Below are positions 1-64,000 of a stretch of DNA of 64,000 nt, piece after piece. The notes under the pieces are model-generated. The model was not told the origin of the DNA and did not search any database. It was given only the letters and a program-made list of their open reading frames with translations. The DNA comes from Candidatus Saccharimonadales bacterium. GTDB lineage: Bacteria; Patescibacteriota; Saccharimonadia; Saccharimonadales; UBA7683. The stretch covers positions 72,480 through 136,479 of the forward strand of contig JAXMAA010000001.1 of NCBI GenBank assembly GCA_046350615.1, written 5' to 3'. Each line of letters begins with the position of its first letter. Positions within the stretch are counted from its first letter, which is position 1. Position numbers and translations under genes: made by a program.

Positions 1-1
1 G

Positions 2-430
2 TTGCTCACCACCGGAAAGCTCGCGCGGAAAGTTCTTTTCTTTACCAGTCAGGCCGACGAGTTCAATCACTCGTGGAACAGTGAGATTGATTTCTTTATT
101 GGTCATACCAACTATCTCAAGGGCAAATGCGATATTTTCAAACACCGTGCGGTTAGGAAGCAACTTAAAATCTTGATAGATTGTACCTATTTTACGACGC
201 AGCAACGGAACCTCTTTGTCTTTCAGCCGATCATAATCAATGCCGCCAACCACAATTTTGCCAGAGGTCGGCTTTTCTTCACGTGTTAGAAGTTTGAGTA
301 ATGTTGACTTACCCGCCCCAGAACTTCCCACTATCAAAACAAACTCTTTCGACGCAATATGAAGCGAGACCCTATCTAGTGCCAGGCCTTTTCTGCCATA
401 CCGTTTTGTAACCCTATCAAGCAATATCAT
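2..430 (-). CDS. ftsE: cell-division ABC transporter ATP-binding protein FtsE, N-terminal 143 aa (gene continues beyond the left edge)
   Basis: This ORF is absent from the supplied track because it has no stop in the window. My minus-strand translation from the ATG at 430-428 reads MILLDRVTKRYGRKGLALDRVSLHIASKEFVLIVGSSGAGKSTLLKLL...IGTIYQDFKLLPNRTVFENIAFALEIVG...RELSGGEQ. It carries a Walker A, a Q-loop and the ABC signature LSGGEQ at the window edge, and the overall pattern is FtsE-like. Confidence 0.8.
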   Translation of the reverse strand, partial: MILLDRVTKRYGRKGLALDRVSLHIASKEFVLIVGSSGAGKSTLLKLLTREEKPTSGKIVVGGIDYDRLKDKEVPLLRRKIGTIYQDFKLLPNRTVFENIAFALEIVGMTNKEINLTVPRVIELVGLTGKEKNFPRELSGGEQ

Positions 431-496
431 GCTTATGTATTGTACCAAAGATCAGACCAGGATCAAAAAGATCCCTGCTCCTGTTTTTTTACAACT

Positions 497-724
497 TTAC
501 GTAATGCGGACAACACAGCCAACAACGGCGCATTTCCCACACTGCTGCGCGCGCTCATTTGCTGCTCGTGCAAGAATAGATTGGTGCAAGCCCTCTCGCC
601 CACCACAGCGCATTGCATCGTCTTCCACAATTACAGGGATCAGCTGATCCATAGCCCAGCGGTTATACTCAGGCGCATCGTCGTTGCCTTCAAAGGCGTC
701 TCCAAGATTAACCACTTCCGCCAT
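497..724 (-). CDS. hypothetical small protein (75 aa) with a Cys cluster, starting 4 nt after the sigma-factor stop
   Basis: From the ORF track. It has an acidic N-terminus and a QQCGKCAVVGC tail. Its ATG at 724 sits next to the TAG of the upstream gene at 728-730. I recognise no family. Confidence 0.35.
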   Translation of the reverse strand: MAEVVNLGDAFEGNDDAPEYNRWAMDQLIPVIVEDDAMRCGGREGLHQSILARAANERAQQCGKCAVVGCVVRIT

Positions 725-727
725 TCG

Positions 728-2479
728 CTAGAGCCTATCCACAACATACCATTCTACTGATTCGAAGCCGCTCTCCGGACCAACATACTTAAGCGCCTCG
801 GCAAATAAATCGGTAATATCGGGCACTTCCACCTCACTCGAAGCATAACGTGTAATAAGCTCTTCTAGAAACGCCTCCTGATCTGGCGTGAAGACGTACG
901 TCTCTGGTTCTTGTGATACTGCTTGTGCAGAATCTACTGTGTGCTCCGCTTTTGGCTCTGAGGGTTCGATGTGTTTACGAGGCACAGCGTATTTGTTTTG
1001 TAGCGCTTTTTGTAGCGCTGGCGAATTTGCCTCTCGCTCTGCAAGAATAAGCGCATACACTGCATTCTGCTCTTCTCGTCTCTGTCTAATCCACCCAACC
1101 TCGTATGCCGGATCAGGTAGTGCCCGTAGTTTTTCGATGAATTCATCGAGATACTGCGCAACCGCCGGTATGCGAACGTCTGGCGTACCACCAATAAGCT
1201 GACGATGCTTTCTAATATCAATGCCAGGAGCACCATCTTGCTGCACTTCACGCAGCAGGTCACAAAGCTGCGATGAAGGATCATCAGCAAGTACAAGCTC
1301 TATAAGCGAGCCAATAGGAAGCAGCCCTACATTATGTACGCAACCCTTTATTTGTTCGAGATAATCACCAAATGCATGTTCACGAGCCTGGAGAAGTTGT
1401 AGCCGCGTTCGAACGTTCGCCTCCTCTTCTTTTTTAATTGAGGTCGTCTGTGAGATGCGCGGCGCTTGTTGATCGTTTTTTGGAGATTCTAGCGACGGGA
1501 GTAGCTCAAGCGGATCACCAGACAGATGTTGTCGTGGTAATACGATGAATCGCATCTTAGTGAGAGCTTTAGCTTCAATCTGCCGCACTCGCTGCCCTGT
1601 GATACCGTGGGTCGCCCCAACTTCCGCAAGTGTCTTCGGTATACCATCCGCAAGACCGAAGCGGAGCTCGAGTATCTCACGCTCTCTCGTACTCAGAGAT
1701 TCTAGCAAAATCTGCATTCCTTCCTGCAAAACCAGTTCGTGCAGAATCTCATCCATCATTTCGCCGTGGGTGTTGGTAACATATGTCTCTTCTATATCGC
1801 CATCTACTGCCATTCGCCTTGTAGGCCTTCCTTCAAGATCAAAATACTCATACCGGGTACCAAAACCACCATCGAGTGAACGAATATGCGCAAATGTGTG
1901 ACCCACCGCCAACATACCCACGGTATCAAGATCACGCTGATCCGCAATTTCAAAAGGAGACGCTGACGGATTCGCACGCCTTGCACGATGATATTTCTGG
2001 GCAACATTCTCGGGTATGTGCACGAGGTAACCGTGCTGGTGAATAATTCTCTGCATTCGTCCTTGAATTCGAGGATACGCATGCGTTGAAAGTCGCGTGC
2101 CTCGCTCGGGGTCGTACGTCCAAATGGCCTCGCTCATGGCTGCCCATGCCTCTTGCTCTAAATCGCTCTTTTCAGCATACTTCAGATACGCTACATATTT
2201 ATTGGCAAAATAATACGCAAGAGGTGCGTGCAACTCCACAAGCTGTTTATGTGCATCAACGGCTTCGCTTGTTGCGTGTTTTTTATATAGTGTAAGGCGC
2301 TCATAGATCAATTCGTTCGGTAAAATATCAGCTTTATCCAGCGTGCGGTATTCATGCATTGCCGCTTCTCTATCAACACCGCCATCAACTATAGCGAAGA
2401 GTCTTTTGGTTTTTGCATCACGATAGACGTCGCTCTCAGGCGGACTGTTTAGGGTATTTTGTTCTGGTGTTTTCTTCAT
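728..2479 (-). CDS. RNA polymerase sigma-70 family factor with a long uncharacterised C-terminal extension (583 aa)
   Basis: Region 2 is present (DLEQEAWAAMSEAIWTYDPERGTRLSTHAYPRIQGRMQRII, YLVHIPENV), as is the region 4 HTH (REREILELRFGLADGIPKTLAEVGATHGITGQRVRQIEAKALTKMR). About 255 further residues follow that carry no motif I recognise. Confidence 0.8.
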   Translation of the reverse strand: MKKTPEQNTLNSPPESDVYRDAKTKRLFAIVDGGVDREAAMHEYRTLDKADILPNELIYERLTLYKKHATSEAVDAHKQLVELHAPLAYYFANKYVAYLKYAEKSDLEQEAWAAMSEAIWTYDPERGTRLSTHAYPRIQGRMQRIIHQHGYLVHIPENVAQKYHRARRANPSASPFEIADQRDLDTVGMLAVGHTFAHIRSLDGGFGTRYEYFDLEGRPTRRMAVDGDIEETYVTNTHGEMMDEILHELVLQEGMQILLESLSTREREILELRFGLADGIPKTLAEVGATHGITGQRVRQIEAKALTKMRFIVLPRQHLSGDPLELLPSLESPKNDQQAPRISQTTSIKKEEEANVRTRLQLLQAREHAFGDYLEQIKGCVHNVGLLPIGSLIELVLADDPSSQLCDLLREVQQDGAPGIDIRKHRQLIGGTPDVRIPAVAQYLDEFIEKLRALPDPAYEVGWIRQRREEQNAVYALILAEREANSPALQKALQNKYAVPRKHIEPSEPKAEHTVDSAQAVSQEPETYVFTPDQEAFLEELITRYASSEVEVPDITDLFAEALKYVGPESGFESVEWYVVDRL

Positions 2480-2507
2480 GTGCTCTTATTATAGCACATA
2501 TGCGTAA

Positions 2508-3566
2508 TTAACGCAAGAACGGGTCGAGATCGCCATCGAGTATTTTTTGTGCATCTTTTACTTCGAACTTGCTGCGGGTATCTTTCACCAATGTGTACGG
2601 ATGCAGTACGTAGTTACGAATTTGGTTGCCCCATGCGGCCTCTTGGTTGGGGCCTTTGAGTTCCGATATTCTTTCGGCATGTTGCTCCATTTGCAGTTGC
2701 GCTAGTTTTGAACGCAGAATCTTCATGGCAACCTCTTTATTCTGTATTTGCGATTTCTCATTTTGAATTGAGACCACAATATTTGTGGGAATATGTGTAA
2801 TACGCACCGCCGAATCGGTTGTGTTCACGCTTTGGCCGCCGTGCCCAGACGAACGATAGGTGTCAATTCTTAAGTCTTTCTCGTCAATCTCAACTTCATC
2901 AGGTGTATCAATTTGCGGCAGAACCTCGACCATCGCAAAACTTGTTTGACGCAGATTATCTGCATTAAATGGGCTCAGTCTGACTAAACGATGTACGCCG
3001 TGTTCTCCCTGCAATTTACCGAAAGCATTGACACCGCTGATTGAAACTACCGCCGATTTTATCCCAGCTTCATCACCAGTCGATTCTTCCAAAAGCTCGG
3101 CTTTATAGCCCGCTTTCTCAGCCCATCTCAAATACATCCGCAGCAACATTGCTGCCCAGTCCATAGCATCCACTCCTCCGGCCCCAGCCTGTAATCTGAG
3201 TACCGCATCGTGACCATCATATGGACCGTTATATTTTAGCTCCTGCTGCAACTCCTTATATTTCTCAAAAACGTGCTTAGACTGCGCTTCGATATCACTT
3301 TTAAGTGATACGTCATCTAACTCCGCCAGCTCTCTGAGATCTGAGATCTGAGACCTGAGGTCTGCCCAAGGCTGAACCGCCGCAGAAAGTTTCGCTTGCT
3401 GCTTAGAAAAATCCTGCGCCTGCAAGTTATCTTTCCAAACATCCGGATCTTCCAATTGCTTCGTAAGAGACGAGAGCTTTTCTACTTTTTCTGCCAAGCC
3501 CGCCTCTTGCCAAGCCGCTTCAAACTCACTCTGTAAATTCGTGATCTGTTTTTTCAACTCCTGCAT
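2508..3566 (-). CDS. prfB: peptide chain release factor 2
   Basis: It has the GGQ motif (SGHGGQSVNTTDSAVRITHIPT) and the RF2-specific SPF tripeptide (RLSPFNADNLRQTSFA). The frame is continuous, with no internal frameshift site. Confidence 0.95.
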   Translation of the reverse strand: MQELKKQITNLQSEFEAAWQEAGLAEKVEKLSSLTKQLEDPDVWKDNLQAQDFSKQQAKLSAAVQPWADLRSQISDLRELAELDDVSLKSDIEAQSKHVFEKYKELQQELKYNGPYDGHDAVLRLQAGAGGVDAMDWAAMLLRMYLRWAEKAGYKAELLEESTGDEAGIKSAVVSISGVNAFGKLQGEHGVHRLVRLSPFNADNLRQTSFAMVEVLPQIDTPDEVEIDEKDLRIDTYRSSGHGGQSVNTTDSAVRITHIPTNIVVSIQNEKSQIQNKEVAMKILRSKLAQLQMEQHAERISELKGPNQEAAWGNQIRNYVLHPYTLVKDTRSKFEVKDAQKILDGDLDPFLR

Positions 3567-3583
3567 GCTGCTAGTATACAGCC

Positions 3584-4876
3584 TCAGCGAATAAGCTCAT
3601 ACGCCCAGGGTTGAGACCGACCAAGCTTTTGGTAATCAAACGAGCTTTCAGGAACCTCAAAAGATAGTTGATACTCAGAACTGCGTCTTTGTGCCATATG
3701 ATACGCCGTGCGAAGCTCCCCTGTTTCGCCAACACATTCAAATGGCTTCATAACACCGTCGATCCCCAGTAATCCCTTAAATGTTTCCGTAAGGCCTGGC
3801 TTTGCAAACAAATCCTGGCCGCCAAAGAGCATTCTAAGCTGCTCCGGTTCTATAAACGGCGCAAACAAAAGATAGCTATTGGCACATTTCGGGCAATCAC
3901 CACACCATTGAAGCTGGCTATTATCCGCGCCTTGCTGATAATTAGCTTGGTTACATGAGGAAAATGTGTGCCCAAATTGCTCCCAGGCATGCTTTGTGAA
4001 AAGCTCGGCAATTTTAAGTTCCGAAAAACCCCGTAGAGGCGAACCAATCTGCATATCCGCCGAAACATACCTCTGAACATATTCACTTAACAATTGCTCG
4101 GCCTGCCACGCTTTTGACCATTGGTGATTAACTGGCATCTGTCCAATATATTCATGCGGCTCCTCGCCCTCTTGGCCGATCGCTGCCAATACCATGTTCT
4201 GACCATGGAGAATGGCATCAATCAGCGCATACGCCTCTACTATGTACGTTACTGGAACATGTCCGTTGAGGCCGCCGTTTGCCTTTGCCTGCATAAGCGC
4301 ATCTCTATCAATGTTTCGCTGAATAGTACGAAGTGGTGTACCAAGTGTATCAAGAACCCGCGGGTGCGCCTGGCCAGAGGTAACATAGAGCGGTGTGAAA
4401 TCATGTTTCTTTTCACGAAGAAGTGTCGCCAGAAGTAGCGAATCTTTTCCGCCGCTTTGCAGAGCAACCGTACCAAGACCCTGATATGATGCCGCCGTGC
4501 GATGGACTCCTTCGCCTGCAAATACAGCTACATCCTCGAGTGCAAGATTGTTTTCAAACAAGAATTGGCTGAGACCTTCGGTGTATACTTTTTGCAAAAA
4601 CTGCGCCTGCCACAAATCTGGTTGGGCGTTCTTAAAAATCACTTTTTTGGTTGGGAAAGCTTTATAATACGATGCTCCCGCCACATAAAAAGCGAGTTTT
4701 AGTGCGCTTTCAAGCACTGCGCTACTTTGGCCAACTTGGCTTTGTTCGTCAAATACAGCGGTTTCAGAAAAATGTCTCTGGCCGTCAAAACTGTAATTAA
4801 ACCGGGCAGTATGTGTTGCCTCATCATAGCTGTATGATTCAAAAACAAACGCCACGTATCGCGATTGATAACTCAT
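3584..4876 (-). CDS. PP-loop (SGGKDS) ATP-pyrophosphatase-superfamily protein, translationally coupled to murD; candidate MurL-type UDP-MurNAc-L-Ala-L-Glu epimerase
   Basis: It carries the motif LQSGGKDSLLLATLL. Its start overlaps the murD stop (ATGA at 4873-4876). The C-terminal half is Cys-rich (SSCNQ...WCGDCPKCANSY). Confidence 0.5.
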   Translation of the reverse strand: MSYQSRYVAFVFESYSYDEATHTARFNYSFDGQRHFSETAVFDEQSQVGQSSAVLESALKLAFYVAGASYYKAFPTKKVIFKNAQPDLWQAQFLQKVYTEGLSQFLFENNLALEDVAVFAGEGVHRTAASYQGLGTVALQSGGKDSLLLATLLREKKHDFTPLYVTSGQAHPRVLDTLGTPLRTIQRNIDRDALMQAKANGGLNGHVPVTYIVEAYALIDAILHGQNMVLAAIGQEGEEPHEYIGQMPVNHQWSKAWQAEQLLSEYVQRYVSADMQIGSPLRGFSELKIAELFTKHAWEQFGHTFSSCNQANYQQGADNSQLQWCGDCPKCANSYLLFAPFIEPEQLRMLFGGQDLFAKPGLTETFKGLLGIDGVMKPFECVGETGELRTAYHMAQRRSSEYQLSFEVPESSFDYQKLGRSQPWAYELIR

Positions 4877-6159
4877 GCTAGCTCCCCCACCGCTGCCTTA
4901 AATTGTTCTCCGCGATCTTTAAAATCTTTAAACATATCAAAACTTGCACAACCTGGGCTGAGCAGCACAATATCTCCATCCGCACTTTCGCTAGCAGCTT
5001 TCTGAAGGATTTGAGGCATATCCATATCTGTTAAAATCTCGAACTTGTCAAACGTAGCTGTATCAAACGACCTGCCGATCGCCGCTGCCGTCTGACCAAT
5101 GAGTAACACTTTTTTGATATTTTGTTGTTCAGTAATGGCCGCTGTTAGCTCAGAATAATCAAGCCCCCTATCAAAACCTCCGCAAATGAGCACTATTGGC
5201 TGATCGAAAGAACGAATGGCCGCGACTGTTGCCCCTGGTGCGGAAGAAAAGCTATCGTTGTAATACGCCACACCTTTAATCTCATCAACGAACTCCAATC
5301 GATGCGGCAACCCCTTAAAGTTAGCGACTGCCGACCTAATGGCTCTTATATCCTGCGTGTAGCGCCACGCTGCAGTAACAGCCGCACAAACGTTTTCGAG
5401 GTTATGCGCGCCAATCAGACCGATATCTGAAGTACTGCAAACAACCTGGCCTTCAATGACAATATCCTGCCCGTTCACATAGGCTCCTTCGGGAGTGAAA
5501 AACTTTCTTTTCCCGGCAGCAGACCGCGTCGCAATCTCGGCGGCATACCGATTTGTCGGATGATAGATAAGTAAGTCTTCTGATTTTTGATGGGTGGTGA
5601 CATTCGCTTTAGCCGCTACATACTCATCCATCGAGGCGTGAACATCCATATGATCAGCCTCAATCATCAAAACCACCGCTATTTCGGGCGATTTCTCCAG
5701 ATCCCACAACTGAAAGCTCGAAAGTTCAAACACAACAATATCATCACCTTGAACCTGTTCAAGAATTTCAAGAGCCGGCAAACCAATATTGCCAACCAAG
5801 TGCACCGTTTTCCCGGCTGCTTTTAAAATTTCAGCAATGAGCGTTGATGCTGTACCTTTACCCTTTGTGCCTGTTACGCCAATAATCTGAGCCGGACATT
5901 TTGCAAAAAACTCATTCGTTGCCGACCAAACTTTACCATCAGTTTTAATTTTATCCGGCCGCAAACTCGCTGTCCGAATCACCATATCGTAGCCTTCTAG
6001 GCGCTCAAAAGCATCTGTACCAATAACACTATCTACCCCTCCAGGCAGTGGATGAGAAGGCATTTTTTCATCAAAAACAGTAACTTCGGCGCCTTTATCA
6101 AGCCAGTACTGGCAACTCGCCTCGCCCTCAACACCATAACCAGCAATCGCAACCTTCAT
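4873..6159 (-). CDS. murD: UDP-N-acetylmuramoyl-L-alanine--glutamate ligase (MurD family; D- versus L-Glu specificity undetermined)
   Basis: It has the Mur ligase P-loop IGVTGTKGKGTASTLIAEIL, an N-terminal Rossmann segment MKVAIAGYGVEG, and the overall MurD length and architecture. Confidence 0.85.
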   Translation of the reverse strand: MKVAIAGYGVEGEASCQYWLDKGAEVTVFDEKMPSHPLPGGVDSVIGTDAFERLEGYDMVIRTASLRPDKIKTDGKVWSATNEFFAKCPAQIIGVTGTKGKGTASTLIAEILKAAGKTVHLVGNIGLPALEILEQVQGDDIVVFELSSFQLWDLEKSPEIAVVLMIEADHMDVHASMDEYVAAKANVTTHQKSEDLLIYHPTNRYAAEIATRSAAGKRKFFTPEGAYVNGQDIVIEGQVVCSTSDIGLIGAHNLENVCAAVTAAWRYTQDIRAIRSAVANFKGLPHRLEFVDEIKGVAYYNDSFSSAPGATVAAIRSFDQPIVLICGGFDRGLDYSELTAAITEQQNIKKVLLIGQTAAAIGRSFDTATFDKFEILTDMDMPQILQKAASESADGDIVLLSPGCASFDMFKDFKDRGEQFKAAVGELA

Positions 6160-6199
6160 ACTTTAATTATATCCCACCTCAATCTCAATAAAAAATACC

Positions 6200-6219
6200 A
6201 AAAAGTGTCCAATTGGATA
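6200..6219. repeat. left copy of a 20-bp repeat, AAAAAGTGTCCAATTGGATA
   Basis: It is the exact reverse complement of 6757-6776. On the minus strand it reads as a hairpin followed by CUUUUUGG, 11 nt after the stop of the 6230-6736 gene. Confidence 0.7.
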
Positions 6220-6229
6220 GATTTTAGTA

Positions 6230-6736
6230 TTAATCAAAATGATGTGATCCGAATACGGGATGCGTAAGGCTGATCGCTACGAATCTGCCTATTTTTAATT
6301 CGGAAACAATATCAAGGAGCACATCTCGGTTATCGTGATCGCTCGCCCACACGCTTTTTTGTATTTGTTTAAAACGAAGCGCTTTGAGTTCTCTAACAAG
6401 CAATCTTCTTTGGTAATCATGTGATTGCGGGATGTCGAAAAGCACTAGTACATATCCACTTCTGAGTGGTGTGGCCTCAAGTTTTTTGAATCTCTCAATC
6501 AGTATCATCGCCTCATTCTCGAAATGAACTCGTGATCCGGTCAGCACCAATAAATTATCCTTTTTCGCTTTAACAAGTGCGTTCTTTAGGCTCGACTCAG
6601 CCTTGCCCGTTTTTTCAGCCAACTCTCTAAAAAACTGGCTAGGCTTAAAGGTTAGGTTAAGATTAGCATCGGAAAACGGAATCAAGGCTTCAATAACATA
6701 GCCAAGTGCACTCCCCTGTTTTATTCGCTTTGCCAT
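6230..6736 (-). CDS. PaaX-like / Cas2-fold domain protein (putative transcriptional regulator)
   Basis: The C-terminal half, YVLVLFDIPQSHDYQRRLLVRELKALRFKQIQKSVWAS, matches the Cas2/PaaX-type pattern (hhhhYDIp...R..h...L...Gf..hQ.SVW). The N-terminal part is winged-helix-like. Confidence 0.5.
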   Translation of the reverse strand: MAKRIKQGSALGYVIEALIPFSDANLNLTFKPSQFFRELAEKTGKAESSLKNALVKAKKDNLLVLTGSRVHFENEAMILIERFKKLEATPLRSGYVLVLFDIPQSHDYQRRLLVRELKALRFKQIQKSVWASDHDNRDVLLDIVSELKIGRFVAISLTHPVFGSHHFD

Positions 6737-6756
6737 ACCAAAAGCATACTATATTT

Positions 6757-6776
6757 TATCCAATTGGACACTTTTT
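6757..6776. repeat. right (inverted) copy of the 20-bp repeat, TATCCAATTGGACACTTTTT
   Basis: It is the reverse complement of 6200-6219 and lies 21 nt upstream of the 6230-6736 gene start. A third related copy is at 48081-48112. Confidence 0.7.
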
Positions 6777-6803
6777 AGTACAATTTTTGGAAAGATTACT
6801 GAT

Positions 6804-8084
6804 TTACCAAAGCTTGGAGAGTTCGGCATGGAGATCGTCTACCAAGAGTTGTCCGCAATTGCCGAGGACGCCAAAATCCCAGAGGGCCTCTTGATGAAAT
6901 GCTCGGGCAATTTTAGTAACACGAGTGGTTGTGACCCCTTTTATGCGCTCTGGAACGCGATCGTAATCCATGATTTCACCAGTTAGCCCATATTCGTAAC
7001 TGTAGCCATTTAAGATACTGTTGGCCGTCTGAGCTCCCATCTGGAAGCTGCCGAGTGCGTAATTTTTAGCAGTTTTAAGCAGTTCTGGGGTGATGCCTCC
7101 ATCGAGGACTGTTTTAAGATGTTTAATAATCACTTGGATCGCTTTTGTTGCGTTTTCCGGACTTACCTGAAAATCAAAATCCCACACGCTGTAGTCGTGC
7201 CCCCTACTTCCTGAAGACCAGATGTAATATGCCAGACCTTTCTCGCGAATATCTCCAAGAACAAGCGAGTTCATGGTGCCAGTAAGAATATTGTTAAGTG
7301 CATTTAGAGCATCGATTTCTGCCTCCGAAATCCTACGTGGCAACAGCATACTAAAACTAACGTAAAGCGATTCAACTGTTTTATTTTCTATATAAAGCGG
7401 TCTGCCTGGCTTTTGTAATACGGTTTCTGGCAGCTCAATACGCTCGCCCTCTGGCAACACAAGCTTTCGCTCGATAATATGTTGTATCTGTTCACGCCTT
7501 CCCTTCAGATTTCCTGCTATAGCAAAACGAATGTTTTCAAGACTGTGTGTTTTTTGATAGTGCTTTTTAACATCTTGCACTGTAATATCCGAAAGCTTGT
7601 TAAGACGCGCCCGATCACCTTTTACCAAAAATCCAACGCGCTCTGAAAGTGCGATTCCGAGCTGGCGAAAATAATTACTCAGGTAACCAGTTAGCTCCTC
7701 TTTTACATTACCGATCTCAGCCTGAAACTCCTCTTGTAAAAAATGTGGCTGCGAGATTGAAAGCATTAACAGATTTAAAATTCGATCCCATTCAAAATCA
7801 GCGCATTCCCCCACATACCCCACATTGTAGGTATTAGTGTAAGCATTAGTGTAAGCCCCATTCTTCTTCACCTCTGCTTCAAACAGCCGAGCCTTGCGGA
7901 ACTCAGAGTTCGCCCCGCAGAGCAGATGCTCCATAACGTGTGGCGCCTCCCACTTACCCGATTCAGCAAGATAGTAACCAGCCCGCAAATTAAAATCATA
8001 GCTCATCACCTGCGCCTGCGGCACGTCAATAAGCAGGCCTTTCACGCCGTTTTTTAGTGTAATTTCACGAACTTTATGTTGCAT
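6804..8084 (-). CDS. M16 (pitrilysin/insulinase) family zinc peptidase
   Basis: It has the inverted zinc motif HxxEH (APHVMEHLLCGAN) near the N-terminus, and its ~425-aa two-lobed length fits M16. Confidence 0.8.
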   Translation of the reverse strand: MQHKVREITLKNGVKGLLIDVPQAQVMSYDFNLRAGYYLAESGKWEAPHVMEHLLCGANSEFRKARLFEAEVKKNGAYTNAYTNTYNVGYVGECADFEWDRILNLLMLSISQPHFLQEEFQAEIGNVKEELTGYLSNYFRQLGIALSERVGFLVKGDRARLNKLSDITVQDVKKHYQKTHSLENIRFAIAGNLKGRREQIQHIIERKLVLPEGERIELPETVLQKPGRPLYIENKTVESLYVSFSMLLPRRISEAEIDALNALNNILTGTMNSLVLGDIREKGLAYYIWSSGSRGHDYSVWDFDFQVSPENATKAIQVIIKHLKTVLDGGITPELLKTAKNYALGSFQMGAQTANSILNGYSYEYGLTGEIMDYDRVPERIKGVTTTRVTKIARAFHQEALWDFGVLGNCGQLLVDDLHAELSKLW

Positions 8085-8270
8085 ATATTACCTATTGTAC
8101 CTGCAAACCCCGAAAGGTTCTATAAAATTAGAAATGTTCGGTTGGGTGACGTGCGAGCCTTGGCGCGGTTCCATCCTAATACCGCCTCAGTATCTTTACT
8201 TTCTTTCCATTCGTACCATCAATAGCTCAGGCTGCATCTTGAACCTTTCGGACAAATCGCCGTGTGTAAT

Positions 8271-8842
8271 TCAGGCCTCTCCATCAGGATATGTCAAATA
8301 CTGTGTGGCATATTGAACAGCAACTGCAACCTCTTGCTCCAATACCCCTCGAGGCATCTGCAATTCCTTTGCAAGACTTCGCTGATTGGCTCCGGCGGCA
8401 GCAAGAAGGTCAACACCACCCGTCAATAAACCACGAGCAAACAATCGAGCTTCGGCAACCATTACTCGGCGCCGCGTTGATTCATCCACTCCTGGCTCAT
8501 CATCGAACACAAATTCTATCCGAGGCAAATCATCGCTTTGGGTCGGAAGGGCATCTAGCTTACCAAGAAAATGCAGCTGGTAGTGACCAAGTGCCTGAGC
8601 AATGGCAAAATTATCACGCCGAACACCTGTGTGCTCGTTAACCTCCACTGTAAAATCTCCTTCGGAACGTACAGTTAGCAACCGGTTGCTATCTGGTTTA
8701 CGCACACTAATTGCCCCCCCAGTTTACGGTTAATGCTTTCGAGATCGCACCGACCCCCAGCCCTATAGGCGACATATGCCTCACCAAACTCCCTGCCCAA
8801 TCTACGAAATTCTATTTCGGGATTTCTTCCGGCGACCTTCAT
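8271..8842 (-). pseudogene. ImmA/IrrE-like metallopeptidase-domain gene, split by a frameshift in a G7 run and with a degenerate HExxH
   Basis: A 55-codon ORF (ATG 8842, MKVAGRNPEIEFRRLGREFGEAYVAYRAGGRCDLESINRKLGGQ...) and the track ORF 8271-8705 (...FTVEVNEHTGVRRDNFAIAQALGHYQLHF...) lie in different frames. One extra G in the run at 8714-8720 would fuse them. The motif AQALGH sits where ImmA proteins have AHELGH. Confidence 0.5.
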
Positions 8843-8854
8843 AACAAACTCCCT

Positions 8855-11448
8855 CTAGTGCTTCTTCTTACGGTTTTGACGTTGTTGTTTTCGGACTTTT
8901 TTGATGGTGGTCTTCTTTTTAGCGGTTGGAATTTTAATGCGCTTCACGACGGTGGCATCGTAATCTTCAGCACTTGAGGCGACACCGCTAGTGATTTGGT
9001 TGGCGTTATCGGTAGATTGGCGAGCCATCTTGGTAAGTTCAGTTTCAACAGCATGTTGCACATGATGCGGCTGCAAGTGGTTCAAGCCTTTTACCACCTC
9101 ATTTCGCAAAGTTGATTGCATAGTTTCAAACAAGCCTTGGCCCTCCCGGCGATACTCTACCAACGGATCTTTCTGGCCAATTGAGCGCCAGCCAATACCG
9201 TTCCGTAGGTGTTCCATGTTCTCAAGATGCTCCATCCATAACTGATCAAGCACCTGCATAACGGCCTCCCGTTCAACCTGACGCATTAAGTCTGTACCAA
9301 GCGCCTCTTCACGATCAACATAAAGTTCATAAGAGTATTCTTTAAATCGTTTGAGTCGCTCTTTTTCATCTTCGGTTGTTTTAAGATCTTTCAGTTGCTT
9401 TTCGCTCAGCGGGAAGACTGTTTGCAGCTCGCGGTAGAACTCTTTTTTATCCAGCGGTGTAATGCGAGCCCAGGTCTCGGCCTCTTGCTCTACCATTTGC
9501 TTAATCTGCTTACTGATATCTTCAGCTAACAGTGCACGGCGGCGAATGGTATAAACGGCTTTACGATGGCGGTTCATGACATCGTCATATTGAACAACAT
9601 TTTTGCGCGAATCGTAATTGTAGCCTTCCACCTTCTTTGAGCGTTCTCGAGAGTCTTTGAAACTGCCCTATTTTCAATAGCCTGGTCATCCTCAATACCA
9701 AGTCGATCCATCAGAGCCTTCACACGATCACCACCGAAAATACGCATCAGGTCGTCTTCGCAAGAAACATAGAATTGGGTCATACCAGGATCACCCTGAC
9801 GACCACAGCGACCACGAAGCTGGTTATCAATACGGCGAGATTCATGCCGTTCTGAACCAATCACCACTAGACCGCCGAGCTCCTTCACCCCTTTGCCAAG
9901 CACAATGTCGGTACCACGTCCAGCGATGTTAGTTGCAAGTGTAACAGCTCCTTTTTGGCCGGCCTGCGCAACAATTGCAGCCTCACTTTCATTATTCTTG
10001 GCATTCAAGATCTGGTGCGGAACCTTTGCCTGAGCAAGCAAACTCGAGAGCAGCTCGTTTTTTTCAATCGAAACCGTACCGATCAATACCGGCTGGCCTT
10101 TTTTGTGCAGCTCCTTCACTTCAGCAATAAGAGCATTGAACTTACCAGCCTCATTTTTATAAATACGGTCGGTTTTATCGATACGTGCTACTGGCATGTT
10201 CGGCGGGATCTCAATCACATCAATACCGTAGATCTGGTTAAACTCCTCAGCCTCAGTTGAAGCCGTACCGGTCATACCGGAGAGTTTATCGTAAAGGCGG
10301 AAGTAATTTTGGAATGAAATCGTTGCCAACGTCTGACTCTCTTGCTGGACCTCAACACCCTCTTTAGCCTCAATTGCCTGGTGCAAACCCTCGTTGTAAC
10401 GACGACCGTGCATCAAACGGCCGGTAAACTCATCGACAATGATAATTTCACCATCGCGGGAGATAACATACTCCTTCTCGCAGTGGAATAAAGTTTGCGC
10501 CTTAAGAGCCTGATCCATATGATAGATCAGCTTAATATGCTCGGGATCATAGAGGTTATCAATTTTGAGCAGCTTCTGCACCTTTTCGACACCCTCATCG
10601 TTCAGCGCTACTGAACGGCGTTTTTCATCAAGCTCATAATCGTCGGGGGTGAGCTGGCGTGCAACCTCGGCAAACATGGTGTACCCAGAACCGCTATCAG
10701 TAGATGGTGCAGAAATAATAAGCGGCGTGCGAGCCTCGTCGATCAAAATAGAATCTACCTCATCAACAATCGCAAAATTAAGTTCACGCTGCCGTAAATT
10801 ATCAGCATCATTCACCATATTGTCGCGCAAATAATCAAAGCCAAACTCATTATTAGTACCGTAGGTGATATCAGCCGCATAAGCCTCTTTGCGAGTACAA
10901 GGCTTAAGATGCTGCATACGCTCATCATCATGTTTTTCATTGGTAAAATCAGCGTCGTATATAAACGATTCATCGGCAATAATTACACCCACACTCATAC
11001 CAAGCGCATCATAAACTGCAGCGTTCCAACCTGCATCACGCTGTGCCAGATAATCATTAACCGTTACCACATGCACGCCCTTGCCACTCAGAGCATTTAG
11101 ATACACTGGCAACGTTGCCACCAGAGTCTTACCCTCACCCGTACCCATTTGCGCCACGTTGCCTTCGTGCAACGCCATACCGCCAATTAGCTGGACATCA
11201 AAATGACGCTTACCGAGTGTTCGTTTTGAAACCTCTCGCACTACCGCAAACGCATGCGGCAGAATATCATCAAGCGTCTTCTTCTCTTTCAATTGTTTTT
11301 TAAATTCTTCTGTTTGTTTAGCGAGCTTTGCAAGGCTCATCTTTTCGTAAACCGATTCCAGCTCGTTAATTTTGACAACTTGCTTCTTCAACCGTTTAAC
11401 AGTCTTAGCCTGCGGATCTCCAAAAACAGTCTTCAGTGATAATTTCAT
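8855..11448 (-). CDS. secA: preprotein translocase ATPase SecA, interrupted by a single-base frameshift near 9636-9638
   Basis: Track ORFs 9574-11448 (DEAD motor: [38 protein letters not shown]) and 8855-9631 ([27 protein letters not shown]) together make a complete SecA. The junction reads ...[13 protein letters not shown] once one A is added. Confidence 0.9.
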
Positions 11449-11767
11449 CTCAGTATTCTTCCCTCTCTCATCTCAGAAAATAGCCCTCTTATTGTAGCAG
11501 ATGTGAAAAAGATTTTTGATGATTGATTTTTGCTTTTATAAACGATTTCGCTGCCATTACAGCTCATCAGCTTAGCTTTTACTCTAAGGATCGCCTGAGA
11601 GCTTCACCCCGAAGGGTGCGCTCTCAGTGAAGATATTTGGATATGGCGTCTCCCCGCCAACTGTTTTCCTCCGAGAGCGCAAGAAGCGCCCACATCATTG
11701 GATTACTCTACAGTCAGAGTTTCACATGTCCTTTTGAAAGGCCGGATGTGCTCCGGTAGCCAGTCTG

Positions 11768-13522
11768 CTAGTTGCTGCCGGAGTCCTCGCTGGGCTCCGA
11801 GCCAGGCTGCTGACGCTGGTCGAGCTCGTCGGCCATCGCCTGGATGCAGCTCACCAGCTGGTTGGGCGTCAGCTCACTGGGGTTCTGACCACAGAACTCG
11901 GTGTCGTTGCCGTCACCTTCGCTCTCGTTGTCGTTGCCCGTGGCACCAACGCTTACCAGCTGCGGCGTGATGTTGTCACTAGCGCTGATCTCCAGCCGGT
12001 AGACCACTCGCCCCTTCAGCTCGCCGAACGCCCGCCAGACGTCACCGTCGACAGGCGTGAACTCGACGAGCTTTCCACCGTTGCTGATGAACGTCCCAGC
12101 ATTCTTGGCCAGGTAGTCCAGCGCGTCGGCCTCCAGGTTGTCGATGTTGATCCTGCGCGGATCATCCTCACCGAGGATGTACACCGACAGCGAGTTGAGG
12201 CGTCCGCCGTCCACGACGTCGGCCGGGGTGATCGCATACGCGACGAAGAGCTCCGAAGTGCTCTTGCGCAACGTCAGCGGGGTCACCCACTCCAAGCGAC
12301 CGGTGGTCTTGTTCTTGAGCAAGTACTCACTGGTGTTGCCCGCCTGTGCCTCCGAGGTGGCCGGTTCGAAGCCGAAGCTTCGACGGTCCTCATTCTTGCG
12401 CCCGGCAGCCCACCTGGTCATGTCGCGTTGCCGCTCGACCAAGCTCATGGGGTACACCGGACCGGGGTAGTCGCCGGCCTTGGCCTCGCTGACATACGTC
12501 AGCTTGACCTGGCCGTCTTGACCCCGAACGATTATCAGCCCACCAGCCGTATCCACCGTGCGATCCTTGAACTGGATCTGCTTGGTGGTCGGGATCACCA
12601 CGATCGGCTCATCGCCGTCGCAGTAGCCCCACACGTCGGACTGCTCGTAGCGAAGCGCCGGGTAGCGCTCAGCCAACAGGTTGGGCAGCGAGTTCCCTCG
12701 CTCACCAGCGAATGCTCGGTCGAGGTCGTACTTGCCCTCGAACTTGCAAGTGGTGGTCTGGTTGGAACCATCCCACTCGCTGACGCCGCCCAGTCCCTGC
12801 TCACGACCGCTGCCGTCGAGCACACCGCTCCAGCGGGCGGGCTGCTCGCCCCACTCGTTGAGGTATGTCACCATGCCCTCGTTGAGCGAGATCCGCTGCT
12901 CGTCACCACTGGTCCGCTTGATGGCGAAGACGGCACCGTCGAGGGAGCCGATGCGCGGCTCCCAACCCGCCTGGTCCAGCTCACCCTCCTTGATGCAGGT
13001 GTGCATGTCGCTGGCGTCCACCATGTCACAGCCGAAACGGCTGGACTCGGTGGCACCCTCCAGGAGGTAGCGCACCGTCGCCGGTGTCTCATCCAGGTTG
13101 GGAACGATGAAGGTCGTGGCCCGGTTGTAGTACCGGGCCTCGTCCTTGTCGTTATCCCAACCGACGGTGGTCAGCTTGAACACGCCGCCCACAGTGGCAA
13201 GCACCATGATGATCGCGATGACCAAGCTGGCACCCTGCCGAGAGACGGTGTGGCGCTCCGTTGTGCCGTAGTACCGACCTCGGTCGTACTCCTCGACGTC
13301 CGCCATCACGATGACAGCAGAGCCGATGAAGCCAACCGTGAGCCAGGCCCACAGCCACCACGAGCCCGACCAGACATTGGCCAGCATGAACTGGTCCATG
13401 TACTGGTTGAGCTTCATGCCTTCGAAGAGGAATCGGCGCACGAGCCACACCAGGCCGTATAGGCCTGGCATCCACCCCCACCATGCGGCGAGGGCTCCGA
13501 GCTTACCCTTCCAGGTTCGCAT
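11768..13522 (-). CDS. high-GC, horizontally acquired membrane protein of unknown function (584 aa; 3 N-terminal TM helices, large extracytoplasmic domain, acidic tail)
   Basis: This is the longest ORF in the region. The predicted TM segments are LGALAAWWGWMPGLYGLVWLV, SWWLWAWLTVGFIGSAVIVMA and ASLVIAIIMVLATVGGVFKL. The local sequence is visibly G/C-rich, and many overlapping ORFs appear in other frames only here. Confidence 0.75.
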   Translation of the reverse strand: MRTWKGKLGALAAWWGWMPGLYGLVWLVRRFLFEGMKLNQYMDQFMLANVWSGSWWLWAWLTVGFIGSAVIVMADVEEYDRGRYYGTTERHTVSRQGASLVIAIIMVLATVGGVFKLTTVGWDNDKDEARYYNRATTFIVPNLDETPATVRYLLEGATESSRFGCDMVDASDMHTCIKEGELDQAGWEPRIGSLDGAVFAIKRTSGDEQRISLNEGMVTYLNEWGEQPARWSGVLDGSGREQGLGGVSEWDGSNQTTTCKFEGKYDLDRAFAGERGNSLPNLLAERYPALRYEQSDVWGYCDGDEPIVVIPTTKQIQFKDRTVDTAGGLIIVRGQDGQVKLTYVSEAKAGDYPGPVYPMSLVERQRDMTRWAAGRKNEDRRSFGFEPATSEAQAGNTSEYLLKNKTTGRLEWVTPLTLRKSTSELFVAYAITPADVVDGGRLNSLSVYILGEDDPRRINIDNLEADALDYLAKNAGTFISNGGKLVEFTPVDGDVWRAFGELKGRVVYRLEISASDNITPQLVSVGATGNDNESEGDGNDTEFCGQNPSELTPNQLVSCIQAMADELDQRQQPGSEPSEDSGSN

Positions 13523-13673
13523 CGTATCAGTTTCCTTTCAATTGGGAAATGTGAATATACGGGAAGTAACGGTCCCAACCGAGGTAAGCTCCTCAGCCAG
13601 AAGGACTTGCGCCCTCCCATATATACCGATGTGCTCTGGTACAACTACATATATGGAATGACCAAATCGATTA

Positions 13674-13697
13674 CGTGACATAATAAAAAATGTCACG
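13674..13697 (-). promoter_or_regulatory. palindromic operator-like site CGTGACAT-N8-ATGTCACG overlapping the predicted transcription start
   Basis: It is a perfect 8-bp inverted repeat separated by an 8-nt A/T spacer. It begins 6 nt downstream of the -10 box at 13704-13709. Confidence 0.45.
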
Positions 13698-13703
13698 CCT
13701 ATA

Positions 13704-13732
13704 ATTATAGCAAAAATGATCTACTTTGTCAA
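13704..13732 (-). promoter_or_regulatory. perfect-consensus sigma-70 promoter (TTGACA-17-TATAAT with TGC extension) facing the high-GC gene
   Basis: The minus strand reads TTGACAaagtagatcatttttgcTATAAT, with the -35 at 13727-13732 and the -10 at 13704-13709. Confidence 0.7.
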
Positions 13733-13937
13733 TACTCTAACCCTGTTGAGTAAATGAGGTGCTAAAAAATACTGCGACCACAATAATATCCTCTAGAGGC
13801 CGAGAAAATGACGAGTTATAAAGCAAAGCAGTTACACGAGTTTATCTGAATTTACAGATGTAACTCTAATGGTGTCCTCACTCCGTCTTACAACGATTTG
13901 CTGGAAGGTGCGATCAGCTTTAACTGACCATAAAAAC

Positions 13938-13966
13938 ATTATAGAGCATACTCTACTGTATGTCAA
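13938..13966 (-). promoter_or_regulatory. second perfect-consensus sigma-70 promoter (TTGACA-17-TATAAT), just outside the IS30 end
   Basis: The minus strand reads TTGACAtacagtagagtatgctcTATAAT, with the -35 at 13961-13966 and the -10 at 13938-13943. I see no convincing ORF before the next promoter. Confidence 0.6.
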
Positions 13967-13988
13967 GAGATCTATCCTTGAAACAGGG

Positions 13989-15100
13989 CTGCTCTCAACT
14001 ACTCAGCGCAACATAACCTCGTTGGCTGTGGCTTCTCCTTTCTCAGCGAGTAGCTGGCTAAATGCTTCATAGGGTGTCCGGAATTCTAAAGCCTTACGTG
14101 GCCTGCTGTTAAGCAGGTCTTGCACGTACTTGACCTCCACTCGACTGATCTTAGTAAACTCGGTACCTTTGGGGAAGAACTGTCTAATGAGGCCGTTGGT
14201 GTTTTCATTCGTTCCACGCTGCCAAGGGCTTTGTGGGTCAGCAAAGTAGACCTGCATCTTGGTTTGCTCAGTAAAGAGTTTGTGGCGAGCCATCTCGCTG
14301 CCGCAGTCGTAGGTCAGCGTTAGCTTCATTTGCTCTGGTAGGCTCGTAAGCTCCGCGGCAAAGCGTGCGGCTACATGTTCAGCATGTTTGCTTGCGACCG
14401 GTACTAGAATAACCGTCCGGGTTGTACGCTCCACCAATGTGCCAAGCGCCGAGTGACCGCCCTTACCAATAATAAGGTCACCCTCCCAGTGGCCGGGAAT
14501 AATCCGGTCTTCTACTTCTTTAGGGCGCTCGTCAATGCTCACCAGATCTGGTATGGGGCTGTGCTTGGTTCGGTCGCCAGCCGGTCGTTTGCTACCCCGG
14601 CTACGCCTGTGCTGCCGCAACGCTGCTTTGAGCTCTTTTTTGAGACTACCGCGAGCCAAGCAGAAGACGTACGTGTAGATGGTTTCGTGGCTAACGCGCA
14701 TACTCATGTCATTAGGATACTCGAGTTTTAGTCTGGCAGCTATCTGCTGCGGTGACCAGTGCTCAACTAAGATCTTGTGGTGTACATAATCCCTGAGCCG
14801 CTTATTAACCAACAGTTTGTTTGTCTTGCGGTGGTTGCGCTTGGCATCCGCCATTTCTTGGGCGAAGGTAGCTCGGTAATATTTGGGAGTATAGCGTAAC
14901 CGAGATAACTCTCGGCTCATGGTGCTAGTTTCACGCTTCAACTGACGAGCAATCTGACCAAGAGTGTGACCCTGAGCTAGACTGCGACTAATTTCTTCGC
15001 GTTCCTCGGCAGTGAGTCGTTTGTATGCAGTTGTTTTCATAGTAGTTATAGCCTACCAGCTGAAACTGCTTACGTTGCGTTAGTTATTTGAGAGTAGCAG
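13989..15100 (-). mobile_element. IS30-family insertion sequence (~1.1 kb)
   Basis: It contains a single transposase ORF and imperfect terminal inverted repeats: CTGCTCTCAACTACTCAGCGCAAC (13989-14012) versus the reverse complement of 15074-15100, CTGCTACTCTCAAATAACTAACGCAAC. The transposase stop lies inside the left IR. Confidence 0.75.
14003..15040 (-). CDS. IS30 family transposase
   Basis: It has an N-terminal HTH (LTAEEREEISRSLAQGHTLGQIARQLKRETSTMSRELSR), the segment HWSPQQIAARLK, and a DDE core (HWEGDLI...TLTYDCGSEMA...GTNENTNGLIRQFFPKGT). Confidence 0.95.
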   Translation of the reverse strand: MKTTAYKRLTAEEREEISRSLAQGHTLGQIARQLKRETSTMSRELSRLRYTPKYYRATFAQEMADAKRNHRKTNKLLVNKRLRDYVHHKILVEHWSPQQIAARLKLEYPNDMSMRVSHETIYTYVFCLARGSLKKELKAALRQHRRSRGSKRPAGDRTKHSPIPDLVSIDERPKEVEDRIIPGHWEGDLIIGKGGHSALGTLVERTTRTVILVPVASKHAEHVAARFAAELTSLPEQMKLTLTYDCGSEMARHKLFTEQTKMQVYFADPQSPWQRGTNENTNGLIRQFFPKGTEFTKISRVEVKYVQDLLNSRPRKALEFRTPYEAFSQLLAEKGEATANEVMLR

Positions 15101-15141
15101 GATACTTGGCAGGCTCAATATGACAACGCGCCAATCAAAGG

Positions 15142-15522
15142 CTATATTTGATCTTCAGACTGTTGACGGGAGCGGCGGAAGCGACGCAGGATGCCGCGGT
15201 GATCTTGTTTATCGCCACCGTGAGAGGCTTTGTATTTACGGAGTTGATTCTTAATTTTGGTTTCAACAATATCAATTGCGGCAAACATATTTACTGTTGA
15301 TTGCTTGGCCGTAACCTGCTGCTCAGGCAGATGCACAATAATTTCACATTGATTTCGATCACTCTTCGTCTTAAGTTCAGAGAGCTTTACTTCAACATGC
15401 ATCGATTTACGAGCATGGCGGGGTACGAATCGGTCAAGCCGACCAACTTTTTTAGTAACATACTTTTTTAAATCGTCGCTGACTTCGTAATGTATTCCTG
15501 AGATCTCGATATGTGAAATCAT
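15142..15522 (-). CDS. hpf: ribosome hibernation promoting factor (short HPF/RaiA)
   Basis: The sequence MISHIEISGIHYEVSDDLKKYVTKKVGRLDRF...VEVKL...AAIDIVETKIKNQLRKYK is typical of HPF. A strong SD, AAGGAGGG, precedes the start. Confidence 0.9.
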   Translation of the reverse strand: MISHIEISGIHYEVSDDLKKYVTKKVGRLDRFVPRHARKSMHVEVKLSELKTKSDRNQCEIIVHLPEQQVTAKQSTVNMFAAIDIVETKIKNQLRKYKASHGGDKQDHRGILRRFRRSRQQSEDQI

Positions 15523-15602
15523 CTACCCTCCTTTTGTTTGCACTCATATTATACCTTAGATTAGAGCTTAGTTCTGAGTTCTTAGATCTTAGAGGAACAC
15601 TT

Positions 15603-16901
15603 TTAGATACGTTCTTTGCCGCCCATAAACGGCCGGAGCACTTCAGGGATAATGACATCACCCTCCTCTGTTTGGAAGTTTTCGATAATTGCGATTGGCC
15701 CGCGACTGAGTGGCAAAGCGGTTGCATCGTTCGTGTGGACTAACTCAGTAGCGCCATCGGCTAACTTCACTCTTGTTTTGAGACGCCTTGCCTGATAATC
15801 CGTCATGTAATCGGCGGTGTGTGTTTCACGGTACTTCCCTTGCCCAGGCAGCCATGCCTCGATATCAACACCGCGCGCATTCGGCTTACCGATGTCTGCA
15901 GTACACTTTGTAAGCACCTGATACGGGATCTCAAGTAGTTGCATGATCTTTTCCTGGATCGCAATCAAGAACAAGTGCTCTTGAAGTCCGTTAGCAGCTG
16001 TTGTCAGACTCTCCATTTCGAGTTTATCAAACTGATGCATCCGGAACATGCCTTCCATATCTTTGCCATACGTACCAGCCTCACGCCTGAAAGATGTAGC
16101 GTAGCCAATATATCGAACTGGCAAATCTGCCTCTGCAAAAGTTTCATCTACATGCATACTACCAAGTACGTGCTCGGCACTCCCTTGCAGCCAAAGATCT
16201 TCATCTTCAATTTTATAGCGATCATCGCGAGGCTCCAGGCGATCCATGGCATCGTAAAGATCCGTTCTGAGCATAAATGGCGGCAGCACTGGCACAAAAG
16301 GCTTGTTGGTTACTTTAAGATCATTTTCAGCAATGATCTCATCAAGAAATGTCTGATCAGAGAGCTTCGACATAACAAATTGAATGATTGCAAACTGAAG
16401 CTGCACCAGATCTCCTTTGAGATATGTAAATCGTGAGCCACTTACTTTAGCGGCACGCTCTTTATCCATCCAGCCCTTAGATTCTGCAATCTGTGCATGA
16501 TTTTTTGGCTTAAAGCTAAACTCGGCAGGCTTGCCAATAGTTTTTGAAACCACGTTCTCTTCTTCGGTTTTTCCGATTGGTACATCATCAAGCGCTATAT
16601 TTGGCACAGCCTTAAGAACTGAGAGGTATTCAACTTCCGTCGGAGCAAGTTCAGATTCAAGTTCGCCGAGTGTTTCTTTTATGCGCCTGCCTTCAGCAAT
16701 CAGCTCGGGCGATGGTTCGCCATTCTTCATTTGGGCGGCAGTTTCATTGCGAGCCTTACGAAGTTTTTCGACCTCTTGTAAAAGCTCTCGGCGCTTGAAA
16801 TCAAGCTCTAAAAGCTTATCTATATCGACCGCTACGTTTTTAGCAGCAGCAGCATCCTTTACTTTTTTTGTGTTTTCTCTGATAAATTGAATGTCTAACA
16901 T
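15603..16901 (-). CDS. serS: serine--tRNA ligase
   Basis: The protein begins MLDIQFIRENTKKVKDAAAAKNV, has the coiled-coil arm, and carries class II motifs (FRREAGTYGKD, HQFDKLE). I prefer the ATG at 16901, which is preceded by GGAAGAG, over the track start at 16931. Confidence 0.93.
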   Translation of the reverse strand: MLDIQFIRENTKKVKDAAAAKNVAVDIDKLLELDFKRRELLQEVEKLRKARNETAAQMKNGEPSPELIAEGRRIKETLGELESELAPTEVEYLSVLKAVPNIALDDVPIGKTEEENVVSKTIGKPAEFSFKPKNHAQIAESKGWMDKERAAKVSGSRFTYLKGDLVQLQFAIIQFVMSKLSDQTFLDEIIAENDLKVTNKPFVPVLPPFMLRTDLYDAMDRLEPRDDRYKIEDEDLWLQGSAEHVLGSMHVDETFAEADLPVRYIGYATSFRREAGTYGKDMEGMFRMHQFDKLEMESLTTAANGLQEHLFLIAIQEKIMQLLEIPYQVLTKCTADIGKPNARGVDIEAWLPGQGKYRETHTADYMTDYQARRLKTRVKLADGATELVHTNDATALPLSRGPIAIIENFQTEEGDVIIPEVLRPFMGGKERI

Positions 16902-17210
16902 AACTCTTCCTGTTGTTGGTTGGTGCTTCACCTGTTTTCGGACTCTTCAACCAGCGGCACTGGTTGTGTCACTAGCGAGTCAAAATTGATGAACTACCTT
17001 GTATCATCGACTTAAAGTATACCTTAAGCGACAGATCGAGACCATAATGAAAATGCCAATTCCGCAGACTAGTGCTCTCTAAGTGATAAGGAGAGGCAGA
17101 ATATTGCTTCAGCCTATATGCCGGATGTATGACAATATATAGTCATGCATCTATTTTCTAGATAGAGAATTACATTAGCGACTAGCGGGCACTACCTGCC
17201 TGGCATCACA

Positions 17211-18386
17211 CTATTCATTTACATCTACCCGAGCACTCGTTGCGCTTGGCATAATGCGCTCAAACTCCTCTTTCAAATCAGTAACTGAAATTGATTTTTT
17301 TGGTCTTTCAATCAAAACATCTTCGGCACCGAAACGGAACTCACTGCTGAAATCAACTGTAATGTCTTTATCGTCCGCGCTCACACGAAACTTAGTTGGC
17401 CGACGTGTTTTTTTGCCAACCCAAAGTTCCACAACTGGTTTTGACGCTTCTTTAGCGACTCCATCTTTGGCATCTTTAAAGCCTTCGGCGATCTTCTTTT
17501 CATCAAGCTCGCAATCTTGTTTGATGGTTTTGAAAGATTCAAGCGTGATGACTTCTTTGGCGAAACTCTCAGCCGCAGCATTATTAAAATCAAGCTTGTA
17601 ATGAAAGCTGCTTTCGTTTGCGGCAGTCTGGTTCTTTAATTTTTCACTGACTACAATAAACTGATTCTCATTAAAGAGTTTTTTGAGTTGTTTTGAATCG
17701 TCTTTTGATATTTTGAAGCTTTTTAGCGCCTCGGTGCATGTATCAACCTCATCTTTACTAGCACTTGAAAGCTTGCTGATGTCATTTTTAGTAATTTTGA
17801 TCCAACGGTTATCAACCTTAGCTACGATCGGGTTAACATACTCTCCGTAAGCCGCAGCCTCGGGATTGTTCAAGAGCAACTGGTCTACTAGGGCCTTGAG
17901 CTTTTCGACCTTAAAATACACCTCATCTTCTCCAAATACGACAGCGGAGGTTTTGACCGTGTACATTCGGCCTGCAAAATCAAGTGTGATATCCGCACTT
18001 CCTTGCCCATCCTCACCAGTCGCCTTACCCTCAAAAGCCACTTTTACTTTCACCGATTGGTCTCCCTTGTATTCATACGTAAGTGAGCCAAGGGTAGTGC
18101 TTGAACTCTCTTCGCCAAAAGAGCTGATTGTATTTGCCAATGCATCAGCTAGAACCTTCTCGGGCTTGTTGTTTTGATAGTTATAAAATGCAAAGGCCCC
18201 ACCTCCGGTCAGCAGAACCACAAACGCGAGTGCAAAGCCAATAAATAGACCTTTTTTATTCGACTTTCGTAAGTTTGCTGGCTCGGGTGGCGTAACGAAA
18301 GTTGCTGGGGGTGGCGTAGGAGTCTGTGGTACAGCTTCTGACACTGAAGCCTGAGCCGGTTCTTGCGGGTTTTGAAAATCATCCAT
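17211..18386 (-). CDS. hypothetical single-pass membrane protein (Pro-rich N-terminus, one TM, ~310-aa outside domain)
   Basis: The TM segment is GLFIGFALAFVVLLTGGGAFAFYNY. It is the last gene of the ABC ATPase/permease cluster. I recognise no family. Confidence 0.6.
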   Translation of the reverse strand: MDDFQNPQEPAQASVSEAVPQTPTPPPATFVTPPEPANLRKSNKKGLFIGFALAFVVLLTGGGAFAFYNYQNNKPEKVLADALANTISSFGEESSSTTLGSLTYEYKGDQSVKVKVAFEGKATGEDGQGSADITLDFAGRMYTVKTSAVVFGEDEVYFKVEKLKALVDQLLLNNPEAAAYGEYVNPIVAKVDNRWIKITKNDISKLSSASKDEVDTCTEALKSFKISKDDSKQLKKLFNENQFIVVSEKLKNQTAANESSFHYKLDFNNAAAESFAKEVITLESFKTIKQDCELDEKKIAEGFKDAKDGVAKEASKPVVELWVGKKTRRPTKFRVSADDKDITVDFSSEFRFGAEDVLIERPKKSISVTDLKEEFERIMPSATSARVDVNE

Positions 18387-18473
18387 ACATACTCCTTTAT
18401 TGTTACGTTAGAGTATAGCTGGGCCAGTAAAAAGCACAAGCGATATTTTCAATCGTTTGATTTATGTATAATT

Positions 18474-19841
18474 TTATTCGGTTCTTAAGGCTTCGACTGG
18501 GTTGAGCCTGCCTGCTTTTCGTGCTGGTAAAATACCGGCAAAAATTGCCACCAGCATCAAGCCAACCACCAACGCTATAATTGGCAGTGGTTGGAACACA
18601 AGCAAGCTATTGCCTGCGCCAAGATCTACAGTTTCAGTAATCCACGGGTTCAGAAGCGTACCTAAGGCAAAGGCTAACCCCGAACCAAGTGCGCCGCCGA
18701 GCAGACCGATCCATGCTGCCTCAACTCGAAACAGTCGTGAAATGTCCCTTCGCCGCATACCAAGTGCCTTCATTAACCCAATCTGCTGGGTACGCTCAAG
18801 TACGCTAATATACTGCGTATTAATCACACCAAACACAGAGGCAATAACAGCCAAAAAGGCGAAGCCGACAACTATTCCTTGTAAGATATTGATAAACTGC
18901 ATTAAAAATTGCTGAGTTTCTTTGGCGGAAAGTGTGGTATAGCCCATTTTCTTTAATGTATCTTGTGCCGTACTAAGCTTTTGTGCATTTTCACCGCCCT
19001 TAATGCGCACGTAGACAGAGGTATACTTTTGGTAATCATCGGTTCCTTTTGTTGAGATTTCCTTCAGGCGGAGCGCCTCCTCATTATTGATAAGCAAGTA
19101 TAGTTCCGTGCCAGGTTGCGCAGTTACAGGCTTTTTAAGAACACCCACTACAGTAAAAGACTCCTCTTTTAATGAGCCTGAGCTTAATGCGGCTAGCTCT
19201 TCTGGTGAAATACCTCCGGCAATGCGACTTGCCAGTTCGACAGGGTCTACCGGTGATCTGAAGGCCCCTGTCACGGTTTTACCAATCGCATCTTCAGCAT
19301 TCTTGAAACCCAGTGGTTCAAGAAAACCCTCCGGCATCAGGACCGATCCACCTTTAAGCGGCTTCGGCATGGTACCGGCTAGAAGATCGGGGCTCTGGAA
19401 TGGATTGAGAGCACCGAGTGTTGCCACGTACTTCTTTTGACCCTCTCGAGTTATATAGGCAGCGTTCACACTGACGCCTTCTCGAAGAGATTCCACCTCT
19501 TTTAGCTCTCGTATTTTTTGCAGATCGTCTTGCGAGAGACGCTTCACTTGAATTGCCGCACCCGCACTGCTGCTCGATGCGCCAAAGCTTGGATCGTACT
19601 CAAGGGGCTTGCTAGCATCTGCCGCACCAAGTATTTGCTCGTCTTTTGTAATAATCAGCTCGGCTGGATCAAAATTATCACTAATAACACCATCTATAAA
19701 TTGGCGTGCGCCAGTGCTCGCAGCCATGGTAAGTGTGAGAGTAAACGCTCCAACACCGATAGCAAGTGCCGTTAAAATGGTACGGATTTTGGCATGACGC
19801 AGACTTCTGCCCGCTCGCCTGGCAATATCGATAATTTTCAT
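18474..19841 (-). CDS. ABC transporter permease, FtsX/MacB-like
   Basis: The architecture is an N-terminal TM, a large extracytoplasmic domain, and a C-terminal FtsX-type 3-TM bundle (IGLMKALGMRRRDISRLFRVEAAWIGLLGG). Confidence 0.85.
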   Translation of the reverse strand: MKIIDIARRAGRSLRHAKIRTILTALAIGVGAFTLTLTMAASTGARQFIDGVISDNFDPAELIITKDEQILGAADASKPLEYDPSFGASSSSAGAAIQVKRLSQDDLQKIRELKEVESLREGVSVNAAYITREGQKKYVATLGALNPFQSPDLLAGTMPKPLKGGSVLMPEGFLEPLGFKNAEDAIGKTVTGAFRSPVDPVELASRIAGGISPEELAALSSGSLKEESFTVVGVLKKPVTAQPGTELYLLINNEEALRLKEISTKGTDDYQKYTSVYVRIKGGENAQKLSTAQDTLKKMGYTTLSAKETQQFLMQFINILQGIVVGFAFLAVIASVFGVINTQYISVLERTQQIGLMKALGMRRRDISRLFRVEAAWIGLLGGALGSGLAFALGTLLNPWITETVDLGAGNSLLVFQPLPIIALVVGLMLVAIFAGILPARKAGRLNPVEALRTE

Positions 19842-19843
19842 GG

Positions 19844-20554
19844 CTATGCCCCCACCTTTCTGCGTGTGCTACGTGACGACTTCTGTTCGATAGTCGCAAT
19901 CTTGCCATCTTTAACATAAATACGCACATCACATTTTTGAGCCAGCTCTTCATCGTGCGTCACAATTATTAAAGTCATGCCTTTTTGCTTATTAAAGCCA
20001 AATAAAAGATCTTCTACTTTTTGCCCGGTTACAGAATCGAGATTGCCAGTTGGTTCATCTGCAAATAAAATCTCTGGCTCGCCAACAATCGCCCTGGCAA
20101 TTGCAAGACGCTGTTTTTGGCCTCCAGAAAGATCGCGAGCACGACTCTTCTTTTTATCAAACAACTCTACTTCCTTCAGAGCCTGTTCAACCATCTTTTT
20201 CCGTCGAGTACGTGAAATTTTAGCTATCTCGAGCGGCAAACTCACGTTGTCAAAACAGCTTTCGTTGGCTTGTACAAAAAAGCTTTGAAAAATAAAACCA
20301 ATTTTTTCAGAACGAAACCGATCAACCTGTTTTGGTTTTAAATCGAGAATGTTAATACCATCTACCAAAATCTGCCCCGTTTGCGGACGATCCAAGCCAC
20401 TCATTGCGTGCATTAAAGTGGACTTCCCAGAACCAGACTTACCAATAATCGCCACACTTGACCCAGATGCTATCTTAAAGCTAACGTCTTTTAGGGCATG
20501 AAATTCCGTCTTCTTTTTCCCATACTTCTTACTGATATTTTTAACTTCAATCAT
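19844..20554 (-). CDS. ABC transporter ATP-binding protein (MacB/LolD-type)
   Basis: It has Walker A GKSGSGKSTLMH, the signature LSGGQKQRLAIARA and Walker B ILFADEPTGNLD. Confidence 0.92.
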   Translation of the reverse strand: MIEVKNISKKYGKKKTEFHALKDVSFKIASGSSVAIIGKSGSGKSTLMHAMSGLDRPQTGQILVDGINILDLKPKQVDRFRSEKIGFIFQSFFVQANESCFDNVSLPLEIAKISRTRRKKMVEQALKEVELFDKKKSRARDLSGGQKQRLAIARAIVGEPEILFADEPTGNLDSVTGQKVEDLLFGFNKQKGMTLIIVTHDEELAQKCDVRIYVKDGKIATIEQKSSRSTRRKVGA

Positions 20555-20688
20555 TTACTCGATTGCCTCCATTCCGTGCCAGAAGGCCACGAAACTACTA
20601 ACATAATGAATCTCTTGCTTTCTCTTACCTACCTAGTATAGCGGATTTAAAAACTAATCACTCTTGGCATCAACGAAAGGTTCTGACT

Positions 20689-22677
20689 CTACTTCCAGAG
20701 TTGGAAATTTTTAGTAATTTCTTTGAGCTCATCTGATTTTCCGAACAACGCCAGTGCCCAGAAATCAACATCTTCAATAGCAGTTTTCTTGAGTAGTTCC
20801 ATCTCCTCTTTTGAAGAGCCGATGGTCATAGTTTCGACAAAGGCGTTGTTAGGTAAACTAAGTTTCTGGGCCTTTTTGTAAGCTTTTAGCAGCTCTTTGG
20901 AGTTCGCTGCTTTAAAAATAATGGCCGGATGATGTGCGATGATTACATCAAGCTCACCAGTTTTGTCTTGATATTCAAGAAAATCAAATCGACCGGGGTT
21001 ATGCATTGTACCCACCAGGCCCGCAACCGCATGATTGGCGGCGTTAATAAGCCTGCCGGTTTCAACGCCTTCTTTAAGAATTACCACCATCTGATAGGCT
21101 AGGCGATGCTCTTCGCTCATAAGCTCACTTGTTGGCGAAAGCGTATTTGGCCGGCGAGTGCTACCATGGCTTAACTGAACCTCTGGATAGATAGCTTTGG
21201 TAACCTCGTCAATCTCAGCTCTGAGCTGCGGGAATGGCACCCCTTCGCGTGCTGTTACACCTTCAAAAATCCAAAACACTCTTTCGGAAAAACCAAGTCC
21301 ACATGCAGGTGGCATACCGTATTCAAGCATTTCCACGTAGTCGATATCGAGCATTTGCGCCTCATCATCACCAGCATCGCGCATTTTTTGCTGTTCCAAG
21401 AAACGATTAAGCTGATCAACCGGGTCATTCAGCTCACTCCAACCGTTACATAGTTCGCTACCGCCAATGACTGCCTGAAATCGCTGCACAAAATGAGGGT
21501 TAGTATCATCCGCTTTACTGAGGGGAGAAATAAATGTTGGTGTGTTAATAAGCCAGACTGGACCAGCCACGGTTGCACGAACCCTCTTCCAGAGCTTATC
21601 AATACCGCGCGAAATATTCTCAGTTTTTTCTACTTCGAGCCCGTGCTTCTTCAGTGCGGCCTTCACTTCGTCGATTGTGCAGTCGAACACCTCGATACCG
21701 TAATGTTCGCGAATAACGGTCGCATAATCCCATCGCTCCCACGGTTTGCTCATATCAATTTCTTGGCCGTCGAGAGTAAACTGCAGAGTACCGAATGCTT
21801 CTTGCAGCACTTTTTTGAACATCTCCTCCATGAATACCATGCCATCTTGCCAGTCTGCATATGCCCAGTACCATTCCATTGCAATATGCTCCGGTAAATG
21901 TTCATCCGAGTAGTTCTCGTTTCGAAAACGTGGACCAATATCAAAGACTTTTTCATACCCAGCGCCAATCAAGCGCTTTAAGGGTAGCTCGTGTGAAATA
22001 CGAAGGTAAAAATCTTGATTCAAAGCGTCCATGTGCGTTACAAATGGATTCGCATCGGCGCCGCCGGTAGTATGCTCCAGCACTGGAATATTAATTTCCG
22101 TAAAATCATTGTTCAGAAGAAAATCGCGTGTTGCCTGCCAAAACTTTGAGCGTCGAATGAATCGTTGGCGAACATCTTCATTGACGTTCATGTCCACGTA
22201 GCGCCGACGCATGCGCTCCTCTTTATTCGTAAAGCCGTCTTGTGCTGTGGGCATTGGTCGAAGCGATTTAGTCAAAAGCCGCAAATTCTGCACATCAATT
22301 GAAATCTCACCAGTTTTGCTTTTTATAATTGGTCCTGTTGCCTCAATAAAATCACCTCCATCCAGAAGATTGAGATGCTCAAGTCCAATAAAGCCGGCCT
22401 GAGGATTTGTGGGCCGCACTCCGCCATCTTTCAAGAAGAGCTGTACCTGCCCTGATGCATCCTTCAAAACTATGAAGGCAAGTTTGCCAAACTTACGAAT
22501 GCCGATAATTCTGCCTGCAACCGTCGCTATTTGGTCTTCTAAGACATCAAACTTAGCAATAACGTCACCCATCATATGGGTTCGGTTCGATTTTGCGGGG
22601 TACGGGTTAAGGCCCAGCTTTTTTAGCTCTCCCAGTTTTCTTAGGCGCTCATCGCGCAGTTCTTTCAAGTTCGCCAT
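20689..22677 (-). CDS. lysS: lysine--tRNA ligase (class II) with a ~145-aa C-terminal DUF2000/PTH2-like extension
   Basis: The N-terminus has the OB anticodon-binding domain (VAGRIIGIRKFGKLAFIVLKDASGQVQLF) and the class II core (FRNE, GGSELCNGWSELNDP, GLGFSERV). About 145 extra residues follow. Confidence 0.9.
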   Translation of the reverse strand: MANLKELRDERLRKLGELKKLGLNPYPAKSNRTHMMGDVIAKFDVLEDQIATVAGRIIGIRKFGKLAFIVLKDASGQVQLFLKDGGVRPTNPQAGFIGLEHLNLLDGGDFIEATGPIIKSKTGEISIDVQNLRLLTKSLRPMPTAQDGFTNKEERMRRRYVDMNVNEDVRQRFIRRSKFWQATRDFLLNNDFTEINIPVLEHTTGGADANPFVTHMDALNQDFYLRISHELPLKRLIGAGYEKVFDIGPRFRNENYSDEHLPEHIAMEWYWAYADWQDGMVFMEEMFKKVLQEAFGTLQFTLDGQEIDMSKPWERWDYATVIREHYGIEVFDCTIDEVKAALKKHGLEVEKTENISRGIDKLWKRVRATVAGPVWLINTPTFISPLSKADDTNPHFVQRFQAVIGGSELCNGWSELNDPVDQLNRFLEQQKMRDAGDDEAQMLDIDYVEMLEYGMPPACGLGFSERVFWIFEGVTAREGVPFPQLRAEIDEVTKAIYPEVQLSHGSTRRPNTLSPTSELMSEEHRLAYQMVVILKEGVETGRLINAANHAVAGLVGTMHNPGRFDFLEYQDKTGELDVIIAHHPAIIFKAANSKELLKAYKKAQKLSLPNNAFVETMTIGSSKEEMELLKKTAIEDVDFWALALFGKSDELKEITKNFQLWK

Positions 22678-22683
22678 ATAGTC

Positions 22684-23121
22684 CTATTCTACCACTGTTC
22701 TGATGAAATCAGAAAGTCCAATGAATACACCAAGATGCATGTGAGTTGGTTCTTCGCGAGGCATAACATGGCCAAGAATATCCCACTTAGTCCACGACCC
22801 TTCACCAAAGTGCGCATGCAAACAATCATATGTATCATACGCAAATTTCCTCATTTCATGGTTATTGGAGCCAACATCACCAACACCAGCAACAACAGGC
22901 CCTGGTAACCGAAATGGGAAATCAACAGTGCTATCCAAAAGCGGCATAGCCTCATTTTCAACAATAAACTCCCCGACTCTATAAAGCTTACTGAGTGGTG
23001 ATGTAACTGCTTCGAGCATTGCAGACCTAATTGCTTCATCGCGTTGCATAGAAACGGGTATTCCCCTTTTTACAGCGCCAGGATTCGGCGGCAATACAAT
23101 CACGTGTTCAATATTTTTCAT
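22684..23121 (-). CDS. hypothetical protein (145 aa from MKNIEHV)
   Basis: From the ORF track; I prefer the ATG at 23121. No family is recognised. A C-terminal HMHLG resembles a degenerate HIT-like motif, but I do not rely on it. Confidence 0.5.
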   Translation of the reverse strand: MKNIEHVIVLPPNPGAVKRGIPVSMQRDEAIRSAMLEAVTSPLSKLYRVGEFIVENEAMPLLDSTVDFPFRLPGPVVAGVGDVGSNNHEMRKFAYDTYDCLHAHFGEGSWTKWDILGHVMPREEPTHMHLGVFIGLSDFIRTVVE

Positions 23122-23176
23122 GTCATTATTCAATCTATAATTCAGTAGCAAAGCTGAGCTACCCTCGCTTCACAAA

Positions 23177-23213
23177 CTCCCCTTAACTACAGTCCGGCAC
23201 GGGGATGACAAGG
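23177..23213. repeat. degenerate member of the ...GGGRATGACAA hairpin repeat family
   Basis: The sequence is CTCCCCttaactacagtccggcacGGGGATGACAAGG, which has the same stem plus ATGACAA tail seen at 31398, 53838 and 61582. Confidence 0.4.
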
Positions 23214-23236
23214 TGGGGGTAGTTCAGATAGCAGAG

Positions 23237-24349
23237 TTAATTATCTGAAGAGCGGGATGAGATTAGGTTAAGAAATGTTTCGTAACCACATACGAGATTC
23301 TCAAGCGATGTCACACTAACCCACTCATCCGCAGTATGGGCATTCCCGCCTTCTGGCCCCCAGGTGATGACTGGCAAACCTAGGCTTGCGAGTACATTAT
23401 CGTCACCGACGCTCTTTCGTTCAATATAAGTAACCGGCTCATTATATACTTGCCTGATAGTCTGCTCAAGAACGTCTTGATACGGGAATGTAGAGTTGTG
23501 ATAACCAGGCAGGTAAGGAGTTTTACGCGGTGCGACGACTACATGAGCATTACTGCCAGCAAGCTGCTGAAGCTTTGCTTGTATGCCCTCAATACCCTCA
23601 CCATACGCAGCCAGAACCTCAACTTGACAAGAGGCAGCCTCAGGAACACTCATACCAACAACCTCACTCTGCACCGAACGTATCTGCGCCGTAGAACCAT
23701 GCGCGTCAAACATTTCATGACGAGTGGTATAGAAACTTCCCAAAAATTTTTGCATTCGCTCAATAGCATCCACGCCATCTTGGTAATTGGCGAGATGTGC
23801 ACTTTTACCCTGAAAAACGACATCGAACAAAAACCGCCCCGTTCTACCAATAGTTATATGTGAAGATCCACCCACCAAACTTGGCTCAGCAGACACAACC
23901 AAGCTGACATCTTGAAAGAACTGTTCGTTGTTTCCGGCTGCGTACCACGCTCCTTCGGAGGCCTCCTCCTCATCAACCGCCAAAAATACCTTTACGTATG
24001 CCGTCGTATGGCGAGTCGCTTCTAAAAACGCCGCTATTCCACCTTTCATATCGAATGCGCCTAGTCCGTACAGCCTCCCATTTTCGCAGCGAAGCTCAAG
24101 TGGATCACCACCCCAACCTTGAGCTGGTGCTACCGTATCTTGATGTCCGTAAAATAGTATCGCTTTGCTTTTTGGGTGATCGTTTTTAACAGCATACAAA
24201 TTACTTCGCCCTTCAGAAACCTCTTGAACTTCAACCGAAAAACCCGAATCTTCTAGTAACTTTTTGAAGAGTGGCGTTATCGCCCGCTCGCTGCCAGTAC
24301 GTGAATCAGCTGCCACTAATTTGGTGAGGTTATTAAGAATATTGTTCAT
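23237..24349 (-). CDS. M20 family metallopeptidase (ArgE/DapE/ACY1-like)
   Basis: Supporting motifs are ILFYGHQDTVAP, GAFDMKGGIAAFL and AVDEEEASEGA. Confidence 0.8.
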   Translation of the reverse strand: MNNILNNLTKLVAADSRTGSERAITPLFKKLLEDSGFSVEVQEVSEGRSNLYAVKNDHPKSKAILFYGHQDTVAPAQGWGGDPLELRCENGRLYGLGAFDMKGGIAAFLEATRHTTAYVKVFLAVDEEEASEGAWYAAGNNEQFFQDVSLVVSAEPSLVGGSSHITIGRTGRFLFDVVFQGKSAHLANYQDGVDAIERMQKFLGSFYTTRHEMFDAHGSTAQIRSVQSEVVGMSVPEAASCQVEVLAAYGEGIEGIQAKLQQLAGSNAHVVVAPRKTPYLPGYHNSTFPYQDVLEQTIRQVYNEPVTYIERKSVGDDNVLASLGLPVITWGPEGGNAHTADEWVSVTSLENLVCGYETFLNLISSRSSDN

Positions 24350-24357
24350 ACACTCCT

Positions 24358-25323
24358 CTATCTTATCGCACGTGTCACTTTAAATGTTGGAAAAAGATTG
24401 CGTATTTCACCAGAGATTGGCACAACTGATCGTAAAATGCCCTCAATCCCCAGCAACCCAGCATTGTGAGCGGCTTGCCGAGCCGAGCGTCTGCCGCTTC
24501 TTTTAGCAGCCGCGTGCACACCAACATCAGAGCCATTACATTCACCAAAAATAACATCGGCACCATCTTTTTCGGCCATCACAACAACTGCAGCCGCACA
24601 CATACCATAATAGCCTTTGCCACGGTGGTCGGGGTGCGTTGCTGCCTCGGTAACCTCTGCGAACCGTAGGTCACCAATAGATCCAACCTGAACCTGCGTT
24701 CGATAATAAGCCGCAACCGAGGCTATGATGCCACCGGCACGCAATACTATTAACTGCATACGCGGATCCTCCAGCATCTCATCAACCGTCTCAAGATCCA
24801 TGCCAAAGGTCGGCTCATACAACTCATGTAGTTGCTGCCTGTCCTGATCAGTCGGTTCATCCAATACTTCAAGCTCTTCGGTCTCGAAAAGATCACGAGA
24901 GATCGTATTCTGCTGCGCCCGCCAAATACCATCAATAACACCCGTTTCGGGCGCCATAGCAAGCGCTCGCCTCGAATCTGTCGCGCTGCCCAAATATGCT
25001 ATCCATAGGTGGTCTTGGGGGTTGACACCTTCTGGGCAGAGAGGATATGCAGCCTCTACAAGCTGCCCTGTATTATGATGTTCTTCCAAATACCCTGCTA
25101 GTGCACTAAACGGCGTGATAATTCGCATACTAACTTTCTCGGTATCCGGCAAGCCCAGTGCTTCTTCCACAATTCCTTCGCCGAGTATTTCAATAGATTC
25201 GGGCTGTTCCACCACCAACGGATAAAATGCTTTACGCCGAGCATCACTCGCCACCGACGGCGGGAATGACTCCTCCGCCGTCGGCCGAACGCCACTCGGC
25301 AACCATAATTCACTTTTACTCAT
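24358..25323 (-). CDS. hypothetical protein with a C-terminal GNAT acetyltransferase-like domain
   Basis: The segment FAEVTEAATHPDHRGKGYYGMCAAAVVVMAEKDGADVIFGECN fits GNAT motif A. The N-terminal ~190 aa are unassigned. Confidence 0.55.
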   Translation of the reverse strand: MSKSELWLPSGVRPTAEESFPPSVASDARRKAFYPLVVEQPESIEILGEGIVEEALGLPDTEKVSMRIITPFSALAGYLEEHHNTGQLVEAAYPLCPEGVNPQDHLWIAYLGSATDSRRALAMAPETGVIDGIWRAQQNTISRDLFETEELEVLDEPTDQDRQQLHELYEPTFGMDLETVDEMLEDPRMQLIVLRAGGIIASVAAYYRTQVQVGSIGDLRFAEVTEAATHPDHRGKGYYGMCAAAVVVMAEKDGADVIFGECNGSDVGVHAAAKRSGRRSARQAAHNAGLLGIEGILRSVVPISGEIRNLFPTFKVTRAIR

Positions 25324-25363
25324 ACTTTCCCTCTTTTATCAAAAGTTTAGAAACTTTTGCTTT

Positions 25364-25849
25364 CTAGCTTTCGTCTCCAATCGAAACCCGATCGATATCA
25401 ACAACATTTCGAAGCGTAATCACGGCTCCACTCGTTAATCCTTCAGGCGCAATCTGCCAAGTAGCCTCAGGACGCTGCCTTGTGTTGCCAAAAATTGGGT
25501 CGTCTGTCTCGATTGTTGTTACGTCAATATATAGTCTTTCCGGCCCATCCGCCAAACCATAATCTCCTTCTGGCAGTAACGTTATGCCACGTGGCGCCTC
25601 CTGTTGGCCTGCGCCATCCAGACAAGTTACGTCAACACTAGCTACAGCTCGACGCCTACCTTGCGTAGAACCAATAACTGCAACCCCTGTGTCTTCTGGA
25701 CACTCCACACCCATAGTGAATTGGTTAGAAACTTCTCTAGATTCACCACAACCTGCGAGCCCCATCCAGGCAAGAAACGCCATTCCTATTACTCCAAGAG
25801 TACGATTGCGACGTGCTCTATTTGGATATTGTCTTTGTAAATTTTCCAT
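25364..25849 (-). CDS. putative lipoprotein
   Basis: The signal peptide carries a lipobox: TLGVIGMAFLAWMGLAGC. Confidence 0.7.
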   Translation of the reverse strand: MENLQRQYPNRARRNRTLGVIGMAFLAWMGLAGCGESREVSNQFTMGVECPEDTGVAVIGSTQGRRRAVASVDVTCLDGAGQQEAPRGITLLPEGDYGLADGPERLYIDVTTIETDDPIFGNTRQRPEATWQIAPEGLTSGAVITLRNVVDIDRVSIGDES

Positions 25850-26067
25850 AAAAATCCTTCATCAATTAATGTTTGGTCAATAGCCGGCAATCAACTCTGA
25901 TTCCCCTTCTACGACACAAACATCTTAATTTTTTAGTAAATTAAAACTCCCCGGTCTTTATGTCGCAGCACCAGGGAGTTTTATAAGTAATATAAAGCAG
26001 GCTTCAGGTACTACGACCGAAGCTTTGCCTTTACTATTACTAGATGAATCATATTCATGATTGTTGA

Positions 26068-26096
26068 ATTGTATACCTATTTTATATTATTGTCAA
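26068..26096 (-). promoter_or_regulatory. sigma-70 promoter TTGACA-17-TACAAT reading toward the lipoprotein gene cluster
   Basis: The minus strand reads TTGACAataatataaaataggtaTACAAT. It overlaps the 3' end of the TrmB-like gene. Confidence 0.55.
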
Positions 26097-26871
26097 CAAC
26101 TTTTGCTTGTTGCCAAATTGATTCAAATTGAGCCTGAAATAGGCGTACGGCAAATGCTTGATTTAATACGAGGCTGAGGCGATCTACTGTATTAGCAGGA
26201 TCACTGAAAGTTATCATAGCGGCTAAACCATCAATAATAGTTATGTGAAAGCCGCGCTCTTCTCTGTAATGCCGCACTGAAACCCCGAGCCTTTGCCACT
26301 TACTCACAATGTGGTAGTTCGCCGGCTGTAGCTCTTGCACCACATGCCGAATGTAAACGCCACGCGCTATCGCCTCTCGTTGCACGTGGTGCAAATCATC
26401 TGAAAATGCGATTCCGATCGCAAAGACATCTATTGTTTTTTGTGCCTGATGAGCCAACTTCATATACTCACGATACATCGACTCCCGACCCACAATCAGC
26501 CGTGCACCACCCGTATCTGTAGTACCCGTAAGATCACCGCCAATCGCCCGGCCAAGCAGCCCCGCCAGATCATGTACATGAGTGCTGTAAGCAGCCCTCA
26601 AGCCATTCTCCCGAGCAATTACTTCGTAACGGATCGGCCGCTTCGCCACAAACCGAATAAGGTTCTTCTCCTCGAGTGCCTCAAACATCCGATATACTGC
26701 ATTCGGAAACACCATTAGCTGCCCCGCTACATCTTGTGCACTCATTGGGCATCTCTTTGCTGCCATCACCGTATATAGCTGCAGTTCATGATCACTCAGC
26801 CCAAGCAACCGTAAATACTCCAGCACTTCATCTGGCAACTCAGGAACATATATTGATTGAGCTGTGCGCAT
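26077..26871 (-). CDS. TrmB-family transcriptional regulator
   Basis: It has an N-terminal wHTH (LEYLRLLGLSDHELQLYTVMAAKRCPMSAQDVAGQLMVFPNAVYRMFEALEEKNLIRFV) and the C-terminal effector-type domain length expected for TrmB. Confidence 0.75.
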   Translation of the reverse strand: MRTAQSIYVPELPDEVLEYLRLLGLSDHELQLYTVMAAKRCPMSAQDVAGQLMVFPNAVYRMFEALEEKNLIRFVAKRPIRYEVIARENGLRAAYSTHVHDLAGLLGRAIGGDLTGTTDTGGARLIVGRESMYREYMKLAHQAQKTIDVFAIGIAFSDDLHHVQREAIARGVYIRHVVQELQPANYHIVSKWQRLGVSVRHYREERGFHITIIDGLAAMITFSDPANTVDRLSLVLNQAFAVRLFQAQFESIWQQAKVVDNNIK

Positions 26872-26981
26872 AATTACATTTTAACATATTTTTGTTAAAA
26901 CATATTAAAAAATTATTCGTATATTTACACAAATTTTATATGCTGAGTGTAGAGGTTTAGCACCTCAAAGGAGTTACGATT

Positions 26982-27068
26982 ATGAAAAACGTACAAGATA
27001 TATCCCCTACCGTTGACGAAACCGTTTCAAGAAACTTCGAAAGCATTGATATAACCTACAATGACTAA
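26982..27068 (+). CDS. 28-codon small ORF (MKNVQDISPTVDETVSRNFESIDITYND) with a strong SD
   Basis: It is not in the track because it is under 60 aa. AAAGGAG lies 7 nt upstream of the ATG. It sits 93 nt upstream of the CysK-like gene on the same strand. Confidence 0.4.
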   Translation: MKNVQDISPTVDETVSRNFESIDITYND

Positions 27069-27161
27069 CCCGCCCGCAAAGGGTTTATACAGCCCGGCAC
27101 CCAACTTGAGGGCTACACTACTCAATCACCTAAAGTAGTCCTTGCAACTGATGGTGCGCTT

Positions 27162-28280
27162 TTGCTCGATGGCAAAACCATTAAGGTGGGGCAGCTTTTT
27201 AACCTACCGACCCACCAATCCATGAGGTTAGAGACTGGTCACGAAGGCTTTCGCTATATCTCCAGAAAAGTCGCCCCAGAAGCAGCTCAAGACGGTGAAT
27301 CACGTTTGGCACGGCTCGCAGCTAGCGGAATTGGAGATGCGGCCTGGTGGCAGCTTCCCCGGGAAGAACAATTTACGCGGCTTGAAGCAATAATTGGCTA
27401 TACGCCCCTTGAGCGTATCCAGCTTGATACTGGCCTCAGCGTGATGACCAAAATGGAGCACCAGAATCCTTCAGGTTCGCACTATGACCGTGCCTACTTT
27501 GCCACCATCAAGCACTTTGAAGAGATTGGGTTCATTCAACCTGGCGATGAACTACGTGACATTACCTCGGGCAGTGCTGGCATCTCACTAGCATTAATAA
27601 GCCAGCTTCTTGGGTATAAATCGCGTATTATCGTCCCGGCCGAACTACCAGCCAATCGCCTTTACCCTATGCTGCAGTTTGGCGCACAACTCGTTAGTTC
27701 AGGTGAAGGCTACGTGCCCCACGCCAGTATTGTTCAAACAAATGAAATCTTGGGCTTTAGGGAAGATCCCGAATGGCAAGAGACTCGCCCAGCCGACAGG
27801 AGCGGCCGTGCCCTGACTTTTGAAAAAGACGGCGTAAGAATCTGCCACCTTAATCACTCCAAAAATGAACTCTCTCCAGCCTCGTTCGCACCAATCGCTA
27901 GTGAAATACTCGATGATACTCCAGATATCAGCCATATAGTACTTGCTGAAGGAAATTGGACCACCATATCCGGCATTGCGAAAAGGCTTCGTATGCTCAA
28001 ACCATCCGTACACATAACCGGATACTCGGGTGAGTTCACTGATGGCAAAACCGAAAACTACGGAACCAATGTGCCAGATGTTCCTCTGCGTTTTAAAGAT
28101 CTGGAGTTGCTCGATGCCGATGTAATTGTTAGCTCGAAAGATCGTGATGCAATGCGGTGCTATGCTCCGCATCTCGGCCGGAGTTCACTAATGGGGCTAG
28201 CTGTCGCAGAAAGTATACTCAGAAATAACCCAAACGCAAATGTTGTTACGCTAGGCTATGATACAGCTGAAAGATACTAA
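27162..28280 (+). CDS. fold-type II PLP-enzyme (cysteine synthase/CBS-like) homologue lacking the Schiff-base lysine
   Basis: The segment GYTPLERI...KMEHQNPSGSHYDRAYF...ITSGSAGISLALISQLLGYKSRIIVP aligns to the CysK block xxTPL...KxExxNPxGSxKDR...TSGNTGIALA. Tyr108 (27483-27485) occupies the lysine position. The start codon is uncertain (TTG at 27162). Confidence 0.65.
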   Translation: MLDGKTIKVGQLFNLPTHQSMRLETGHEGFRYISRKVAPEAAQDGESRLARLAASGIGDAAWWQLPREEQFTRLEAIIGYTPLERIQLDTGLSVMTKMEHQNPSGSHYDRAYFATIKHFEEIGFIQPGDELRDITSGSAGISLALISQLLGYKSRIIVPAELPANRLYPMLQFGAQLVSSGEGYVPHASIVQTNEILGFREDPEWQETRPADRSGRALTFEKDGVRICHLNHSKNELSPASFAPIASEILDDTPDISHIVLAEGNWTTISGIAKRLRMLKPSVHITGYSGEFTDGKTENYGTNVPDVPLRFKDLELLDADVIVSSKDRDAMRCYAPHLGRSSLMGLAVAESILRNNPNANVVTLGYDTAERY

Positions 28281-28732
28281 GCGATTTCTTGCACTTCGTA
28301 GGTTTTGGCACCAGCTGGGAGGGTAATTTCTACCTTATCTCCAACTTTTTTGCCAAGCAAGGCTTTGCCGATTGGAGATTCGTCGGAGATTTTTGCTTCG
28401 AGCGGATCAGCCTCAACTGAATCAACAATGTGATACGTGACAGGCTTTTTGCCGCCCTTGAGGGTGACTGTGCAGCCAATCCCAACAGTGTTTTTAGTAC
28501 GCTTAGAGATAACCTCGGCATTCGCAAGAATATGTTCTATTTCAGCAATTCGATTATCCACCCGCTCTTGCTCTTCTTTTGCAGCATGATATTCAGCATT
28601 TTCAGAAAGATCACCTTGATCACGGGCAGTTTTAATTGATTCAATCACATCCAAAAGCTTTGCCTTGAGTTCACTAAGCTCAGCCTGTAGTTCCGTAACG
28701 CCTTCTTTTGTGAGTTGAAATTCTTTTTTCAT
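28277..28732 (-). CDS. greA: transcription elongation factor GreA
   Basis: The sequence is MKKEFQLTKEGVTELQAELSELKAK...ARDQGDLSENAEYHAAKEEQ...ISDESPIGKALLGKKVGD. I prefer the ATG at 28732, which is preceded by AGGATAAGGG. Confidence 0.93.
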   Translation of the reverse strand: MKKEFQLTKEGVTELQAELSELKAKLLDVIESIKTARDQGDLSENAEYHAAKEEQERVDNRIAEIEHILANAEVISKRTKNTVGIGCTVTLKGGKKPVTYHIVDSVEADPLEAKISDESPIGKALLGKKVGDKVEITLPAGAKTYEVQEIA

Positions 28733-28837
28733 GACCCTTATCCTGTTTACTTTGCGACCCAGTAGCAACCAAAAACGAGTAAAAAATAAACGCGTTATAA
28801 ACGCATTTTTCGCGTAGTTGGTTCTCTACGTGCCACG

Positions 28838-28866
28838 ATTGTAGCACGCCGATTTTGGTTTGTAAA
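28838..28866 (-). promoter_or_regulatory. greA promoter TTTACA-17-TACAAT (TGC-extended -10)
   Basis: The minus strand reads TTTACAaaccaaaatcggcgtgcTACAAT. Confidence 0.5.
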
Positions 28867-28899
28867 TGAGCATTTATACCATATTTTGTGCACTATATA

Positions 28900-28931
28900 T
28901 AGCCTATACACCACATATGGTGTATAGGCTA
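28900..28931 (-). terminator. proS terminator hairpin (perfect 14-bp stem)
   Basis: TAGCCTATACACCA-CATA-TGGTGTATAGGCTA starts 5 nt after the proS stop. The downstream sequence on the minus strand is U/A-rich (UAUAUAGUG). Confidence 0.55.
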
Positions 28932-28935
28932 AAAG

Positions 28936-30633
28936 CTATTCAATACCCAGCTTTGCAAACAATTCAGCCTCAGTAATCAGCTCGGCCTCTTCACTTATGC
29001 GAGCCTTGTATTCAAGCTTGCCTTCGGCAAGTGTACGGGCGCTCACCACCACACGGTGTGGGATACCAATCAAATCAGCATCGGCAAACTTCTCTCCCGC
29101 TCGCACATCTCTATCATCATAGAGCACCTCAATACCACTCTTATGCAACTTCTGATAGAGCGCCTCGGCCTCATCATCAGCCCCGAGCGAGATCAAATGC
29201 ACCCGAGCCGGCGCAATATTCTCCGGCCACACTAGACCACTCTCATCAGCAAAGTGTTCGGCAATCACGCCCATAACCCTACTTACACCAATACCGTAAC
29301 AACCGGCAATAATTGATTCTCGTTCACCCTTCTCGTTGGTAAAGTAGACGTCGAGCGCATCGGTATACTTCGATTCGAGCGGGAAGATATTACCAACCTC
29401 AACCGCTCGCTTAACCTCATACACCTCACCCGTTTCTGGGTGCAAATCACCTTCTCGAGCCATCTTAATATCATAAAATTGCTCTGGAGTTTTAATATCA
29501 CGGCCCCAGTTAACGTTAATACTGTGATAATTGGTATGGTTAGCACCCATTTCAAAGTTAACGCGGTTGGCACAAGATTCATCAATGAAGATCTCAACGT
29601 CATTAGCGAGGTTCAACAATCCCGCATAGCCCACTTCAGCACCCGTAACCCGGCGCACAACATCCTCTTCTGCTAGTTTCAGCGACTTTGCACCCACAAC
29701 TTTTCGGAGCTTGATTTCATTAATATCGTACCCCCCTCTCACTGCGGCTGCGATAATGCGACCATCATCCGTTTGGTACAGCATGGTTTTTGTTGTTTTT
29801 TCAACTGGGATGTTCAAAAATTTAGCAAGCTCAACAACACCTATGATACCCTTGCCTTCAACTTCTTCCATCGTACGTGGCTGTTCGTCTTCTGGAATTT
29901 TAGGAGCCAACGCTAAAGTAACCTCTTCGTTAAAACACTCTCCTGTGCTTGGTACGCAAAATAGCGTATCTTCACCAATCTCACTGATTGTTTGAAATTC
30001 ATCACTGTAACGCTCGGTGAAGATGCCTCCATCTGCCTTGGCTCGGACCGTTATTTCACTAAGCCCAAGCCGCTCAAAAATACGGTGATACGCTACGGCC
30101 GCCCGTTCGTATAGCCCCTCATGCTCCTCTTGGCTTCGAGAGAAGCTGTACATATCTTTCATGACAAATTCACGGCCACGCAGAATACCGCTTTTGGCCC
30201 GTAGTTCATTGCGGAACTTGTTTTGAATTTGATATACAAATATAGGCAGATCTTTGTACGAACTGACATAACTTGAAAGCATATCAACAATCGGCTCCTC
30301 GTGCGTCAAGCCCATCCCAAGTTCGGTTCCATTAACCAGCTTCGTCTTAAACCAGTTATCGACTTTTGCATCATCCCATCTATCAGTTTTTTCAAAAATA
30401 TCACTTGGCTGCAGAACGGTCATCTGCACTTCTTGACCATCAATGGCATCCATTTCTTCTCGGATAATATCCTTGATATTGTCCAAAACTTTCAGCCCAA
30501 GCGGCATAAATACGTAAACGCCAGCCATTTCTTTATGGATATAACCAGCTCGAATGAGTAACTGCGCACTTTTAGCAACCTCATCAGCAGGTGCATCTTT
30601 TAGTGTTTTCGTAAAAAGTTTCGAGTACTTCAT
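28936..30633 (-). CDS. proS: proline--tRNA ligase (bacterial type with editing insertion)
   Basis: The N-terminus reads MKYSKLFTKTLKDAPADEVAKSAQLLIRAGYIHKEMAGVYVFMPLG. Class II motifs are present (FRNELRAKSGILRGREF, GCYGIGVSR). Confidence 0.95.
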   Translation of the reverse strand: MKYSKLFTKTLKDAPADEVAKSAQLLIRAGYIHKEMAGVYVFMPLGLKVLDNIKDIIREEMDAIDGQEVQMTVLQPSDIFEKTDRWDDAKVDNWFKTKLVNGTELGMGLTHEEPIVDMLSSYVSSYKDLPIFVYQIQNKFRNELRAKSGILRGREFVMKDMYSFSRSQEEHEGLYERAAVAYHRIFERLGLSEITVRAKADGGIFTERYSDEFQTISEIGEDTLFCVPSTGECFNEEVTLALAPKIPEDEQPRTMEEVEGKGIIGVVELAKFLNIPVEKTTKTMLYQTDDGRIIAAAVRGGYDINEIKLRKVVGAKSLKLAEEDVVRRVTGAEVGYAGLLNLANDVEIFIDESCANRVNFEMGANHTNYHSINVNWGRDIKTPEQFYDIKMAREGDLHPETGEVYEVKRAVEVGNIFPLESKYTDALDVYFTNEKGERESIIAGCYGIGVSRVMGVIAEHFADESGLVWPENIAPARVHLISLGADDEAEALYQKLHKSGIEVLYDDRDVRAGEKFADADLIGIPHRVVVSARTLAEGKLEYKARISEEAELITEAELFAKLGIE

Positions 30634-30674
30634 GTTTTCCCTCTTTCTTACACCTATTGTACTAGATAGCGATC

Positions 30675-31085
30675 TTACCTGTCATGGGTTTCGAGATTTC
30701 CCATTCCAGGCATCCTGCGTTGGGTAGATACACGGGCTGTAGCAATAGTTCGAAGCCTTCTGCTTCGCAGCCCTTTAAGAGCAGTTGCGCCAGCCAGATG
30801 CATGAGCCTTCGCGCAACTCGCTCCTGTATCTGATCGCCAATACTAAGATCAGCACAGTACATCTCGACCGCCTCTTTCTCAAGAGCATTAGCCCAACGC
30901 ACACCGCCCCTTAGCTCATCTATCGTAATTGCGCCACTCATCACCTGACACTTAAGTTTTTCGGCTTCATCTTGTGCCATCTCTGAGAGATCCCAACCCT
31001 CGTTTAACGCCCAGTAAGCATCCTCCGCTGTCCATCTGCCATCTTCCAACCCCACTTCAACTAACCTGGTTTTATTCTCAGCCAT
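30675..31085 (-). CDS. hypothetical protein (136 aa)
   Basis: From the ORF track, with SD AAAGGA upstream. No family is recognised. Confidence 0.5.
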   Translation of the reverse strand: MAENKTRLVEVGLEDGRWTAEDAYWALNEGWDLSEMAQDEAEKLKCQVMSGAITIDELRGGVRWANALEKEAVEMYCADLSIGDQIQERVARRLMHLAGATALKGLRSRRLRTIATARVSTQRRMPGMGNLETHDR

Positions 31086-31397
31086 ACTAAAATATCCTTT
31101 ATCAACTTCGGAAAGGTTTGGGCATAAAAATACCCCTTGGCTGGGGCGTCCGATCTGATTTATTTTAGTTTAATGGTAACAAACCCCAGCTGCTATACAG
31201 GAGTCGGTACGGGCAATACAGATAGTGTGTATTGGTAACTCATACTTTCATTATAGCACGAATTGAAATAATATGCAACTTACGCTTATTTTCCTATTAA
31301 ATCCTAAGGTCGTCGTTCTCAGGTTGCTAATTTGGTAACTAAAAGCGTCAGTTATAGTCTGAGATAGCGAACTGTACATAGAATCTAGTAATACTCT

Positions 31398-31424
31398 GGA
31401 TTCCCGATCTAGCCGGGAATGACA
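31398..31424. repeat. hairpin repeat GGATTCCCGatctagcCGGGAATGACA
   Basis: It shares ATTCCYGATCNAGCCGGGAATGACA with 61582-61610 and the CCGGGAATGACAAA tail with 53838-53883. Confidence 0.7.
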
Positions 31425-31435
31425 GCTGCAGGTTA

Positions 31436-32134
31436 TTATTTGCCCCAATGAAGAAACAGGACACCGAAGGCCAAAAAGTTTTTGAGAGCATGGAGTAAGA
31501 CTGCGGGGAGCAAACTCTTACTATATTCAGCAAGCAAGCAAAGTAAAATGCCGAGTGCAAAGGTATCTACGGCCACGTTCGCCTGCCCATGCGCTAATGC
31601 AAAAGCGAAGCTCGTTATGAAAGCACTCACTACGAGAGGAAGCCGTTTGCGGAGTCCATGAAACAAAACTCCCCTGAACAGCATCTCTTCAAACAAAGGC
31701 GTTATAACAACCAACACAACAAATGCAAGAATTGTGCTATGACCTCCACTCGCTGCGAGACCTATATCTTGTGCCTGGTCTGAATTGAAGCCCGGTATTT
31801 GCTGCGCAACACTCATTAGAAGCGATGAAGCTACTATATACAGTGCAAATGCTACGGGAACCAAACCAACGTAGCGTAACTTCCCTGCCGAAACGCCGAT
31901 ATCACGCCATCGAAACCTAAGTAACTTCATGCCAGTTGTCAGCAGTATCAAAAACGCCACAAAGACCCCAATAAGCAAAAGCATCGACTGGGCGTTTTTA
32001 CTTGGGGAGAAGCGAATAAAGGGCAGTATGATGGCCAAACCAAGTAGCTGTGCTGTAAAATAAAGCACTACCGAGCTCAGTATGACTACTACGGGATTCT
32101 TCCAAAAATCTCGGTTCTCAGCAAGGTGTGGCAT
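31436..32134 (-). CDS. CPBP family intramembrane glutamic endopeptidase (CAAX/Abi-type)
   Basis: It has the motifs ITPLFEEMLFRGVLFHGL and FAFALAHG in a multi-TM protein. Confidence 0.85.
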   Translation of the reverse strand: MPHLAENRDFWKNPVVVILSSVVLYFTAQLLGLAIILPFIRFSPSKNAQSMLLLIGVFVAFLILLTTGMKLLRFRWRDIGVSAGKLRYVGLVPVAFALYIVASSLLMSVAQQIPGFNSDQAQDIGLAASGGHSTILAFVVLVVITPLFEEMLFRGVLFHGLRKRLPLVVSAFITSFAFALAHGQANVAVDTFALGILLCLLAEYSKSLLPAVLLHALKNFLAFGVLFLHWGK

Positions 32135-33208
32135 CTAAAAGAACCTTTTGATGTCTACCACCGTGATCACGGCCGCTAGTGCCAGCAAAACCAACATTCC
32201 CGTACCGTGAATCTTTTCCTCAAGTTCTTTACTGAGCGGCTTTTTAAGCAGCCGAAACAGAGCCAGTACGAACAATCGACCACCATCGAGAGCAGGTATC
32301 GGCAAAACATTCATCACCGCCAAGGAAACTGAGATCACACCAATCAGAAATAGCACAAAGACCAGCCCGTGCTTAGCAAGATCTTTCAGCACCACCACAA
32401 TTCCCACCGGCCCAGTTACAGCCTGGCCAGCCTCAGAGGCTCTTCCAGCAAAAAGATTACCAACCGCGCCACCAAGACCCTCGAGTGTCGCCCAAGTAAA
32501 CTGTGCCGTGGTACCAACTCCCACAATTGGTGCCGACCATGTAGAGCGAATCAGGGTTTGCTCGCCCGGAGCCACGCCAAAGTTGCCTTTCTCTGGATCA
32601 TTGCGCAATGTCACCTGCTTGGTTTGTGTGTGTCCGCTATGAGAGAAAGTCACTGCAATACTTTTGCCAGCCTCTGCCTTTGTAATACTTCGAAGCTGCT
32701 GGCCGCTCTTCACATCAACATTATTAAGCGAGAGGATTCTATCTCCTTGCTGAATACCATTTTTCTCAGCTGGAGAATTGGGTTCGATATACCCCGCAAA
32801 AACCTCTTGGCGCATCGTTCTGGCATCAGATGCAATCTTAAACTGATTATCAATCAGCTGTGGCATGCCAATCAGTGCTACAATCGTGAAAATAACTGCC
32901 GCCGCCACCCAGTTCATTAAAACACCGGCAGCAAGAATCCATGCTTTGCGTGGCAAGCTCGCAGCACCAAAACTGCCTTTTTCTGTTGCCGCATCGTGCT
33001 CACCCTTCAGCTTCACAAACCCACCAAGCGGAAGCCAGTTGAGGGTATATTCAGTGCCGTTCTTCTTAGTTAGAACCTTTGCCCGGGGCGGAAAACCAAT
33101 GCCAAACTCCTCTACTTCAACTCCACCCTTTTTTGCTGCAATAAGATGTCCGTACTCATGAACTACCACCAATAAAACAAATAAAACCAACCCAAAAAAT
33201 ATAAGCAT
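32135..33208 (-). CDS. rseP: RIP metalloprotease RseP (M50 site-2 protease)
   Basis: It has HExxH in TM1 (VVVHEYGHLIAAKKGG), a PDZ segment (GIQQGDRILSLNNVDV) and C-terminal NVLPIPALDGG. Confidence 0.92.
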   Translation of the reverse strand: MLIFFGLVLFVLLVVVHEYGHLIAAKKGGVEVEEFGIGFPPRAKVLTKKNGTEYTLNWLPLGGFVKLKGEHDAATEKGSFGAASLPRKAWILAAGVLMNWVAAAVIFTIVALIGMPQLIDNQFKIASDARTMRQEVFAGYIEPNSPAEKNGIQQGDRILSLNNVDVKSGQQLRSITKAEAGKSIAVTFSHSGHTQTKQVTLRNDPEKGNFGVAPGEQTLIRSTWSAPIVGVGTTAQFTWATLEGLGGAVGNLFAGRASEAGQAVTGPVGIVVVLKDLAKHGLVFVLFLIGVISVSLAVMNVLPIPALDGGRLFVLALFRLLKKPLSKELEEKIHGTGMLVLLALAAVITVVDIKRFF

Positions 33209-33237
33209 GAATACTAGTATATAGGGAATTGTGGCGA

Positions 33238-33282
33238 GTTGGTAGTGGGTGTAGTTGGTAGTGAGTAGTTTGTGGTTGGTAG
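33238..33282. repeat. three copies of the octamer GTTGGTAG (CUACCAAC on the rseP mRNA strand)
   Basis: The copies are at 33238-33245, 33254-33261 and 33275-33282, in the spacer between uppS and rseP. Confidence 0.6.
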
Positions 33283-33390
33283 CTAATAGCCGACCTCCTA
33301 CGTATTGTTTGCTGCGTACTACTCTTTTCGCTCATATATTAGAAGAGCTTCGCCAAAGCTACGGACCACAAGCAACCTGTCATTTGGTAT

Positions 33391-34087
33391 CTAATTGCCA
33401 CCGAAGCGGCGCTGGCGATGAGAGTATTCTGAAAATGCCTCATGCAGATCAGCCACCGTAAAAGCCGGCCATGGTTTTGGCGAAAAATAAAGTTCGGCGT
33501 AAGCCATGCGTGGCAACATAAAACCACTCAGGCGCTGCTCGCCACTAGTGCGAATCATCAAATCTACCGGCGGAATCTCTGGTAGATACAAATGCTCCTT
33601 GACCAGATCATCGGTTATATCCTCGGCCCCGATACCAGTTTGAACAATATTTTTAACCGCATCCGTGATCTCACGAAATCCGCCATAATTAAAGCAAAGT
33701 GCCAGCATGCCGCCTGTATTATTCCGCGAATCCTCCTCCGCTTGCCTCCAAGCATCAATCACCTTTTTTTGGCACGCGGTCTTCAATCCCCAGCACAACA
33801 ATCTTGATGTTTTCCGCAATCAGTTCACGCAAATCACGCTGCGCCATTTTGATAGCCAGATTCATTAAATAATCAACCTCTTCTTTGGCACGATTCCAGT
33901 TTTCAATCGAGAAGATGTATGCACTTACATAATCAACCCCACTATGAAATGCCTCACGGGCAATCGTTTTAAGGTTTTCATAACCTCTGCGATGCCCCTC
34001 AAGCGTCGGCAGCCCTTCAGCTCGAGCCCACCGCCGATTACCATCAAGAATCAAGCCAAGATGCTGCGGAACATTAAATTCGCTCAT
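33391..34087 (-). CDS. uppS: isoprenyl transferase (undecaprenyl-diphosphate synthase), interrupted by a frameshift in an A7 run
   Basis: Track ORFs 33755-34087 (HLGLILDGNRRWARAEGLP...GHRRGYENL...SIENWNR) and 33391-33819 (NYGGFREI...DLMIRTSGEQRLSGFML...AELYFS) together form a complete UppS. Removing one A at 33764-33770 gives ...DRVPKKVIDAWRQ... Confidence 0.88.
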
Positions 34088-35151
34088 CGACTATACGCTT
34101 TACCATCTCGGAAAATACTAGATATTGAACCATTAGTTGCAATTTCAAAAATTGCAGCACCAATGATTGGCGCAATTTTAACCACTTCCAGCCTTGACCC
34201 TAGGGCTTCCGCACTTTTGACCTGCGGGACCGTATCACTAACAATTATTTTATCAACCTCAGCCTCAGACAGCCTCTCCAGTGCGGGTTCTGAAAATATG
34301 CCGTGAGTTGCCGCAACAACAATTTTCTCAGCCCCAGACCTTCTCAATATCTCTATTGCAGACTTCAGTGTTCCTGCCGTATCTATCATGTCATCAACAA
34401 GCACACACGTTCTACCACCAACATTTTCTACACGCTCAGCATGTTTTACACCGCCCTCTTTATCCCTCGTTTTAGCCATTACATCTATTCTTCCACCAAG
34501 ATAGTCAGCAAAGTGCTCCGGTAAACTTAATCTACCCCCATCAGGCGCTATAAAAATCACATCTTCTGGGTCTACACCCTCACCTTCAAGATAGCCCTTA
34601 GTTGCAACTTGCAAACTATCAACTGCCGAGAGATTATCAGCAAGTGGGTGATGTGAGATAGTTTGTTGACAATGGGCATCAATAACCAGAAGTCTGCCCA
34701 TTCCAACAGCTGCCATGATATCTATATGAGCAATGGCCGATACCGGTTCTCGACCGTGCTTCTTTCTATCCTGTCGTCCATAACCGAACTGAGGCTTTAC
34801 AACAGTAACAGAGCTTGCCGAAGCCCTGTGAGCAGCGTCAACCATAATAACCGTTTCCATAATGGAGTCGTTCACTGACCATGGAGCGTCATCGGCCCGG
34901 CCCTCTAAGGATCTATGCCTTCCGGCTGCATCAGTTTGAATAATAAAGACATCTTTACCTCTTAGCGACACGTCTGCATACTCTAGCGTCAGCTCAGTAT
35001 TTGGAAATTGCTTAGAATGAGGGTCGGTCGCCTCGGCACCAACTGCACCAGCAGCACTTTCGGCATGTTCGGGATATGTACTACCACCAACAATCACAAC
35101 CCCAGCAGCTTGTTCTGGCGTAAAAATTCGTCCGCTCATTACTTCAGGCAT
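34084..35151 (-). CDS. prs: ribose-phosphate diphosphokinase (PRPP synthetase)
   Basis: It has the PRPP-binding loop VLVDDMIDTAGTLKSAIEIL, plus VVKPQFGYGRQDRK. Confidence 0.88.
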   Translation of the reverse strand: MPEVMSGRIFTPEQAAGVVIVGGSTYPEHAESAAGAVGAEATDPHSKQFPNTELTLEYADVSLRGKDVFIIQTDAAGRHRSLEGRADDAPWSVNDSIMETVIMVDAAHRASASSVTVVKPQFGYGRQDRKKHGREPVSAIAHIDIMAAVGMGRLLVIDAHCQQTISHHPLADNLSAVDSLQVATKGYLEGEGVDPEDVIFIAPDGGRLSLPEHFADYLGGRIDVMAKTRDKEGGVKHAERVENVGGRTCVLVDDMIDTAGTLKSAIEILRRSGAEKIVVAATHGIFSEPALERLSEAEVDKIIVSDTVPQVKSAEALGSRLEVVKIAPIIGAAIFEIATNGSISSIFRDGKAYSR

Positions 35152-35157
35152 ATTCCG

Positions 35158-35709
35158 TTACACCGTCATGATTTCTTGTTCTTTGGCTTTTGCCGCAGCT
35201 TCCACCTTGCTGTTGAACTCGTTGATTGCTTCTGCAACCTGTGTCTCCGTCCGCTTCACATCATCTTCTGAAAATTCTTTGGTATCTTTTAAGCGCTTTG
35301 CTTCTTTAATGGCATCGTGACGGATATTTCTCAGAGTGATTTTTGCCTCTTCAACAGTGTCGCCAAGACTTTTTACAATTTGGCGGCGCAGCTCTTCGGT
35401 TAGCGGTGGCATTGGCACACGAACCACCCGCCCATCGTCTGAAGGATTCAGGCTCATAGTTTGATCATTTCGGATAGCCGTAGCAATTGCTTGCAGATTA
35501 GTTGGATCGAACGGTGTGATCTGTAGCAGCTGCGGTTCTGGTGCCGTAATGTTTGCAACTTGGTTAAGAGGCATCAGCTGCCCGTATACTTCAACCCGAA
35601 TTCCCTCAACAATACTTGGATGCGCACGTCCGGTTCGCACCTTTTTAAGTTCGTCTTCAAGATGATCCACCGCAGCCTGCATCTTCACTTTATAACTTTG
35701 TAAATCCAT
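35158..35709 (-). CDS. frr: ribosome recycling factor
   Basis: Supporting sequence includes VRTGRAHPSIVEGIRVEVYG, PPLTEELRRQIVK and RNIRHDAIK. The SD is AAAGGAG. Confidence 0.95.
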   Translation of the reverse strand: MDLQSYKVKMQAAVDHLEDELKKVRTGRAHPSIVEGIRVEVYGQLMPLNQVANITAPEPQLLQITPFDPTNLQAIATAIRNDQTMSLNPSDDGRVVRVPMPPLTEELRRQIVKSLGDTVEEAKITLRNIRHDAIKEAKRLKDTKEFSEDDVKRTETQVAEAINEFNSKVEAAAKAKEQEIMTV

Positions 35710-35758
35710 TCAAGCTCCTTTAACTAGCCCCATTATAACAGATAGGTGAGCTTCAGAT

Positions 35759-36004
35759 TTAAAAATCACGATACGTTTGATCATCTCGCTTGGCAATAGA
35801 TTTTATTTCACAAATCCCATCAGGCCTTTTGAGATAAATCAACCTGATTTCGCCAATCCTAACTCTAAAACAGTCTTTATTACCTTTGAGCTTTTTTATA
35901 TCAAGCCCGGCCGTGTTACCTTGTCGAATTTGAGCTATAATTGCAAAAATTTTGAGATTAGTCTTTAAGGGAAGTCTGCGGAGTGCTTTTTCGTTCTTGT
36001 TCAT
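35759..36004 (-). CDS. type II toxin, RelE/ParE superfamily
   Basis: The 81-aa protein carries KLKGNKDCFRVRIGEIRLIYLKRPDGICEIKSIAKRDDQTY, which matches the RelE/ParE pattern (yRlRvGdyRviY...i..I.hR...Y). Confidence 0.75.
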   Translation of the reverse strand: MNKNEKALRRLPLKTNLKIFAIIAQIRQGNTAGLDIKKLKGNKDCFRVRIGEIRLIYLKRPDGICEIKSIAKRDDQTYRDF

Positions 36005-36266
36005 CTATGACCTTTTGCAGGAGCGTCATAAATGTTTCAGCTGGCATACCGCCACTTGGCAGATTACTAAAATCTGCCACAGTTTGCCAGTTTTCGCTCA
36101 CTGGATCGCCCCATTCATCCAGTTTCGCTTTTCTGATTTTTTCCAACAAAGCCTGACGAATAATATCACTTCTGGAAGTGTAATCACGCTTCGCCAAGGC
36201 ATCCACTCTCTTGAGCAGTCCTTTTGGCAACGTAATATTAACCGTCTGACTTTGTGTACTTTTCAT
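35958..36266 (-). CDS. ribbon-helix-helix (CopG-type) antitoxin
   Basis: The RHH motif is VNITLPKGLLKRVDALAKRDYTSRSDIIRQALLEKI. It lies directly upstream of the toxin and overlaps it. Confidence 0.75.
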   Translation of the reverse strand: MKSTQSQTVNITLPKGLLKRVDALAKRDYTSRSDIIRQALLEKIRKAKLDEWGDPVSENWQTVADFSNLPSGGMPAETFMTLLQKVIDEQERKSTPQTSLKD

Positions 36267-36299
36267 ACATAAAATGTATCATATACATATATTTTATGT
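36267..36299 (-). promoter_or_regulatory. nested palindrome (ACATAAAAT-N15-ATTTTATGT) abutting the antitoxin start; candidate TA operator/promoter
   Basis: It is a 9-bp inverted repeat with an inner GTATcatATAC palindrome. A TATGAT -10-like box lies 11 nt upstream of the ATG. Confidence 0.4.
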
Positions 36300-36387
36300 C
36301 AAATAACTACTATGCACCAAACCTGACAACGATAATCCTTGCCAGCAAAAGTACGCTCCATAAATGCACTCAGCAAGTTTCTCAGTT

Positions 36388-37254
36388 TTACAGTTTGGCC
36401 CAAAGAGCGGATTGCAGTGCACTTTTAAATTGCAGTTCTCGTAGTTGTGGGTTGCCACCTTCCCAAATTCTTCGGGTACTGTGCGAAAACCAGAAGCCCG
36501 CCAGCACCAATGCTGCTATGGGGTCGAGACGTTCAGCACAATGCTCTTCAACAGTGAACCCGCTATGCGCAACATCCACCAGAAGCGCAACCTCTTCAAT
36601 ACCTTTCCTGCCCATACCCATCCAGTTCCAGTCAATAAGCTGCACGCTCCTGTCTTTAGGATTGTAAGCTAAGTTATCAGATCGAACATCTGAATGTGTC
36701 AGTGCAAATTGATCTCTTTCGCTTAAATATGCCTCAGTTACATCTGCGTATGTTTGAATGTTTGCTTTGATTGCCTTTGCGTACCCAGGGTGATCCGCTA
36801 ACTTATCGAGTAATTTTTCCTGATATTTCGGTTCATCTACAAGCTCTTGCCAGCCGTTAGCCACATCAAAATCCGAAAGCACAGCTCGATCTTCTTCTGT
36901 GAGTGCCATACTAGAAAGTTCATCCAACGCCTGAAAAACTGCATCAACTTTTTGAGCATTCCAGCGATTTGACCAATCAAGATGTGAGAGATCAGGCAGT
37001 ATAAAACCATCTTGTTTTTCGAGCAGGATCTCGGGAATGTGCAGGTAGCCTTTCTGCTTGAGCCATTTATATGCCACGAGTTCTTTTGCAATGAATCTTT
37101 TGCTGTCTGCATCTGTTGCAAGCTTTATAAAAACGGTCGTACCATCTGCAAGCGTGATAATCCCCCGTTTTGCAAGCGAATAGCCGCCAGTAGTTGGCCG
37201 AAACGTATCCATTGTAGCATCAACCATCTGCCAGGTGATTTGCCTTGCACTCAT
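36388..37254 (-). CDS. aminoglycoside-phosphotransferase/choline-kinase-like (protein-kinase-fold) phosphotransferase
   Basis: The catalytic loop LTHSDVRSDNLAYNP is followed by VQLIDWNWMG, the APH-type HxDxxxxN...IDW pattern. Confidence 0.7.
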   Translation of the reverse strand: MSARQITWQMVDATMDTFRPTTGGYSLAKRGIITLADGTTVFIKLATDADSKRFIAKELVAYKWLKQKGYLHIPEILLEKQDGFILPDLSHLDWSNRWNAQKVDAVFQALDELSSMALTEEDRAVLSDFDVANGWQELVDEPKYQEKLLDKLADHPGYAKAIKANIQTYADVTEAYLSERDQFALTHSDVRSDNLAYNPKDRSVQLIDWNWMGMGRKGIEEVALLVDVAHSGFTVEEHCAERLDPIAALVLAGFWFSHSTRRIWEGGNPQLRELQFKSALQSALWAKL

Positions 37255-37278
37255 AAAGTTAATTGTAACAGATTATAT

Positions 37279-37875
37279 TTAGCTGATTTCGCCGAGTTCT
37301 ACCCGTTTGAACTGGCGGATAACGGTGTTCTCACCGAATTTGGCGATGTTTTCTTTGAGGTATTCGCCCACGGTTTGATCAGGGTTTTTGATGTATGGCT
37401 GATCAAGCAGACACTTTTCGGCAAAATGCTTTTTGAGCATACCTTCTACAATATTTTCAATCATATTCTCTGGCTTGCCTTCATTCTTGGCTTTTTCAGA
37501 AAATTCAGCTTTAACTCGCTCACGCTCTTCTGCCGGAATATCTTCAACCGAAACGTACTCTGGTGCTGAAGCCGCAACATGCATCGCAATATCGCGAACA
37601 AATGATTTAAAACCATCCGTTCGAGCCACAAAATCAGTTTCGCAGTTCACCTCTACCAAGGCACCGATGCGCTCGCTATGCACGTATGCATCCACTATCC
37701 CCTGGCGGGCTTCTCGCTCACCTTTTTTCTCAGCCTTAGTTAAACCTTTTTTACGGAGTGCCTCAAGAGCTTTATCAAAATCACCGTCAGCCTCGGTTAA
37801 TGCGACCTTCGCATCAGTAAGACCAATACCCGTGAGATCTTTTAATCGTTTAATTTCTTCAATGGATACTGCCAT
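37279..37875 (-). CDS. tsf: translation elongation factor Ts (short form)
   Basis: It has the UBA-like N-terminus MAVSIEEIKRLKDLTGIGLTDAKVALTEADGDFDKALEALRKKG and the segment VEVNCETDFVA. I prefer the ATG at 37875. Confidence 0.93.
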   Translation of the reverse strand: MAVSIEEIKRLKDLTGIGLTDAKVALTEADGDFDKALEALRKKGLTKAEKKGEREARQGIVDAYVHSERIGALVEVNCETDFVARTDGFKSFVRDIAMHVAASAPEYVSVEDIPAEERERVKAEFSEKAKNEGKPENMIENIVEGMLKKHFAEKCLLDQPYIKNPDQTVGEYLKENIAKFGENTVIRQFKRVELGEIS

Positions 37876-37888
37876 GTTCTCTCCTCGT

Positions 37889-37959
37889 GTCATTCCGAAC
37901 TTGATTCGGAATCTAGTCTAATTATTTCATGGGATCCTGAATCAAGTTCAGGATGACAA
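37889..37959. repeat. 71-bp MITE/REP-like element with terminal inverted repeats GTCATTCCGAA...TTCAGGATGAC and two internal hairpins
   Basis: The sequence is GTCATTCCGAActtgaTTCGGAATctagtctaattatttcatggGATCCTGAAtcaagTTCAGGATGACAA, located between rpsB and tsf. Its closest relative is at 56907-56975. Confidence 0.75.
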
Positions 37960-37963
37960 CCAG

Positions 37964-38674
37964 CTATTCTGCTTTTGGTGCTTTTGCGCTTGCTTTACCT
38001 TCAGAGATTGCCGATACAACGTACTCAAGCAAAATCTGGACTGCCTTGACGGCATCATCGTTGGCAGGAATTGGGAAATCGATACCACTTGGATCGGCGT
38101 TGCTGTCTACCACGCCAATCACTGGCACGCCAAGACGTTTCGCCTCTTTAACCGCTAGATGATCAGTAACCACATCTGTTACATACACTAGCCCAGGTTT
38201 GCCATGAAGATCTTTAATACCACCATACAGCACGTTCATCTGATCAATTTCTTCTTGGAACCGCTGCACTTCAAGCTTGCTGTAACGGTTAGCTAACTCA
38301 CCACTTGCCATTTTGTTTTCAAGATCTTGCAGGTGCTTAATACGGCCATTCATAGTAGTAGTGTTGGTTAGCATACCGCCAACCCAACGGTTCACTACGT
38401 AAGGCATTCCCGTTTCTTCTGCTGCCTTTTGCACCAAAGCCTTTGCTTGTCGCTTTGTACCAACCAAGAGAACTTGTTTACCGCCAGCCACAGCTTTTAC
38501 CACCTCTGGCAACGCAGCCTCAAGCGCTTCAACCGTTTTGGTCAAATCAATAATGTGATTGCCAGCCCGTTTACTATGAATAAACGGCGCCATCTTTGGG
38601 TGCCATCGGCTTGTTGTGTGGCCAAAATGTACGCCACTCTCAAGTAATTTTTTCATATCGACAGATACTGCCAT
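37964..38674 (-). CDS. rpsB: 30S ribosomal protein S2
   Basis: Supporting sequence includes LLESGVHFGHTTSRWHPKMAPFI, LLVGTKRQA and VIGVVDSNADP. Confidence 0.96.
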   Translation of the reverse strand: MAVSVDMKKLLESGVHFGHTTSRWHPKMAPFIHSKRAGNHIIDLTKTVEALEAALPEVVKAVAGGKQVLLVGTKRQAKALVQKAAEETGMPYVVNRWVGGMLTNTTTMNGRIKHLQDLENKMASGELANRYSKLEVQRFQEEIDQMNVLYGGIKDLHGKPGLVYVTDVVTDHLAVKEAKRLGVPVIGVVDSNADPSGIDFPIPANDDAVKAVQILLEYVVSAISEGKASAKAPKAE

Positions 38675-38807
38675 CTGTTAAATCCTTTCGTTCTTCACGG
38701 AAAAGCTACTGCTGAGAAAATAAAGATATTTTCACCAGAGAAGGATCCCCTCTCCCGCTGATTAATGATTACTCATATAGAGTAACAGATATAAGAAGGT
38801 TGATCAA

Positions 38808-39239
38808 CTACTTACCGATAGAACGAGCACTAATAATCACACCAAACCCCGCTGCGAGGAGTATCAGACCAAAAAATTGTAAGCTGGAAACTTTTTCTTT
38901 AAAAATAAAGTAGCTTGCGATAGTTGAGAGAAAGATCGCACCGCCGAACACGATTGGTGCAACAATCCCTACCTTATTTACCGTGTAGGCCTTGTTAATT
39001 GCCATCACAAAAAAAGCGATCGAGACACCGCCCAGCATCGCAAAAACAATTCCGCTTTTACTATTTACGAATAGTTTTTTACCCAGCAACGGAATAACTG
39101 CCGCTATTGGCACCACTGCGGAAATCAAGTTAGTAATTGCAGCAGCAAGATTAGTGTTGGCATTTCTGGAAGCTGCGACTCCAAACATAATACCAATCGC
39201 ATAAAAAACCATCGCGAGAAGAATATATACCATTACCAT
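38808..39239 (-). CDS. small multi-TM membrane protein, EamA/DMT-like transporter half
   Basis: The 143-aa protein has 4-5 hydrophobic helices and a pattern resembling the EamA domain. Confidence 0.5.
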   Translation of the reverse strand: MVMVYILLAMVFYAIGIMFGVAASRNANTNLAAAITNLISAVVPIAAVIPLLGKKLFVNSKSGIVFAMLGGVSIAFFVMAINKAYTVNKVGIVAPIVFGGAIFLSTIASYFIFKEKVSSLQFFGLILLAAGFGVIISARSIGK

Positions 39240-39363
39240 AACTGTAGCAGATTGCTAACTAAATAACATCCGTGGAATAACCAGATATTTTCACGAGCTT
39301 AAGATGGTGTATTAAAATGGTTGGTGTTTTAAGGTTCGGGTAGAATTAAACGCCTGAAATGTA

Positions 39364-39392
39364 TTGACTTTCTTATACAAGCATGCTACTAT
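39364..39392 (+). promoter_or_regulatory. strong sigma-70 promoter TTGACT-17-TACTAT (TGC-extended)
   Basis: The sequence is TTGACTttcttatacaagcatgcTACTAT. It is followed by a UUCG-tetraloop hairpin, TTGGCttcgGCCAA, at 39407-39420. Confidence 0.65.
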
Positions 39393-39427
39393 TTAGTCAA
39401 GCTCAATTGGCTTCGGCCAACAGAGTA

Positions 39428-39599
39428 AAGAAGGAGGGCGAGTTGATCTCGCTAACTTGTGCTCATTCGTATGAATTCGAGCACAGCAGCTCGAAGATCC
39501 TTGTCGAGGTAGATCTCGAATCAAATATATTCATATTCTGAAGATCCCTACGCTAGCCACCCTCCTTCTTAACAACCAAACTAATACGCAAGGTGGCTA
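39428..39599 (+). promoter_or_regulatory. structured leader with mutually exclusive SD/anti-SD pairings upstream of the T4CP-like gene
   Basis: AAGAAGGAGGG (39428-39438) is the exact complement of CCCTCCTTCTT (39560-39570). TAGCCACC (39554-39561) is the exact complement of GGTGGCTA (39592-39599), which contains the SD of the 39604 gene. Confidence 0.5.
39443..39541 (+). CDS. 32-codon leader sORF (MISLTCAHSYEFEHSSSKILVEVDLESNIFIF)
   Basis: It is not in the track because it is under 60 aa. It starts at TTG, 5 nt after a strong AAGGAGGG SD, and ends in TGA at 39539-39541. Confidence 0.35.
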   Translation: MISLTCAHSYEFEHSSSKILVEVDLESNIFIF

Positions 39600-39603
39600 C
39601 GGC

Positions 39604-42291
39604 GTGACAATATTTTTGATCTTACTTCTAACATTGCTTGCTACGGGAGCAATATTTTTTATTTTCAACCTCTTTTTAGACACAAAAAAGAAACATGCGT
39701 GGTTTAATGCCATGGAATCGAAGGTGCTACTTATAGAAATACCTCGCACAAACGATAAAAAAGAGCTTTCGGCCGAACACATGTTTGCAAGCTTGCACGG
39801 TATTTTAAAAAACAAACGCGAGCTAAAAGCGCATCAAGAATATCAAGAACATATCGGGTTTGAGATTGTCAGTATCGGTAATAAAATTCAGTTTTATATC
39901 TGGACACCGGCTATGCTTACCTCTTTTGTGGAAGGGCAAGTATATGCTCAATATCCCGAGGCTCAGATTAAACAAATTGATCCGGAAGATGATTATGTTC
40001 ACCAAATACCCGAAGGCCACTACCGTCAAGTAGTCGAGATCGGCTTAACCGAAAATGAGACTCTGCCAATTAAAACATTCCTCAGCTTTGAGGTGGATCC
40101 ACTCGCCGCCATTACGGCAACACTTACCAAGCTCGAGGCAGAAAACGAGATGCTTGGTATTCAAATTCTGGCCAGACCTGTTGATGATACATGGCACAAA
40201 AATTCAGCCAAAAAAGCAGAGTTAATTAAAAATGGCGGTGGTTCATCAATCTCAAGACATGGCTGGCTTGCGCAAACCACAGGCGCACTTTGGAAGCCAC
40301 CGGAAGAAACCACCACTGCGACAAAATCTGAAATTTCAGAACGTGACAAAACTCGCATTACAGCTATTGAAGAAAAAAGCCGCAAACTTGGCTATCAAGT
40401 TAAAATCCGGGTTATTTATAGTAGTCCGCCCGAGGTACAACTCAGCTCAAGAATGAAGATTCAAGCACTACTAGGGGCATTTAAGCAGTTTAATACCACC
40501 AATTTGAACGGCTTTAAACAAACCACCAGCAAGCTAGAAGATTTTGATAAATATAAAGCTCGTAGTTTCTTCGATAAAGGTTTTATACTTAATATCGAAG
40601 AGCTCGCTAGCGTGTACCACCTCCCCCACAGCAACGTAGCCACCCCCGGAATCGTCTGGGCACGTGCACGAACCGGCGAGCCACCATCAAACTTACCTAT
40701 CTATACGCCGGGTTCGGTTGATATCAGCCCTATCGGCGTTACAACATTCCGAGGTGATTATCAGTACTTTGGCCTTACCCGTCGCGATCGTGGCCGTCAC
40801 GTATATATTATTGGTCAAACTGGCGTTGGTAAAAGTGGTCTACTAGAGCTTATGACGTCGGCAGATATTACCACCAATCAAGGATTTGCGCTGATTGACC
40901 CGCATGGTGATTTTGCCATCAATACCCTCCAACGAATTGCCCCAGAACGAATTAAAGACGTTATCTATTTCAATCCGGCCGATACCGAATTCCCCATTGG
41001 TTTTAATCCACTTGAGGTACAGAACGAATCGCAAAAAACACTGGTAGCTTCAGAAATCATCGGTTCGCTCAAGAAAATGTTTGATAGCTGGGGGCCACGC
41101 CTCGAATACATTTTGCGCTACACCATCCTCTCTTTGCTAGAATACCCCAACACAACCATGCTTGATATCACTCGCCTGCTGACCGATAACAAGTTTCAGA
41201 AAGAGGTCGTGAGCCGAGTGACCGACCCTGTTGTTCGCAACTTTTGGGATAAAGAGTACGCCAGCTGGAACGAAAAATTTAGAACTGAAGCTGTTGCGCC
41301 AATTTTAAATAAAGTCGGCGCCTTCACTGCAAATCCTATCATTCGCAATATCGTTGGCCAGCCAACCAGTGGCTTTAATGTTCGTCAGGTTATGGATGAA
41401 GGCAAGATCTTGGTTATGAACCTTTCGCGCGGCTTAATTGGCGAGGATAACGCCGCTATTCTTGGCTCCCTGCTAGTTACCAAAGTACAGCTTGCTGCCA
41501 TGAGCCGAGCCGACATTGCAAAAGTTGAAGATCGCCGCCCCTTCTACTTTTATGTTGATGAGTTTCAAAACTTTGCCACCGAATCGTTTGCAACCATCCT
41601 CAGCGAGGCTCGCAAATATGGCCTCAACCTCACCATTGCTAATCAGTATATTTCCCAGATGATACCCGAGGTCAGCGGTGCCGTATTTGGCAACGTGGGA
41701 AGCATTATATCGTTCCGGGTTAGTCCTGAGGACGCAACCTCATTGCAAAAATACTTTGAACCGCAGTTTGAGGCTGCCGACTTAATTCAACTCAATAACC
41801 GCGACTTTCTGGCGAACCTTTCAATCGGGGGTGAAAAAACTGTACCATTTTCAGCCCGAACCATGGATTTGCCCGGATATATAGAGGGTTCAATTGCACA
41901 GATAATAGTACACAACCGTCAACTTTTTGCACACCCTAAGGCTGAGATTGAAGCCTTAATTCGCGGGACAAAAGAACATCCCACAAGCAGTCAACAAAAA
42001 TCAACTCCCACCACGCCACGGGTTTTTGATAGAAATACTGCCACACAGAAGCTTGCCCGTTCCGCTCTGGGTGTTGAGCAACTCACGCATGCTGTTCCCG
42101 AACAAACTGAGTCTGTCGGCGCCATCAACACAAAATCTTCAGATCAAGCGCCCATCGAAAGCACAAAGAAGAAGAAAACTCGCCGTGGCAAACGTGGCGG
42201 CAAGAAAAAAGCCCAAGCACAACCTCCAGAAGGCCCACCCACAGCTCCTAACTCAAACAATAGCGAAGAGACAGTGTATCTCCGGAAGTAA
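39604..42291 (+). CDS. membrane-anchored P-loop ATPase of the VirD4/TraD/TraG (type IV coupling protein-like) family, 895 aa
   Basis: It has an N-terminal TM (IFLILLLTLLATGAIFFIFNLFL), Walker A HVYIIGQTGVGKSGLLELM followed by IDPHGDF, Walker B FYFYVDEFQNFAT, the segment LTIANQYISQM, and a basic low-complexity tail KKKKTRRGKRGGKKK. Confidence 0.7.
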   Translation: MTIFLILLLTLLATGAIFFIFNLFLDTKKKHAWFNAMESKVLLIEIPRTNDKKELSAEHMFASLHGILKNKRELKAHQEYQEHIGFEIVSIGNKIQFYIWTPAMLTSFVEGQVYAQYPEAQIKQIDPEDDYVHQIPEGHYRQVVEIGLTENETLPIKTFLSFEVDPLAAITATLTKLEAENEMLGIQILARPVDDTWHKNSAKKAELIKNGGGSSISRHGWLAQTTGALWKPPEETTTATKSEISERDKTRITAIEEKSRKLGYQVKIRVIYSSPPEVQLSSRMKIQALLGAFKQFNTTNLNGFKQTTSKLEDFDKYKARSFFDKGFILNIEELASVYHLPHSNVATPGIVWARARTGEPPSNLPIYTPGSVDISPIGVTTFRGDYQYFGLTRRDRGRHVYIIGQTGVGKSGLLELMTSADITTNQGFALIDPHGDFAINTLQRIAPERIKDVIYFNPADTEFPIGFNPLEVQNESQKTLVASEIIGSLKKMFDSWGPRLEYILRYTILSLLEYPNTTMLDITRLLTDNKFQKEVVSRVTDPVVRNFWDKEYASWNEKFRTEAVAPILNKVGAFTANPIIRNIVGQPTSGFNVRQVMDEGKILVMNLSRGLIGEDNAAILGSLLVTKVQLAAMSRADIAKVEDRRPFYFYVDEFQNFATESFATILSEARKYGLNLTIANQYISQMIPEVSGAVFGNVGSIISFRVSPEDATSLQKYFEPQFEAADLIQLNNRDFLANLSIGGEKTVPFSARTMDLPGYIEGSIAQIIVHNRQLFAHPKAEIEALIRGTKEHPTSSQQKSTPTTPRVFDRNTATQKLARSALGVEQLTHAVPEQTESVGAINTKSSDQAPIESTKKKKTRRGKRGGKKKAQAQPPEGPPTAPNSNNSEETVYLRK

Positions 42292-42323
42292 TGTCTGAGC
42301 CCGTACCTGAAAAGTTCCTTTTT

Positions 42324-42413
42324 GTCATTCCTACTTAGGCGGGAACTCAGTTCAAATAGTAGATCCCGGATCCACGGCATGTCGCCATGGCATGCAAGTC
42401 CGAGATAACAAAA
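42324..42413. repeat. 90-bp member of the GTCATTCC...ACAAAAG repeat family
   Basis: The sequence runs GTCATTCCtacttaggcGGGAAC...GGATCCACGGCATGTCGCCATGGCATGCAAGTCCGAGATAACAAAAG. Its core is ~80% identical by eye to 53838-53883. Confidence 0.65.
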
Positions 42414-42442
42414 GATTGGTTCGAAAATCAGGTGATTGAATA

Positions 42443-42471
42443 TTGACTTCTTCATCTGTTAGTGCTAGTAT
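42443..42471 (+). promoter_or_regulatory. rpmE promoter TTGACT-17-TAGTAT (TGC-extended)
   Basis: The sequence is TTGACTtcttcatctgttagtgcTAGTAT. Confidence 0.55.
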
Positions 42472-42547
42472 TGTCAGGTTATATCTAAGCGCGCCTGCAG
42501 CCCTGTCCACTGCTAACCGCCCAAACTAATTGGACTTGAAGGTATTT

Positions 42548-42916
42548 ATGAAGAAAGATCTGCACCCAACAGATTACCGCCTGGTTGTGTTCCAGGATAC
42601 ATCAAGTAATTTTAAAATTTTGACCCGCTCTACCGCTGCCTCAAACGAGACTATCAAGTGGGAAGACGGCAACGAATATCCGCTCATTAAAGTACACGTT
42701 TCAAGCGCCTCTCACCCATTCTTCACCGGTGAAGAAAAAGTTCTCGACATCGAAGGCCGCGTCGACAAGTTCAAAGCCCGCGCTGAAGCTGCCGCGAAAG
42801 CCAGAGAAGAAAAGCAAGCAAAAATCGCAACTGCCAAAGAAACTGAAAAGAAACCAGCAAAGAAAACTGCTGAGAAAGAAGAAACAACCGAAGTCGAAAC
42901 TAGTTCACAGGAATGA
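42548..42916 (+). CDS. rpmE: 50S ribosomal protein L31 (type B, no CxxC) with a Lys/Glu/Ala-rich C-terminal extension
   Basis: The protein reads [17 protein letters not shown]...[24 protein letters not shown], followed by ~45 charged residues. I prefer the ATG at 42548, which is preceded by GAAGG. Confidence 0.9.
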
Positions 42917-44161
42917 GCTACTTCTTTGCTGCTGGTAATCCCAGTTTTGAATTACCGTTGGCCTAATTGTTTGGAGCCACTCTTCTGCACTTGCGCGCTG
43001 CAAATCTTCGAGGCGTTGGAGTGCAGCCTTTGCCATTTCATCTACCTCATATGGACTAAGGTATTGAAAGTAATTATCTTGCATATTCATTAAAGTATAA
43101 CCGGAAAGCGATTGATCAAAATGGCGTCTCTGGTCTTCTAAAGTATACCAGCAAGCAAAGCCAGTCTTACCAACTAATCGCTCCGACTCATCGAGACCAT
43201 AGCCCGTTCTCATTTTGAGGCTCTTCACAGTGCCATCTTCGTCAAATTCAAATTTTGGCGTTTGGCGTATATTATCCGCTTCTTCGTATTGCTTTAGAAT
43301 ATTCGCCACAGTTGCCTCATCGTAAACTTGTGCGGTTAGAAAGCCAGCGAATTCTTGCATTTGATCAGCCGAAGCAAATCGCATAACAAAATCTTCTCCA
43401 TAAACCACGAAGTTGGCAATTTTATCAGAGCTACTTTTTAGAACGCACGTTTTACCATTAAGCCTGACGTATTTTATGTCCCCGTTTTCAACCCCAACTA
43501 CATCAGTTTCACGAACTGAGTCTTTATTTTTTATTTCAACAACCGGTAGTTTAAGTCTATTAGCGTGAGCCCTAATAATGTTTGCCAGAGATTCATCAAA
43601 TGGTTTACCATCTGAGTTCACTTTTATGAAAAAGCCTTGTAGCTCGAGATTACCAGACTCAGTTGACCCAAGACCCACAACTTCGTTATAAGTATTTTCA
43701 CTTGACGCCGCTAGCAACTGATCTGGATCAAACTTTACATATCGCTCTGATTGTTTTCGCAACATATCTATATCACCACCATGTGTACCGACATCCCGCG
43801 AATGCGTTAAAATGACGTTATCTTCTGGCGCCGTTACAATCAACCCCGCATTTCCCCACGTACCGGTATGATCTTGATCTATTAATGACATAGACACTGC
43901 GACTCGATCACCTACTCTTTCCGGGTTGTCTATTAAAGATACAGTTTGGTCGCCAGGTTGCTCATCAGCACTCCCATAAATTCCTTCCTGGCTAAAACTC
44001 AACGCGGAAGCAAAAACCATCCTCTGACCTATGGGATTAATTGCGTGCACCAGATAACGGTAACTCTGTGGATTATGTTGCTCAGGCTCAGTCACATTAC
44101 CCCATAACTCAGTTCGAGGGGCTAAATGGTTTGGATTTTGAAGTGGAATATCTGCGCTCAT
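42905..44161 (-). CDS. hypothetical soluble protein (418 aa)
   Basis: It is a long clean ORF with a near-consensus promoter directly upstream. No family is recognised. Confidence 0.65.
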
Positions 44162-44193
44162 ATTTTGTATTTGTATCTAGAATTAGTATGTTA

Positions 44194-44222
44194 ATTTTAG
44201 CAAAAATTTGCTTTTCTGTCAA
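44194..44222 (-). promoter_or_regulatory. promoter TTGACA-17-TAAAAT (TGC-extended) for the 418-aa hypothetical gene
   Basis: The minus strand reads TTGACAgaaaagcaaatttttgcTAAAAT. Confidence 0.6.
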
Positions 44223-44283
44223 TATGTTCTATCAATTGTTATGGGGCTATACACACACCTCTGTTAACTGTATACTACACACT

Positions 44284-45336
44284 ATGGAAGCAGAACAGAA
44301 ATTACGAACTGAATTTGCCGAACTTACTGAAGCTCTGAGTGCGCCGGATGCGTTTTCTGACCCTAAAATCGGTGAGAAGAATCGGCGGCGAGCGGAGCTT
44401 GAGGAAATTGTAACTGCATTTGACGAAAAGCACTCGTTTGAAGCGCAGCTCGAGCAGGCAAGCGAACTGCTACGCGGTAACGATAACGAGCTTTCTGAAC
44501 TTGCAAAACTTGAAATTCCCGAACTGGAAGCAAAGATTGCCGCAAATGAAGAAAAGCTTACCGAACTTCTTACGCCGAAAGATCCGAATGATCATAAAAA
44601 CTGTGTGATTGAAATTCGAGCCGGTGCAGGTGGTGACGAGGCTGGTCTATTTGTGGCAGAGCTACTCAGAATGTATCTACGTTACTGCGAAACTCACAAC
44701 TTAAAAACCGAGATTATGAGTGAAAACACTAACGATGCTGGCGGCTACAAAGAAGTTATCTTCATGGTTCGCGGTGAAGATGCTTACAAACAATTGAAGT
44801 TTGAAGGTGGTGTTCATCGTGTGCAGCGTGTGCCAGCTACTGAAAGCCAAGGCCGCATTCATACCTCAACTGTTACCGTTGCTGTTATGCCCGAAGCCGA
44901 AGAGACTGACATCGATATTAAAGAGGCTGATTTAAAAATTGATACTTACCGCGCCTCTGGCCACGGCGGTCAAAGCGTGAACACCACTGATTCAGCCGTA
45001 CGTATCACTCACCTGCCCTCTGGTATTGTAGTGACTAATCAGGATGAAAAATCTCAAATTAAAAATAAACTTAAGGCTATGAGCGTGCTTCGTTCTCGGC
45101 TACTCCAAAAGCAAATTGATGAGGAAAATGCCAAGCTTTCAGCTCAACGCAAATCACTTATTGGCTCTGGGGATAGATCAGAGAAAATCCGTACTTATAA
45201 CTTTCCGCAAGATCGCATTACCGACCACCGGGTCAATTACTCCCGCTCAAGCATTCCACAAGCCATGAACGGCGATATTGATGATATCATCGCCAAACTC
45301 CAGTCGTACGAGAACCAACTCTTAAGGGAAGCTTAG
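44284..45336 (+). CDS. prfA: peptide chain release factor 1
   Basis: It has the PxT tripeptide (RVQRVPATESQGRIHTS) and GGQ (SGHGGQSVNTTDSAVRITHLPS). The ATG at 44284 lies 7 nt after a TATACT box. Confidence 0.95.
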   Translation: MEAEQKLRTEFAELTEALSAPDAFSDPKIGEKNRRRAELEEIVTAFDEKHSFEAQLEQASELLRGNDNELSELAKLEIPELEAKIAANEEKLTELLTPKDPNDHKNCVIEIRAGAGGDEAGLFVAELLRMYLRYCETHNLKTEIMSENTNDAGGYKEVIFMVRGEDAYKQLKFEGGVHRVQRVPATESQGRIHTSTVTVAVMPEAEETDIDIKEADLKIDTYRASGHGGQSVNTTDSAVRITHLPSGIVVTNQDEKSQIKNKLKAMSVLRSRLLQKQIDEENAKLSAQRKSLIGSGDRSEKIRTYNFPQDRITDHRVNYSRSSIPQAMNGDIDDIIAKLQSYENQLLREA

Positions 45337-46325
45337 GCCGCATTGTTGAGGCTTTGCATGACAGGTTCTGTGGCATCCGCGACGACAGGGCCAAGCCTAC
45401 CCCCCACATAGCCTTTGATCGTATCTTCAGCAACACTCTTGGCAACACCGACAAATGGTCGTTTTTTCCCTTCTAAATCAAAGAGGTCGCTAATGTGGCG
45501 TTTTGTCACCTCACCAATGATCTGTGCTATCTCATGCAGATTCAGGTTGTAATCCTTTGAGCGCTCAACAACTGCCAAGGCAATCTCTTCATGTAAAGAT
45601 TTTATGTCATCGGAAGCTTTTAGACGATACAATGAGTCCGCCCTTTGTTCTGATGCCAGCTCAAATCCTAGACTCTTCTCATCATCACGTATTTCTCGGA
45701 GATAGCCCTCATCCTCTTCTTCCATAAATCGCTCCCCGAACTTTGCTCCCACACCCTTAACGAGCTTACCGACTGGCTCAGATAAAGTCTTCTTTGCAAT
45801 CCCAGCCGCAATGGTTACTCCTAGACCCAATCCAGCGGCATGAGATTGGTCAATTTGTGATATACCAACATCAAAGCCCTTAACAGTTGCTATCGATGCA
45901 GAAGTAATCAATGCGAACATCGCCGCTCGTCCCAGCAAGCGTCCACAACGCGTCACACGCGCCTTTTCTACGGCCTCGCGGATATCTGAAGACTCGCCCA
46001 CTCGCTCATCAACTCCGGCATATATATCATAGAGGTAGTGTTTACTCTCTTCGATAGCCCCCTGAAGTATGCTAAGCTCCCCTGCCCCGGCTTGTTCGAG
46101 CTCCTGAAGACTAACTACCATTCTGTCTGCAAGTAATGTAACGAAATCCTCAGTTAATGCGCGCGCTTGAGTCCTTTCCGAATCAGTAGCCATGCCTGTT
46201 CTAAGCTCGAATAGTGCGGCCGCTAACCTGGCTGTTGCTTCGGTTAATAACGGCTTTTCAAGGCCACCGCTCTCCTGTGGGGGTGCGCCTGAACTACTTT
46301 CCAGTATTTGAGGGGTTTCTGTCAT
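45333..46325 (-). CDS. hypothetical protein (330 aa) with two central hydrophobic segments
   Basis: I prefer the start at MTETPQ (46325), the first ATG after the promoter at 46357-46385. The hydrophobic segments are AAMFALITSASIATV and AAGLGLGVTIAAGIA. Confidence 0.6.
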   Translation of the reverse strand: MTETPQILESSSGAPPQESGGLEKPLLTEATARLAAALFELRTGMATDSERTQARALTEDFVTLLADRMVVSLQELEQAGAGELSILQGAIEESKHYLYDIYAGVDERVGESSDIREAVEKARVTRCGRLLGRAAMFALITSASIATVKGFDVGISQIDQSHAAGLGLGVTIAAGIAKKTLSEPVGKLVKGVGAKFGERFMEEEDEGYLREIRDDEKSLGFELASEQRADSLYRLKASDDIKSLHEEIALAVVERSKDYNLNLHEIAQIIGEVTKRHISDLFDLEGKKRPFVGVAKSVAEDTIKGYVGGRLGPVVADATEPVMQSLNNAA

Positions 46326-46356
46326 GTTATTTGTTTGTTTTACATTTAACTCATAA

Positions 46357-46385
46357 ATAATAGCAAAATTACATGATTTTGTCAA
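46357..46385 (-). promoter_or_regulatory. promoter TTGACA-17-TATTAT (TGC-extended) for the 330-aa hypothetical gene
   Basis: The minus strand reads TTGACAaaatcatgtaattttgcTATTAT. Confidence 0.6.
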
Positions 46386-46441
46386 TATGTATATTTTATT
46401 GCATGGATATTTATTATTTCTCCTGTTATACTCTATTGTCA

Positions 46442-47230
46442 ATGGATACCATCATCGCCAGTTTAGCTAATCCGAAGATTAAATGGGTAAAAGGCCTGCA
46501 TAAAAACAGTAGCCGTCGAAAAGAGGGTGTATTCTTAGTTGAGGGCGCAAAAGAGATTGCCAGCGCTTTAAGTGGCGGTTATATACCGCGACATGTCTTT
46601 GTCTGCCCGGAGATTTATGCCGAGGAACTAGTACTGAAGGGGGTAGCCCCTCGGATTCACACAGTCAATAGAGAGGTCTTTCAAAAAATTACTTACAGGG
46701 GTAGTTCTGATGGAATTCTGGCTATATTTGATGCCACACAAAAAACACTTGATGACCTAGAGCTTGGAAATACACCTTCATTTATTATCGTCGAAGGAAT
46801 TGAAAAACCGGGAAATCTTGGCGCAATCATTCGAAGCGCTGACGGTGCAGATATTGATGCAGTTATTGTCTGTAACTCAACCTGCGACATATTCAATCCA
46901 AATGTCATCCGAGCTAGTCTTGGAACGGTATTCACGAAACAGGTTGTAACAGCAAGTAATGAACAGGTGTCCGACTTCCTCGCTAAACACGAAATTACCA
47001 CTTACTCTGCATTGCTTTCGGAAAGATCCTCTGCATATACTGCAGTAGATTTTACGATACCTACGGCCATTGTTCTTGGCACCGAACACGATGGCCTAAG
47101 CGAATTCTGGCAACAACGAAGTATTCCAGTAGTTATTCCAATGCGCGGAAGTAATGACTCCCTCAATGTAAGTAACGCAGCAGCGATCCTTGCTTACGAG
47201 ATAGTCAGACAACGAGACCTACTCACATGA
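46442..47230 (+). CDS. TrmH/SpoU family RNA 2'-O-methyltransferase (RlmB-like)
   Basis: Supporting motifs are EGIEKPGNLGAIIRSADGADIDAVIV, LGTEHDGLS and IPMRGSNDSLNVSNAAAILAYE. Confidence 0.88.
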   Translation: MDTIIASLANPKIKWVKGLHKNSSRRKEGVFLVEGAKEIASALSGGYIPRHVFVCPEIYAEELVLKGVAPRIHTVNREVFQKITYRGSSDGILAIFDATQKTLDDLELGNTPSFIIVEGIEKPGNLGAIIRSADGADIDAVIVCNSTCDIFNPNVIRASLGTVFTKQVVTASNEQVSDFLAKHEITTYSALLSERSSAYTAVDFTIPTAIVLGTEHDGLSEFWQQRSIPVVIPMRGSNDSLNVSNAAAILAYEIVRQRDLLT

Positions 47231-48066
47231 GTATCGGTGCACTGGGTAGCTGGCTTCAGATAAACACTGCGCGACTTGCCGAATCTGGGATTAACTCGGC
47301 ACGTTTGGATTGTCTCGTACTTCTTGAATATGTGCTTAGAGAAGAGAGGTCATCGATCCTTGCGCATCCGGAACGTAAGCTTGAAGGGCATCACTTGAAA
47401 GAACTGAATACCATGATTATGCAGCGCTCTAGGCGTACTCCGCTTGCATACATTGTTGGTTCAAAAGAGTTTTATGGGCATCATTTTATGGTGAACGAAA
47501 CGGTACTCATCCCTCGTCCAGAGTCCGAGGCGATGCTTGAACTACTTCAAAAGTTTGCTCGGAAGAACAAGATTCAAGCTGTTATTGATATAGGAACCGG
47601 CTCTGGCTGCTTGGCAATCTCAGCCGCACTAGCCCTTCCGGATATCCATATATGCGCCACCGATGTATCTAAAGATGCATTAAAAGTAGCCCGGAGAAAC
47701 TCCCTCACACATGATGCTCGTGTGAAGTTCTATCTATCTGACCTCCTCATAGATATTCCTGAGGTAGAGTTACTCAAACCGTATGTACTGATTGCAAACC
47801 TCCCCTACGTCCCAGAGGGTCTAGTAACTTCTCCTGAGATCACCAAAGAACCAGCAATGGCCTTATTCTCAGGCAATGATGGCCTCAAACACTACCGGCA
47901 GTTCTGGCACCAAATTGAAAACCTCAAAAATAAACCGCTCGCCGTTATCACTGAGAGCCTTATCTCACAGCACTCAGCATTAAGCCATCTCGCCGAAACT
48001 ACAAACTACAAACTACAAACTGCTCAAGATCTCGCTCAACTCTTCATTAAATCTTCCGCATTATGA
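47227..48066 (+). CDS. prmC: release-factor glutamine N5-methyltransferase PrmC (HemK)
   Basis: It has the SAM motif VIDIGTGSGCLAISAA and the NPPY-type motif IANLPYVP. The segment LAYIVGSKEFYGHHFMVNETVLIPRPESE is typical of PrmC. Confidence 0.88.
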   Translation: MSIGALGSWLQINTARLAESGINSARLDCLVLLEYVLREERSSILAHPERKLEGHHLKELNTMIMQRSRRTPLAYIVGSKEFYGHHFMVNETVLIPRPESEAMLELLQKFARKNKIQAVIDIGTGSGCLAISAALALPDIHICATDVSKDALKVARRNSLTHDARVKFYLSDLLIDIPEVELLKPYVLIANLPYVPEGLVTSPEITKEPAMALFSGNDGLKHYRQFWHQIENLKNKPLAVITESLISQHSALSHLAETTNYKLQTAQDLAQLFIKSSAL

Positions 48067-48080
48067 CCAAACTAACATAC

Positions 48081-48112
48081 TAAAAAATGTCCGATTGGAC
48101 ACTTTTTAGTAT
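48081..48112. terminator. bidirectional terminator hairpin between convergent prmC and htrA; third copy of the GTCC-ATTGGAC repeat
   Basis: In TAAAAAATGTCCgattGGACACTTTTTAGTA, a short stem is flanked by an A-run and a T-run, so a U-tract follows the hairpin on both strands. It shares TTGGACACTTTTTAGTA with 6765-6781. Confidence 0.5.
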
Positions 48113-48142
48113 TTTTAATTTTGTATGGAGGCATGGAAGAGA

Positions 48143-49369
48143 CTACGAGCCTGAAGGTGCCTCTGCTAACGTTACTTTGAGCTTTTGTTCTTTATCGCCC
48201 CGGATAATTGTTAGTTCTATTGTATCCCCTACTTTATAACGCCCGACTACCGAAACAAGTGGAACCGTCTCGCTTAGTTCAGTACTATTAACCGCCGTAA
48301 TGATATCTCCTGCACGTATACCAGACTTCTCTGCTGGGCTGCCACTCACTACTGAGCCCTCGTCTTTGCTGATATATGCACCTTTCTGAACGCTGACACC
48401 AAGTTGCTTGGCAGATTCTGCATTTAGCATGACATACTGTACTCCAATGTATGGACGTGTTAGTTTGCCGGTTGTCTTCGCACTCGTGACTATCCCCTTT
48501 GCTTCATTCACCGGAATGGCAAATCCTATATTTTGGGCATCCGCTGCAACCGCAGTATTAATGCCAATCATCTCGCCATTGAAATTGAGAAGAGGACCAC
48601 CCGAATTTCCGGAATTAATTGCGGCATCTGTTTGAAACAGGTTTGTGAGTTCCTCACTTGAGCCACCAGCTTCATCAGAAGCGCTCACTGGCCTACCCAT
48701 TCCAGAGATAATTCCTGACGTAACCGTATTCTGGAACTGGCCAAGTGCATTACCAATAGCAATTACCTTCTGGCCCGTTCTGACCTTGTCAGAATCACCA
48801 AGCGTAATTGGTTTAAAATCTTTAGGATTAGTTACTTTTAAAATTGCAAGATCGTTAAGCGGGTCACGGCCAATAATCTGCACATCGGCGTACTTTACTC
48901 CATCTGAAGTAACGACTGAAACCGCACTCGTTCCTTCAGCTACAACGTGCTTATTAGTTAGTATCAGACCGTTGGCATCGATAATAACGCCTGTTCCAGC
49001 TGCTTGACTCGTGCGCATTCTTGTACCATAAAGCGAACTGCGAAGCGTTGCTTGCTGTTCGGTAAGAATCGATACCACGCTAGGGCTCACTTTCTGAGCA
49101 ACATCGGCAATTGCCTCGCCCTCCTGCACGACAGTCTGCCGCACTCCTTCTATATTGTTCTGTGCATTTGTACCTTTGCCGAGTAGATAGGCTGCCGACA
49201 TACCACCTGCCGCAAGTAACAGTACGGCCATACTCGCAATGACGCCTCCAATGATAGCCGCTCTTAATCTAATACGTCTTGGCTGTTTTTGAGCTTTTAT
49301 TGATGCGGGCTGCACGGCTGAAAAATCATGCCCGTTCTGCTGACTATCTTCGTTCATTGCGTACTCCAC
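48143..49369 (-). CDS. htrA: HtrA/DegP-family trypsin-like serine protease with PDZ domain, membrane-anchored
   Basis: The catalytic Ser motif is GNSGGPLLN, with His at TNKHVV. There is an N-terminal TM (AAIIGGVIASMAVLLLAAGG) and a C-terminal PDZ (GIRAGDIITAVN). Confidence 0.9.
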   Translation of the reverse strand: MEYAMNEDSQQNGHDFSAVQPASIKAQKQPRRIRLRAAIIGGVIASMAVLLLAAGGMSAAYLLGKGTNAQNNIEGVRQTVVQEGEAIADVAQKVSPSVVSILTEQQATLRSSLYGTRMRTSQAAGTGVIIDANGLILTNKHVVAEGTSAVSVVTSDGVKYADVQIIGRDPLNDLAILKVTNPKDFKPITLGDSDKVRTGQKVIAIGNALGQFQNTVTSGIISGMGRPVSASDEAGGSSEELTNLFQTDAAINSGNSGGPLLNFNGEMIGINTAVAADAQNIGFAIPVNEAKGIVTSAKTTGKLTRPYIGVQYVMLNAESAKQLGVSVQKGAYISKDEGSVVSGSPAEKSGIRAGDIITAVNSTELSETVPLVSVVGRYKVGDTIELTIIRGDKEQKLKVTLAEAPSGS

Positions 49370-49416
49370 TTTACTTAAGTTACACCATACATACCAAACC
49401 TGAGAATCAGCTTAAG

Positions 49417-50190
49417 CTACAAACGAGCAGACCAGCGCGCTGTTATGAGGATAATTGCCAGAAGTGCGGCAGCAAATAGCCCATTTTCAAGTACAACAGC
49501 CTTATACACCGCCTCTTTTTTATAGGAATGGTAAACGCTACCCAAGCTTACCGAGACAATTGAAATGATACATACCATCAGCGCTAAGTTAGTGTTAAAG
49601 ATAACATAGTACTGAAGCCAGTGAAGCGATAGCCAGGCCAGCAAAGTACTCAGGAAGCCCCAGGAGAGTCCAAGGGTTCGATAATGAGGCTCTTCATAGT
49701 TGGTAAAAAAGTGGCGAGCGGCAGACCACGTAATGAGCCAGGTAAGTGCACAGATAAGAATCGGATACTTCACGAAAGAAGGAATCATAAAGATAGCAGA
49801 TAACCCAATCAACTGCGCCCAAAATGCCTGTGCGCCAACCCACAACTCGCTTGATTGTGGCTTTAGAAAGAGGAGCCAGACGAGATATAAGAGCGACCAA
49901 AAAACTGCCAGCCATTCATGAGGTGCCTGGAAGATCATAACAATACTGCCGATGCCCACAATACTATCTACCAAATTTGCACGGATATTCGGCAGCCAAA
50001 AACGTGGTTGAACAGCGAATATACGCCATTTGCTGAGAATAACCAGCAATGCAGCCAGCAGAACTAACTCCCAATATGTAATCATGGCATAAATGACCGC
50101 CACGAACACAACATTAACCCCAATATGAAGTACATCACCCATATCGAAGCCAGGTTTTTTACCCCAAAATCTTTTTTTTGCCTGCAACAT
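49417..50190 (-). CDS. hypothetical polytopic membrane protein (257 aa)
   Basis: It has 7-8 hydrophobic helices. No family is recognised. Confidence 0.6.
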   Translation of the reverse strand: MLQAKKRFWGKKPGFDMGDVLHIGVNVVFVAVIYAMITYWELVLLAALLVILSKWRIFAVQPRFWLPNIRANLVDSIVGIGSIVMIFQAPHEWLAVFWSLLYLVWLLFLKPQSSELWVGAQAFWAQLIGLSAIFMIPSFVKYPILICALTWLITWSAARHFFTNYEEPHYRTLGLSWGFLSTLLAWLSLHWLQYYVIFNTNLALMVCIISIVSVSLGSVYHSYKKEAVYKAVVLENGLFAAALLAIILITARWSARL

Positions 50191-50260
50191 AACTCTCCCC
50201 TAGTATAGCACCCTTGCTACAAAAATCGACAGCGAAACAACTTCATAACTACATCTACGA

Positions 50261-51973
50261 TCAATGAGATGAGGCGTTATTTAACTGGTTATTTTTACCT
50301 ATTGCTATCACAAAATCTGCATCATAGTTTGCTGCTTCTGTTAGTGTGTTCTGATCTGTGGTGGCAATCGCACCAAAGTATTTTTCAAGGTATTTCTTGG
50401 TACTATTCTTATTGGTGCTTTTTGAAAATATTGTGGTTGAATCACGAGGAGCTGCGTTGCCCACATCTTCCACGTTCAAGCCTTTTTCCGCCAACTGGTC
50501 GGCCTGAGTCTGTGCCAGCCCGACAGTTCCACTTGCATTCAAAATTACAACCGTTGCCCCCTCACGAGTAACTGGATCAGTGCTAATGAGCTTATTAATA
50601 TAATTCTTGATTTGACTAAAGTCTGTGACTCCCGCAACAGGGCGTACAGCACTTTGTCCATCAGCGGAATTAAACGTTTGCACCAAGTTCACATCGTCAT
50701 CGGTTAAGCCAATTGATTGAATGTTTTTGCTATCAATCTTCTTGCCCACCTCGTAGAGCCGACGCAGTTCGTTCGTTTTAAAATCGGTCGTAACATTATT
50801 ACCAGCAGCATCAAGCAGGCTGCCTAATTTTGCGGGATTTGAGAGAATACCAATGTTCAGCGCCTTATCTTTAAGCGCAAGCAACATCTGTCGCTGGCGT
50901 TCAGTTCGCCCAAAATCATTACCTGTTCCATAGGTTGGATAACCTGTAAAATCACCACGCGCCCGAGCTAGATCGAGCGCTTGTTCCCCATTGAGGTGCA
51001 GCTGCCCATTTGGATACTTAACTTTATAGCAGCGGTACTTACATTCCCAGTCAAAAATGCGATCGAGAATGCCATTTGGACTATCTGTTTGCAAGTTAAT
51101 ATCTATACCATTCACCGCATCAACCGCATCCCGAAAGGCCGTGTAATTAATTTTGGCGTAATAGTGAATATCCAGGCCAAAGCTATCTTCCACAATCTTC
51201 TCTAGCAAGCCGATACCTCCTGCTGCATACCCATCTTCATTAAATGCAATCTGCTCGCCACAGGTGTATGCCGCATTAATCTTCCCCTGGTATCCAACGG
51301 AGCAGCCTCGTGTTTGATAATTAACCCATAAATCACGTGGAATACTTATCATAAAAGCGCTATTATTTTTGGTATCGAGGCTCACTACCATAATCGAATC
51401 CGTAAGCTTTGCACCATCATGACCCGGATCGTCTTCGGAGGTACCTGCTAGTAAAATATTAACTCGGCCCTCATCTTCACCTTTAAGTTTTGTGCTATCA
51501 AGAATGCCGAGAATACTGCCATTAAAAACTTTGGTCGCATTTTTAAGAACTTTCCAGCCCAAGAACCCGCCAACTAATGCACCCAGAAGCACTACCGCGA
51601 ATAGTAATCTTCTGAGTATTTTTTTACGACGTGAAGGCTCGGGTTTGCCTTTTCGAATACGACGTTTTTTAAATATTTGCCAGAAATGTGGTTTTTTTGG
51701 CTCAGCACCTTCCGCTAGTTGCCGCCGCGACCGGCGCATTTCTCCAGCTGCCTGTATCTCTTCGTCATCGAGTACCACGGTATCGGGGTCGTTGTTAACC
51801 CAACCATCTTCTTCAATTCTAAGGGGTAGCGTTGCACGCGATCTCTTGCTCTTAGCTGCCTCCGCATGGCGTGACTGAACTGAGCTCTTATCGAGTGATG
51901 CTCTCCTTTTTGAGGTGCGATTTCTTGGGACAAAGCCATCCATCGCGCTACTTGGTCTACGTCGTTTTTCCAT
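50261..51973 (-). CDS. LytR-CpsA-Psr (LCP) family cell-wall glycopolymer transferase with a C-terminal LytR_C-like domain
   Basis: A basic N-terminus and a TM are followed by RVNILLAGTSEDDPGHDGAKLTDSIMVVSLDTKNNSAFMISIPRDLWV, the LCP core. Confidence 0.88.
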   Translation of the reverse strand: MEKRRRPSSAMDGFVPRNRTSKRRASLDKSSVQSRHAEAAKSKRSRATLPLRIEEDGWVNNDPDTVVLDDEEIQAAGEMRRSRRQLAEGAEPKKPHFWQIFKKRRIRKGKPEPSRRKKILRRLLFAVVLLGALVGGFLGWKVLKNATKVFNGSILGILDSTKLKGEDEGRVNILLAGTSEDDPGHDGAKLTDSIMVVSLDTKNNSAFMISIPRDLWVNYQTRGCSVGYQGKINAAYTCGEQIAFNEDGYAAGGIGLLEKIVEDSFGLDIHYYAKINYTAFRDAVDAVNGIDINLQTDSPNGILDRIFDWECKYRCYKVKYPNGQLHLNGEQALDLARARGDFTGYPTYGTGNDFGRTERQRQMLLALKDKALNIGILSNPAKLGSLLDAAGNNVTTDFKTNELRRLYEVGKKIDSKNIQSIGLTDDDVNLVQTFNSADGQSAVRPVAGVTDFSQIKNYINKLISTDPVTREGATVVILNASGTVGLAQTQADQLAEKGLNVEDVGNAAPRDSTTIFSKSTNKNSTKKYLEKYFGAIATTDQNTLTEAANYDADFVIAIGKNNQLNNASSH

Positions 51974-52075
51974 AAATTACTTCTGCTTAGTATAACCATA
52001 TTACCAAAGCGGGTAAAGGGTGCGCTGAGATGAAAAGCTGTCCTCTCACCTAAATTACTGCTATACTTTAGCCAT

Positions 52076-52840
52076 ATGCAAGATGATCCTAACCAACCTA
52101 TCGTAGAAAATGGAAATAACGCCAGCCCGGAAATAACGCCAGCCAGCACACCAGCTCAACCAGTTGTGGCACCTCAAGCCGCACCCAACACCCAACCAAC
52201 CCCGGCAGGCACTACACCTGAGGTAAATAGCGCTCCTCGGCAAGCCCCAACACTACCCGAGACTGCTCCTGAAAAACCAAAAAAAGAGGGTGGCCTCTTT
52301 TCATTCGTTGGTACTCTGATTGCAGCTTTTATCCTTGTACAAATTATCAATCTCTTTCTTTTTCAGAGCTACAAGGTATTCGGCAGTAGCATGTTCCCAA
52401 CACTCCACGATGGTGATCGTTTAATTATTTCTAAGGTCGGGAAAACCGGCGCAAGACTGCAGGGCAAAAACTATCTTCCAAAACGGGGCGACATTATTGT
52501 GTTTATTGACCCGCAACGTTCAGATCTACAGCTTATTAAGCGTGTTATCGGCTTACCGGGCGAACGTGTTGTGGTAAAAGATGGCACATTAACCGTTTAT
52601 AATAGCGAAAAACCTCAAGGGTTCAGGCCCGACGATGCCGACTACGGCAAGAATCTTCCTCGAACCAGCGGAGAAACCGATGTAACTGTGCCAAAAGATC
52701 ACATCTTTGTAAGTGGTGATAACCGCGAAGGCAGCAATTCACTTGATTCCCGTAATGAACTTGGCACCGTTCCCGAAGAGCTCATCATCGGCACCCTGCA
52801 AGTCCGCGTCTGGCCACTCGATAGCGCTAAGTTCTTTTAG
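52076..52840 (+). CDS. lepB: signal peptidase I
   Basis: S26 boxes are present: GSSMFPTLHDGDRLII, IKRVIGLPGERV and GDNREGSNSLDSR. Confidence 0.92.
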   Translation: MQDDPNQPIVENGNNASPEITPASTPAQPVVAPQAAPNTQPTPAGTTPEVNSAPRQAPTLPETAPEKPKKEGGLFSFVGTLIAAFILVQIINLFLFQSYKVFGSSMFPTLHDGDRLIISKVGKTGARLQGKNYLPKRGDIIVFIDPQRSDLQLIKRVIGLPGERVVVKDGTLTVYNSEKPQGFRPDDADYGKNLPRTSGETDVTVPKDHIFVSGDNREGSNSLDSRNELGTVPEELIIGTLQVRVWPLDSAKFF

Positions 52841-52842
52841 CG

Positions 52843-53712
52843 CTAGAGCAGTTCTTGCATCAAAGTATTGAGGTGATCTTCATCTTTGAAGTTTATTATG
52901 AGGCGACCACCTTTGGCCATGTGCTTAACACTAACAGTCGTGTTGAGGCGTTTGGCGAGTTGCTTGGTTTCTGCAGTCTCAACCTTAGTTAAGCGCAGGC
53001 CCTCTTTGGTTTTATCCTCCTGGTTCTCGGACTTCTTTTTGTGACCTACCACGTATTGTTCTGCCTGGCGAACCGTCCAGCCATGTTTGATGATAAGATC
53101 GAGTAGCACCAATTGTTCGGCCTCTCCTTTTAGGGCCACAATCTGGCGTGCGTGGCCTTCAGTAATCACATTATTATTAAGCGCCTCTTTGGCTTTTTGT
53201 GGTAAACGGAGCAGGCGTATAATATTGACGACTGCTGATTCACTTCGGCCAACTCGTTGACCTATCTCTTTATACTCGAGATTGAATTGATCATGAAGTT
53301 TGAGATAAGCCGCTGCCAGTTCGAGCTTGGCCAAATCTTTACGCTGAATATTTTCAATCAGACTGATTTCAAGCTTTTCCTGATCACCAAACGAACGTAC
53401 AATTGCTGGAACCTTCTGAAGATCGATAAGTTCAGCTGCACGGAAGCGACGCTCGCCAGCAATAATGATATAGCCATCGCCACTTTTTGCCACAATGATC
53501 GGCTGAATAATGCCGTGTTGCCTGATTGAAGCAGCTAGCTCAGCCAGTGATTCTTGATCAAAATGTTTACGTGGCTGTTGCGGATCGGGAGAAAGTTTTT
53601 GCAGTGGAAGGTGCTCAATCTGGTCTGATGCCGAACCAACCGCTAACGCCTCCGACAGCATATCATCAGGAATTAACGCCGAAAAATCTTTACCCAAACC
53701 TTTTGCACTCAT
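52843..53712 (-). CDS. parB: chromosome partitioning protein ParB/Spo0J
   Basis: Supporting sequence includes SIRQHGIIQPIIVAKSGDGYIIIAGERRFRAA and the HTH YKEIGQRVGRSESAVVNIIRLLRLP. Confidence 0.93.
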   Translation of the reverse strand: MSAKGLGKDFSALIPDDMLSEALAVGSASDQIEHLPLQKLSPDPQQPRKHFDQESLAELAASIRQHGIIQPIIVAKSGDGYIIIAGERRFRAAELIDLQKVPAIVRSFGDQEKLEISLIENIQRKDLAKLELAAAYLKLHDQFNLEYKEIGQRVGRSESAVVNIIRLLRLPQKAKEALNNNVITEGHARQIVALKGEAEQLVLLDLIIKHGWTVRQAEQYVVGHKKKSENQEDKTKEGLRLTKVETAETKQLAKRLNTTVSVKHMAKGGRLIINFKDEDHLNTLMQELL

Positions 53713-53837
53713 TGGTTTGCCCCTGAGTGCGGAGAGCTTAGACCGGAGATCTTAGATCTTAGAAAAAAAGCTGGCTCGCTTCCACCTTCGCTAAGGCTTC
53801 GGGGGACAGGTCGCTTAAGTTTGATTACTGAGCTACC

Positions 53838-53883
53838 GATCCACGGACTTGTCGCCATGGCATGTGAGCCGGGAATGACAAAA
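53838..53883. repeat. repeat-family member GATCCACGGACTTGTCGCCATGGCATGTGAGCCGGGAATGACAAAA in the parA-parB spacer
   Basis: See 42324-42413 for the shared core, and 31398 and 61582 for the shared tail. Confidence 0.7.
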
Positions 53884-53956
53884 CCCGAGTTCATCGAAGA
53901 TCGAAGATCGAAGATCAATGATCTCTTTGCTATTTGCTGATATCTGTTATCTCTTT

Positions 53957-54724
53957 TCATAATCGCTCCATCACCTCTTTCGTCAGTGCCTTATAAGCTC
54001 TTGCCCCTTTACTCCATTTATCGTACTCGCCCACTGGCTTTCCGTGACTCGGGGCCTCAGCCACCCTAATATTACGCGGAACTGTTGTTTCGAACAAACG
54101 ATTCTTAAAGTGTTTCCTCAGCTGTTCTTCTACCTGAGCGGAAAGCGTCGTACGCGAATTATGCATGGTCATAACAACCCCCAATATTGCAAGCCGCGGA
54201 TTGAGCACCTTTCGCACCAGCTTCATAGTCTCCAAAAGTTGACCCAGCCCTTCAAGTGCATAGTATTCAGTTTGCACAGGAATGATCACAGATTGTGCAG
54301 CCACTAAAGCGTTAACTGTCAATAAACCAAGGCTCGGCGGACAATCGATAATAACCACATCAAACTGAGCCTCCGCTAATACCTGCTTCAAGCGAATTGC
54401 ACGATCTTTCGCCGTAGCGATCTCTGTTTCAAGTGTCGCCAGCTCGGCATCCGTGCACAGCAGTGAAAGATGCTCATACTTTGAAGCCTGCACAGCATCA
54501 GCCAAGCCCACCTTTTTGGCAAGCACGTCGCGCGTGGTACTTCCATTTTTTTCAAACCCGAGCCCACTCGTGGCATTCCCCTGCGGGTCGAGATCAACCA
54601 GCAGCACACTTTTACCCTCTTTTGCCAAATTATAAGCAACGTTCACAGCAGTGGTCGTTTTACCAACGCCCCCTTTCTGGTTTGTAACCGCTATGACACT
54701 CGCCATGTTTTGATTTTCCTCCAA
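53957..54724 (-). CDS. parA: chromosome partitioning ATPase ParA/Soj
   Basis: It has the deviant Walker A IAVTNQKGGVGKTTTAVN, plus VIIDCPPSLG. Confidence 0.94.
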   Translation of the reverse strand: MEENQNMASVIAVTNQKGGVGKTTTAVNVAYNLAKEGKSVLLVDLDPQGNATSGLGFEKNGSTTRDVLAKKVGLADAVQASKYEHLSLLCTDAELATLETEIATAKDRAIRLKQVLAEAQFDVVIIDCPPSLGLLTVNALVAAQSVIIPVQTEYYALEGLGQLLETMKLVRKVLNPRLAILGVVMTMHNSRTTLSAQVEEQLRKHFKNRLFETTVPRNIRVAEAPSHGKPVGEYDKWSKGARAYKALTKEVMERL

Positions 54725-54816
54725 ATCTACCCTTCATTATACAGTAAAAACACGAAGAAAAACGAGCCTTTCAGCCCGTCTCTATTTGCTATTTGCTGTT
54801 ATCTAGTATCTGATCA

Positions 54817-55122
54817 CTATCCGATCTTTGTAATTTCAATTACCGAATACTGCTGGCGATGGCCACGCACTTTATTCACACGTTTTTTGGCTTTGTAGCG
54901 AATTGCTGTGACTTTTCTGCCCTTCACATTCTCTTCAACAACTTTTGCCTCAACCGAAGAATCTTTTACCGTTGGCCGACCAACTTTTACATCATCGCCA
55001 TCTATAACCAAAAGTGGCTCAAACTTTAATGTTTTAACATCGCCCACCAGCTCTACCTCGAGCCGTTCTTTTTCAGCAACCAAATACTGATGGCCGCCAG
55101 ATACAATCACTGCTTTCTTCAT
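54817..55122 (-). CDS. rplU: 50S ribosomal protein L21
   Basis: The sequence is MKKAVIVSGGHQYLVAEKERLEV...KVTAIRYKAKKRVNKVRGHRQQYSVIEI. Confidence 0.94.
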   Translation of the reverse strand: MKKAVIVSGGHQYLVAEKERLEVELVGDVKTLKFEPLLVIDGDDVKVGRPTVKDSSVEAKVVEENVKGRKVTAIRYKAKKRVNKVRGHRQQYSVIEITKIG

Positions 55123-55336
55123 TATATTTTTCCTTCGTTACTTGTGCTCCGCAGCCTTAGCGCAGAAGCATCGTTTGAACTTATATCCCGAGGTGACTTG
55201 AGCCAGTCGGAGCCAAACCGTAACTTATATGTTATTAAACAAGTCGAGTAGCAGTGTAACAGATATCCTCACTACTGTAAAGTGTCACTCTTTTGTTCGT
55301 TAGATTAAAGCGAAACAACCCGTTAAAGACCTCTAC

Positions 55337-56473
55337 CTATTCGCACTGTTCATATAACTTTCCGAGCGCCCGTACGTCATCTCCGACAATACAGGTCTCG
55401 TCTATTTCACCTACCCTGTTTTGCAGCATTCCAAAAATAAGATTATTCTGTGGGTCTCTTGAAAGGAGCCGAAGTTTCTCTACAGCTACGGCAGGGAGCA
55501 TGTCGTACAACGGTACAACGCCAGCCTCACGAAGTGCAACAGACGTTTCATACTTCCGTAGATCAGTGGGCTCACCAGTTTCAGTCACTCCAAAAAACAC
55601 CACTCCTTTCTCTTTGCGGAGTTTTTCCACCAGCTCGGCCACAGACTGGCTCGGCGTAAGAGTATTAGCCGTTCCTGAATGGTAAAGGATCAATAATACC
55701 GCCTGTACATCGTGCGCCTGCACATAATCAAGCAACTCTTGATGATCCGATCTTATAGTATTTACTCCATAGACACACACCTCCTGTGGCTGGCCTTTAC
55801 AGTCGGTCACTACTTCTCGTAGGTCTTTAATGAGCTTATCTGCCACAGACTGCTGTGTGGCAACAGCCTCTTGATACTCTTGACTATTTTTTGAAACAAA
55901 AGTTGAAGCTCCATTAATATAGGGAATTTTTACAACTTCATTCGCTGGTATAAGCCTATCGTGAAAAGCTACATACACACCGCCCTGCTCTCCAGAATCA
56001 AAGCTTCTAAGTGCGAACTCTAGATTGCCCCAGGCATCAGTATTGGGATGATCAAGATTTTCATTTGATGCTGTAATGATCACTTTTTTGTCGTGTTCTC
56101 TCGCATATTCACCAAACATCTCATGGAACAATAGTGCCGTCTGCTCCAAGCTATCAGTGCCATGCGAAACAAGAACACCATCAGATTCTTCTCCTGCAAT
56201 ACTTATACCTACTTGCTCCGCTATGTGCAGCTGGTCTTCGCGTGTCAGATTCTCGCTAAGTCCCGTGTAAACAAAAGCTCGAGCACCTATTTCAATTCCT
56301 AGAGTTGCCGTGGTATCAGAATGTTCTTTGAGTAGTACTATAAGATCTTGCTCATGTCCACCTTCTCGGTGACCAGCATCTGTAGTGATTGAGGATATCG
56401 TTCCACCGGCATACACGACTTCAATTCTTGGAAGAGGTCTGTCCAGTTCACCAATTTTCTGGGTTGGATCCAT
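55337..56473 (-). CDS. L-asparaginase family protein (type I / GatD-like)
   Basis: It has the N-terminal VVYAGGTISS threonine motif and VLVSHGTDSLEQTALLF (HGTDT box). Confidence 0.75.
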   Translation of the reverse strand: MDPTQKIGELDRPLPRIEVVYAGGTISSITTDAGHREGGHEQDLIVLLKEHSDTTATLGIEIGARAFVYTGLSENLTREDQLHIAEQVGISIAGEESDGVLVSHGTDSLEQTALLFHEMFGEYAREHDKKVIITASNENLDHPNTDAWGNLEFALRSFDSGEQGGVYVAFHDRLIPANEVVKIPYINGASTFVSKNSQEYQEAVATQQSVADKLIKDLREVVTDCKGQPQEVCVYGVNTIRSDHQELLDYVQAHDVQAVLLILYHSGTANTLTPSQSVAELVEKLRKEKGVVFFGVTETGEPTDLRKYETSVALREAGVVPLYDMLPAVAVEKLRLLSRDPQNNLIFGMLQNRVGEIDETCIVGDDVRALGKLYEQCE

Positions 56474-56513
56474 CTTTTCATTATAGCATATTATATGCTA
56501 TTTTATCAATATC

Positions 56514-56900
56514 TTACCTCTGTTCTTGCTCAAGTCCATGAATTCGGTCGTGGTCAAGGCCAAAGTAATGGGCGATTTCGTGCCAGAGAGTGTGTTTTAT
56601 CTGGGCTTTAAACGCCGTCTCGTCCCCCGCTGCATGGTAGAACAAGGGCAGTTTAAAAAGAGTTATTTTATCTGGTAGAACGAGATTGTAGTTGCTACCG
56701 CGCTTGGTAAGCGGAATACCTTCGTAGAGGCCGAACAAGCTCTGGTGGCCTCTTAATTTTAGTTTTTTACGCTGATGCTCATCCGGTTCGTCCGCATAAG
56801 TAATCACTACGTTTTCTAGCCGCGAAACGTATTTTTCGGGCAGCTCATCGAGTGCCTGGCCTATGAGTTGTGAGAATGCTTCGTCAGTTGGGATTTGCAT
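56514..56900 (-). CDS. small zincin metallopeptidase-family protein (DUF1025-type)
   Basis: The C-terminal motif is HTLWHEIAHYFGLDHDRIHGLE (HExxHxxGxxH). Confidence 0.7.
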   Translation of the reverse strand: MQIPTDEAFSQLIGQALDELPEKYVSRLENVVITYADEPDEHQRKKLKLRGHQSLFGLYEGIPLTKRGSNYNLVLPDKITLFKLPLFYHAAGDETAFKAQIKHTLWHEIAHYFGLDHDRIHGLEQEQR

Positions 56901-56906
56901 ATGCCA

Positions 56907-56975
56907 TCGCTATTTCGGACCTGATCCGAAATCAAATTTATGTACTGGATCCTGAATCGACTTCAGGATGACAAA
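56907..56975. repeat. second long copy of the two-hairpin MITE/REP-like element
   Basis: TATTTCGGAcctgaTCCGAAATcaaatttatgtactGGATCCTGAAtcgacTTCAGGATGACAAA is collinear with 37889-37959. Confidence 0.7.
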
Positions 56976-57008
56976 CCATGGTTTGATAGTTTTAAGTATA
57001 CACTTAAA

Positions 57009-57035
57009 TTAGCACTAGCGCAATGAGAGTGCTAA
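57009..57035 (-). terminator. ileS terminator hairpin
   Basis: TTAGCACTagcgcaatgagAGTGCTAA has an 8-bp stem. It is followed on the minus strand by UUUAAGUG and lies 10 nt after the ileS stop. Confidence 0.4.
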
Positions 57036-57044
57036 GCCGATCCG

Positions 57045-60000
57045 TTATGATCCGGCTTTTTTGAGAGAAATTACAAGCTCTTCGCCCTCAACCTTCACGG
57101 CCATCGCAAAACCATCACCTACCTCACCTGCCTCATTTGCGAGAGTTTCAGCTTTGATGGTTTCAAGATGTTCTTCAATAGCAGTCTGTAGTTGGCCATT
57201 CTCGGTTGCTAGTTGCAGAGTTATGCGATCATCAACGTTCAGGCCAGCAGCCTTGCGTACACTTTGCACATGGCGGACCACTTCACGCATAAGACCTTCG
57301 CGTCTGAGTTCTGGCGTGATTTTTTCATCGATTGCTACTTCTTTGCCAGTCCTTACTGCTTTTACATTCAACTCATCGAGTAAGATTGGTTCAAAATCGA
57401 CATGTTCTCCCAAGCTTAGCACTGTTACGCTCGCCAGCGGCTGTCGCACTTTAAGCTGTGCCTTAGCACGAAGACTGAGACCTTCATTAACATACTCGCG
57501 AACCGTGTCCATATCATCCATCACTAATTGATTAATATGGCCGACCGACAACCAATCCTTAAGGTGGATCGATTCGCCGTCGCCTGTGAGGTTTTGATAC
57601 AGCTCCTCTGCCAGAAATGGTGTAAATGGCGCAAGAAGATAGGCCAAGCGAACCAAAACATAATGGAGCGTTTTATAGGCATCGGCTTTGTCGCCATCAT
57701 CTTCTGACTTCCCACCTTCGCCAGAGGCTACGGTGGACTGACGCCAGAAACGGCGGCGTGAACGGCGCACATACCAGTTAGAGGCATCGTCAAGAAACGG
57801 CAGAATTGGCGCAATGGCATCTGGTAAATTGTACTCGTCCATATGTTTTTCCACCTCAGCCACTAGTTGATGAAGCCTTGAAACTACCCAGATATCAAGC
57901 GGGTTCTTGAGATCTTCAACCGGATCACTTAAGACTCCGTCATACTCCCAGCCATCAACTTCGGCATACATCGTGAAGAAATCGTACATGTTCCAGATCA
58001 TGGCGAGTTTGCGCGAAACATCACTAACATCTTTATCTTGCAGGCTAAAATCTTCAGCATTCATCACCGGAGAACCGAGCAAAAGCAATCGTTCAGCATC
58101 AGCAGAATATTTATCCATCACTTCATTCGGATCGGTATAGTTACCGCGTGATTTACTAAGCTTATAGCCATCGTTACCCATCAAATTACCAGTAACAATG
58201 ACGTTTTTAAATGGTGCCTGGCCAAACAAGCCGACGTTGACCGCCTGCAAATAGTAGAACCACGCCCGCACCTGCCCCACGTATTCCACGATGAAATCGC
58301 CCGGGAAGTTAGCCTCAAACTTCTCTTTGTTCTCAAACGGGTAATGGAACTGGGCAAAGGGCATTGAGCCGCTCTCGAACCAACCATCCAGCACCTTCTC
58401 GATTCGTTTGTAGTGTACACCGTCTTTTTCAAACTCGACTGCATCGATCCACGGCCGGTGATAGTCTTCCAGCCGTTTGCCGCTGAGTTCTTCCAGTTCA
58501 TCGTAACTACCCACTACAATTTGATGTTTCTTGCCTTCTTTATCAATACCTTCCCAGACCGGCATAGCCGTTGCCCAGAAGCGGTCGCGTGAGAGGTTCC
58601 AATCTGGTGCAGCCAAGATGTTTTTTTCAAATCGTCCGTGTTTTACATGTTTCGGGAACCAATTAATTACCTCAGTATTTTGCGCCAACATTTCCTCTCG
58701 CTGGCCATCAATATTCATAAACCAGCTTGGGTGAGCTCGGTACATAAGACGTGTTCCACAGCGATGACAGTGAGGGTAACTGTGCCTGTAGTAATCAATC
58801 TTCCAAACAACCCCATCTTCGTGCAGCTTTTTAGCAATTGGCTTGTTAGCCTCCCAAACATTTTCGCCTTTCCAATCGCTCTCAGTATACAAACCGTTTT
58901 CATCAATGACATGCACTACTGGGATCTTGAGTTTCTGTGCCAATACAAAATCTTCTTCACCATAGGCGGGCGCGAGATGCACAATACCCGAGCCTTCTTC
59001 AGCACTAAGATCAGGATATTCCCAAACTTTATGTGCATTTTCGCCGCGATCTACTCCAAGAAGTGGCTCGTATTCAAGGCCAATGAGTTCTTTGCCCTTA
59101 ATATCATCACGAGTAATTTTGTATTCAAGCTGCTGATGTTTTTCATCAGTCAAAACCTTCTCGACTAAATCTTTATGCAAAATTAAATGCTCGCCTTCAG
59201 CCGTTTCAACTTCAGCGTAGGCTTCATTTTTACCAACTCCAACCGCAGTATTAGCCGGAAGTGTCCACGGAGTGGTTGTCCAGGCTAGGAGATGAGAATC
59301 GTGCACACCACTCTGTGTCTTTTTATCATAGTCTAGATTACGGTTTTCAAGAAAAATTCTGCTGCATAGAGATCCCCTGTCAGCAGCATCTTTTAAGATT
59401 GCAGGATCTTTTGACCATTGGAGATTTGCGTAATGCGTACTACCGCCTTGAAGCTTAACTTCACCCGTAAATTTCGTTATTTTATACTCACTAAGCTCTA
59501 GATCATAACCAATCCTAGAGATTTCTTTTTTACCCTCAAATTCAACTTGCTCAACGTCTATTCCTAACTTTTCTTTTGCGCCACGCTTTACCGCCTCTTC
59601 AAGCGTTTCCCCACCTCTAAGTGAAGCAGCAGCTAGACCCCAGACGTTCGGTAGGCTGTCGTCGTCCGCAAGCCTTTTCACAAAAGTAAACTCACCTGCC
59701 TCATTCTCAATATAGTAAGCAACTGCTTGTTTCTTAGTTCGCTTTAGTTTGAATTTTACGTACACACTTGGGTCGGTTACATCTTGGTATGCACCCGGAT
59801 CCATGGTAACTTCGGCTTTAGAAAGCGGTGTGGCGTCGCGTGTGCAGTACATCAGTACCCGCTCGCCTTCGTAGATTTTGCCCTTCTCAAACAATGTTTT
59901 GAAGGCCCACCAAATGCTTTCCATATATTCTTTATCCATGGTTTTATAAGCGCCCTTAAAGTCAACCCAGCGGCCAATTCTATCTACGTAATCTTCCCAC

Positions 60001-60413
60001 AAGCTACCGGTTTGCACCATGTTGTCTCGAGCCGTTGTGATGTAATCTTCAAGGCTGATTTTAGTACCGATATCCCGGCGATCTTTAATACCCAACTTCT
60101 TCTCAGTAAAAACTTCTGCCGGCAAGCCGTGACAATCCCAACCCCAAACACGCTCCACCCGCTTACCTTTCATAGTCTGATAGCGAGGAATTGTATCTTT
60201 AACGATTGAGCTCAGAAGCGTTCCGTGATGTGGCACGCCCGTAATAAAAGGAGGGCCATCATAAAATACAAAGGCGTTATCAGCCGACCGATTCTCAACC
60301 GACTTTTCAAACGTCTTATCTTTCTTCCATTTTTCCACCCAAAACTTTTCATACTCCAACGCCCGCCTTCGTGTTCCATGCTTAAACTTCATCGTTTTCT
60401 CCTTTGTTTGCAA
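57045..60413 (-). CDS. ileS: isoleucine--tRNA ligase (type 2) with a ~150-aa Nudix-like insertion before the CP1 editing domain
   Basis: Supporting motifs are HIGH (PFITGVPHHGTLL), WTTTPWTLPANTAV (editing domain) and KMSKS (YKLSKSRGN). Met8 (60392) is an alternative start. Confidence 0.95.
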   Translation of the reverse strand: MQTKEKTMKFKHGTRRRALEYEKFWVEKWKKDKTFEKSVENRSADNAFVFYDGPPFITGVPHHGTLLSSIVKDTIPRYQTMKGKRVERVWGWDCHGLPAEVFTEKKLGIKDRRDIGTKISLEDYITTARDNMVQTGSLWEDYVDRIGRWVDFKGAYKTMDKEYMESIWWAFKTLFEKGKIYEGERVLMYCTRDATPLSKAEVTMDPGAYQDVTDPSVYVKFKLKRTKKQAVAYYIENEAGEFTFVKRLADDDSLPNVWGLAAASLRGGETLEEAVKRGAKEKLGIDVEQVEFEGKKEISRIGYDLELSEYKITKFTGEVKLQGGSTHYANLQWSKDPAILKDAADRGSLCSRIFLENRNLDYDKKTQSGVHDSHLLAWTTTPWTLPANTAVGVGKNEAYAEVETAEGEHLILHKDLVEKVLTDEKHQQLEYKITRDDIKGKELIGLEYEPLLGVDRGENAHKVWEYPDLSAEEGSGIVHLAPAYGEEDFVLAQKLKIPVVHVIDENGLYTESDWKGENVWEANKPIAKKLHEDGVVWKIDYYRHSYPHCHRCGTRLMYRAHPSWFMNIDGQREEMLAQNTEVINWFPKHVKHGRFEKNILAAPDWNLSRDRFWATAMPVWEGIDKEGKKHQIVVGSYDELEELSGKRLEDYHRPWIDAVEFEKDGVHYKRIEKVLDGWFESGSMPFAQFHYPFENKEKFEANFPGDFIVEYVGQVRAWFYYLQAVNVGLFGQAPFKNVIVTGNLMGNDGYKLSKSRGNYTDPNEVMDKYSADAERLLLLGSPVMNAEDFSLQDKDVSDVSRKLAMIWNMYDFFTMYAEVDGWEYDGVLSDPVEDLKNPLDIWVVSRLHQLVAEVEKHMDEYNLPDAIAPILPFLDDASNWYVRRSRRRFWRQSTVASGEGGKSEDDGDKADAYKTLHYVLVRLAYLLAPFTPFLAEELYQNLTGDGESIHLKDWLSVGHINQLVMDDMDTVREYVNEGLSLRAKAQLKVRQPLASVTVLSLGEHVDFEPILLDELNVKAVRTGKEVAIDEKITPELRREGLMREVVRHVQSVRKAAGLNVDDRITLQLATENGQLQTAIEEHLETIKAETLANEAGEVGDGFAMAVKVEGEELVISLKKAGS

Positions 60414-60765
60414 AATGTACTTTTGTTACGAATATTCCGTTCTGCATAGATTCGAGTTCGTAATCAAGAGTTCCTTGTTCAAATATACTCCTGTAGAGTT
60501 TCTCTATTTCCGTATCATCCTCCTCACAACTGAACTCTTTCCAGCCATCATCAGGAATTTCAACGACACTAGATCCACCCATCCAATTTTCATCAACTTT
60601 ACCGATGTAATAATCTATCGTTCGATTATTCATATTTGCACCGAGACCAAATAAAAGTTCACCGGGATACATCTCGTGCAGCTCGTTCCAAAACTTTTCA
60701 AGTTCAGCAATCTGGCTATAGTTCGCATCAACTTTGACTACTCTTTTCTGCCCAAAGAATTTCAT
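60382..60765 (-). CDS. hypothetical protein, possibly GyrI-like/effector-binding fold
   Basis: The protein is 127 aa from MKFFGQKR. Its length and pattern (FWNEL...YYIG...IPDDGWKEF) are loosely GyrI-like. Confidence 0.35.
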   Translation of the reverse strand: MKFFGQKRVVKVDANYSQIAELEKFWNELHEMYPGELLFGLGANMNNRTIDYYIGKVDENWMGGSSVVEIPDDGWKEFSCEEDDTEIEKLYRSIFEQGTLDYELESMQNGIFVTKVHFANKGENDEV

Positions 60766-61187
60766 GCTACTCCCTTCCAGTAACACCTGTATTCATCTGC
60801 CTTATTGAATCCGAGATCCGTGTATCTCTGATTTAAACTTTGATCATCTGAATCGGTGTAAACGATAATGCTACTGTGACCTCTTTCTTGGGCAACTTCC
60901 TGCGCCTTCTTTGCTAGTGAGCCGCCAATAGCGAGCAAATCCTCTGCTTCGGGATCAAGGACAAATCTAATCAGCCAAAACGTGTGCGGATTATCTAAGA
61001 TCATGAATGATCCGACAATGCAGCCTGAGCTGTCTTCAGCAACATACAGGCTACCCACTCGTGCGGTCTCTTCTAGCTTTGAAGGTGTATCCCTATTTTC
61101 ATCGTAGTTACCCCCATAAGAGGCCTTGTTTTTATATAAAGCTATGAGTTTTTCAAAGTCAGAACCCTGATATAAACGAACTTGCAT
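60762..61187 (-). CDS. GNAT family N-acetyltransferase
   Basis: The protein runs MQVRLYQGSDFEKLIALY...GCIVGSFMIL...LAKKAQEVAQERGHSSIIVYT...YTDLGF. I prefer the ATG at 61187. Confidence 0.7.
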   Translation of the reverse strand: MQVRLYQGSDFEKLIALYKNKASYGGNYDENRDTPSKLEETARVGSLYVAEDSSGCIVGSFMILDNPHTFWLIRFVLDPEAEDLLAIGGSLAKKAQEVAQERGHSSIIVYTDSDDQSLNQRYTDLGFNKADEYRCYWKGVA

Positions 61188-61407
61188 TGTTTCCTTTCGT
61201 GAATAAAATAAAATCACTTCTTTTGACTGCCAGAACCCTTGGTTTCAATTTCCATGCTACTTGCTGCATGTTCCTTGCTACCTGAAATGGGCGGTACCAT
61301 CTGGCTTCCAAAAGAAGTGATTTATCCTCCGAAGCTTTATGCGAAGGAGGGTTCTTTTAGCACTTAGTTGCTGCTATAACGGGCTTACCCGAGAGGTTCT
61401 ACTTTCT

Positions 61408-61444
61408 GATCCAGATCCTTCGATTTACGCTCAGGATGACAAAA
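61408..61444. repeat. repeat-family member GATCCAGATCCTTCGatttaCGCTCAGGATGACAAAAC
   Basis: It has the same CAGGATGACAA tail as 37889-37959 and 56907-56975. Confidence 0.6.
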
Positions 61445-61581
61445 CAGAGTTCTTCCTCTTCCGTTCTCGTACGAGATCGCAGCTGATAACTGCTCAAACG
61501 GATATATGCTTATAGTACTCGTTTACAGATGAAAAGGCAATATTAAAGACTATACTACCTCGCTAGCGAGAATAAGAACTA

Positions 61582-61610
61582 AATTCCTGATCGAGCCGGG
61601 AATGACAAAG
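61582..61610. repeat. repeat-family member AATTCCTGATCGAGCCGGGAATGACAAAG
   Basis: It is near-identical in layout to 31398-31424. Confidence 0.7.
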
Positions 61611-61617
61611 GCACGGG

Positions 61618-61878
61618 TTAGTTATAAAAGCTAAGCTCGGAGATTGTGGGCCACTTACTGCGTTCTTGCCAGATTTCGATGAATGATCCATCTTCTCGCA
61701 TCGCAATAATGGCTGGGAATTGGACAACATCGTAGAGCCGAGCAACTTGTACGCCGGAAACCGTGGTGCTATCAATTAGCTCGATCGAGCGGCCTGTTTC
61801 ACGTTCAAACTCGCGTATGTACGCCTGCACCGAAGTCTCGCCTTCACTGTTTGGTCGATAAAGAATAACCGTTTTCAT
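61618..61878 (-). CDS. thioredoxin/glutaredoxin-fold small protein lacking the CxxC motif (NrdH-like position downstream of nrdJ)
   Basis: The 86-aa protein reads MKTVILYRPNSEGETSVQAYIREF...FPAIIAM. It has a beta-alpha-beta Trx-fold pattern but no cysteine at all. Confidence 0.5.
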   Translation of the reverse strand: MKTVILYRPNSEGETSVQAYIREFERETGRSIELIDSTTVSGVQVARLYDVVQFPAIIAMREDGSFIEIWQERSKWPTISELSFYN

Positions 61879-61937
61879 TCATTCAAGTATAACAGAGTTA
61901 GATGGTGGATCTTAGCTATCAGGGCCTGGTAAAAGGA

Positions 61938-61966
61938 GAAAAGAGACCCGTAAAAAGTCTCTTTTC
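61938..61966 (-). terminator. nrdJ rho-independent terminator
   Basis: GAAAAGAGACccgtaaaaaGTCTCTTTTC has a 10-bp stem. It is followed on the minus strand by UCCUUUUACC and lies ~35 nt after the nrdJ stop. Confidence 0.6.
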
Positions 61967-61999
61967 TTCTCAGATCTATTTGCCCTTATCTGTTATCTC

Positions 62000-64000
62000 C
62001 TAAGAGCAGCCGCTCGTCGTTCCACAAGATGTACACACATAGCAGCTACCTGCGCGCTGTGTTTGATTACCGCAGTTGTCGCAGAGCGGCGCAACGTCAG
62101 CGGTGGTGCTGTGTGTTGGTGTGGCAACAGTCTGCTGGTAAGCCGGAGCCGCTTTCTGGACTGGTTCAGCAGCAACCACAGGATCCTCAGTTAGTAAACT
62201 TGCTTGGTTACTTAAGGCATCGGCCTCAAGATCATCCAAACTTACCAAACCGAGCTCGAGCTGATCATCAATACTTAGGTACTCTTTTGCAAGACGCTTG
62301 AAAATGTAATCAACTATTGAAGTGGCCGTTCTAATCTCTGGGTCGTCGGTCATACCAGCGGGCGCAAACGACATGTTCGTGAGTGCATGTACGTAGCTCT
62401 TGAGTGGTACGCCATATTGCAAGCCGTAGCTTACTGAAATTGCAAGCGCATCCATGACACCGGCTAGGGTTGAACCTTGCTTAGCGATCTTGAGCCACAA
62501 CTCACCTGGTGTGCCATCTTCAAATTCACCAACTGTGATGAATCCCTTGCTGCCAGCAACCTTAAATTCCATCGTTTTAGAATTGCGAACTCGTGGAATT
62601 TCGCGGCGAACCTTCGGCGTCATTGCCACTAGCTGTTCAGTAATTCGTTCGGCTGTTTGAGCCTCATGAGCCACAAGCGGCTCATCTTTTTCTTCTTTCT
62701 TGTTAGAAGAAAGAGGTTGCGCGACCTTCGAGCCATCACGATAAATTGCAACTGCCTTAAGACCGAGCTTCCAAGAAAGCATATGTAGCTCTTCAATATC
62801 CTCTACAGTAGATTCCACAGGCATATTTACCGTTTTGCTGATTGCTCCAGAAATAAATGGCTGTACGGCGCCCATCATTTTAACGTGACCATTGTAGTGA
62901 ATCGCGTTTTCGCCCACTGCGCATGAGAACACATCGTAATGCTCTTTTTTAAGATGTGGTGCATTAATGACGTTTCCGTTTTCGTGAATGAACGCAACTA
63001 TTGCCTCGCCCTCAGCTTGGCTATAACCGAGTGTTTTCAGTGCTCGTGGGATAGTCTGATTGACAATCACCATATTGCCGCCACCTACAAGTTTTTTGAA
63101 CTTAGTTAAGCTGAAATCTGGCTCAATACCAGTAGTATCACAATCCATCATGAATCCAATGGTACCCGTTGGCGCCAAAACTGAAGCTTGAGAATTGCGA
63201 ACACCGTAGCGTTCGCCAAGTTCCACTGCCTCATCCCAACACTCTGCTGCGGCAGAAAGAAGATCTTCTGCAACCAAACGAGCATCGATATCACGGACCG
63301 CATCGCGATGCTGCGAAAGCACGCGCATCATGCCTTCACGATCTTTATTAAAGCCAGCGAACGGACCAACCTGCTTAGCAAGTCGAGCTGAAGTTGCGTA
63401 CGAATGACCGGTTAAAATTGCGGTAATTGCAGCAGCCTGTGCACGACCTTCATCGCTATCGTATGGCAAGCCTTGCGCCATCAGCATAGCACCAAGGTTT
63501 GCATAACCAATACCAAGTTCTCGGTACGCACGAGCATTTTTAGCAATCTTTTCAGTAGGATATTCACTGTAGCCAACCAAAATCTCTTGTGCAGTGAAGA
63601 TCACTTGAATTGCCTGCTTGTACGATTCCACATCAAAACTACCATCTTCGTTCAAAAATTTCAGCAAGTTAATTGAAGCGAGGTTACAAGCCGAATTATC
63701 AAGGTGCATGTATTCAGAACATGGGTTTGATCCGTTGATACGTCCGGCATTTGGTGCAGTGTGCCAGTGATTGATGGTGGTATCAAACTGCAAGCCCGGA
63801 TCTGCACATTCCCACGCACTTTCAGCAATTTGTCGCCATAAATCACGAGCTTTGAGTGTTTTATAAACCTTGCCGTCGTTTACGCCAACAAGATTGTAAT
63901 CGTCATTGTTCTCAACTGCGCGCATAAATTCATCATCTACACGAACCGAGTTATTGGCATTTTGATATTGCACACTGAAGATATCTTTCCCATCAAGATC
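62000..64000 (-). CDS. nrdJ: adenosylcobalamin-dependent (class II) ribonucleotide reductase, C-terminal ~665 aa (5' part lies beyond the right edge)
   Basis: It has the active-site block GRINGSNPCSEYMHLDNSACNLASINL, the segment PTGTIGFMMDCDTTGIEPDF, and a C-terminal Cys cluster CDNCGNQTQRAGSCYVCTSCG. The reading frame stays open to the window end. Confidence 0.9.
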   Translation of the reverse strand, partial: DLDGKDIFSVQYQNANNSVRVDDEFMRAVENNDDYNLVGVNDGKVYKTLKARDLWRQIAESAWECADPGLQFDTTINHWHTAPNAGRINGSNPCSEYMHLDNSACNLASINLLKFLNEDGSFDVESYKQAIQVIFTAQEILVGYSEYPTEKIAKNARAYRELGIGYANLGAMLMAQGLPYDSDEGRAQAAAITAILTGHSYATSARLAKQVGPFAGFNKDREGMMRVLSQHRDAVRDIDARLVAEDLLSAAAECWDEAVELGERYGVRNSQASVLAPTGTIGFMMDCDTTGIEPDFSLTKFKKLVGGGNMVIVNQTIPRALKTLGYSQAEGEAIVAFIHENGNVINAPHLKKEHYDVFSCAVGENAIHYNGHVKMMGAVQPFISGAISKTVNMPVESTVEDIEELHMLSWKLGLKAVAIYRDGSKVAQPLSSNKKEEKDEPLVAHEAQTAERITEQLVAMTPKVRREIPRVRNSKTMEFKVAGSKGFITVGEFEDGTPGELWLKIAKQGSTLAGVMDALAISVSYGLQYGVPLKSYVHALTNMSFAPAGMTDDPEIRTATSIVDYIFKRLAKEYLSIDDQLELGLVSLDDLEADALSNQASLLTEDPVVAAEPVQKAAPAYQQTVATPTHSTTADVAPLCDNCGNQTQRAGSCYVCTSCGTTSGCS

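Follow-up and report, generated by a model that had tools for sequence, protein, structure and literature searches.

We identified −10-like boxes placed a few nucleotides upstream of ATG start codons in a 64,000-nt stretch of DNA (hereafter, the window) from a metagenome-assembled genome (MAG) of Candidatus Saccharimonadales, which belongs to the ultrasmall Saccharibacteria (TM7; CPR/Patescibacteria), and we consider it highly likely that these boxes are DNA-level promoters giving rise to leaderless mRNAs or to mRNAs with leaders of at most 1–4 nt. This reading is based on the observed motif and on its geometry and statistics, together with its conservation and mutual exclusivity with Shine-Dalgarno (SD) sequences. 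The leaderless-type mode is probably used by 14–17 of the approximately 60 genes in the window, or about a quarter.

Candidate sites and their start codons

We defined the spacer as the number of nucleotides from the hexamer to the ATG, the strict hexamer as TA[TCG]A[AC]T and the loose hexamer as TANNNT. A first-pass annotation of the window had listed 11 genes with such a hexamer 6–9 nt upstream of the start codon and no SD in between. All 11 hexamers are located at the coordinates given there, the spacers and ATGs are correct, and no SD of 5 nt or longer is present in any of the 11 cases; the only two 4-mers inside spacers are AGGT (M16 gene) and AGGA (lysS, see below). Eight of the listed sites lie on the minus strand, namely, those of ftsE (428..447; TGGTACAAT 439-447 with the hexamer TACAAT at 439-444, 8 nt, ATG 430), a sigma-70 family factor (2477..2496; TGCTATAAT 2488-2496, 8 nt, ATG 2479, in-frame stop 6 nt upstream), prfB (3564..3578; TATACT 3573-3578, 6 nt, ATG 3566), an M16 (pitrilysin-family) peptidase gene (8082..8099; TACAAT 8094-8099, 9 nt, ATG 8084, in-frame stop 3 nt upstream), rseP (33206..33221; TATACT 33216-33221, 7 nt, ATG 33208), a phosphotransferase (APH-like) gene (37252..37270; TGTTACAAT 37262-37270, 7 nt, ATG 37254), an asparaginase gene (56471..56488; TGCTATAAT 56480-56488, 6 nt, ATG 56473, with a TTGATA −35 element at 18 nt) and an 86-aa hypothetical gene (61876..61894; TGTTATACT 61886-61894, 7 nt, ATG 61878). 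The remaining three, on the plus strand, are those of prfA (44271..44286; TATACT 44271-44276, 7 nt, ATG 44284), a SpoU/RlmB-type methyltransferase gene (46424..46444; TGTTATACT 46424-46432, 9 nt, ATG 46442) and lepB, encoding signal peptidase I (52059..52078; TGCTATACT 52059-52067, 8 nt, ATG 52076). The prfB box falls within the 17-nt gap that follows a murL-like gene.

Most gene labels of the first-pass annotation stood, that is, FtsE, PrfB, PrfA, RseP, the SpoU-type methyltransferase, signal peptidase I, asparaginase, the M16 peptidase, the sigma-70 family factor, HPF, Frr, GreA and SerS. The label 'kinase-like' of the gene at 37254 has a marginal APH-family match only, and the 86-aa product called 'Trx-like' gave no match in a family search and lacks a CxxC motif. 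In the sigma factor, the only one in the window, region 3 was not detectable.

Six further genes of the window, all on the minus strand and absent from the earlier list, fit the same pattern: murD (6157..6171; TATAAT 6166-6171, 6 nt, ATG 6159), lysS (22675..22694; TGGTAGAAT 22686-22694, 8 nt, ATG 22677), a TrmB-like HTH gene (26869..26886; TGTTAAAAT 26878-26886, 6 nt, ATG 26871), an RHH/HicB-like gene (36264..36281; TGATACATT 36273-36281, 6 nt, ATG 36266, with TTGACA 18 nt upstream), an EamA-like gene (39231..39249; TGCTACAGT 39241-39249, 7 nt) and, as a weaker candidate, a PaaX/Cas2-like 168-aa gene (6734..6751; TAGTAT 6746-6751, 9 nt, ATG 6736). The ATG of the EamA-like gene (39233) is the second ATG of its ORF, and NCBI annotates this 141-aa form.

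It had also been suggested that the pattern helps to fix the true start codons, and profiles, orthologs and the NCBI annotation agree with the starts that it indicates. For FtsE, MurD, LysS, PrfA, PrfB and RseP, the alignment to a full-length profile begins within residues 1–9 (residue to model position: 1 to 1, 2 to 1, 6 to 2, 6 to 3 and 9 to 2 for the first five, respectively), and the proteins annotated by NCBI are identical for all 16 complete candidates, including the starts of the sigma factor, PrfB, MurD and the M16 peptidase. The latter agreement is partly dependent support, since the NCBI gene finder itself models leaderless promoters.

Enrichment and conservation of the spacing

The distance plot proposed in the first-pass annotation shows a sharp peak at 6–9(–10) nt against composition-matched and positional nulls; both the window and 40 non-redundant related genomes show this peak, and E. 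coli lacks it. Among 60 curated starts of the window, TANNNT occurs at spacers 6–9 in 20 genes, and the strict hexamer in 13 genes compared with 11 matches over the 31 positions of spacers 10–40 (Poisson p = 4e-9), while none was found at spacers 4, 5, 12 or 13. Chance in AT-rich intergenic DNA, combined with starts chosen near −10-like hexamers, might be invoked here, as TANNNT occurs frequently (1,969 times in the window) and the earlier cases had been picked by eye. However, a motif-blind automatic pipeline, which takes ORFs of at least 100 aa with the first ATG as the start, still placed a strict −10 at 6–9 nt in 9 of 56 genes of the window against 0.94 expected (p = 6.6e-7; mean 0.76 and maximum 4 in 200 shuffles), roughly 10-fold above the positional and shuffle nulls, and the identical pipeline returned 0 of 83 genes in the E. 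coli control. Applied to other Saccharibacteria (40 non-redundant loci), the pipeline recovered 106 of 717 genes against 12.9 expected, with at least one case in 39 of the 40 loci; the positive control, a Deinococcus megaplasmid searched with the loose motif, gave 7 of 41. When the window was scanned from the motif without gene models, the next ATG lay 6–9 nt away for 22 of its 144 strict hexamers, and an ORF of at least 80 aa starts at 12 of these 22 ATGs. The spacer-distance, automatic-pipeline and lineage-set results reject an artefact of chance or composition, and starts backed by full-length profiles, orthologs and the NCBI annotation speak against it as well, so that we regard this explanation as hardly credible.

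Several individual sites are conserved. Despite diverged flanks, about 67 of 80 species have a TGnTATAAT-type −10 at 7–10 nt upstream of prfA, and the lysS −10 is found at 8–11 nt in all 11 orthologous loci. TGnTATACT precedes lepB at 8–9 nt in three of three orthologs, and the orthologs of the APH-like and EamA-like genes in L006 carry TGCTATGAT and TGTTACAAT, respectively, each at 7 nt. Orthologs of the SpoU methyltransferase begin at the equivalent ATG, with a −10 in two of seven. rseP is leaderless-type in the window and in L002, but in 46 of 50 other loci it is SD-led and lies inside an operon; over evolutionary time, individual genes may change between the two modes, and the dual system would extend throughout Saccharibacteria.

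A probable DNA-level signal and its predicted transcripts

The hexamers bear the marks of promoters. TGn directly precedes the −10 in 11 of the 17 window cases compared with 8% of the background (p = 7e-9), and in 49% versus 16% in the lineage set. A pyrimidine is found at −1 in 77% of the cases versus 51% of SD-led genes (p = 3e-7), and together with a purine at +1 it forms a start-site signature. A generic two-hexamer σ70 scan of the window was not enriched (27 versus 30.7 in shuffles), thus our promoter call rests on the −10 with its TGn and on position, rather than on a −35 element.

A TA-rich element of this kind could alternatively act in the mRNA, as a ribosome-binding or enhancer element other than an SD (A/U-rich, of the Bacteroidetes or S1-dependent type), with transcripts starting further upstream. 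In line with this, several candidates (lysS, prfB, the kinase and the sigma factor) start 6–28 nt past a co-directional gene with no terminator between, and CPR ribosomes are reduced and their S1 proteins short (PMC9297842). Nevertheless, the −10 signal is found at only 4% of operon-internal genes versus 23% of others (p = 5e-9), where a translation signal would be expected too, and because of this depletion we place the signal at the DNA rather than the mRNA level. Moreover, the invariant T-A...T pattern with its TGn extension is typical of σ70 promoters, the pyrimidine(−1)/purine(+1) signature is that of a start site, and the range of distances has sharp limits, with no match at 4–5 or 12–13 nt. 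The same motif is also seen at 22–29 nt upstream in genes of the minus strand that have their own SD, namely, hpf (15520..15553; TATAAT 15548-15553, 25 nt including AAGGAGG, ATG 15522, a short SD-bearing leader), frr (35707..35740; TGTTATAAT 35732-35740, 22 nt including AAGGAG, ATG 35709), proS (30631..30664; TAGTACAAT 30656-30664, 22 nt including AGAGGGA, ATG 30633) and a 249-aa gene that we take to be parA (54704..54743; TGTATAAT 54736-54743, 29 nt including GGAGG, ATG 54706). We therefore consider an mRNA-level element very improbable. As read-through from the preceding gene is probable, lysS, prfB, the kinase and the sigma factor are probably also transcribed as internal cistrons without an SD, and they may have another mRNA besides the leaderless transcript.

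The distance peak is confined to ATG starts; GTG, TTG and CTG starts show no −10 peak, although some SDs are followed by a GTG start. The predicted coupling of the peak to SD absence was borne out, with the −10 signal and an SD occurring together in 3 genes where 40 were expected (p = 7e-19), and the organism does use both modes, as had been proposed from SD-led genes such as hpf and frr. Under the promoter reading, σ70-type promoters with an extended −10 (TGnTAnAAT or TAYAMT) and a weak or absent −35 would abut the coding sequence, so that RNA polymerase would initiate 0–3 nt from the A of the AUG. Transcripts made in this way would have neither a 5' UTR nor an SD, and their translation would follow the leaderless route, with direct recognition of the 5'-terminal AUG by the ribosome and initiator tRNA. 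Of the genes that come first in a transcription unit in the window, about one third would use this mode; most other genes would have very short leaders (approximately 16–23 nt) bearing a canonical AGGAG-type SD, and a few may have A-rich leaders without an SD. The earlier proposal of a sizeable leaderless share is supported by every computational test that it put forward, and from these we infer that the transcription start site (TSS) coincides with the AUG and that such mRNAs are translated without an SD.

How exactly the TSS meets the AUG can be considered from the spacers. Since published TSSs are distributed around a position 7 bp past the −10 (PMC12641261), a spacer of 6–10 nt, which puts the A of the ATG 7–11 nt beyond this box, forms a TSS signature. 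The same value would also allow real promoters to start transcription a few bases upstream of the ATG, yielding 1–5-nt leaders whose translation would still be SD-independent. The frequency of longer spacers in relatives (36, 44 and 34 sites at 8, 9 and 10 nt versus 26 and 32 at 6 and 7 nt), as well as the prfA spacer of 9–10 nt in 53 of 80 loci, is consistent with such leaders, and where the spacer is 8–10 nt, a leader of 1–4 nt is indistinguishable from a strictly leaderless transcript. On the other hand, spacers of 6–8 nt predominate within the window itself, and the pyrimidine at −1 beside the A of the ATG is enriched at every spacer, which suggests that this A is the preferred +1. Accordingly, we view short leaders as a possible but rather unlikely general explanation, and leaders of up to 5 nt are usually counted as functionally leaderless.

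Relation to known leaderless systems

The arrangement resembles that of the leaderless 'TA-led' genes of GeneMarkS-2 group C (Actinobacteria, Deinococcus-Thermus), in which first-in-operon genes without an SD have a Pribnow box some 6–10 nt before the start codon, while SDs are kept on internal and leadered genes; leaderless genes in that group amount to some 20–25% of the total, or to 25–50% when operons are counted (PMC6028130, PMC3160421, PMC4633059). The Deinococcus megaplasmid gave the same picture as the window with the same script. In contrast to the minimal TANNNT of high-GC Actinobacteria, the −10 here is nearly a full TATAAT or TATACT, often with TGn, owing to the moderate GC content of the genome (42–52%), and unlike mycobacteria, where both ATG and GTG occur at leaderless 5' ends (PMC4633059), the peak here is ATG-only. 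The TG one base upstream of the hexamer and the weak or absent −35 are shared with extended −10 σ70 promoters, but here such promoters are used systematically and abut the start codon. Archaeal leaderless genes (group D) likewise have mRNAs that start at the start codon without an SD, but their TATA/BRE box lies about 26 nt upstream (PMC6028130), whereas here a bacterial −10 lies at 6–10 nt. The non-SD motif of Bacteroidetes (group B) is similarly A/T-rich and just before starts without an SD, but it precedes all genes including operon-internal ones (PMC6028130), whereas the motif here is depleted at internal genes and other genes carry canonical SDs. Leaderless genes are well known in Actinobacteria and Deinococcus. 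Saccharibacteria are not named as a leaderless-rich lineage in any of the papers searched, and this CPR/Patescibacteria lineage is a further difference from group C.

Genes with a −10 hexamer close to the start codon

The first-pass annotation had listed eleven genes with a −10-like hexamer just upstream of the start codon, and on re-reading the window sequence we found all eleven hexamers, spacers (the nucleotides between the end of the hexamer and the start codon) and start codons to be correct. Most of its gene labels stand as well, namely, FtsE, PrfB, PrfA, RseP, the SpoU/RlmB-type methyltransferase, signal peptidase I, asparaginase, the M16 peptidase and the sigma-70 family protein, as do HPF, Frr, GreA and SerS for the comparison genes led by a Shine-Dalgarno (SD) sequence. 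However, the 'Trx-like' gene has neither a family match nor a CxxC motif, and the 'kinase-like' gene has only a marginal match to the APH family. Reading all upstream regions yielded six extra cases: murD (TATAAT, spacer 6), lysS (TGGTAGAAT, spacer 8), a TrmB-like regulator (TGTTAAAAT, spacer 6), an RHH protein (TGATACATT, spacer 6), an EamA-like membrane protein (TGCTACAGT, spacer 7, counted to the second ATG) and, as a weak case, a PaaX/Cas2-like gene (TAGTAT, spacer 9). In total, the window holds 14 strong and 3 weaker candidates of the leaderless type among about 60 genes, of which about 47 could be the first in a transcription unit. It has 46% GC and a strongly negative GC skew, and about 52 of the 60 genes lie on the minus strand. 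Rfam and tRNA scans detected no RNA genes in the window, so there is no 16S 3' end from which to read the anti-SD.

A misassignment of the start codons could place a hexamer at a misleading distance, but profile alignments, orthologs and NCBI starts agree, which indirectly supports the proposed N-termini and speaks against such an error. On NCBIfam full-length profiles, residue 1 of FtsE aligns with model position 1, residue 2 of MurD with 1, residue 6 of LysS with 2, residue 6 of PrfA with 3, residue 9 of PrfB with 2, and residue 8 of RseP with 13. In several candidate genes no upstream start is possible, because an in-frame stop lies 3–6 nt from the ATG, and orthologs in related loci have the equivalent ATG as their first codon. 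The NCBI-annotated proteins are identical for 16 of the 16 complete candidates, including the 141-aa EamA-like form predicted from the −10 hexamer; this agreement is only partly independent, since the NCBI gene finder models leaderless promoters (PMC6028130). For tsf (37279-37893, minus strand), the start is ATG 37875 (SD GAGGAG; profile position 2; NCBI 198-aa form) rather than the first ATG at 37893, and the protein is unusually short, 198 aa against a 293-position profile.

The sigma-70 family protein (728-2479, minus strand) is 100% identical to an NCBI-annotated protein of a Candidatus Saccharimonadales MAG, and 20 other window proteins match this annotation residue for residue (accessions MFO09708xx, locus tags U0520_00xxx); the window therefore comes from a member of the Saccharibacteria (TM7; CPR/Patescibacteria). 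Of the sigma regions of this 583-aa protein, 2 and 4 are the only ones detectable, whereas the TG of extended −10 promoters is contacted by region 3.0; about 270 residues extend the protein at its C-terminus. A search of 5.8 billion proteins gave a nearest relative with just 33% identity, covering 38% of its length, and a genome-contig scan with patterns placed in its variable N-terminus found no relatives. Two genes are split. The secA gene (8855-11448, minus strand) consists of two ORFs with an ATGA overlap, 9574-11448 covering SecA profile positions 2 to about 590 and 8855-9577 covering 605-812, which could reflect a frameshift, an assembly error or a genuinely split gene. The two overlapping ORFs of uppS (33391-34087, minus strand), 33755-34087 with profile positions 1-102 and 33391-33819 with 89-228, suggest a frameshift or a pseudogene. 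A GC-rich island at 11768-15040 (53% GC against about 45-47% elsewhere) contains an IS30-family transposase (14003-15040, minus strand) and a 584-aa ORF (11768-13522, minus strand) with no match among the NCBIfam profiles, and is probably a mobile insertion. Downstream of murD, and overlapping it by 4 nt, is a gene that matches MurL, the UDP-MurNAc-L-Ala-L-Glu epimerase (3584-6159, minus strand, for the pair); this match, below the family cut-off, suggests that peptidoglycan D-Glu may arise by a route in which L-Glu is used and then epimerised. LysS (20689-22677, minus strand) has 662 aa, with about 175 C-terminal residues beyond the LysS profile, while members of its 90%-identity cluster have 503-506 aa. 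An 859-aa protein (39712-42291, plus strand) has a weak match to TraD/VirD4-type coupling proteins and may be part of a type IV secretion apparatus, as has been described for Patescibacteria. Many bacteria carry a programmed +1 frameshift in prfB; here prfB (2508-3566, minus strand) is a single unbroken ORF aligned with the RF2 profile from position 2, and neither the ORF nor this alignment gives any sign of such a frameshift.

Enrichment over chance and conservation in Saccharibacteria

With curated starts, a loose hexamer (TANNNT) lies at spacer 6–9 in 20 of the 60 window genes and a strict one (TA[TCG]A[AC]T) in 13, while the 31 spacer positions from 10 to 40 have only 11 strict hexamers in total (Poisson p=4e-9) and spacers 4, 5, 12 and 13 have none. 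To guard against circularity, we repeated the count with a pipeline blind to the motif (stop-to-stop ORFs of 100 aa or more, chosen greedily without overlap, each starting at its first ATG). It gave 9 of 56 genes at spacer 6–9, where the positional background predicts 0.94 (p=6.6e-7); 200 shuffles through the same pipeline averaged 0.76 and never exceeded 4. Even without gene models, the excess of short distances can be seen: the window has 144 strict hexamers, 22 of them are followed by their next ATG after 6–9 nt, and 12 of these ATGs open ORFs of at least 80 aa.

We then extended the count to 80 Saccharibacteria loci (1.43 Mb; PrfA 65–92% identical) gathered by a PrfA scan of species-representative genomes. 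Over all called genes in these loci, the strict hexamer occurs 48, 82, 69, 59 and 65 times at spacers 6, 7, 8, 9 and 10, respectively, and about 1–5 times at neighbouring spacers. Smaller bumps at 23-28 and 35-36 nt, partly inflated by near-duplicates, would fit a lineage in which SD-led genes of Saccharibacteria uniformly have very short leaders. When near-duplicate loci were dropped, leaving 40 of the 80, the strict hexamer was found at 6–9 nt in 106 of 717 genes against 12.9 expected (p≈1e-58), and at 6–10 nt in 138 of 717 (19%); a case is present in 39 of the 40 non-redundant loci, and the median share per locus is 18% of genes. Two stretches of E. coli K-12 gave 0 of 83 genes in the identical pipeline, while in a positive control, the Deinococcus radiodurans megaplasmid with annotated starts, 7 of 41 genes have a loose hexamer at 5–11 nt. 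Chance or base composition is ruled out as the source of the pattern by this E. coli result and by the roughly 10-fold excess over the positional and shuffle nulls. The first-pass annotation had expected a distance peak at genes lacking an SD, other genes using classical SDs, and both expectations were borne out: the −10 hexamer peaks at 6–10 nt over the nulls, with zero or near-zero counts at 3–5 and 12–16 nt, and it co-occurs with an SD 5-mer only 3 times against 40 expected (p=7e-19), whereas a peak of AGGAG/GGAGG at 4–9 nt before the ATG shows that the SD is used by other genes.

Upstream of prfA, a TGnTATAAT-like −10 is found 7–10 nt from the ATG in about 67 of the 80 loci, although the flanks are no longer alike; in a few loci an SD-like leader takes its place. 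The geometry is kept for lysS in 11 of 11 loci and for lepB in 3 of 3. On the other hand, SpoU has a close −10 in 2 of 7 loci, and rseP has one in the window and the closest relative, whereas in 46 of 50 other loci it is an operon-internal gene with an SD. Since lysS and lepB keep the arrangement while rseP and SpoU vary, individual genes appear to switch between leaderless and SD-led modes, a movement described earlier for other phyla (PMC3160421).

Promoter identity of the hexamer and classes of initiation

A number of independent observations identify the hexamer as a σ70 −10 element that acts at the DNA level. A TGn extension directly precedes it in 11 of the 17 window cases, compared with 8% of all TANNNT hexamers (p=7e-9), and in 49% against 16% lineage-wide; the TG falls at −15/−14, one base 5' of the hexamer, as in extended −10 promoters. 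The −35 is weak (best matches mostly 3–4 of 6), and a generic two-hexamer −35/−10 scan of the window was uninformative, giving 27 hits against 30.7 in shuffles; therefore these promoters are of the extended −10 type, for which a weak or dispensable −35 is characteristic. The same TGnTATAAT/TATACT motif also occurs 22–29 nt before the SD-led hpf, frr and proS, a 391-aa gene and a 249-aa gene that we take to be parA; these genes would have leaders of about 16–23 nt holding AAGGAG-type SDs. At close −10 genes, the position just 5' of the ATG holds a pyrimidine in 77% of cases (T in 63%), versus 51% at SD-led genes (p=3e-7); RNA polymerase prefers a pyrimidine at −1 with a purine at +1, and for translation this combination has no evident role. 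All 17 window cases start with ATG, and lineage-wide the close −10 peak is limited to ATG, with none for GTG, TTG or CTG, while SDs are followed by 44 GTG versus 156 ATG starts (p=0.001).

If the hexamer were instead an A/U-rich ribosome-binding element acting in the mRNA, the same motif should also precede operon-internal genes. However, where the gap to a same-strand neighbour is at most 10 nt, 4% of genes carry the −10 signal, versus 12–38% at larger gaps and 25% at divergent genes (p=5e-9), which makes such an element very unlikely.

Because the hexamer ends 6–9 nt from the ATG, the A of the ATG lies 7–10 nt 3' of the −10 element, and in published data the distribution of transcription start sites (TSSs) has its centre 7 bp beyond the −10 (PMC12641261). 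RNA polymerase would most likely produce an mRNA that starts at the AUG or has no more than 1–3 bases in front of it, and such an mRNA, being too short at its 5' end for an SD, would be translated by a leaderless route. We are thus quite confident that the close −10 genes are leaderless or nearly so, with the AUG as the presumed TSS. The lysS, prfB, phosphotransferase and sigma genes each follow a co-directional gene at a distance of just 6–28 nt, without a terminator in between, and probably read-through transcripts of these genes exist too, on which their cistrons would be without an SD. Genes 42905-44161 and 45333-46325 (minus strand, starts at 44161 and 46325), neither with a family match, form a third, smaller class: each has a strong promoter (TTGACA-17-TAAAAT and TTGACA-17-TATTAT, respectively, in both cases with TG) some 31 nt before its start, and the leader is rich in A and lacks an SD.

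Comparison with known systems and implications

The window pattern resembles the 'TA-led' leaderless genes of Zheng et al. (PMC3160421) and group C of GeneMarkS-2, in which a Pribnow box lies about 6–10 nt from first-in-operon starts (PMC6028130). That group, in which 25–50% of operons are affected, comprises mainly Actinobacteria and Deinococcus-Thermus (PMC6028130), and several of its features are found here: a sharp −10 peak at 6–10 nt, no SD, confinement to first genes and an AUG start. Genomes of group B have a non-SD ribosome-binding motif in front of every gene, operon-internal ones included, whereas the close −10 motif avoids operon-internal genes. In mycobacteria, about one-quarter of transcripts are leaderless by experiment (PMC4633059), and the share of the leaderless type here is close to this value. 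However, the present case differs from known leaderless-rich groups in its lineage, in its fuller TATAAT/TATACT consensus with frequent TGn, and in a peak limited to ATG, whereas mycobacteria use both ATG and GTG (PMC4633059). Literature searches over the full text of papers turned up no report of leaderless mRNAs or mapped TSSs in Saccharibacteria or CPR; for TM7x, 188 TSSs inferred from RNA-seq coverage were published without discussion of leaders, and the transcriptome preprint makes no mention of UTRs or promoters. We regard the pattern as a clear further example of an expression mode already known, here extending across Saccharibacteria, and not as a new mechanism.

Extended −10 leaderless initiation might conceivably be an ancient trait shared by the entire Saccharibacteria lineage, perhaps even by CPR/Patescibacteria at large, tied to reduced ribosomes (a short S1, missing ribosomal proteins) and divergent sigma factors and matching the leaderless-rich actinobacterial hosts, although we consider this full reading rather unlikely: its Saccharibacteria-wide part is shown by the data, while the links to ribosome reduction, other CPR and the hosts are speculation. 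If it were true, a host-matched expression mode could ease gene exchange or reflect shared constraints.

The −10/ATG geometry provides a simple rule for start codons in Saccharibacteria, e.g., those of the EamA-like gene at 39233 and SpoU at 46442, and accounts for the absence of an SD at many of their genes. Genetics in cultivated Saccharibacteria has become possible only recently, and the results suggest compact native expression signals, either TGnTATAAT, a spacer of 6–8 nt and an ATG, or this −10 with an AAGGAG leader of about 20 nt. Single genes can flip modes, such as rseP, leaderless-type in the window and SD-led in most relatives. With these results, a major, poorly studied lineage would join the bacteria that rely heavily on leaderless translation, which bears on the evolution of translation initiation and on how reduced ribosomes initiate.

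Follow-up and report, generated by a model that had tools for sequence, protein, structure and literature searches.

From where do the reduced genomes of CPR bacteria obtain the D-glutamate of their peptidoglycan? The question is raised by two overlapping genes in a 64 kb stretch of DNA, hereafter the window, whose host is a Saccharibacteria (CPR) bacterium. An earlier sequence-only reading had described a MurD-family ligase gene joined through an ATGA overlap to an ORF of 430 aa with an SGGKDS PP-loop and a C-terminal cysteine cluster, had seen no glutamate racemase nearby, and had tentatively taken the two genes for a MurD2/MurL pair, in which L-Glu is added to the peptidoglycan precursor and then epimerised to D-Glu. 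This candidate assignment is supported by MurL homology, fold, motif conservation, synteny and natural gene fusions, and we consider it likely that the two genes supply peptidoglycan with D-glutamate by the MurD2/MurL route.

Organization of the gene pair

Both ORFs and their overlap were present as described and proved to lie on the minus strand, which had not been specified before, with the ligase gene first and the murL homologue downstream (Table 1). A Shine-Dalgarno-like run, GGGGGAG, is found 8 nt upstream of the ATGA overlap at which the MurL homologue starts. The SGGKDS motif was located in the 430 aa ORF, and the cysteine cluster could be defined as C308, C325, C328 and C331 in a C-x16-C-x2-C-x2-C arrangement, with C381 as an additional cysteine. 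Promoter and terminator scans of the window yielded counts no better than those from shuffled sequence, and Rfam and tRNA scans of the 64 kb gave no matches.

Table 1. Features of the ligase-MurL gene pair (positions within the window)
Feature	Position	Strand	Remarks
MurD-family ligase, proposed MurD2-type (L-Glu-adding)	4873..6159	minus	428 aa; TIGR01087
MurL homologue	3584..4876	minus	430 aa; NF041275 match
ATGA stop/start overlap, translational coupling	4873..4876	minus	read from sequence
PP-loop SGGKDS, aa 141-146 of the MurL homologue	4439..4456	minus	sequence and family alignment
Cys308, Cys325, Cys328, Cys331; predicted structural Zn site, QueC/QatC type	3884..3955	minus	
KPFEC motif with Cys381; candidate (inferred) acid/base for alpha-proton exchange	3734..3745	minus	

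Similarity of the 430 aa protein to MurL

In an NCBIfam scan the 430 aa protein matched one family only, MurL (NF041275; E 7.1e-76, 255.5 bits, aa 8-399 aligned with positions 8-397 of the 447 in the profile), and it shared 33% identity (419 aa, E 6e-58) with a MurL from Lysobacteraceae, whose own score on this model, 784 bits, passes the equivalog cut-off of 700 bits. The score of the window protein lies far under the cut-off of this model, which was built for Xanthomonadales; the MurL of Actinoplanes, a representative of the Micromonosporaceae from which orthologues have been assayed, also stays below it with 393 bits, and the cut-off thus gauges clade membership rather than function. Given the E-value of the MurL match and the 1688 homologues retrieved at E<=1e-5, the match of the ORF is not due to chance. 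Pfam, scanned in a copy without PF26298 and PF26299, returned no match, and these two entries are annotated on homologues of the protein in a large database. Most of its close homologues are labelled 'hypothetical protein' by NCBI and IMG. Judged from these sequence comparisons, the protein is a full-length MurL homologue. It is collinear with the Xanthomonadales MurL over the full length at ∼33% identity, is likewise genomically coupled to a MurD-type ligase, and has in common with characterised MurL the motifs GGKDS, NGH-P, NHQ-SK, SSCN, WCG-C-KC and KPFEC, differing in that its PP-loop opens with Ser instead of Gly.

Conserved motifs and predicted fold

Residue conservation was assessed in an alignment of 138 full-length MurL-family sequences, made up of 137 representatives (50% clustering) and the window protein, and in a second alignment of a diverse set of 40 sequences. 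The sequence-only reading had left open whether MurL itself carries a PP-loop; the alignment answers this in the affirmative, as the GGKDS core is common to the whole family (kept in 137-138 of the 138 sequences), preceded by Ser in the Saccharibacteria type and by Gly in most other members. Each of the four cysteines Cys308, Cys325, Cys328 and Cys331 is kept in 131-134 sequences, and within the KPFEC motif P378 and C381 are found in all 138, K377 in 135 and E380 in 122. The window protein possesses all family-invariant residues (GGKDS, H206, H251, K255, S307, N309, P378 and C381) as well as the Cys4 cluster typical of the family. C381, H206, H251 and K255 are candidate catalytic residues, and the catalytic role of Cys381 is putative.

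A confident AlphaFold model of the MurL homologue (pLDDT 93.8) had QatC, QueC and Cap9 as its best Foldseek matches among solved structures; MnmA, TrmU, ThiI and argininosuccinate synthetase came next, and every one of these proteins is a PP-loop ATP pyrophosphatase. A PDB sequence search found no MurL structure. According to the model, the fold is QueC-like, as in the whole MurL family. Alignment of the MurL profile with E. coli QueC by hhalign covered the 23-residue PP-loop only, at 30% probability, so that the likeness in fold rests on Foldseek. The protein and the QueC/QatC/Cap9 group share a Rossmann-like PP-loop core with an SGGxDS loop, the C-xn-C-x2-C-x2-C motif and a predicted adenylation of a carboxylate, whereas MurL adds a ∼130 aa N-terminal domain and a C-terminal helical region with the KPFEC motif and shows no significant sequence-profile likeness to QueC beyond the PP-loop. 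In QatC the cysteine motif coordinates Zn, and QueC has conserved it as well (PMC13376578). PP-loop ATP pyrophosphatases AMPylate carboxyl or keto oxygens (PMC13376578), and the fold matches are consistent with the AMP formation reported for MurL (PMC8788868; PMC5808125). The PP-loop fold predicted for the window protein is accordingly compatible with formation of AMP and PPi.

The ligase and its specificity positions

The ligase contains the Pfam domains Mur_ligase_M and Mur_ligase_C, scored 336 bits on the murD model TIGR01087 (cut-off 212) and keeps equivalents of the E. coli catalytic residues K115, N138, E157, H183, K198 and D317. Its passing of the TIGR01087 cut-off and its domain architecture are as in canonical MurD, and its identity is ∼30% both to E. 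coli MurD (tblastn) and to X. sacchari MurD2; with MurD2 it has in common the MurD fold, the catalytic residues and the presence of a MurL neighbour. The residues at the specificity positions are D169 (E. coli D182), F304 (K319), S306 (T321), R331 (K348), A405 (A414) and F407 (L416). The four positions published for MurD2 specificity give a mixed picture: Arg331 and Phe407 are MurD2-like and correspond to R358 and F435 of MurD2, whereas Asp169 and Ala405 are canonical, the X. oryzae MurD2 residues at these sites being Glu197 and Pro433. A double mutation at Glu197/Arg358 of X. oryzae MurD2 (E. coli D182/K348) flips the specificity and E197D causes a shift towards D-Glu, while the mutants P433A and F435L are unchanged in specificity and E. 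coli MurD K319T gains the use of L-Glu (PMC8788868). Among 71 MurL-linked ligases the E. coli D182 position is occupied by Glu in 42 and by Asp in 28, and Asp is thus common within the linked set. Phe at the L416 position is also present in several canonical MurDs.

The NDSK motif of canonical MurD reads NDSF in the window ligase, which hence has lost the lysine corresponding to E. coli K319. This lysine is missing in all 72 MurL-linked ligases examined, including the annotated MurD2 of X. sacchari, and is present in 13 of 15 ligases encoded away from MurL. The two exceptions are MurDs of Oscillospiraceae (Pusillibacter and Subdoligranulum) that form the sister group of the clade containing the window ligase. 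Absence of Lys319, a signature derived in this analysis, is therefore sensitive but not fully specific for MurL-linked ligases.

Synteny, fusions and phylogeny

In neighbour-joining trees the window ligase fell into a clade of 33 members (96 of 100 bootstraps), all 33 of which are encoded directly upstream of MurL, with a 4-nt ATGA or GTGA overlap in 19 and an in-frame ligase-MurL fusion in two further members. In the lineage of the host the two genes have stayed overlapping or fused. Across GTDB genomes, a MurD-type ligase adjoined MurL in 76 of 80 MurL loci, the other four being cut at contig ends, and 16 ligase-MurL fusion proteins were found in which both domain orders occur. That a ligase adjoins MurL in 76 of 80 loci from many phyla, and that the two are found fused, cannot be a coincidence; as MurL acts one-way from L to D, a fused ligase must provide the L-Glu substrate. 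In contrast to canonical murD, the window-type gene does not form part of a dcw (division and cell wall) cluster and always has MurL as its partner. The annotated murL-murD pair of X. sacchari, used as synteny reference for Xanthomonas, has murL preceding murD2 with a 20-nt overlap, whereas here the ligase precedes murL with an ATGA overlap.

The tree test lent no support to a single MurD2 clade, as all MurL-linked ligases taken together were monophyletic in 26 of 100 bootstraps only, and we therefore do not claim the window ligase as a member of the Xanthomonas MurD2 clade; in the trees it did not form, with the MurD2 of proteobacteria and actinobacteria, a group that leaves out canonical MurDs. 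MurL homologues that stand alone, with no ligase, were detected on Pseudonocardia plasmids, indicating that not every member of the family need serve this pathway.

Sources of D-glutamate and alternative explanations

The lack of a glutamate racemase near the pair holds across the whole 64 kb window, where the tblastn queries MurI and IlvE of E. coli, the latter a class-IV aminotransferase serving as proxy for D-amino-acid transaminase, gave no match and where Pfam and NCBIfam scans of the ORFs revealed no racemase, transaminase, second murD or other mur gene. Neither murI nor a D-amino-acid transaminase was found in the 80 related loci (each up to 21 kb), and murI is presumably absent from the remainder of the host genome as well. 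An active MurI has been reported for Ca. Saccharimonas aalborgensis, according to a citation in PMC11974145, and such a gene elsewhere in the genome, or scavenging from the organism on which the bacterium lives, could provide D-Glu to a ligase that is a canonical or relaxed MurD working mainly on D-Glu, with MurL acting only in repair or backup, to epimerise misincorporated L-Glu. Scavenging would suit the epibiotic life of Saccharibacteria, and the ligase itself offers arguments in the same direction: the residues at E. coli D182 and A414 are those of canonical MurDs, its best match among solved structures is the D-Glu ligase MurD of S. agalactiae (3lk7, E 8.9e-66), which also has Arg at the K348 position, S. 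mutans MurD with the same Arg still favours D-Glu (PMC8788868), and the Oscillospiraceae MurDs devoid of Lys319 have no MurL beside them. However, the ligase clade is always MurL-coupled or fused to MurL, and the strict conservation of the overlap together with the natural fusions favours obligatory sequential action over occasional repair; an ATP-consuming enzyme of 430 aa is moreover hard to explain as a backup in a very small genome, and no murI accompanies the pair in the window or in the related loci. We therefore judge a ligase acting mainly on D-Glu to be unlikely.

Two further explanations concern the MurL homologue. It might adenylate the alpha-carboxylate of Glu for attack by ammonia, giving iso-glutamine as MurT/GatD do, or by another nucleophile, without any epimerisation; in all of the closest folds (QueC, QatC and Cap9) it is a nitrogen nucleophile that attacks the adenylate, and the Pfam copy scanned holds no model for the protein. 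Such a function is very improbable, since all residues invariant in the MurL family are retained, in a family that holds a cut-off-passing Lysobacteraceae MurL and enzymes related to those assayed from Xanthomonas and Micromonosporaceae, since assayed MurL requires only ATP and Mg2+ and gives a D-Glu product (PMC8788868; PMC5808125), and since no glutaminase or amidotransferase gene adjoins the pair according to the ORF list, NCBIfam and Pfam. Alternatively, the protein could be an RNA or nucleobase modification enzyme of the QueC/TilS/MnmA type or a defence protein of the QatC/Cap9 type placed beside murD by coincidence, as its PP-loop motif with a Zn-Cys cluster, the naming of one close homologue as QueC by IMG and the top Foldseek matches to QatC and QueC might suggest. 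Pfam, NCBIfam and PADLOC, however, returned no match to QueC, TilS, MnmA, ThiI or QatC, and the defence reading was dropped on the lack of a PADLOC match. A grouping with tRNA-thiolation or queuosine-type PP-loop enzymes, which the sequence-only reading had named as fatal to its proposal, was not seen at the sequence level, the likeness being confined to a QueC-like fold. With the PP-loop-only alignment to E. coli QueC and the adjacency of the ligase across many phyla added, a role in RNA or nucleobase modification or in defence is effectively refuted.

Proposed pathway

In the MurD2/MurL route, which we prefer, the ligase would link L-Glu with UDP-MurNAc-L-Ala, converting ATP to ADP by way of an acyl-phosphate. 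The MurL homologue would then spend a second ATP on adenylating the alpha-carboxylate of the terminal L-Glu, with release of PPi at the GGKDS PP-loop, a chemistry corresponding to that of QueC-family enzymes. Adenylation would acidify the alpha-proton of the terminal Glu, which might be exchanged by the invariant Cys381 together with a His or Lys that is conserved, or else via an oxazolone, and the adenylate would be used for epimerisation and hydrolysis instead of amide or nitrile formation. Activities of an L-Glu ligase and of a one-way epimerase converting ATP to AMP are documented for the Xanthomonas and Micromonospora enzymes (PMC8788868; PMC5808125), and by analogy with these we infer them for the window pair. 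The parts assigned to individual residues of MurL and of the ligase are likewise putative. The MurL protein was reportedly described by its discoverers as having no known domains; its invariant GGKDS loop, its Cys4 site and a fold like that of QueC now offer a testable mechanistic frame, namely carboxylate adenylation. To our knowledge, one-way epimerisation driven by an adenylate and a cysteine is a class of mechanism that has not been described for epimerases.

On balance, we lean towards a broader proposal in which MurD2/MurL would be the main source of peptidoglycan D-Glu in Saccharibacteria and several other CPR lineages (Gracilibacteria, Peregrinibacteria/Peribacteria and Parcubacteria), rather than a peculiarity of Xanthomonadales and Micromonosporaceae, and MurL would belong to the QueC-like PP-loop/Zn enzymes and employ a carboxylate adenylate and an invariant Cys for one-way epimerisation. 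If true, this would explain a normal stem peptide in racemase-poor CPR genomes, and recognition of the pair fills a gap in the metabolic reconstruction of CPR cell-wall synthesis.

Distribution of MurL-ligase pairs

The MurD2/MurL pathway has been put forward as a target for narrow-spectrum antibiotics, and a much wider distribution that includes human oral Saccharibacteria alters the argument for such a use. The published distribution comprises Xanthomonadales and Micromonosporaceae together with a few Alphaproteobacteria (PMC8788868), with low-similarity orthologues noted from cyanobacteria as well as from a fungus and an amoeba (PMC5808125), and the host of the window, belonging to CPR/Saccharibacteria, falls outside it. 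A literature search for links between MurL and Saccharibacteria, CPR, PP-loop or QueC retrieved no relevant paper; the MurD2/MurL route, of which the window pair is probably a member, is known but has yet to appear in print for Saccharibacteria. MurL-ligase pairs, mostly annotated as hypothetical, are widespread in CPR phyla, to which most of the 80 closest MurL loci belong, and were found in at least 593 GTDB species.

Identity of the 430-aa protein

The sequence-only reading had described a MurD-family ligase gene overlapping a gene for a 430-aa PP-loop protein, and had tentatively proposed the two as a MurD2/MurL pair. The overlap is real, the ligase stop and the downstream start sharing an ATGA preceded by a Shine-Dalgarno-like GGGGGAG run, and both the SGGKDS motif (aa 141-146) and the cysteines (Cys308, 325, 328, 331 and 381) were seen in the downstream product.

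Positions of the gene pair and of other features in the window
Feature	Position	Strand	Remarks
Sigma-70 family protein, 583 aa	728-2479	minus	regions 2 and 4 in aa 80-310
prfB	3566..2508		starts 17 nt past the stop of the murL homologue
MurL homologue, 430 aa	4876..3584	minus	ORF read from sequence
ATGA overlap, ligase stop/murL start	4873-4876	minus	read from sequence
MurD-family ligase, 428 aa	6159..4873	minus	ORF read from sequence
PaaX_M/Cas2-like ORF, 168 aa	6230-6736	minus	immediately 5' of ligase; Pfam E 1.9e-8; weak PADLOC Cas2 matches
secA, as two overlapping ORFs	9574-11448 (624 aa) and 8855-9631 (258 aa)	minus	second ORF carries on the SecA sequence
High-GC island	11768-15040		GC 0.578 in 12001-14000 vs ~0.46 elsewhere
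584-aa ORF	11768-13522	minus	in high-GC island; no Pfam match
IS30 transposase	14003-15040		in high-GC island, beside 584-aa ORF
TrwB/type IV secretion coupling-protein domain, 895-aa protein	39604-42291	plus	E 5.6e-10
Class-I tRNA synthetase, 1122 aa	57045-60413	minus	tRNA-synt_1, Anticodon_1, DUF5915

Similarity to MurL, named in that reading as the check on its proposal, extended over the full length of the protein. Its sole NCBIfam match was NF041275, the Xanthomonadales MurL model (E 7.1e-76, 255 bits), aa 8-399 being collinear with profile positions 8-397 of 447, and it shares 33% identity over 419 residues (E 6e-58) with the MurL of a Lysobacteraceae locus, L072. The score falls under the 700-bit equivalog cut-off of the model; this cut-off is clade-specific, as L072 reaches 784 bits but an Actinoplanes MurL only 393, even though orthologues from the same family, the Micromonosporaceae (Micromonospora and Salinispora), have been assayed (PMC8788868). 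Close relatives carry the names Candidatus Saccharibacteria or Saccharimonadales, which places the window in a genome of the Saccharibacteria (CPR/Patescibacteria); even the closest GTDB species representative has a MurL of just 59% identity. NCBI annotates close homologues as 'hypothetical protein', and IMG as MurL for a few and as QueC for one.

Whether MurL has a PP-loop at all, which had been left in doubt, was settled by an alignment of 138 full-length proteins, namely the window protein and 137 representatives clustered at 50%, in which the GGKDS core is kept in 137-138. Ahead of this core stands Ser in 29 (the Saccharibacteria type) and Gly in 107, so that most MurLs escape a search with a strict SGGxDS pattern. 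H206, H251, K255, S307, N309, P378 and C381 (window numbering) are invariant, and Cys308, 325, 328 and 331 are each present in 131-134 of the 138 sequences.

Predicted fold and proposed mechanism

An AlphaFold2 model built from 39 homologues was confident (mean pLDDT 93.8, pTM 0.93). Its top Foldseek matches were almost all PP-loop ATP pyrophosphatases, the best in the PDB being QatC (9y02_B, 9y01_B), QueC (3bl5, 2pg3) and Cap9 (9nto_B), followed by YcfA, TrmU, MnmA, ThiI and argininosuccinate synthetase; neither sequence nor fold search of the PDB returned a MurL structure. The protein also shows the C-xn-C-x2-C-x2-C pattern that forms the zinc site of QatC and QueC (PMC13376578). Such a fold could suit an unrelated PP-loop enzyme of RNA modification or defence, a reading effectively refuted by the MurL-only NCBIfam match, the ligase adjacency in 76 of 80 loci (see below) and the null PADLOC result. 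Nor does the protein cluster with queuosine-type enzymes at the sequence level: none of Pfam, NCBIfam and PADLOC matched it to QueC, QatC or Cap9, and hhalign with E. coli QueC aligned the PP-loop region only.

PP-loop ATP pyrophosphatases AMPylate a carboxyl or keto oxygen with release of PPi (PMC13376578), and the modelled fold gives a structural basis to the alpha-carboxylate adenylation already proposed for MurL. In the mechanism we propose, ATP would be bound at the GGKDS loop and the alpha-carboxylate of Glu adenylated, PPi leaving; the activated alpha-proton would then be exchanged, possibly through a chemically plausible oxazolone intermediate, and hydrolysis would leave AMP and the D-Glu product. 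What we observed is the homology, fold, motifs and coupling; the enzyme activities are carried over from literature on homologues, and we infer the residue roles, the candidates for the exchange being H206, H251, K255 and, within the invariant KPFEC motif, Cys381. That the homologue is instead an amidating enzyme seems to us very improbable.

Glutamate specificity of the ligase

The window ligase is a genuine member of the MurD family, reaching 336 bits against TIGR01087 (cut-off 212), with Mur_ligase_M and Mur_ligase_C domains and the full set of MurD catalytic residues. In X. oryzae MurD2, specificity is determined by Glu197, Arg358, Pro433 and Phe435, the E. coli counterparts being Asp182, Lys348, Ala414 and Leu416; the E197D/R358K double mutant changes over to D-Glu, and E. 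coli MurD K319T acquires L-Glu use (PMC8788868). With the E. coli numbering confirmed in this analysis, the ligase of the annotated X. sacchari murL-murD pair has E, R, P and F at the four determinants and Ile at 319. Aligned likewise, the window ligase is mixed: Asp169 (182) and Ala405 (414) are canonical-like, and Arg331 (348) and Phe407 (416) MurD2-like, yet several canonical MurDs have Phe at 416 too; Phe304 replaces Lys319.

Among 71 MurL-adjoining ligases of GTDB loci, Lys319 is found in none (Ile 28, Phe 20, Tyr 13, Leu 10). At position 348, 62 of them have Arg; at position 182, 42 have Glu and 28 have Asp. Lys319 loss is thus a mark of MurL-linked ligases that is sensitive without being wholly specific, because 13 of 15 ligases away from MurL (5 from the PDB, 10 from chromosome fragments in a plasmid collection) have Lys while two Oscillospiraceae MurDs, from Pusillibacter and Subdoligranulum, have Ile. 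No MurL lies among the neighbours of the Pusillibacter faecalis gene (L086:2959-4335); the glutamate stereospecificity of this MurD and of that of Subdoligranulum variabile (L095) may deserve testing.

Genomic coupling and D-Glu supply

At least 593 loci in GTDB species genomes encode MurL relatives. The best 80 come from CPR bacteria (about 35 Saccharibacteria, with Peribacteria/Peregrinibacteria, Parcubacteria, Gracilibacteria, Nomurabacteria and Moraniibacteria), Alpha- and Gammaproteobacteria including Lysobacteraceae, Actinobacteria (Micromonosporaceae, Acidimicrobiia) and Dormibacterota; a MurD-type ligase adjoins MurL in 76, the other four ending at a contig edge. MurD-MurL fusions occur in 16 representatives, in both domain orders. 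By neighbour-joining, the window ligase belongs to a clade of 33 that lacks canonical MurDs (96/100 bootstraps), every member directly upstream of MurL: 19, the window pair counted, overlap it by a 4-nt ATGA/GTGA, two are fused in frame (L007, L027), and all but two of the others are spaced by -17 to +16 nt. As assayed MurL works in the L to D direction only (PMC8788868), a ligase fused or translationally coupled to it across a clade would have to supply the L-Glu adduct, which is the strongest argument for a MurD2-type function.

Against a simple 'MurD2 family' picture stand the monophyly of all MurL-linked ligases in 26/100 bootstraps only and the position of the two Oscillospiraceae MurDs as sisters of the window ligase's clade (96/100). 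The mixed specificity positions are considered here together with another account, in which the ligase is D-Glu-using or relaxed and MurL a backup; we regard it, beside the clade-wide coupling, as unlikely. For D-Glu ALTERNATIVES, neither the window nor the 80 related loci had a tblastn match to E. coli MurI or to IlvE, a class-IV aminotransferase, and profile scans of the window ORFs turned up neither a racemase or transaminase nor a second murD or any dcw (division and cell wall) gene, in line with the earlier remark that no glutamate racemase lies nearby. MurI is present in at least part of the Saccharibacteria phylum, since it is reported in Ca. Saccharimonas aalborgensis, as cited in PMC11974145.

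The MurD2/MurL pathway itself is not new (Feng et al., 2017, covered by the reviews PMC8788868 and PMC5808125); the window pair probably adds a member to it from a phylum beyond the published distribution, and we found no paper tying MurL to Saccharibacteria, CPR or a PP-loop/QueC fold. The pair suggests that the route is widespread among CPR bacteria and supplies a mechanistic fold assignment for MurL.

Saccharibacteria-labelled MAGs hold two divergent MurL subtypes, as a comparison of L028-L037, L041 and L054 with L002-L025 shows: one has 45-59% identity to the window MurL and the other only 31-36%, and both lie downstream of ligases from the 33-member clade. L033 (labelled Acidobacteria) and L038 (labelled Gammaproteobacteria) each cluster with CPR and may be mis-binned contigs. 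Three Pseudonocardia plasmids carry homologues (~28-30% identity, annotated hypothetical), of which that of P. alni pPaSha1 (L096:4986-6386) has no adjacent Mur ligase; a MurD2-pathway role need not apply to every MurL-family protein.

Other features of the window

No tRNA genes or Rfam families at gathering threshold were detected in 1-64000, nor any CRISPR context around the Cas2-like ORF. The secA split reflects a frameshift, a sequencing error or a pseudogene, and the high-GC island was probably acquired horizontally. The sigma-70 protein has a C-terminal extension of ~270 aa without domain match. The tRNA synthetase is probably IleRS, and a NUDIX-like stretch (aa 228-295, E 3.3e-6) lies within its catalytic domain.

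Follow-up and report, generated by a model that had tools for sequence, protein, structure and literature searches.

A divergent gene pair of Saccharibacteria encodes a TrmBL2-like regulator and a lysine-less CysM-fold protein whose copy in the present genome is probably a pseudogene

Introduction

The closest known counterpart of the protein considered here is CysM (E. coli, 2bhs; Salmonella, 2jc3), which gives the best sequence match (E 9e-20) and a Foldseek TM-score of 0.81 on the target. The N-P-x-G-S-x-x-D-R block, the T-S-G-x-x-G loop and the start of the G-x-S-S helix can all be aligned between the two. Unlike CysM, however, the Saccharibacteria protein carries Tyr instead of the Schiff-base Lys, Ser instead of the Asn of T-S-G-N-T-G, G-N-W-T-T instead of G-T-G-G-T and N-H-S instead of Q-F, which turns the substrate-loop Gln into His. 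Furthermore, it contains an insertion of around 40 residues (residues 255-290), and the long forms possess an extra N-terminal beta domain.

A regulatory partnership has been described for a protein of this fold: according to PMC4961446, which cites Tanous 2008, CysK of Bacillus subtilis binds the repressor CymR and stabilises it on the DNA. In that complex, it is CysK that supplies the metabolite sensing (PMC4961446). In the locus described here, a CysM-fold protein is genomically locked to a DNA-binding regulator without an effector subdomain. Among the differences, CysK has full activity as a PLP enzyme, CymR belongs to the Rrf2 type and not to the TrmB type, and the genes of CysK and CymR do not form a divergent pair.

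Loss of the PLP lysine has been reported for the N-terminal module of C. elegans CBS-1, a fold-type II module which binds no PLP and is non-catalytic and in which, as in the proteins studied here, the lysine is replaced and the Gly loop is degenerate (PMC3316156). The CBS-1 module is an intramolecular domain of a eukaryotic protein with a structural role, and its lysine has been exchanged for Glu, whereas the proteins of the clade are stand-alone and prokaryotic, occur in several phyla and possess an invariant His-Tyr pair and strongly conserved cleft residues.

The regulator is most similar to TrmBL2 and TrmB (5bpi, 3qph), with which it has the helix-turn-helix (HTH) in common; the whole fold and the length of 264 amino acids are those of TrmBL2. 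The operators of TrmB and TrmBL1 are palindromic, as is the operator predicted here. Archaeal TrmBL2 acts on chromatin without sequence specificity; the regulator of the present locus is bacterial and encoded beside a specific, conserved palindrome. It also differs from the TrmB family in that it has neither a sugar-binding subdomain nor a link to sugar genes. In more distant relatives from Marinimicrobia, the operon resembles NifL-NifA, which has the layout of a sensor-partner and a sigma-54 activator. This is an analogy only: the Marinimicrobia partner is not homologous to NifL, and the likeness does not extend to the locus in Saccharibacteria. Literature searches returned neither a description of a lysine-less cysteine-synthase-like family nor a TrmB link in Saccharibacteria.

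The locus

The window analysed here is a stretch of 64,000 nucleotides of Candidatus Saccharimonadales bacterium (assembly GCA_046350615.1, contig JAXMAA010000001.1, positions 72,480 to 136,479). A first-pass annotation had described a module of three components within it, namely a small peptide, a lysine-less PLP-family homologue and a divergent TrmB regulator. Comparison with related genomes indicates that the cassette comprises two genes, not three. Its features are listed in Table 1. With good, if incomplete, confidence, we read it as a TrmBL2-like regulator, its probable operator and a lysine-less CysM-fold protein that most likely has a binding or regulatory role and the copy of which is probably a pseudogene in this genome.

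Table 1. Coordinates of the features in the window (position 1 is the first letter of the stretch)
Feature	Position	Strand	Basis
TrmBL2-like regulator, 264 aa: winged HTH, long helix, PLD-like subdomain	26077..26871	-	identical to NCBI MFO0970832.1 (exact match)
Palindrome TTTTAACA-N6-TGTTAAAA, predicted operator	26879..26900	.	100% complementary 8-nt arms
Shine-Dalgarno sequence AAAGGAG of the full-length gene	26967..26973	+	sequence; kept in relatives
Lysine-less CysM-fold gene, 432 codons, broken at codon 29	26982..28280	+	single internal stop on translation
Reported small ORF, codons 1-28 plus premature stop	26982..27068	+	corresponds to residues 1-28 of P0001 in the alignment
All-beta domain at the N-terminus (residues 13-96), perhaps cupin-like	27018..27269	+	DSSP of AF2 model
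Premature TAA, codon 29	27066..27068	+	GAA (Glu) in relatives; DNA alignment with L001
352-aa ORF called by NCBI, MFO0970833.1	27222..28280	+	cluster member P0066, 352 aa
S-H-Y-D-R motif, Tyr168 for Schiff-base lysine	27477..27491	+	CysM 2bhs alignment
Signature (C)Y-L-N-H-S-E-N, here H-L-N-H-S-K-N	27846..27866	+	aligns with Q-F-x-N substrate loop
G-N-W-T-T loop replacing the G-T-G-G-T phosphate-binding loop	27951..27965	+	CysM alignment

A family without the Schiff-base lysine

The large open reading frame belongs to the fold-type II PLP family, as the first-pass annotation had proposed, and matches the Pfam family PALP (PF00291) with 98.2 bits against a cut-off of 35 (E 7e-28). The scores for the NCBIfam equivalogs CysM (93.2 vs 413), cysKM (89.1 vs 344) and CysK (76.3 vs 351) all lie below the respective cut-offs. 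The exchange of the Schiff-base lysine for tyrosine, which had been noted as well, is confirmed by the alignment with CysM: Tyr168 (codon 27483-27485) takes the place of CysM Lys41, and NPSGSHYDRA and NPAGSVKDRA match column for column. No register shift rescues a lysine; K157, the sole invariant Lys, falls on a CysM lysine that has no part in catalysis, and K177 is not conserved. The degenerate glycine loop could be verified in the same way, with AEGNWTTISG occupying the place of MGTTGTITG in E. coli CysM. The Asn of the T-S-G-N-T-G loop is replaced by Ser (T-S-G-S-A-G) in the window protein and kept in part of the wider clade, and the Ser of G-R-S-S aligns with the Ser of CysM G-V-S-S, which contacts the pyridine nitrogen.

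These exchanges are shared by the relatives. H167, Y168 and R170 as well as N291, H292 and S293 are invariant in the family alignment of 44 sequences, and the columns of the N-H-S signature read LGQFDN in P0064, a canonical relative. Among around 200 aligned relatives, 188 carry Tyr at the Schiff-base position. The phosphate loop reads GNWT (63 sequences), GNG(S/T) (85) or GNFT across the family vs GTGG in lysine-bearing sequences. In a neighbour-joining tree, the nine lysine-bearing sequences form a clade of their own, apart from the Tyr-bearing relatives. Judged from these alignments, the lysine-to-tyrosine exchange is a conserved trait of the whole family and not a local loss.

The clade is recognised by the motifs S-H-Y-D-R, N-H-S and G-N-(W/G)-(T/S). 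At E<=1e-30, 405 cluster representatives score, and the clade itself comprises at least a hundred clusters at 50% identity. It spans Patescibacteria, Marinimicrobia/Fidelibacterota, Dormibacteria-like bacteria and some archaea and may be a widespread, previously unrecognised lysine-less class of the CysM fold. The AF2 model of the intact orthologue P0001 has a pLDDT of 94.4, and its top Foldseek matches are the CysM structures 2jc3 and 2bhs (E 2e-21); neither a solved structure nor a curated family model was found for the clade. In some distant members, an NADP-oxidoreductase domain is joined to the protein, and the gene contexts of the distant members P0052, P0056, P0060 and P0065 are short or uninformative. 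The N-terminal beta domain is present only in the subset of long-form orthologues, whereas most orthologues (346-371 amino acids) do not have it; searches for its identity yielded only weak matches to Cupin_2 and Ppnp, for one orthologue (P0014).

The regulator, its predicted operator and the conservation of the pair

A TrmB-family regulator divergent from the PALP-like gene had also been named before, and this assignment stands. The protein matches Pfam TrmB (PF01978) with 37.4 bits against a cut-off of 25.6 (E 2.3e-9), and its AF2 model (pLDDT 91.5) finds TrmBL2 (5bpi/5bpd) as the top Foldseek match (E 2.5e-15), followed by TrmB (3qph) and nucleases of the PLD fold. With its 264 amino acids, it lacks the C-terminal sugar-binding effector subdomain, which is also missing in TrmBL2, its best structural match. 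Its C-terminal part is instead a PLD-like subdomain with weak matches to PLDc_2 and DUF7436.

The two genes are separated by a control region of 110 bp, in which the palindrome TTTTAACA-N6-TGTTAAAA lies 7 nt from the start codon of the regulator. The inverted repeat reported for this site is present, but its arms measure 8 and 8 nt around a spacer of 6 nt rather than 7 and 7 nt around a spacer of 8 nt. Even if two mismatches are allowed, it occurs nowhere else in the 64-kb window (0.04 expected). The palindrome recurs at the corresponding position in L002, L004, L005, L011, L012, L013 and L014, and L001, L010 and L009 have a right arm with a single G-to-A change; both its location and its sequence are preserved, whereas the intergenic DNA around it has diverged. 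It is likely the operator of the regulator, a prediction that derives from its position and conservation. The direct repeat AACATATT, which had been reported alongside, does occur at 26883 and 26899 but is not distinctive: a role as a regulatory element finds no support, with seven copies in the window vs 2.6 expected and a second copy that is not conserved in relatives. A scan of the control region for sigma-70 promoters gave one weak match on the minus strand over the ATG of the regulator, which was no better than in shuffled sequences, and neither Rfam families nor tRNAs were found when the window was scanned for them.

The regulator is encoded directly upstream of and divergent from the lysine-less gene in every Saccharibacteria locus with enough flanking sequence (the window, L001-L007 and L009-L014), and this arrangement holds down to a protein identity of 39%. 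Homologues of both proteins are found on common contigs, and in a distant patescibacterial locus from an Altimarinota genome a TrmB-family gene is likewise divergent from the homologue. The notion of a conserved functional pair thus holds across the relatives. A conserved metabolic neighbour was not found in Saccharibacteria, where the flanking genes encode GreA, ProRS and LysRS. In locus L028, the regulator and an operator-like site are kept, and an unrelated gene of 173 amino acids replaces the PALP-like gene; a relationship of this gene to the N-terminal domain was considered and rejected. Since L028 possesses the regulator without a PALP-like gene, the regulator does not strictly depend on the PALP-like protein. 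A different arrangement is seen in Marinimicrobia, where at five loci the PALP-like gene forms an operon with genes for a sigma-54-type activator and an SSF symporter. The homologue is located directly upstream of the activator, an AAA+ protein without a recognisable sensor domain.

Possible function of the lysine-less protein

The regulator would bind to the predicted operator and thereby control both divergent promoters, which would result in autoregulation and in control of the second gene. A protein without the lysine would be unable to form an internal aldimine, and its remodelled cleft would most likely bind an amino-acid-like ligand, making it a binding or regulatory protein. A ligand-binding or regulatory role independent of PLP is slightly favoured over new catalysis, and a PLP-independent enzyme is considered less likely. 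More specifically, the clade might provide dedicated small-molecule sensor subunits to transcription factors without a ligand domain, namely Patescibacteria repressors of the TrmBL2 kind and Marinimicrobia sigma-54 activators, or else consist of PLP-independent His/Tyr catalysts built on the PLP fold; this proposal is tentative and on the doubtful side.

A plausible minority reading is that the members of the clade are true enzymes, which either hold PLP non-covalently and use it as an external aldimine or rely on a new, possibly metal-dependent His/Tyr chemistry, with the regulator serving merely as local repressor of an inducible gene for catabolism or salvage. The invariant His-Tyr pair, the Asn-His-Ser triplet and the Ser at the position of the pyridine nitrogen line the former active site, and these invariant His, Tyr, Asn, His and Ser residues would suit catalysis as well as sensing. 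Wider members of the clade keep the Asn of T-S-G-N and a glycine-rich G-N-G-(S/T) loop that could hold a phosphate; however, in the Saccharibacteria subgroup the phosphate loop contains a Trp, and the Asn that binds O3' is exchanged for Ser. To our knowledge, all PLP enzymes possess a Schiff-base lysine. Related enzymes with a K-to-A mutation, on the other hand, keep some PLP as external aldimine (PMC3316156). The fusion of some distant members to the NADP-oxidoreductase domain looks enzymatic and speaks against a sensor. The same is true of L028, whose regulator can evidently control a different cargo gene, whereas the absence of a conserved metabolic neighbour in Saccharibacteria argues against an enzyme. 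The slightly favoured reading remains that of a binding or regulatory protein.

One interrupted gene and the state of the window copy

The 28-codon open reading frame and its Shine-Dalgarno sequence AAAGGAG, 8 nt before the ATG, are present as reported, and a PALP open reading frame of 372 amino acids (27162-28280) follows 93 nt downstream. Translation of 26982-28280, however, places both in the same frame with a single TAA between them. Intact orthologues of 432 amino acids (P0001, P0067 and P0068) are 94-96% identical to the interrupted gene. These close relatives have GAA at codon 29, which differs from TAA by a single T/G exchange in the DNA alignment with L001, and Glu is found at this position in all long-form relatives (conserved across P0001-P0004). 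In these relatives of 432-449 amino acids, the 28 codons are simply the N-terminus and no stop follows codon 28. The Shine-Dalgarno sequence AAAGGAG likewise precedes the long-form start codon in L001, L010, L014, L002 and L011. According to the AF2 model of P0001, codons 1-28 encode a disordered tail and the first strands of the N-terminal beta domain. The stretch is poorly conserved, with dN/dS values of 1.19 and 0.67 that derive from small counts (nine nonsynonymous to two synonymous changes). TAA must be a true stop because the same codon ends the gene at 28278-28280, and a use as sense codon in an alternative code was discarded also in view of the neighbouring genes, which are intact long open reading frames. 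Since the relatives carry Glu at codon 29, the small open reading frame is, by comparison with them, the severed 5' end of the CysM-like gene and no separate peptide gene.

The exchange of GAA for TAA at codon 29 would leave a 28-codon stub and a long open reading frame without a ribosome-binding site of its own, and it splits the N-terminal domain. The window copy is probably a recent pseudogene because it has a premature stop, at codon 29 of 432, which is absent from its intact close orthologues, and because Y289H and E294K, two changes specific to the window, affect motif residues that are invariant in 20 Saccharibacteria sequences. Seven changes fall within its first 13 codons. The ratio of synonymous to nonsynonymous codon changes unique to each lineage is 12:16 for the window vs 10:7 and 26:17 for two relatives. 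Several observations speak against a pseudogene, as codons 101-432 show a dN/dS of only 0.14-0.16 relative to the relatives, translation of the reading frame revealed no frameshifts in the window copy of the second gene, the remainder of 352 amino acids has the length of natural short-form orthologues and is annotated as a gene by NCBI, and an error in the consensus of the metagenome-assembled genome (MAG) at the TAA is conceivable.

It is unlikely, yet worth considering, that the truncation is tolerated and the cassette is functional, with translation restarting at TTG 27162 or ATG 27222 to give a product of 352-372 amino acids equivalent to the short forms. Natural orthologues of 346-371 amino acids do without the N-terminal domain, the PALP part has a low dN/dS, the 352-aa protein is the one called by NCBI, and ATG 27222 itself arose by a lineage-specific change (I81M) at a codon that specifies Ile in close relatives. 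However, a Shine-Dalgarno sequence was sought before both starts and found at neither, ATG 27222 lies 154 nt past the stop, too distant for coupling, the first residues of the product would lie within the beta domain (strand 81-96 in the AF2 model), and two invariant motif residues are altered. Even less probable is that the TAA stems from a mistake in the assembly or consensus, or from an allele in the minority within the MAG, so that the organism would have the intact gene of 432 amino acids. The codon is one base away from GAA, the source is a metagenome-assembled genome and the remainder of the gene is free of frameshifts; however, Y289H, E294K and the seven changes in codons 1-13 fit a real relaxation of constraint, and consensus assemblies seldom contain substitution errors. 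Finally, an independent 28-aa peptide, with or on which a lysine-less pseudoenzyme or enzyme acts next to a TrmB regulator, is hardly credible and fails by the standard that the first-pass annotation itself had set: although the 28-codon frame has a strong Shine-Dalgarno sequence and an ATG and is followed by the PALP frame, both divergent from the regulator, these signals belong to the full-length gene in relatives, none of which has a stop after codon 28, the supposed peptide evolves at a dN/dS of about 1 (0.7-1.2) as a poorly conserved tail with first strands, and the whole N-terminal region is absent from most orthologues.

The pseudogene remains the preferred reading of the window copy, and the NCBI call of a 352-aa 'pyridoxal-phosphate dependent enzyme' hides a truncated gene. 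For annotation, the locus illustrates that one nonsense codon can mimic a small open reading frame with a downstream gene.

Significance

The family is of more interest than the window copy, as the lysine universally required for the Schiff base has become an invariant Tyr preceded by His. Purifying selection maintains the clade even where genomes are minimal, and it is linked with transcription regulators through two or more unrelated arrangements. Should its members be sensors, the idea of CysK and CymR would extend to dedicated pseudoenzyme partners, and they could show which metabolite is monitored by the epibiotic Saccharibacteria. Should they be enzymes, they would represent a PLP fold that works without the PLP lysine.

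The interrupted PALP-like gene

The first-pass annotation had taken a 28-codon ORF (sORF) as a peptide gene, which together with a downstream PALP-family pseudoenzyme and a divergent regulator would form a three-component module. The sORF with its peptide MKNVQDISPTVDETVSRNFESIDITYND and AAAGGAG motif is present, as is the 372-aa ORF, whose PALP match lies above the Pfam cut-off. Both ORFs share one frame, and translation of 26982-28280 yields 432 codons that are interrupted by a single stop. P0001, the nearest homologue (96% identity), is an intact protein of 432 aa with the sequence ...ESIDITYNDEPARKGFIQPG... at the place where ...ESIDITYND*PARKGFIQPG... is found in the window; at the DNA level, TAA in the window corresponds to GAA in P0001. 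Two further intact 432-aa versions belong to the same 90% cluster, one is found in L010, a GTDB species representative, and the glutamate at the stop position is kept in long forms that are less closely related (P0002-P0004, 438-442 aa). Compared with two close relatives, dN/dS is approximately 0.7-1.2 for codons 1-28 and 0.14-0.16 for codons 101-432. The AF2 model of P0001 (pLDDT 94.4) shows a disordered stretch (residues 1-12) ahead of an all-beta domain (residues 13-96), and the premature stop is located within this domain. From the shared frame, the glutamate of the relatives and the dN/dS of codons 1-28, it follows that a conserved small ORF with a stop of its own does not exist: the sORF is a 5' end cut off from the PALP-like gene. 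This is an outcome that the first-pass annotation had itself named as refuting its claim, and the trio is not real.

Features of the cassette, its surroundings and a related operon
Feature	Location	Strand	Remarks
Aminoacyl-tRNA synthetase, class II Lys/Asp/Asn-type, with C-terminal DUF2000	20689-22677	-	662 aa
155-aa ORF	within 22684-25849	-	part of four-gene block
M20 ArgE/DapE-like deacylase	23237-24349	-	part of four-gene block
GNAT-domain protein	24358-25323	-	part of four-gene block
Lipoprotein-like ORF	25364-25849	-	161 aa; part of four-gene block
Regulator, TrmB-type HTH	26077-26871	-	264 aa; divergent from PALP ORF; Pfam TrmB 37.4 bits, cut-off 25.6
Inverted repeat (8+8), TTTTAACA-N6-TGTTAAAA	26879-26900		between the divergent genes
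sORF	26982-27068	+	AAAGGAG at 26967-26973
Internal stop, TAA	27066-27068	+	from translation of 26982-28280
PALP ORF	27162-28280	+	372 aa; 93 nt after sORF; Pfam PALP 7e-28, 98 bits, cut-off 35
Marinimicrobia/Fidelibacterota operon	L017, L019, L020, L022, L024 (e.g., L024 6001-10547)		S-H-Y-D-R protein, sigma-54-interaction-domain protein, SSF sodium:solute symporter

The copy in the window is probably a recent pseudogene, which is the most likely reading of this copy. It is rather unlikely that the truncation is tolerated. In most orthologues, the N-terminal domain is absent and the protein has 346-371 aa, and a product begun at ATG 27222, the start of the NCBI call MFO0970833.1 (352 aa), would match this natural length; this ATG arises from an Ile-to-Met change private to the window. 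However, neither ATG 27222 nor TTG 27162 is preceded by a Shine-Dalgarno sequence, and ATG 27222 lies 154 nt past the stop. Furthermore, the copy carries 16 private amino-acid changes, of which Y289H and E294K hit the C-Y-L-N-H-S-E-N signature at residues invariant in 20 Saccharibacteria orthologues, and its ratio of private synonymous to nonsynonymous codon changes is 12:16, compared to 10:7 and 26:17 in two relatives. The window derives from an NCBI MAG of Candidatus Saccharimonadales, and that the stop is an error of this MAG or a polymorphism is improbable.

Regulator and control region

The divergent regulator is encoded where the first-pass annotation had placed it, with a TrmB HTH above the Pfam cut-off, and is identical to MFO0970832.1. 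Its AF2 model (pLDDT 91.5) best matches TrmBL2 (5bpi, E 2.5e-15), which has equal length and architecture, followed by TrmB and PLD-fold proteins, so that the regulator comprises a winged HTH, a long helix and a PLD-like subdomain and lacks the sugar-binding one. In a phmmer search across all retrieved loci, the regulator is located directly upstream of, and divergent from, the PALP-like gene in all Saccharibacteria loci with enough flank (the window, L001-L007 and L009-L014; PALP identity as low as 39%), and homologues of both repeatedly occur on shared contigs. In the Altimarinota chromosome L023, a 30%-identical protein of the S-H-Y-D-R type, which has Tyr in place of the Schiff-base Lys, is likewise divergent from a TrmB-family gene (Pfam 2.3e-14).

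The inverted repeat between the two genes exists, with arms of 8+8 and an N6 spacer rather than the described 7+7 and N8. L002, L004, L005 and L011-L014 have the palindrome in the same position, and L001, L010 and L009 have it there with a single G-to-A change in its right arm; the intergenic sequence downstream of it diverges among relatives. Even when two mismatches are tolerated, the 64-kb window contains the palindrome only once (0.04 expected). It is the putative operator of the regulator and would overlap both divergent promoters. The distance of 7 nt to the regulator ATG points to autoregulation and to a leader that is very short or missing. A direct repeat, AACATATT, is present as well, but is neither rare in the window nor conserved in relatives. 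The locus is a conserved cassette of a regulator, its putative operator and its putative target gene, the last of which is broken in this genome.

The four minus-strand genes at 22684-25849 have no counterpart in L010, a 92-95% identical relative, and this site is occupied by an amino-acid-kinase gene in other relatives; the block is a variable insertion immediately beside the regulator. The adjacent synthetase-DUF2000 fusion is kept in L002 and L005 and absent in L004, L009 and L028 (versions of approximately 505 aa). In other lineages, the cassette is disrupted by mobile elements: L029 (1744-4798) has an rve-family transposase that separates the PALP-like gene from the regulator, and L015 (18-1094) has a transposase-like 358-aa ORF directly upstream of the PALP-like gene. 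Two Saccharibacteria relatives possess heliorhodopsin genes a few kb from the cassette (L005 5795-6601; L009 453-1436). ARAGORN detected no tRNA genes in window 1-64000, and no Rfam family reached the gathering score in the 64 kb.

A lysine-less clade of the CysM fold

A phmmer alignment places NPSGSHYDRA exactly on NPAGSVKDRA of E. coli CysM; therefore, the tyrosine encoded at 27483-27485 holds the position of the Schiff-base lysine, as had been proposed. The phosphate loop is degenerate, AEGNWTTISG falling on MGTTGTITG of CysM. H167, Y168, R170, S196-G-S-x-G, N291-H292-S293 and G324 are invariant in a 44-sequence alignment, in which the sole invariant lysine, K157, pairs with a non-catalytic lysine of CysM. 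Of 1.84 billion cluster representatives searched with a profile, 405 matched at E<=1e-30. When all retrieved proteins were aligned with hmmalign, the Schiff-base column contained Tyr in 188 (His-Tyr in 185) and Lys in only 10; the Lys carriers are exactly those with G-T-G-G and Q-F, where others have G-N-x-x and N-H-S. In a crude NJ tree, nine Lys-bearing sequences form their own clade, separate from 179 others. The lysine-less trait characterises a whole clade and not this gene alone. Its members come from Saccharibacteria, Altimarinota, Fidelibacterota/Marinimicrobia, one Dormibacteraceae MAG and one archaeal MAG. The nearest PDB relatives are canonical CysM, CysK and CBS (21-27% identity), and no solved structure of a family member was found; no NCBIfam model is specific for the clade (CysM model: 93 bits, cut-off 413), and literature searches found no published description. 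As far as these tools show, the clade is undescribed.

Possible functions

In five Marinimicrobia/Fidelibacterota loci, the gene for a 321-aa homologue (motifs NPSGSHYDRV, CLNHSQ and VGNGTS) ends 4-10 nt before that for a sigma-54-interaction-domain protein of 665-670 aa, and the symporter gene comes next. The AAA+ domain of the sigma-54-interaction-domain protein is interrupted by an insert of approximately 100 aa; neither a known sensor at the N-terminus nor a known HTH at the C-terminus of this protein was detected. A gene for a FadL-like outer-membrane protein is divergent from the operon. This operon is a second, independent link of the lysine-less family to a transcription factor. Precedents come from CysK, which, as summarized in PMC4961446 (citing Tanous 2008), binds the repressor CymR and stabilises it on DNA, and from C. 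elegans CBS-1, whose Lys-less fold-II module cannot bind PLP (PMC3316156). Because of the sigma-54 operon and these two precedents, a ligand-binding or regulatory role is favoured for the lysine-less proteins. Across the wider clade, the phosphate loop remains rich in Gly (G-N-G-S/T) and the Asn of the T-S-G-N loop is often retained, and PLP or another phosphorylated ligand may be bound non-covalently; such binding is unlikely in the Saccharibacteria subgroup, because it has Trp in the phosphate loop and Ser instead of this Asn.

An obligate partnership with the regulator, or a purely sensory role, is argued against by three observations. The Saccharibacteria locus L028 (3375-4765) has kept the regulator, but in place of the PALP-like gene it has a 173-aa ORF that is unrelated to it and matches no Pfam family; its operator-like site is degenerate (TTTTAATA-N6-TGTTAAAA). 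The distant members P0063 and P0091 fuse an S-H-Y-D-R-type PALP to a C-terminal NADP oxidoreductase domain (PF03807, ProC/F420-oxidoreductase-like), which hints at an enzymatic role in this subgroup. Moreover, the invariant His, Tyr, Asn, His and Ser along the old active site would suit catalysis as well. The Saccharibacteria flanking genes (GreA, ProRS, LysRS-DUF2000) are all housekeeping genes and give no pathway hint. Among known types, the family comes closest to PLP-fold pseudoenzymes or moonlighting CysK; the copy in the window is degenerate, and the mechanism is one that we infer. The finding that a large and conserved clade of CysM-fold proteins has His-Tyr, lacks the lysine and is repeatedly linked to transcription factors is robust.
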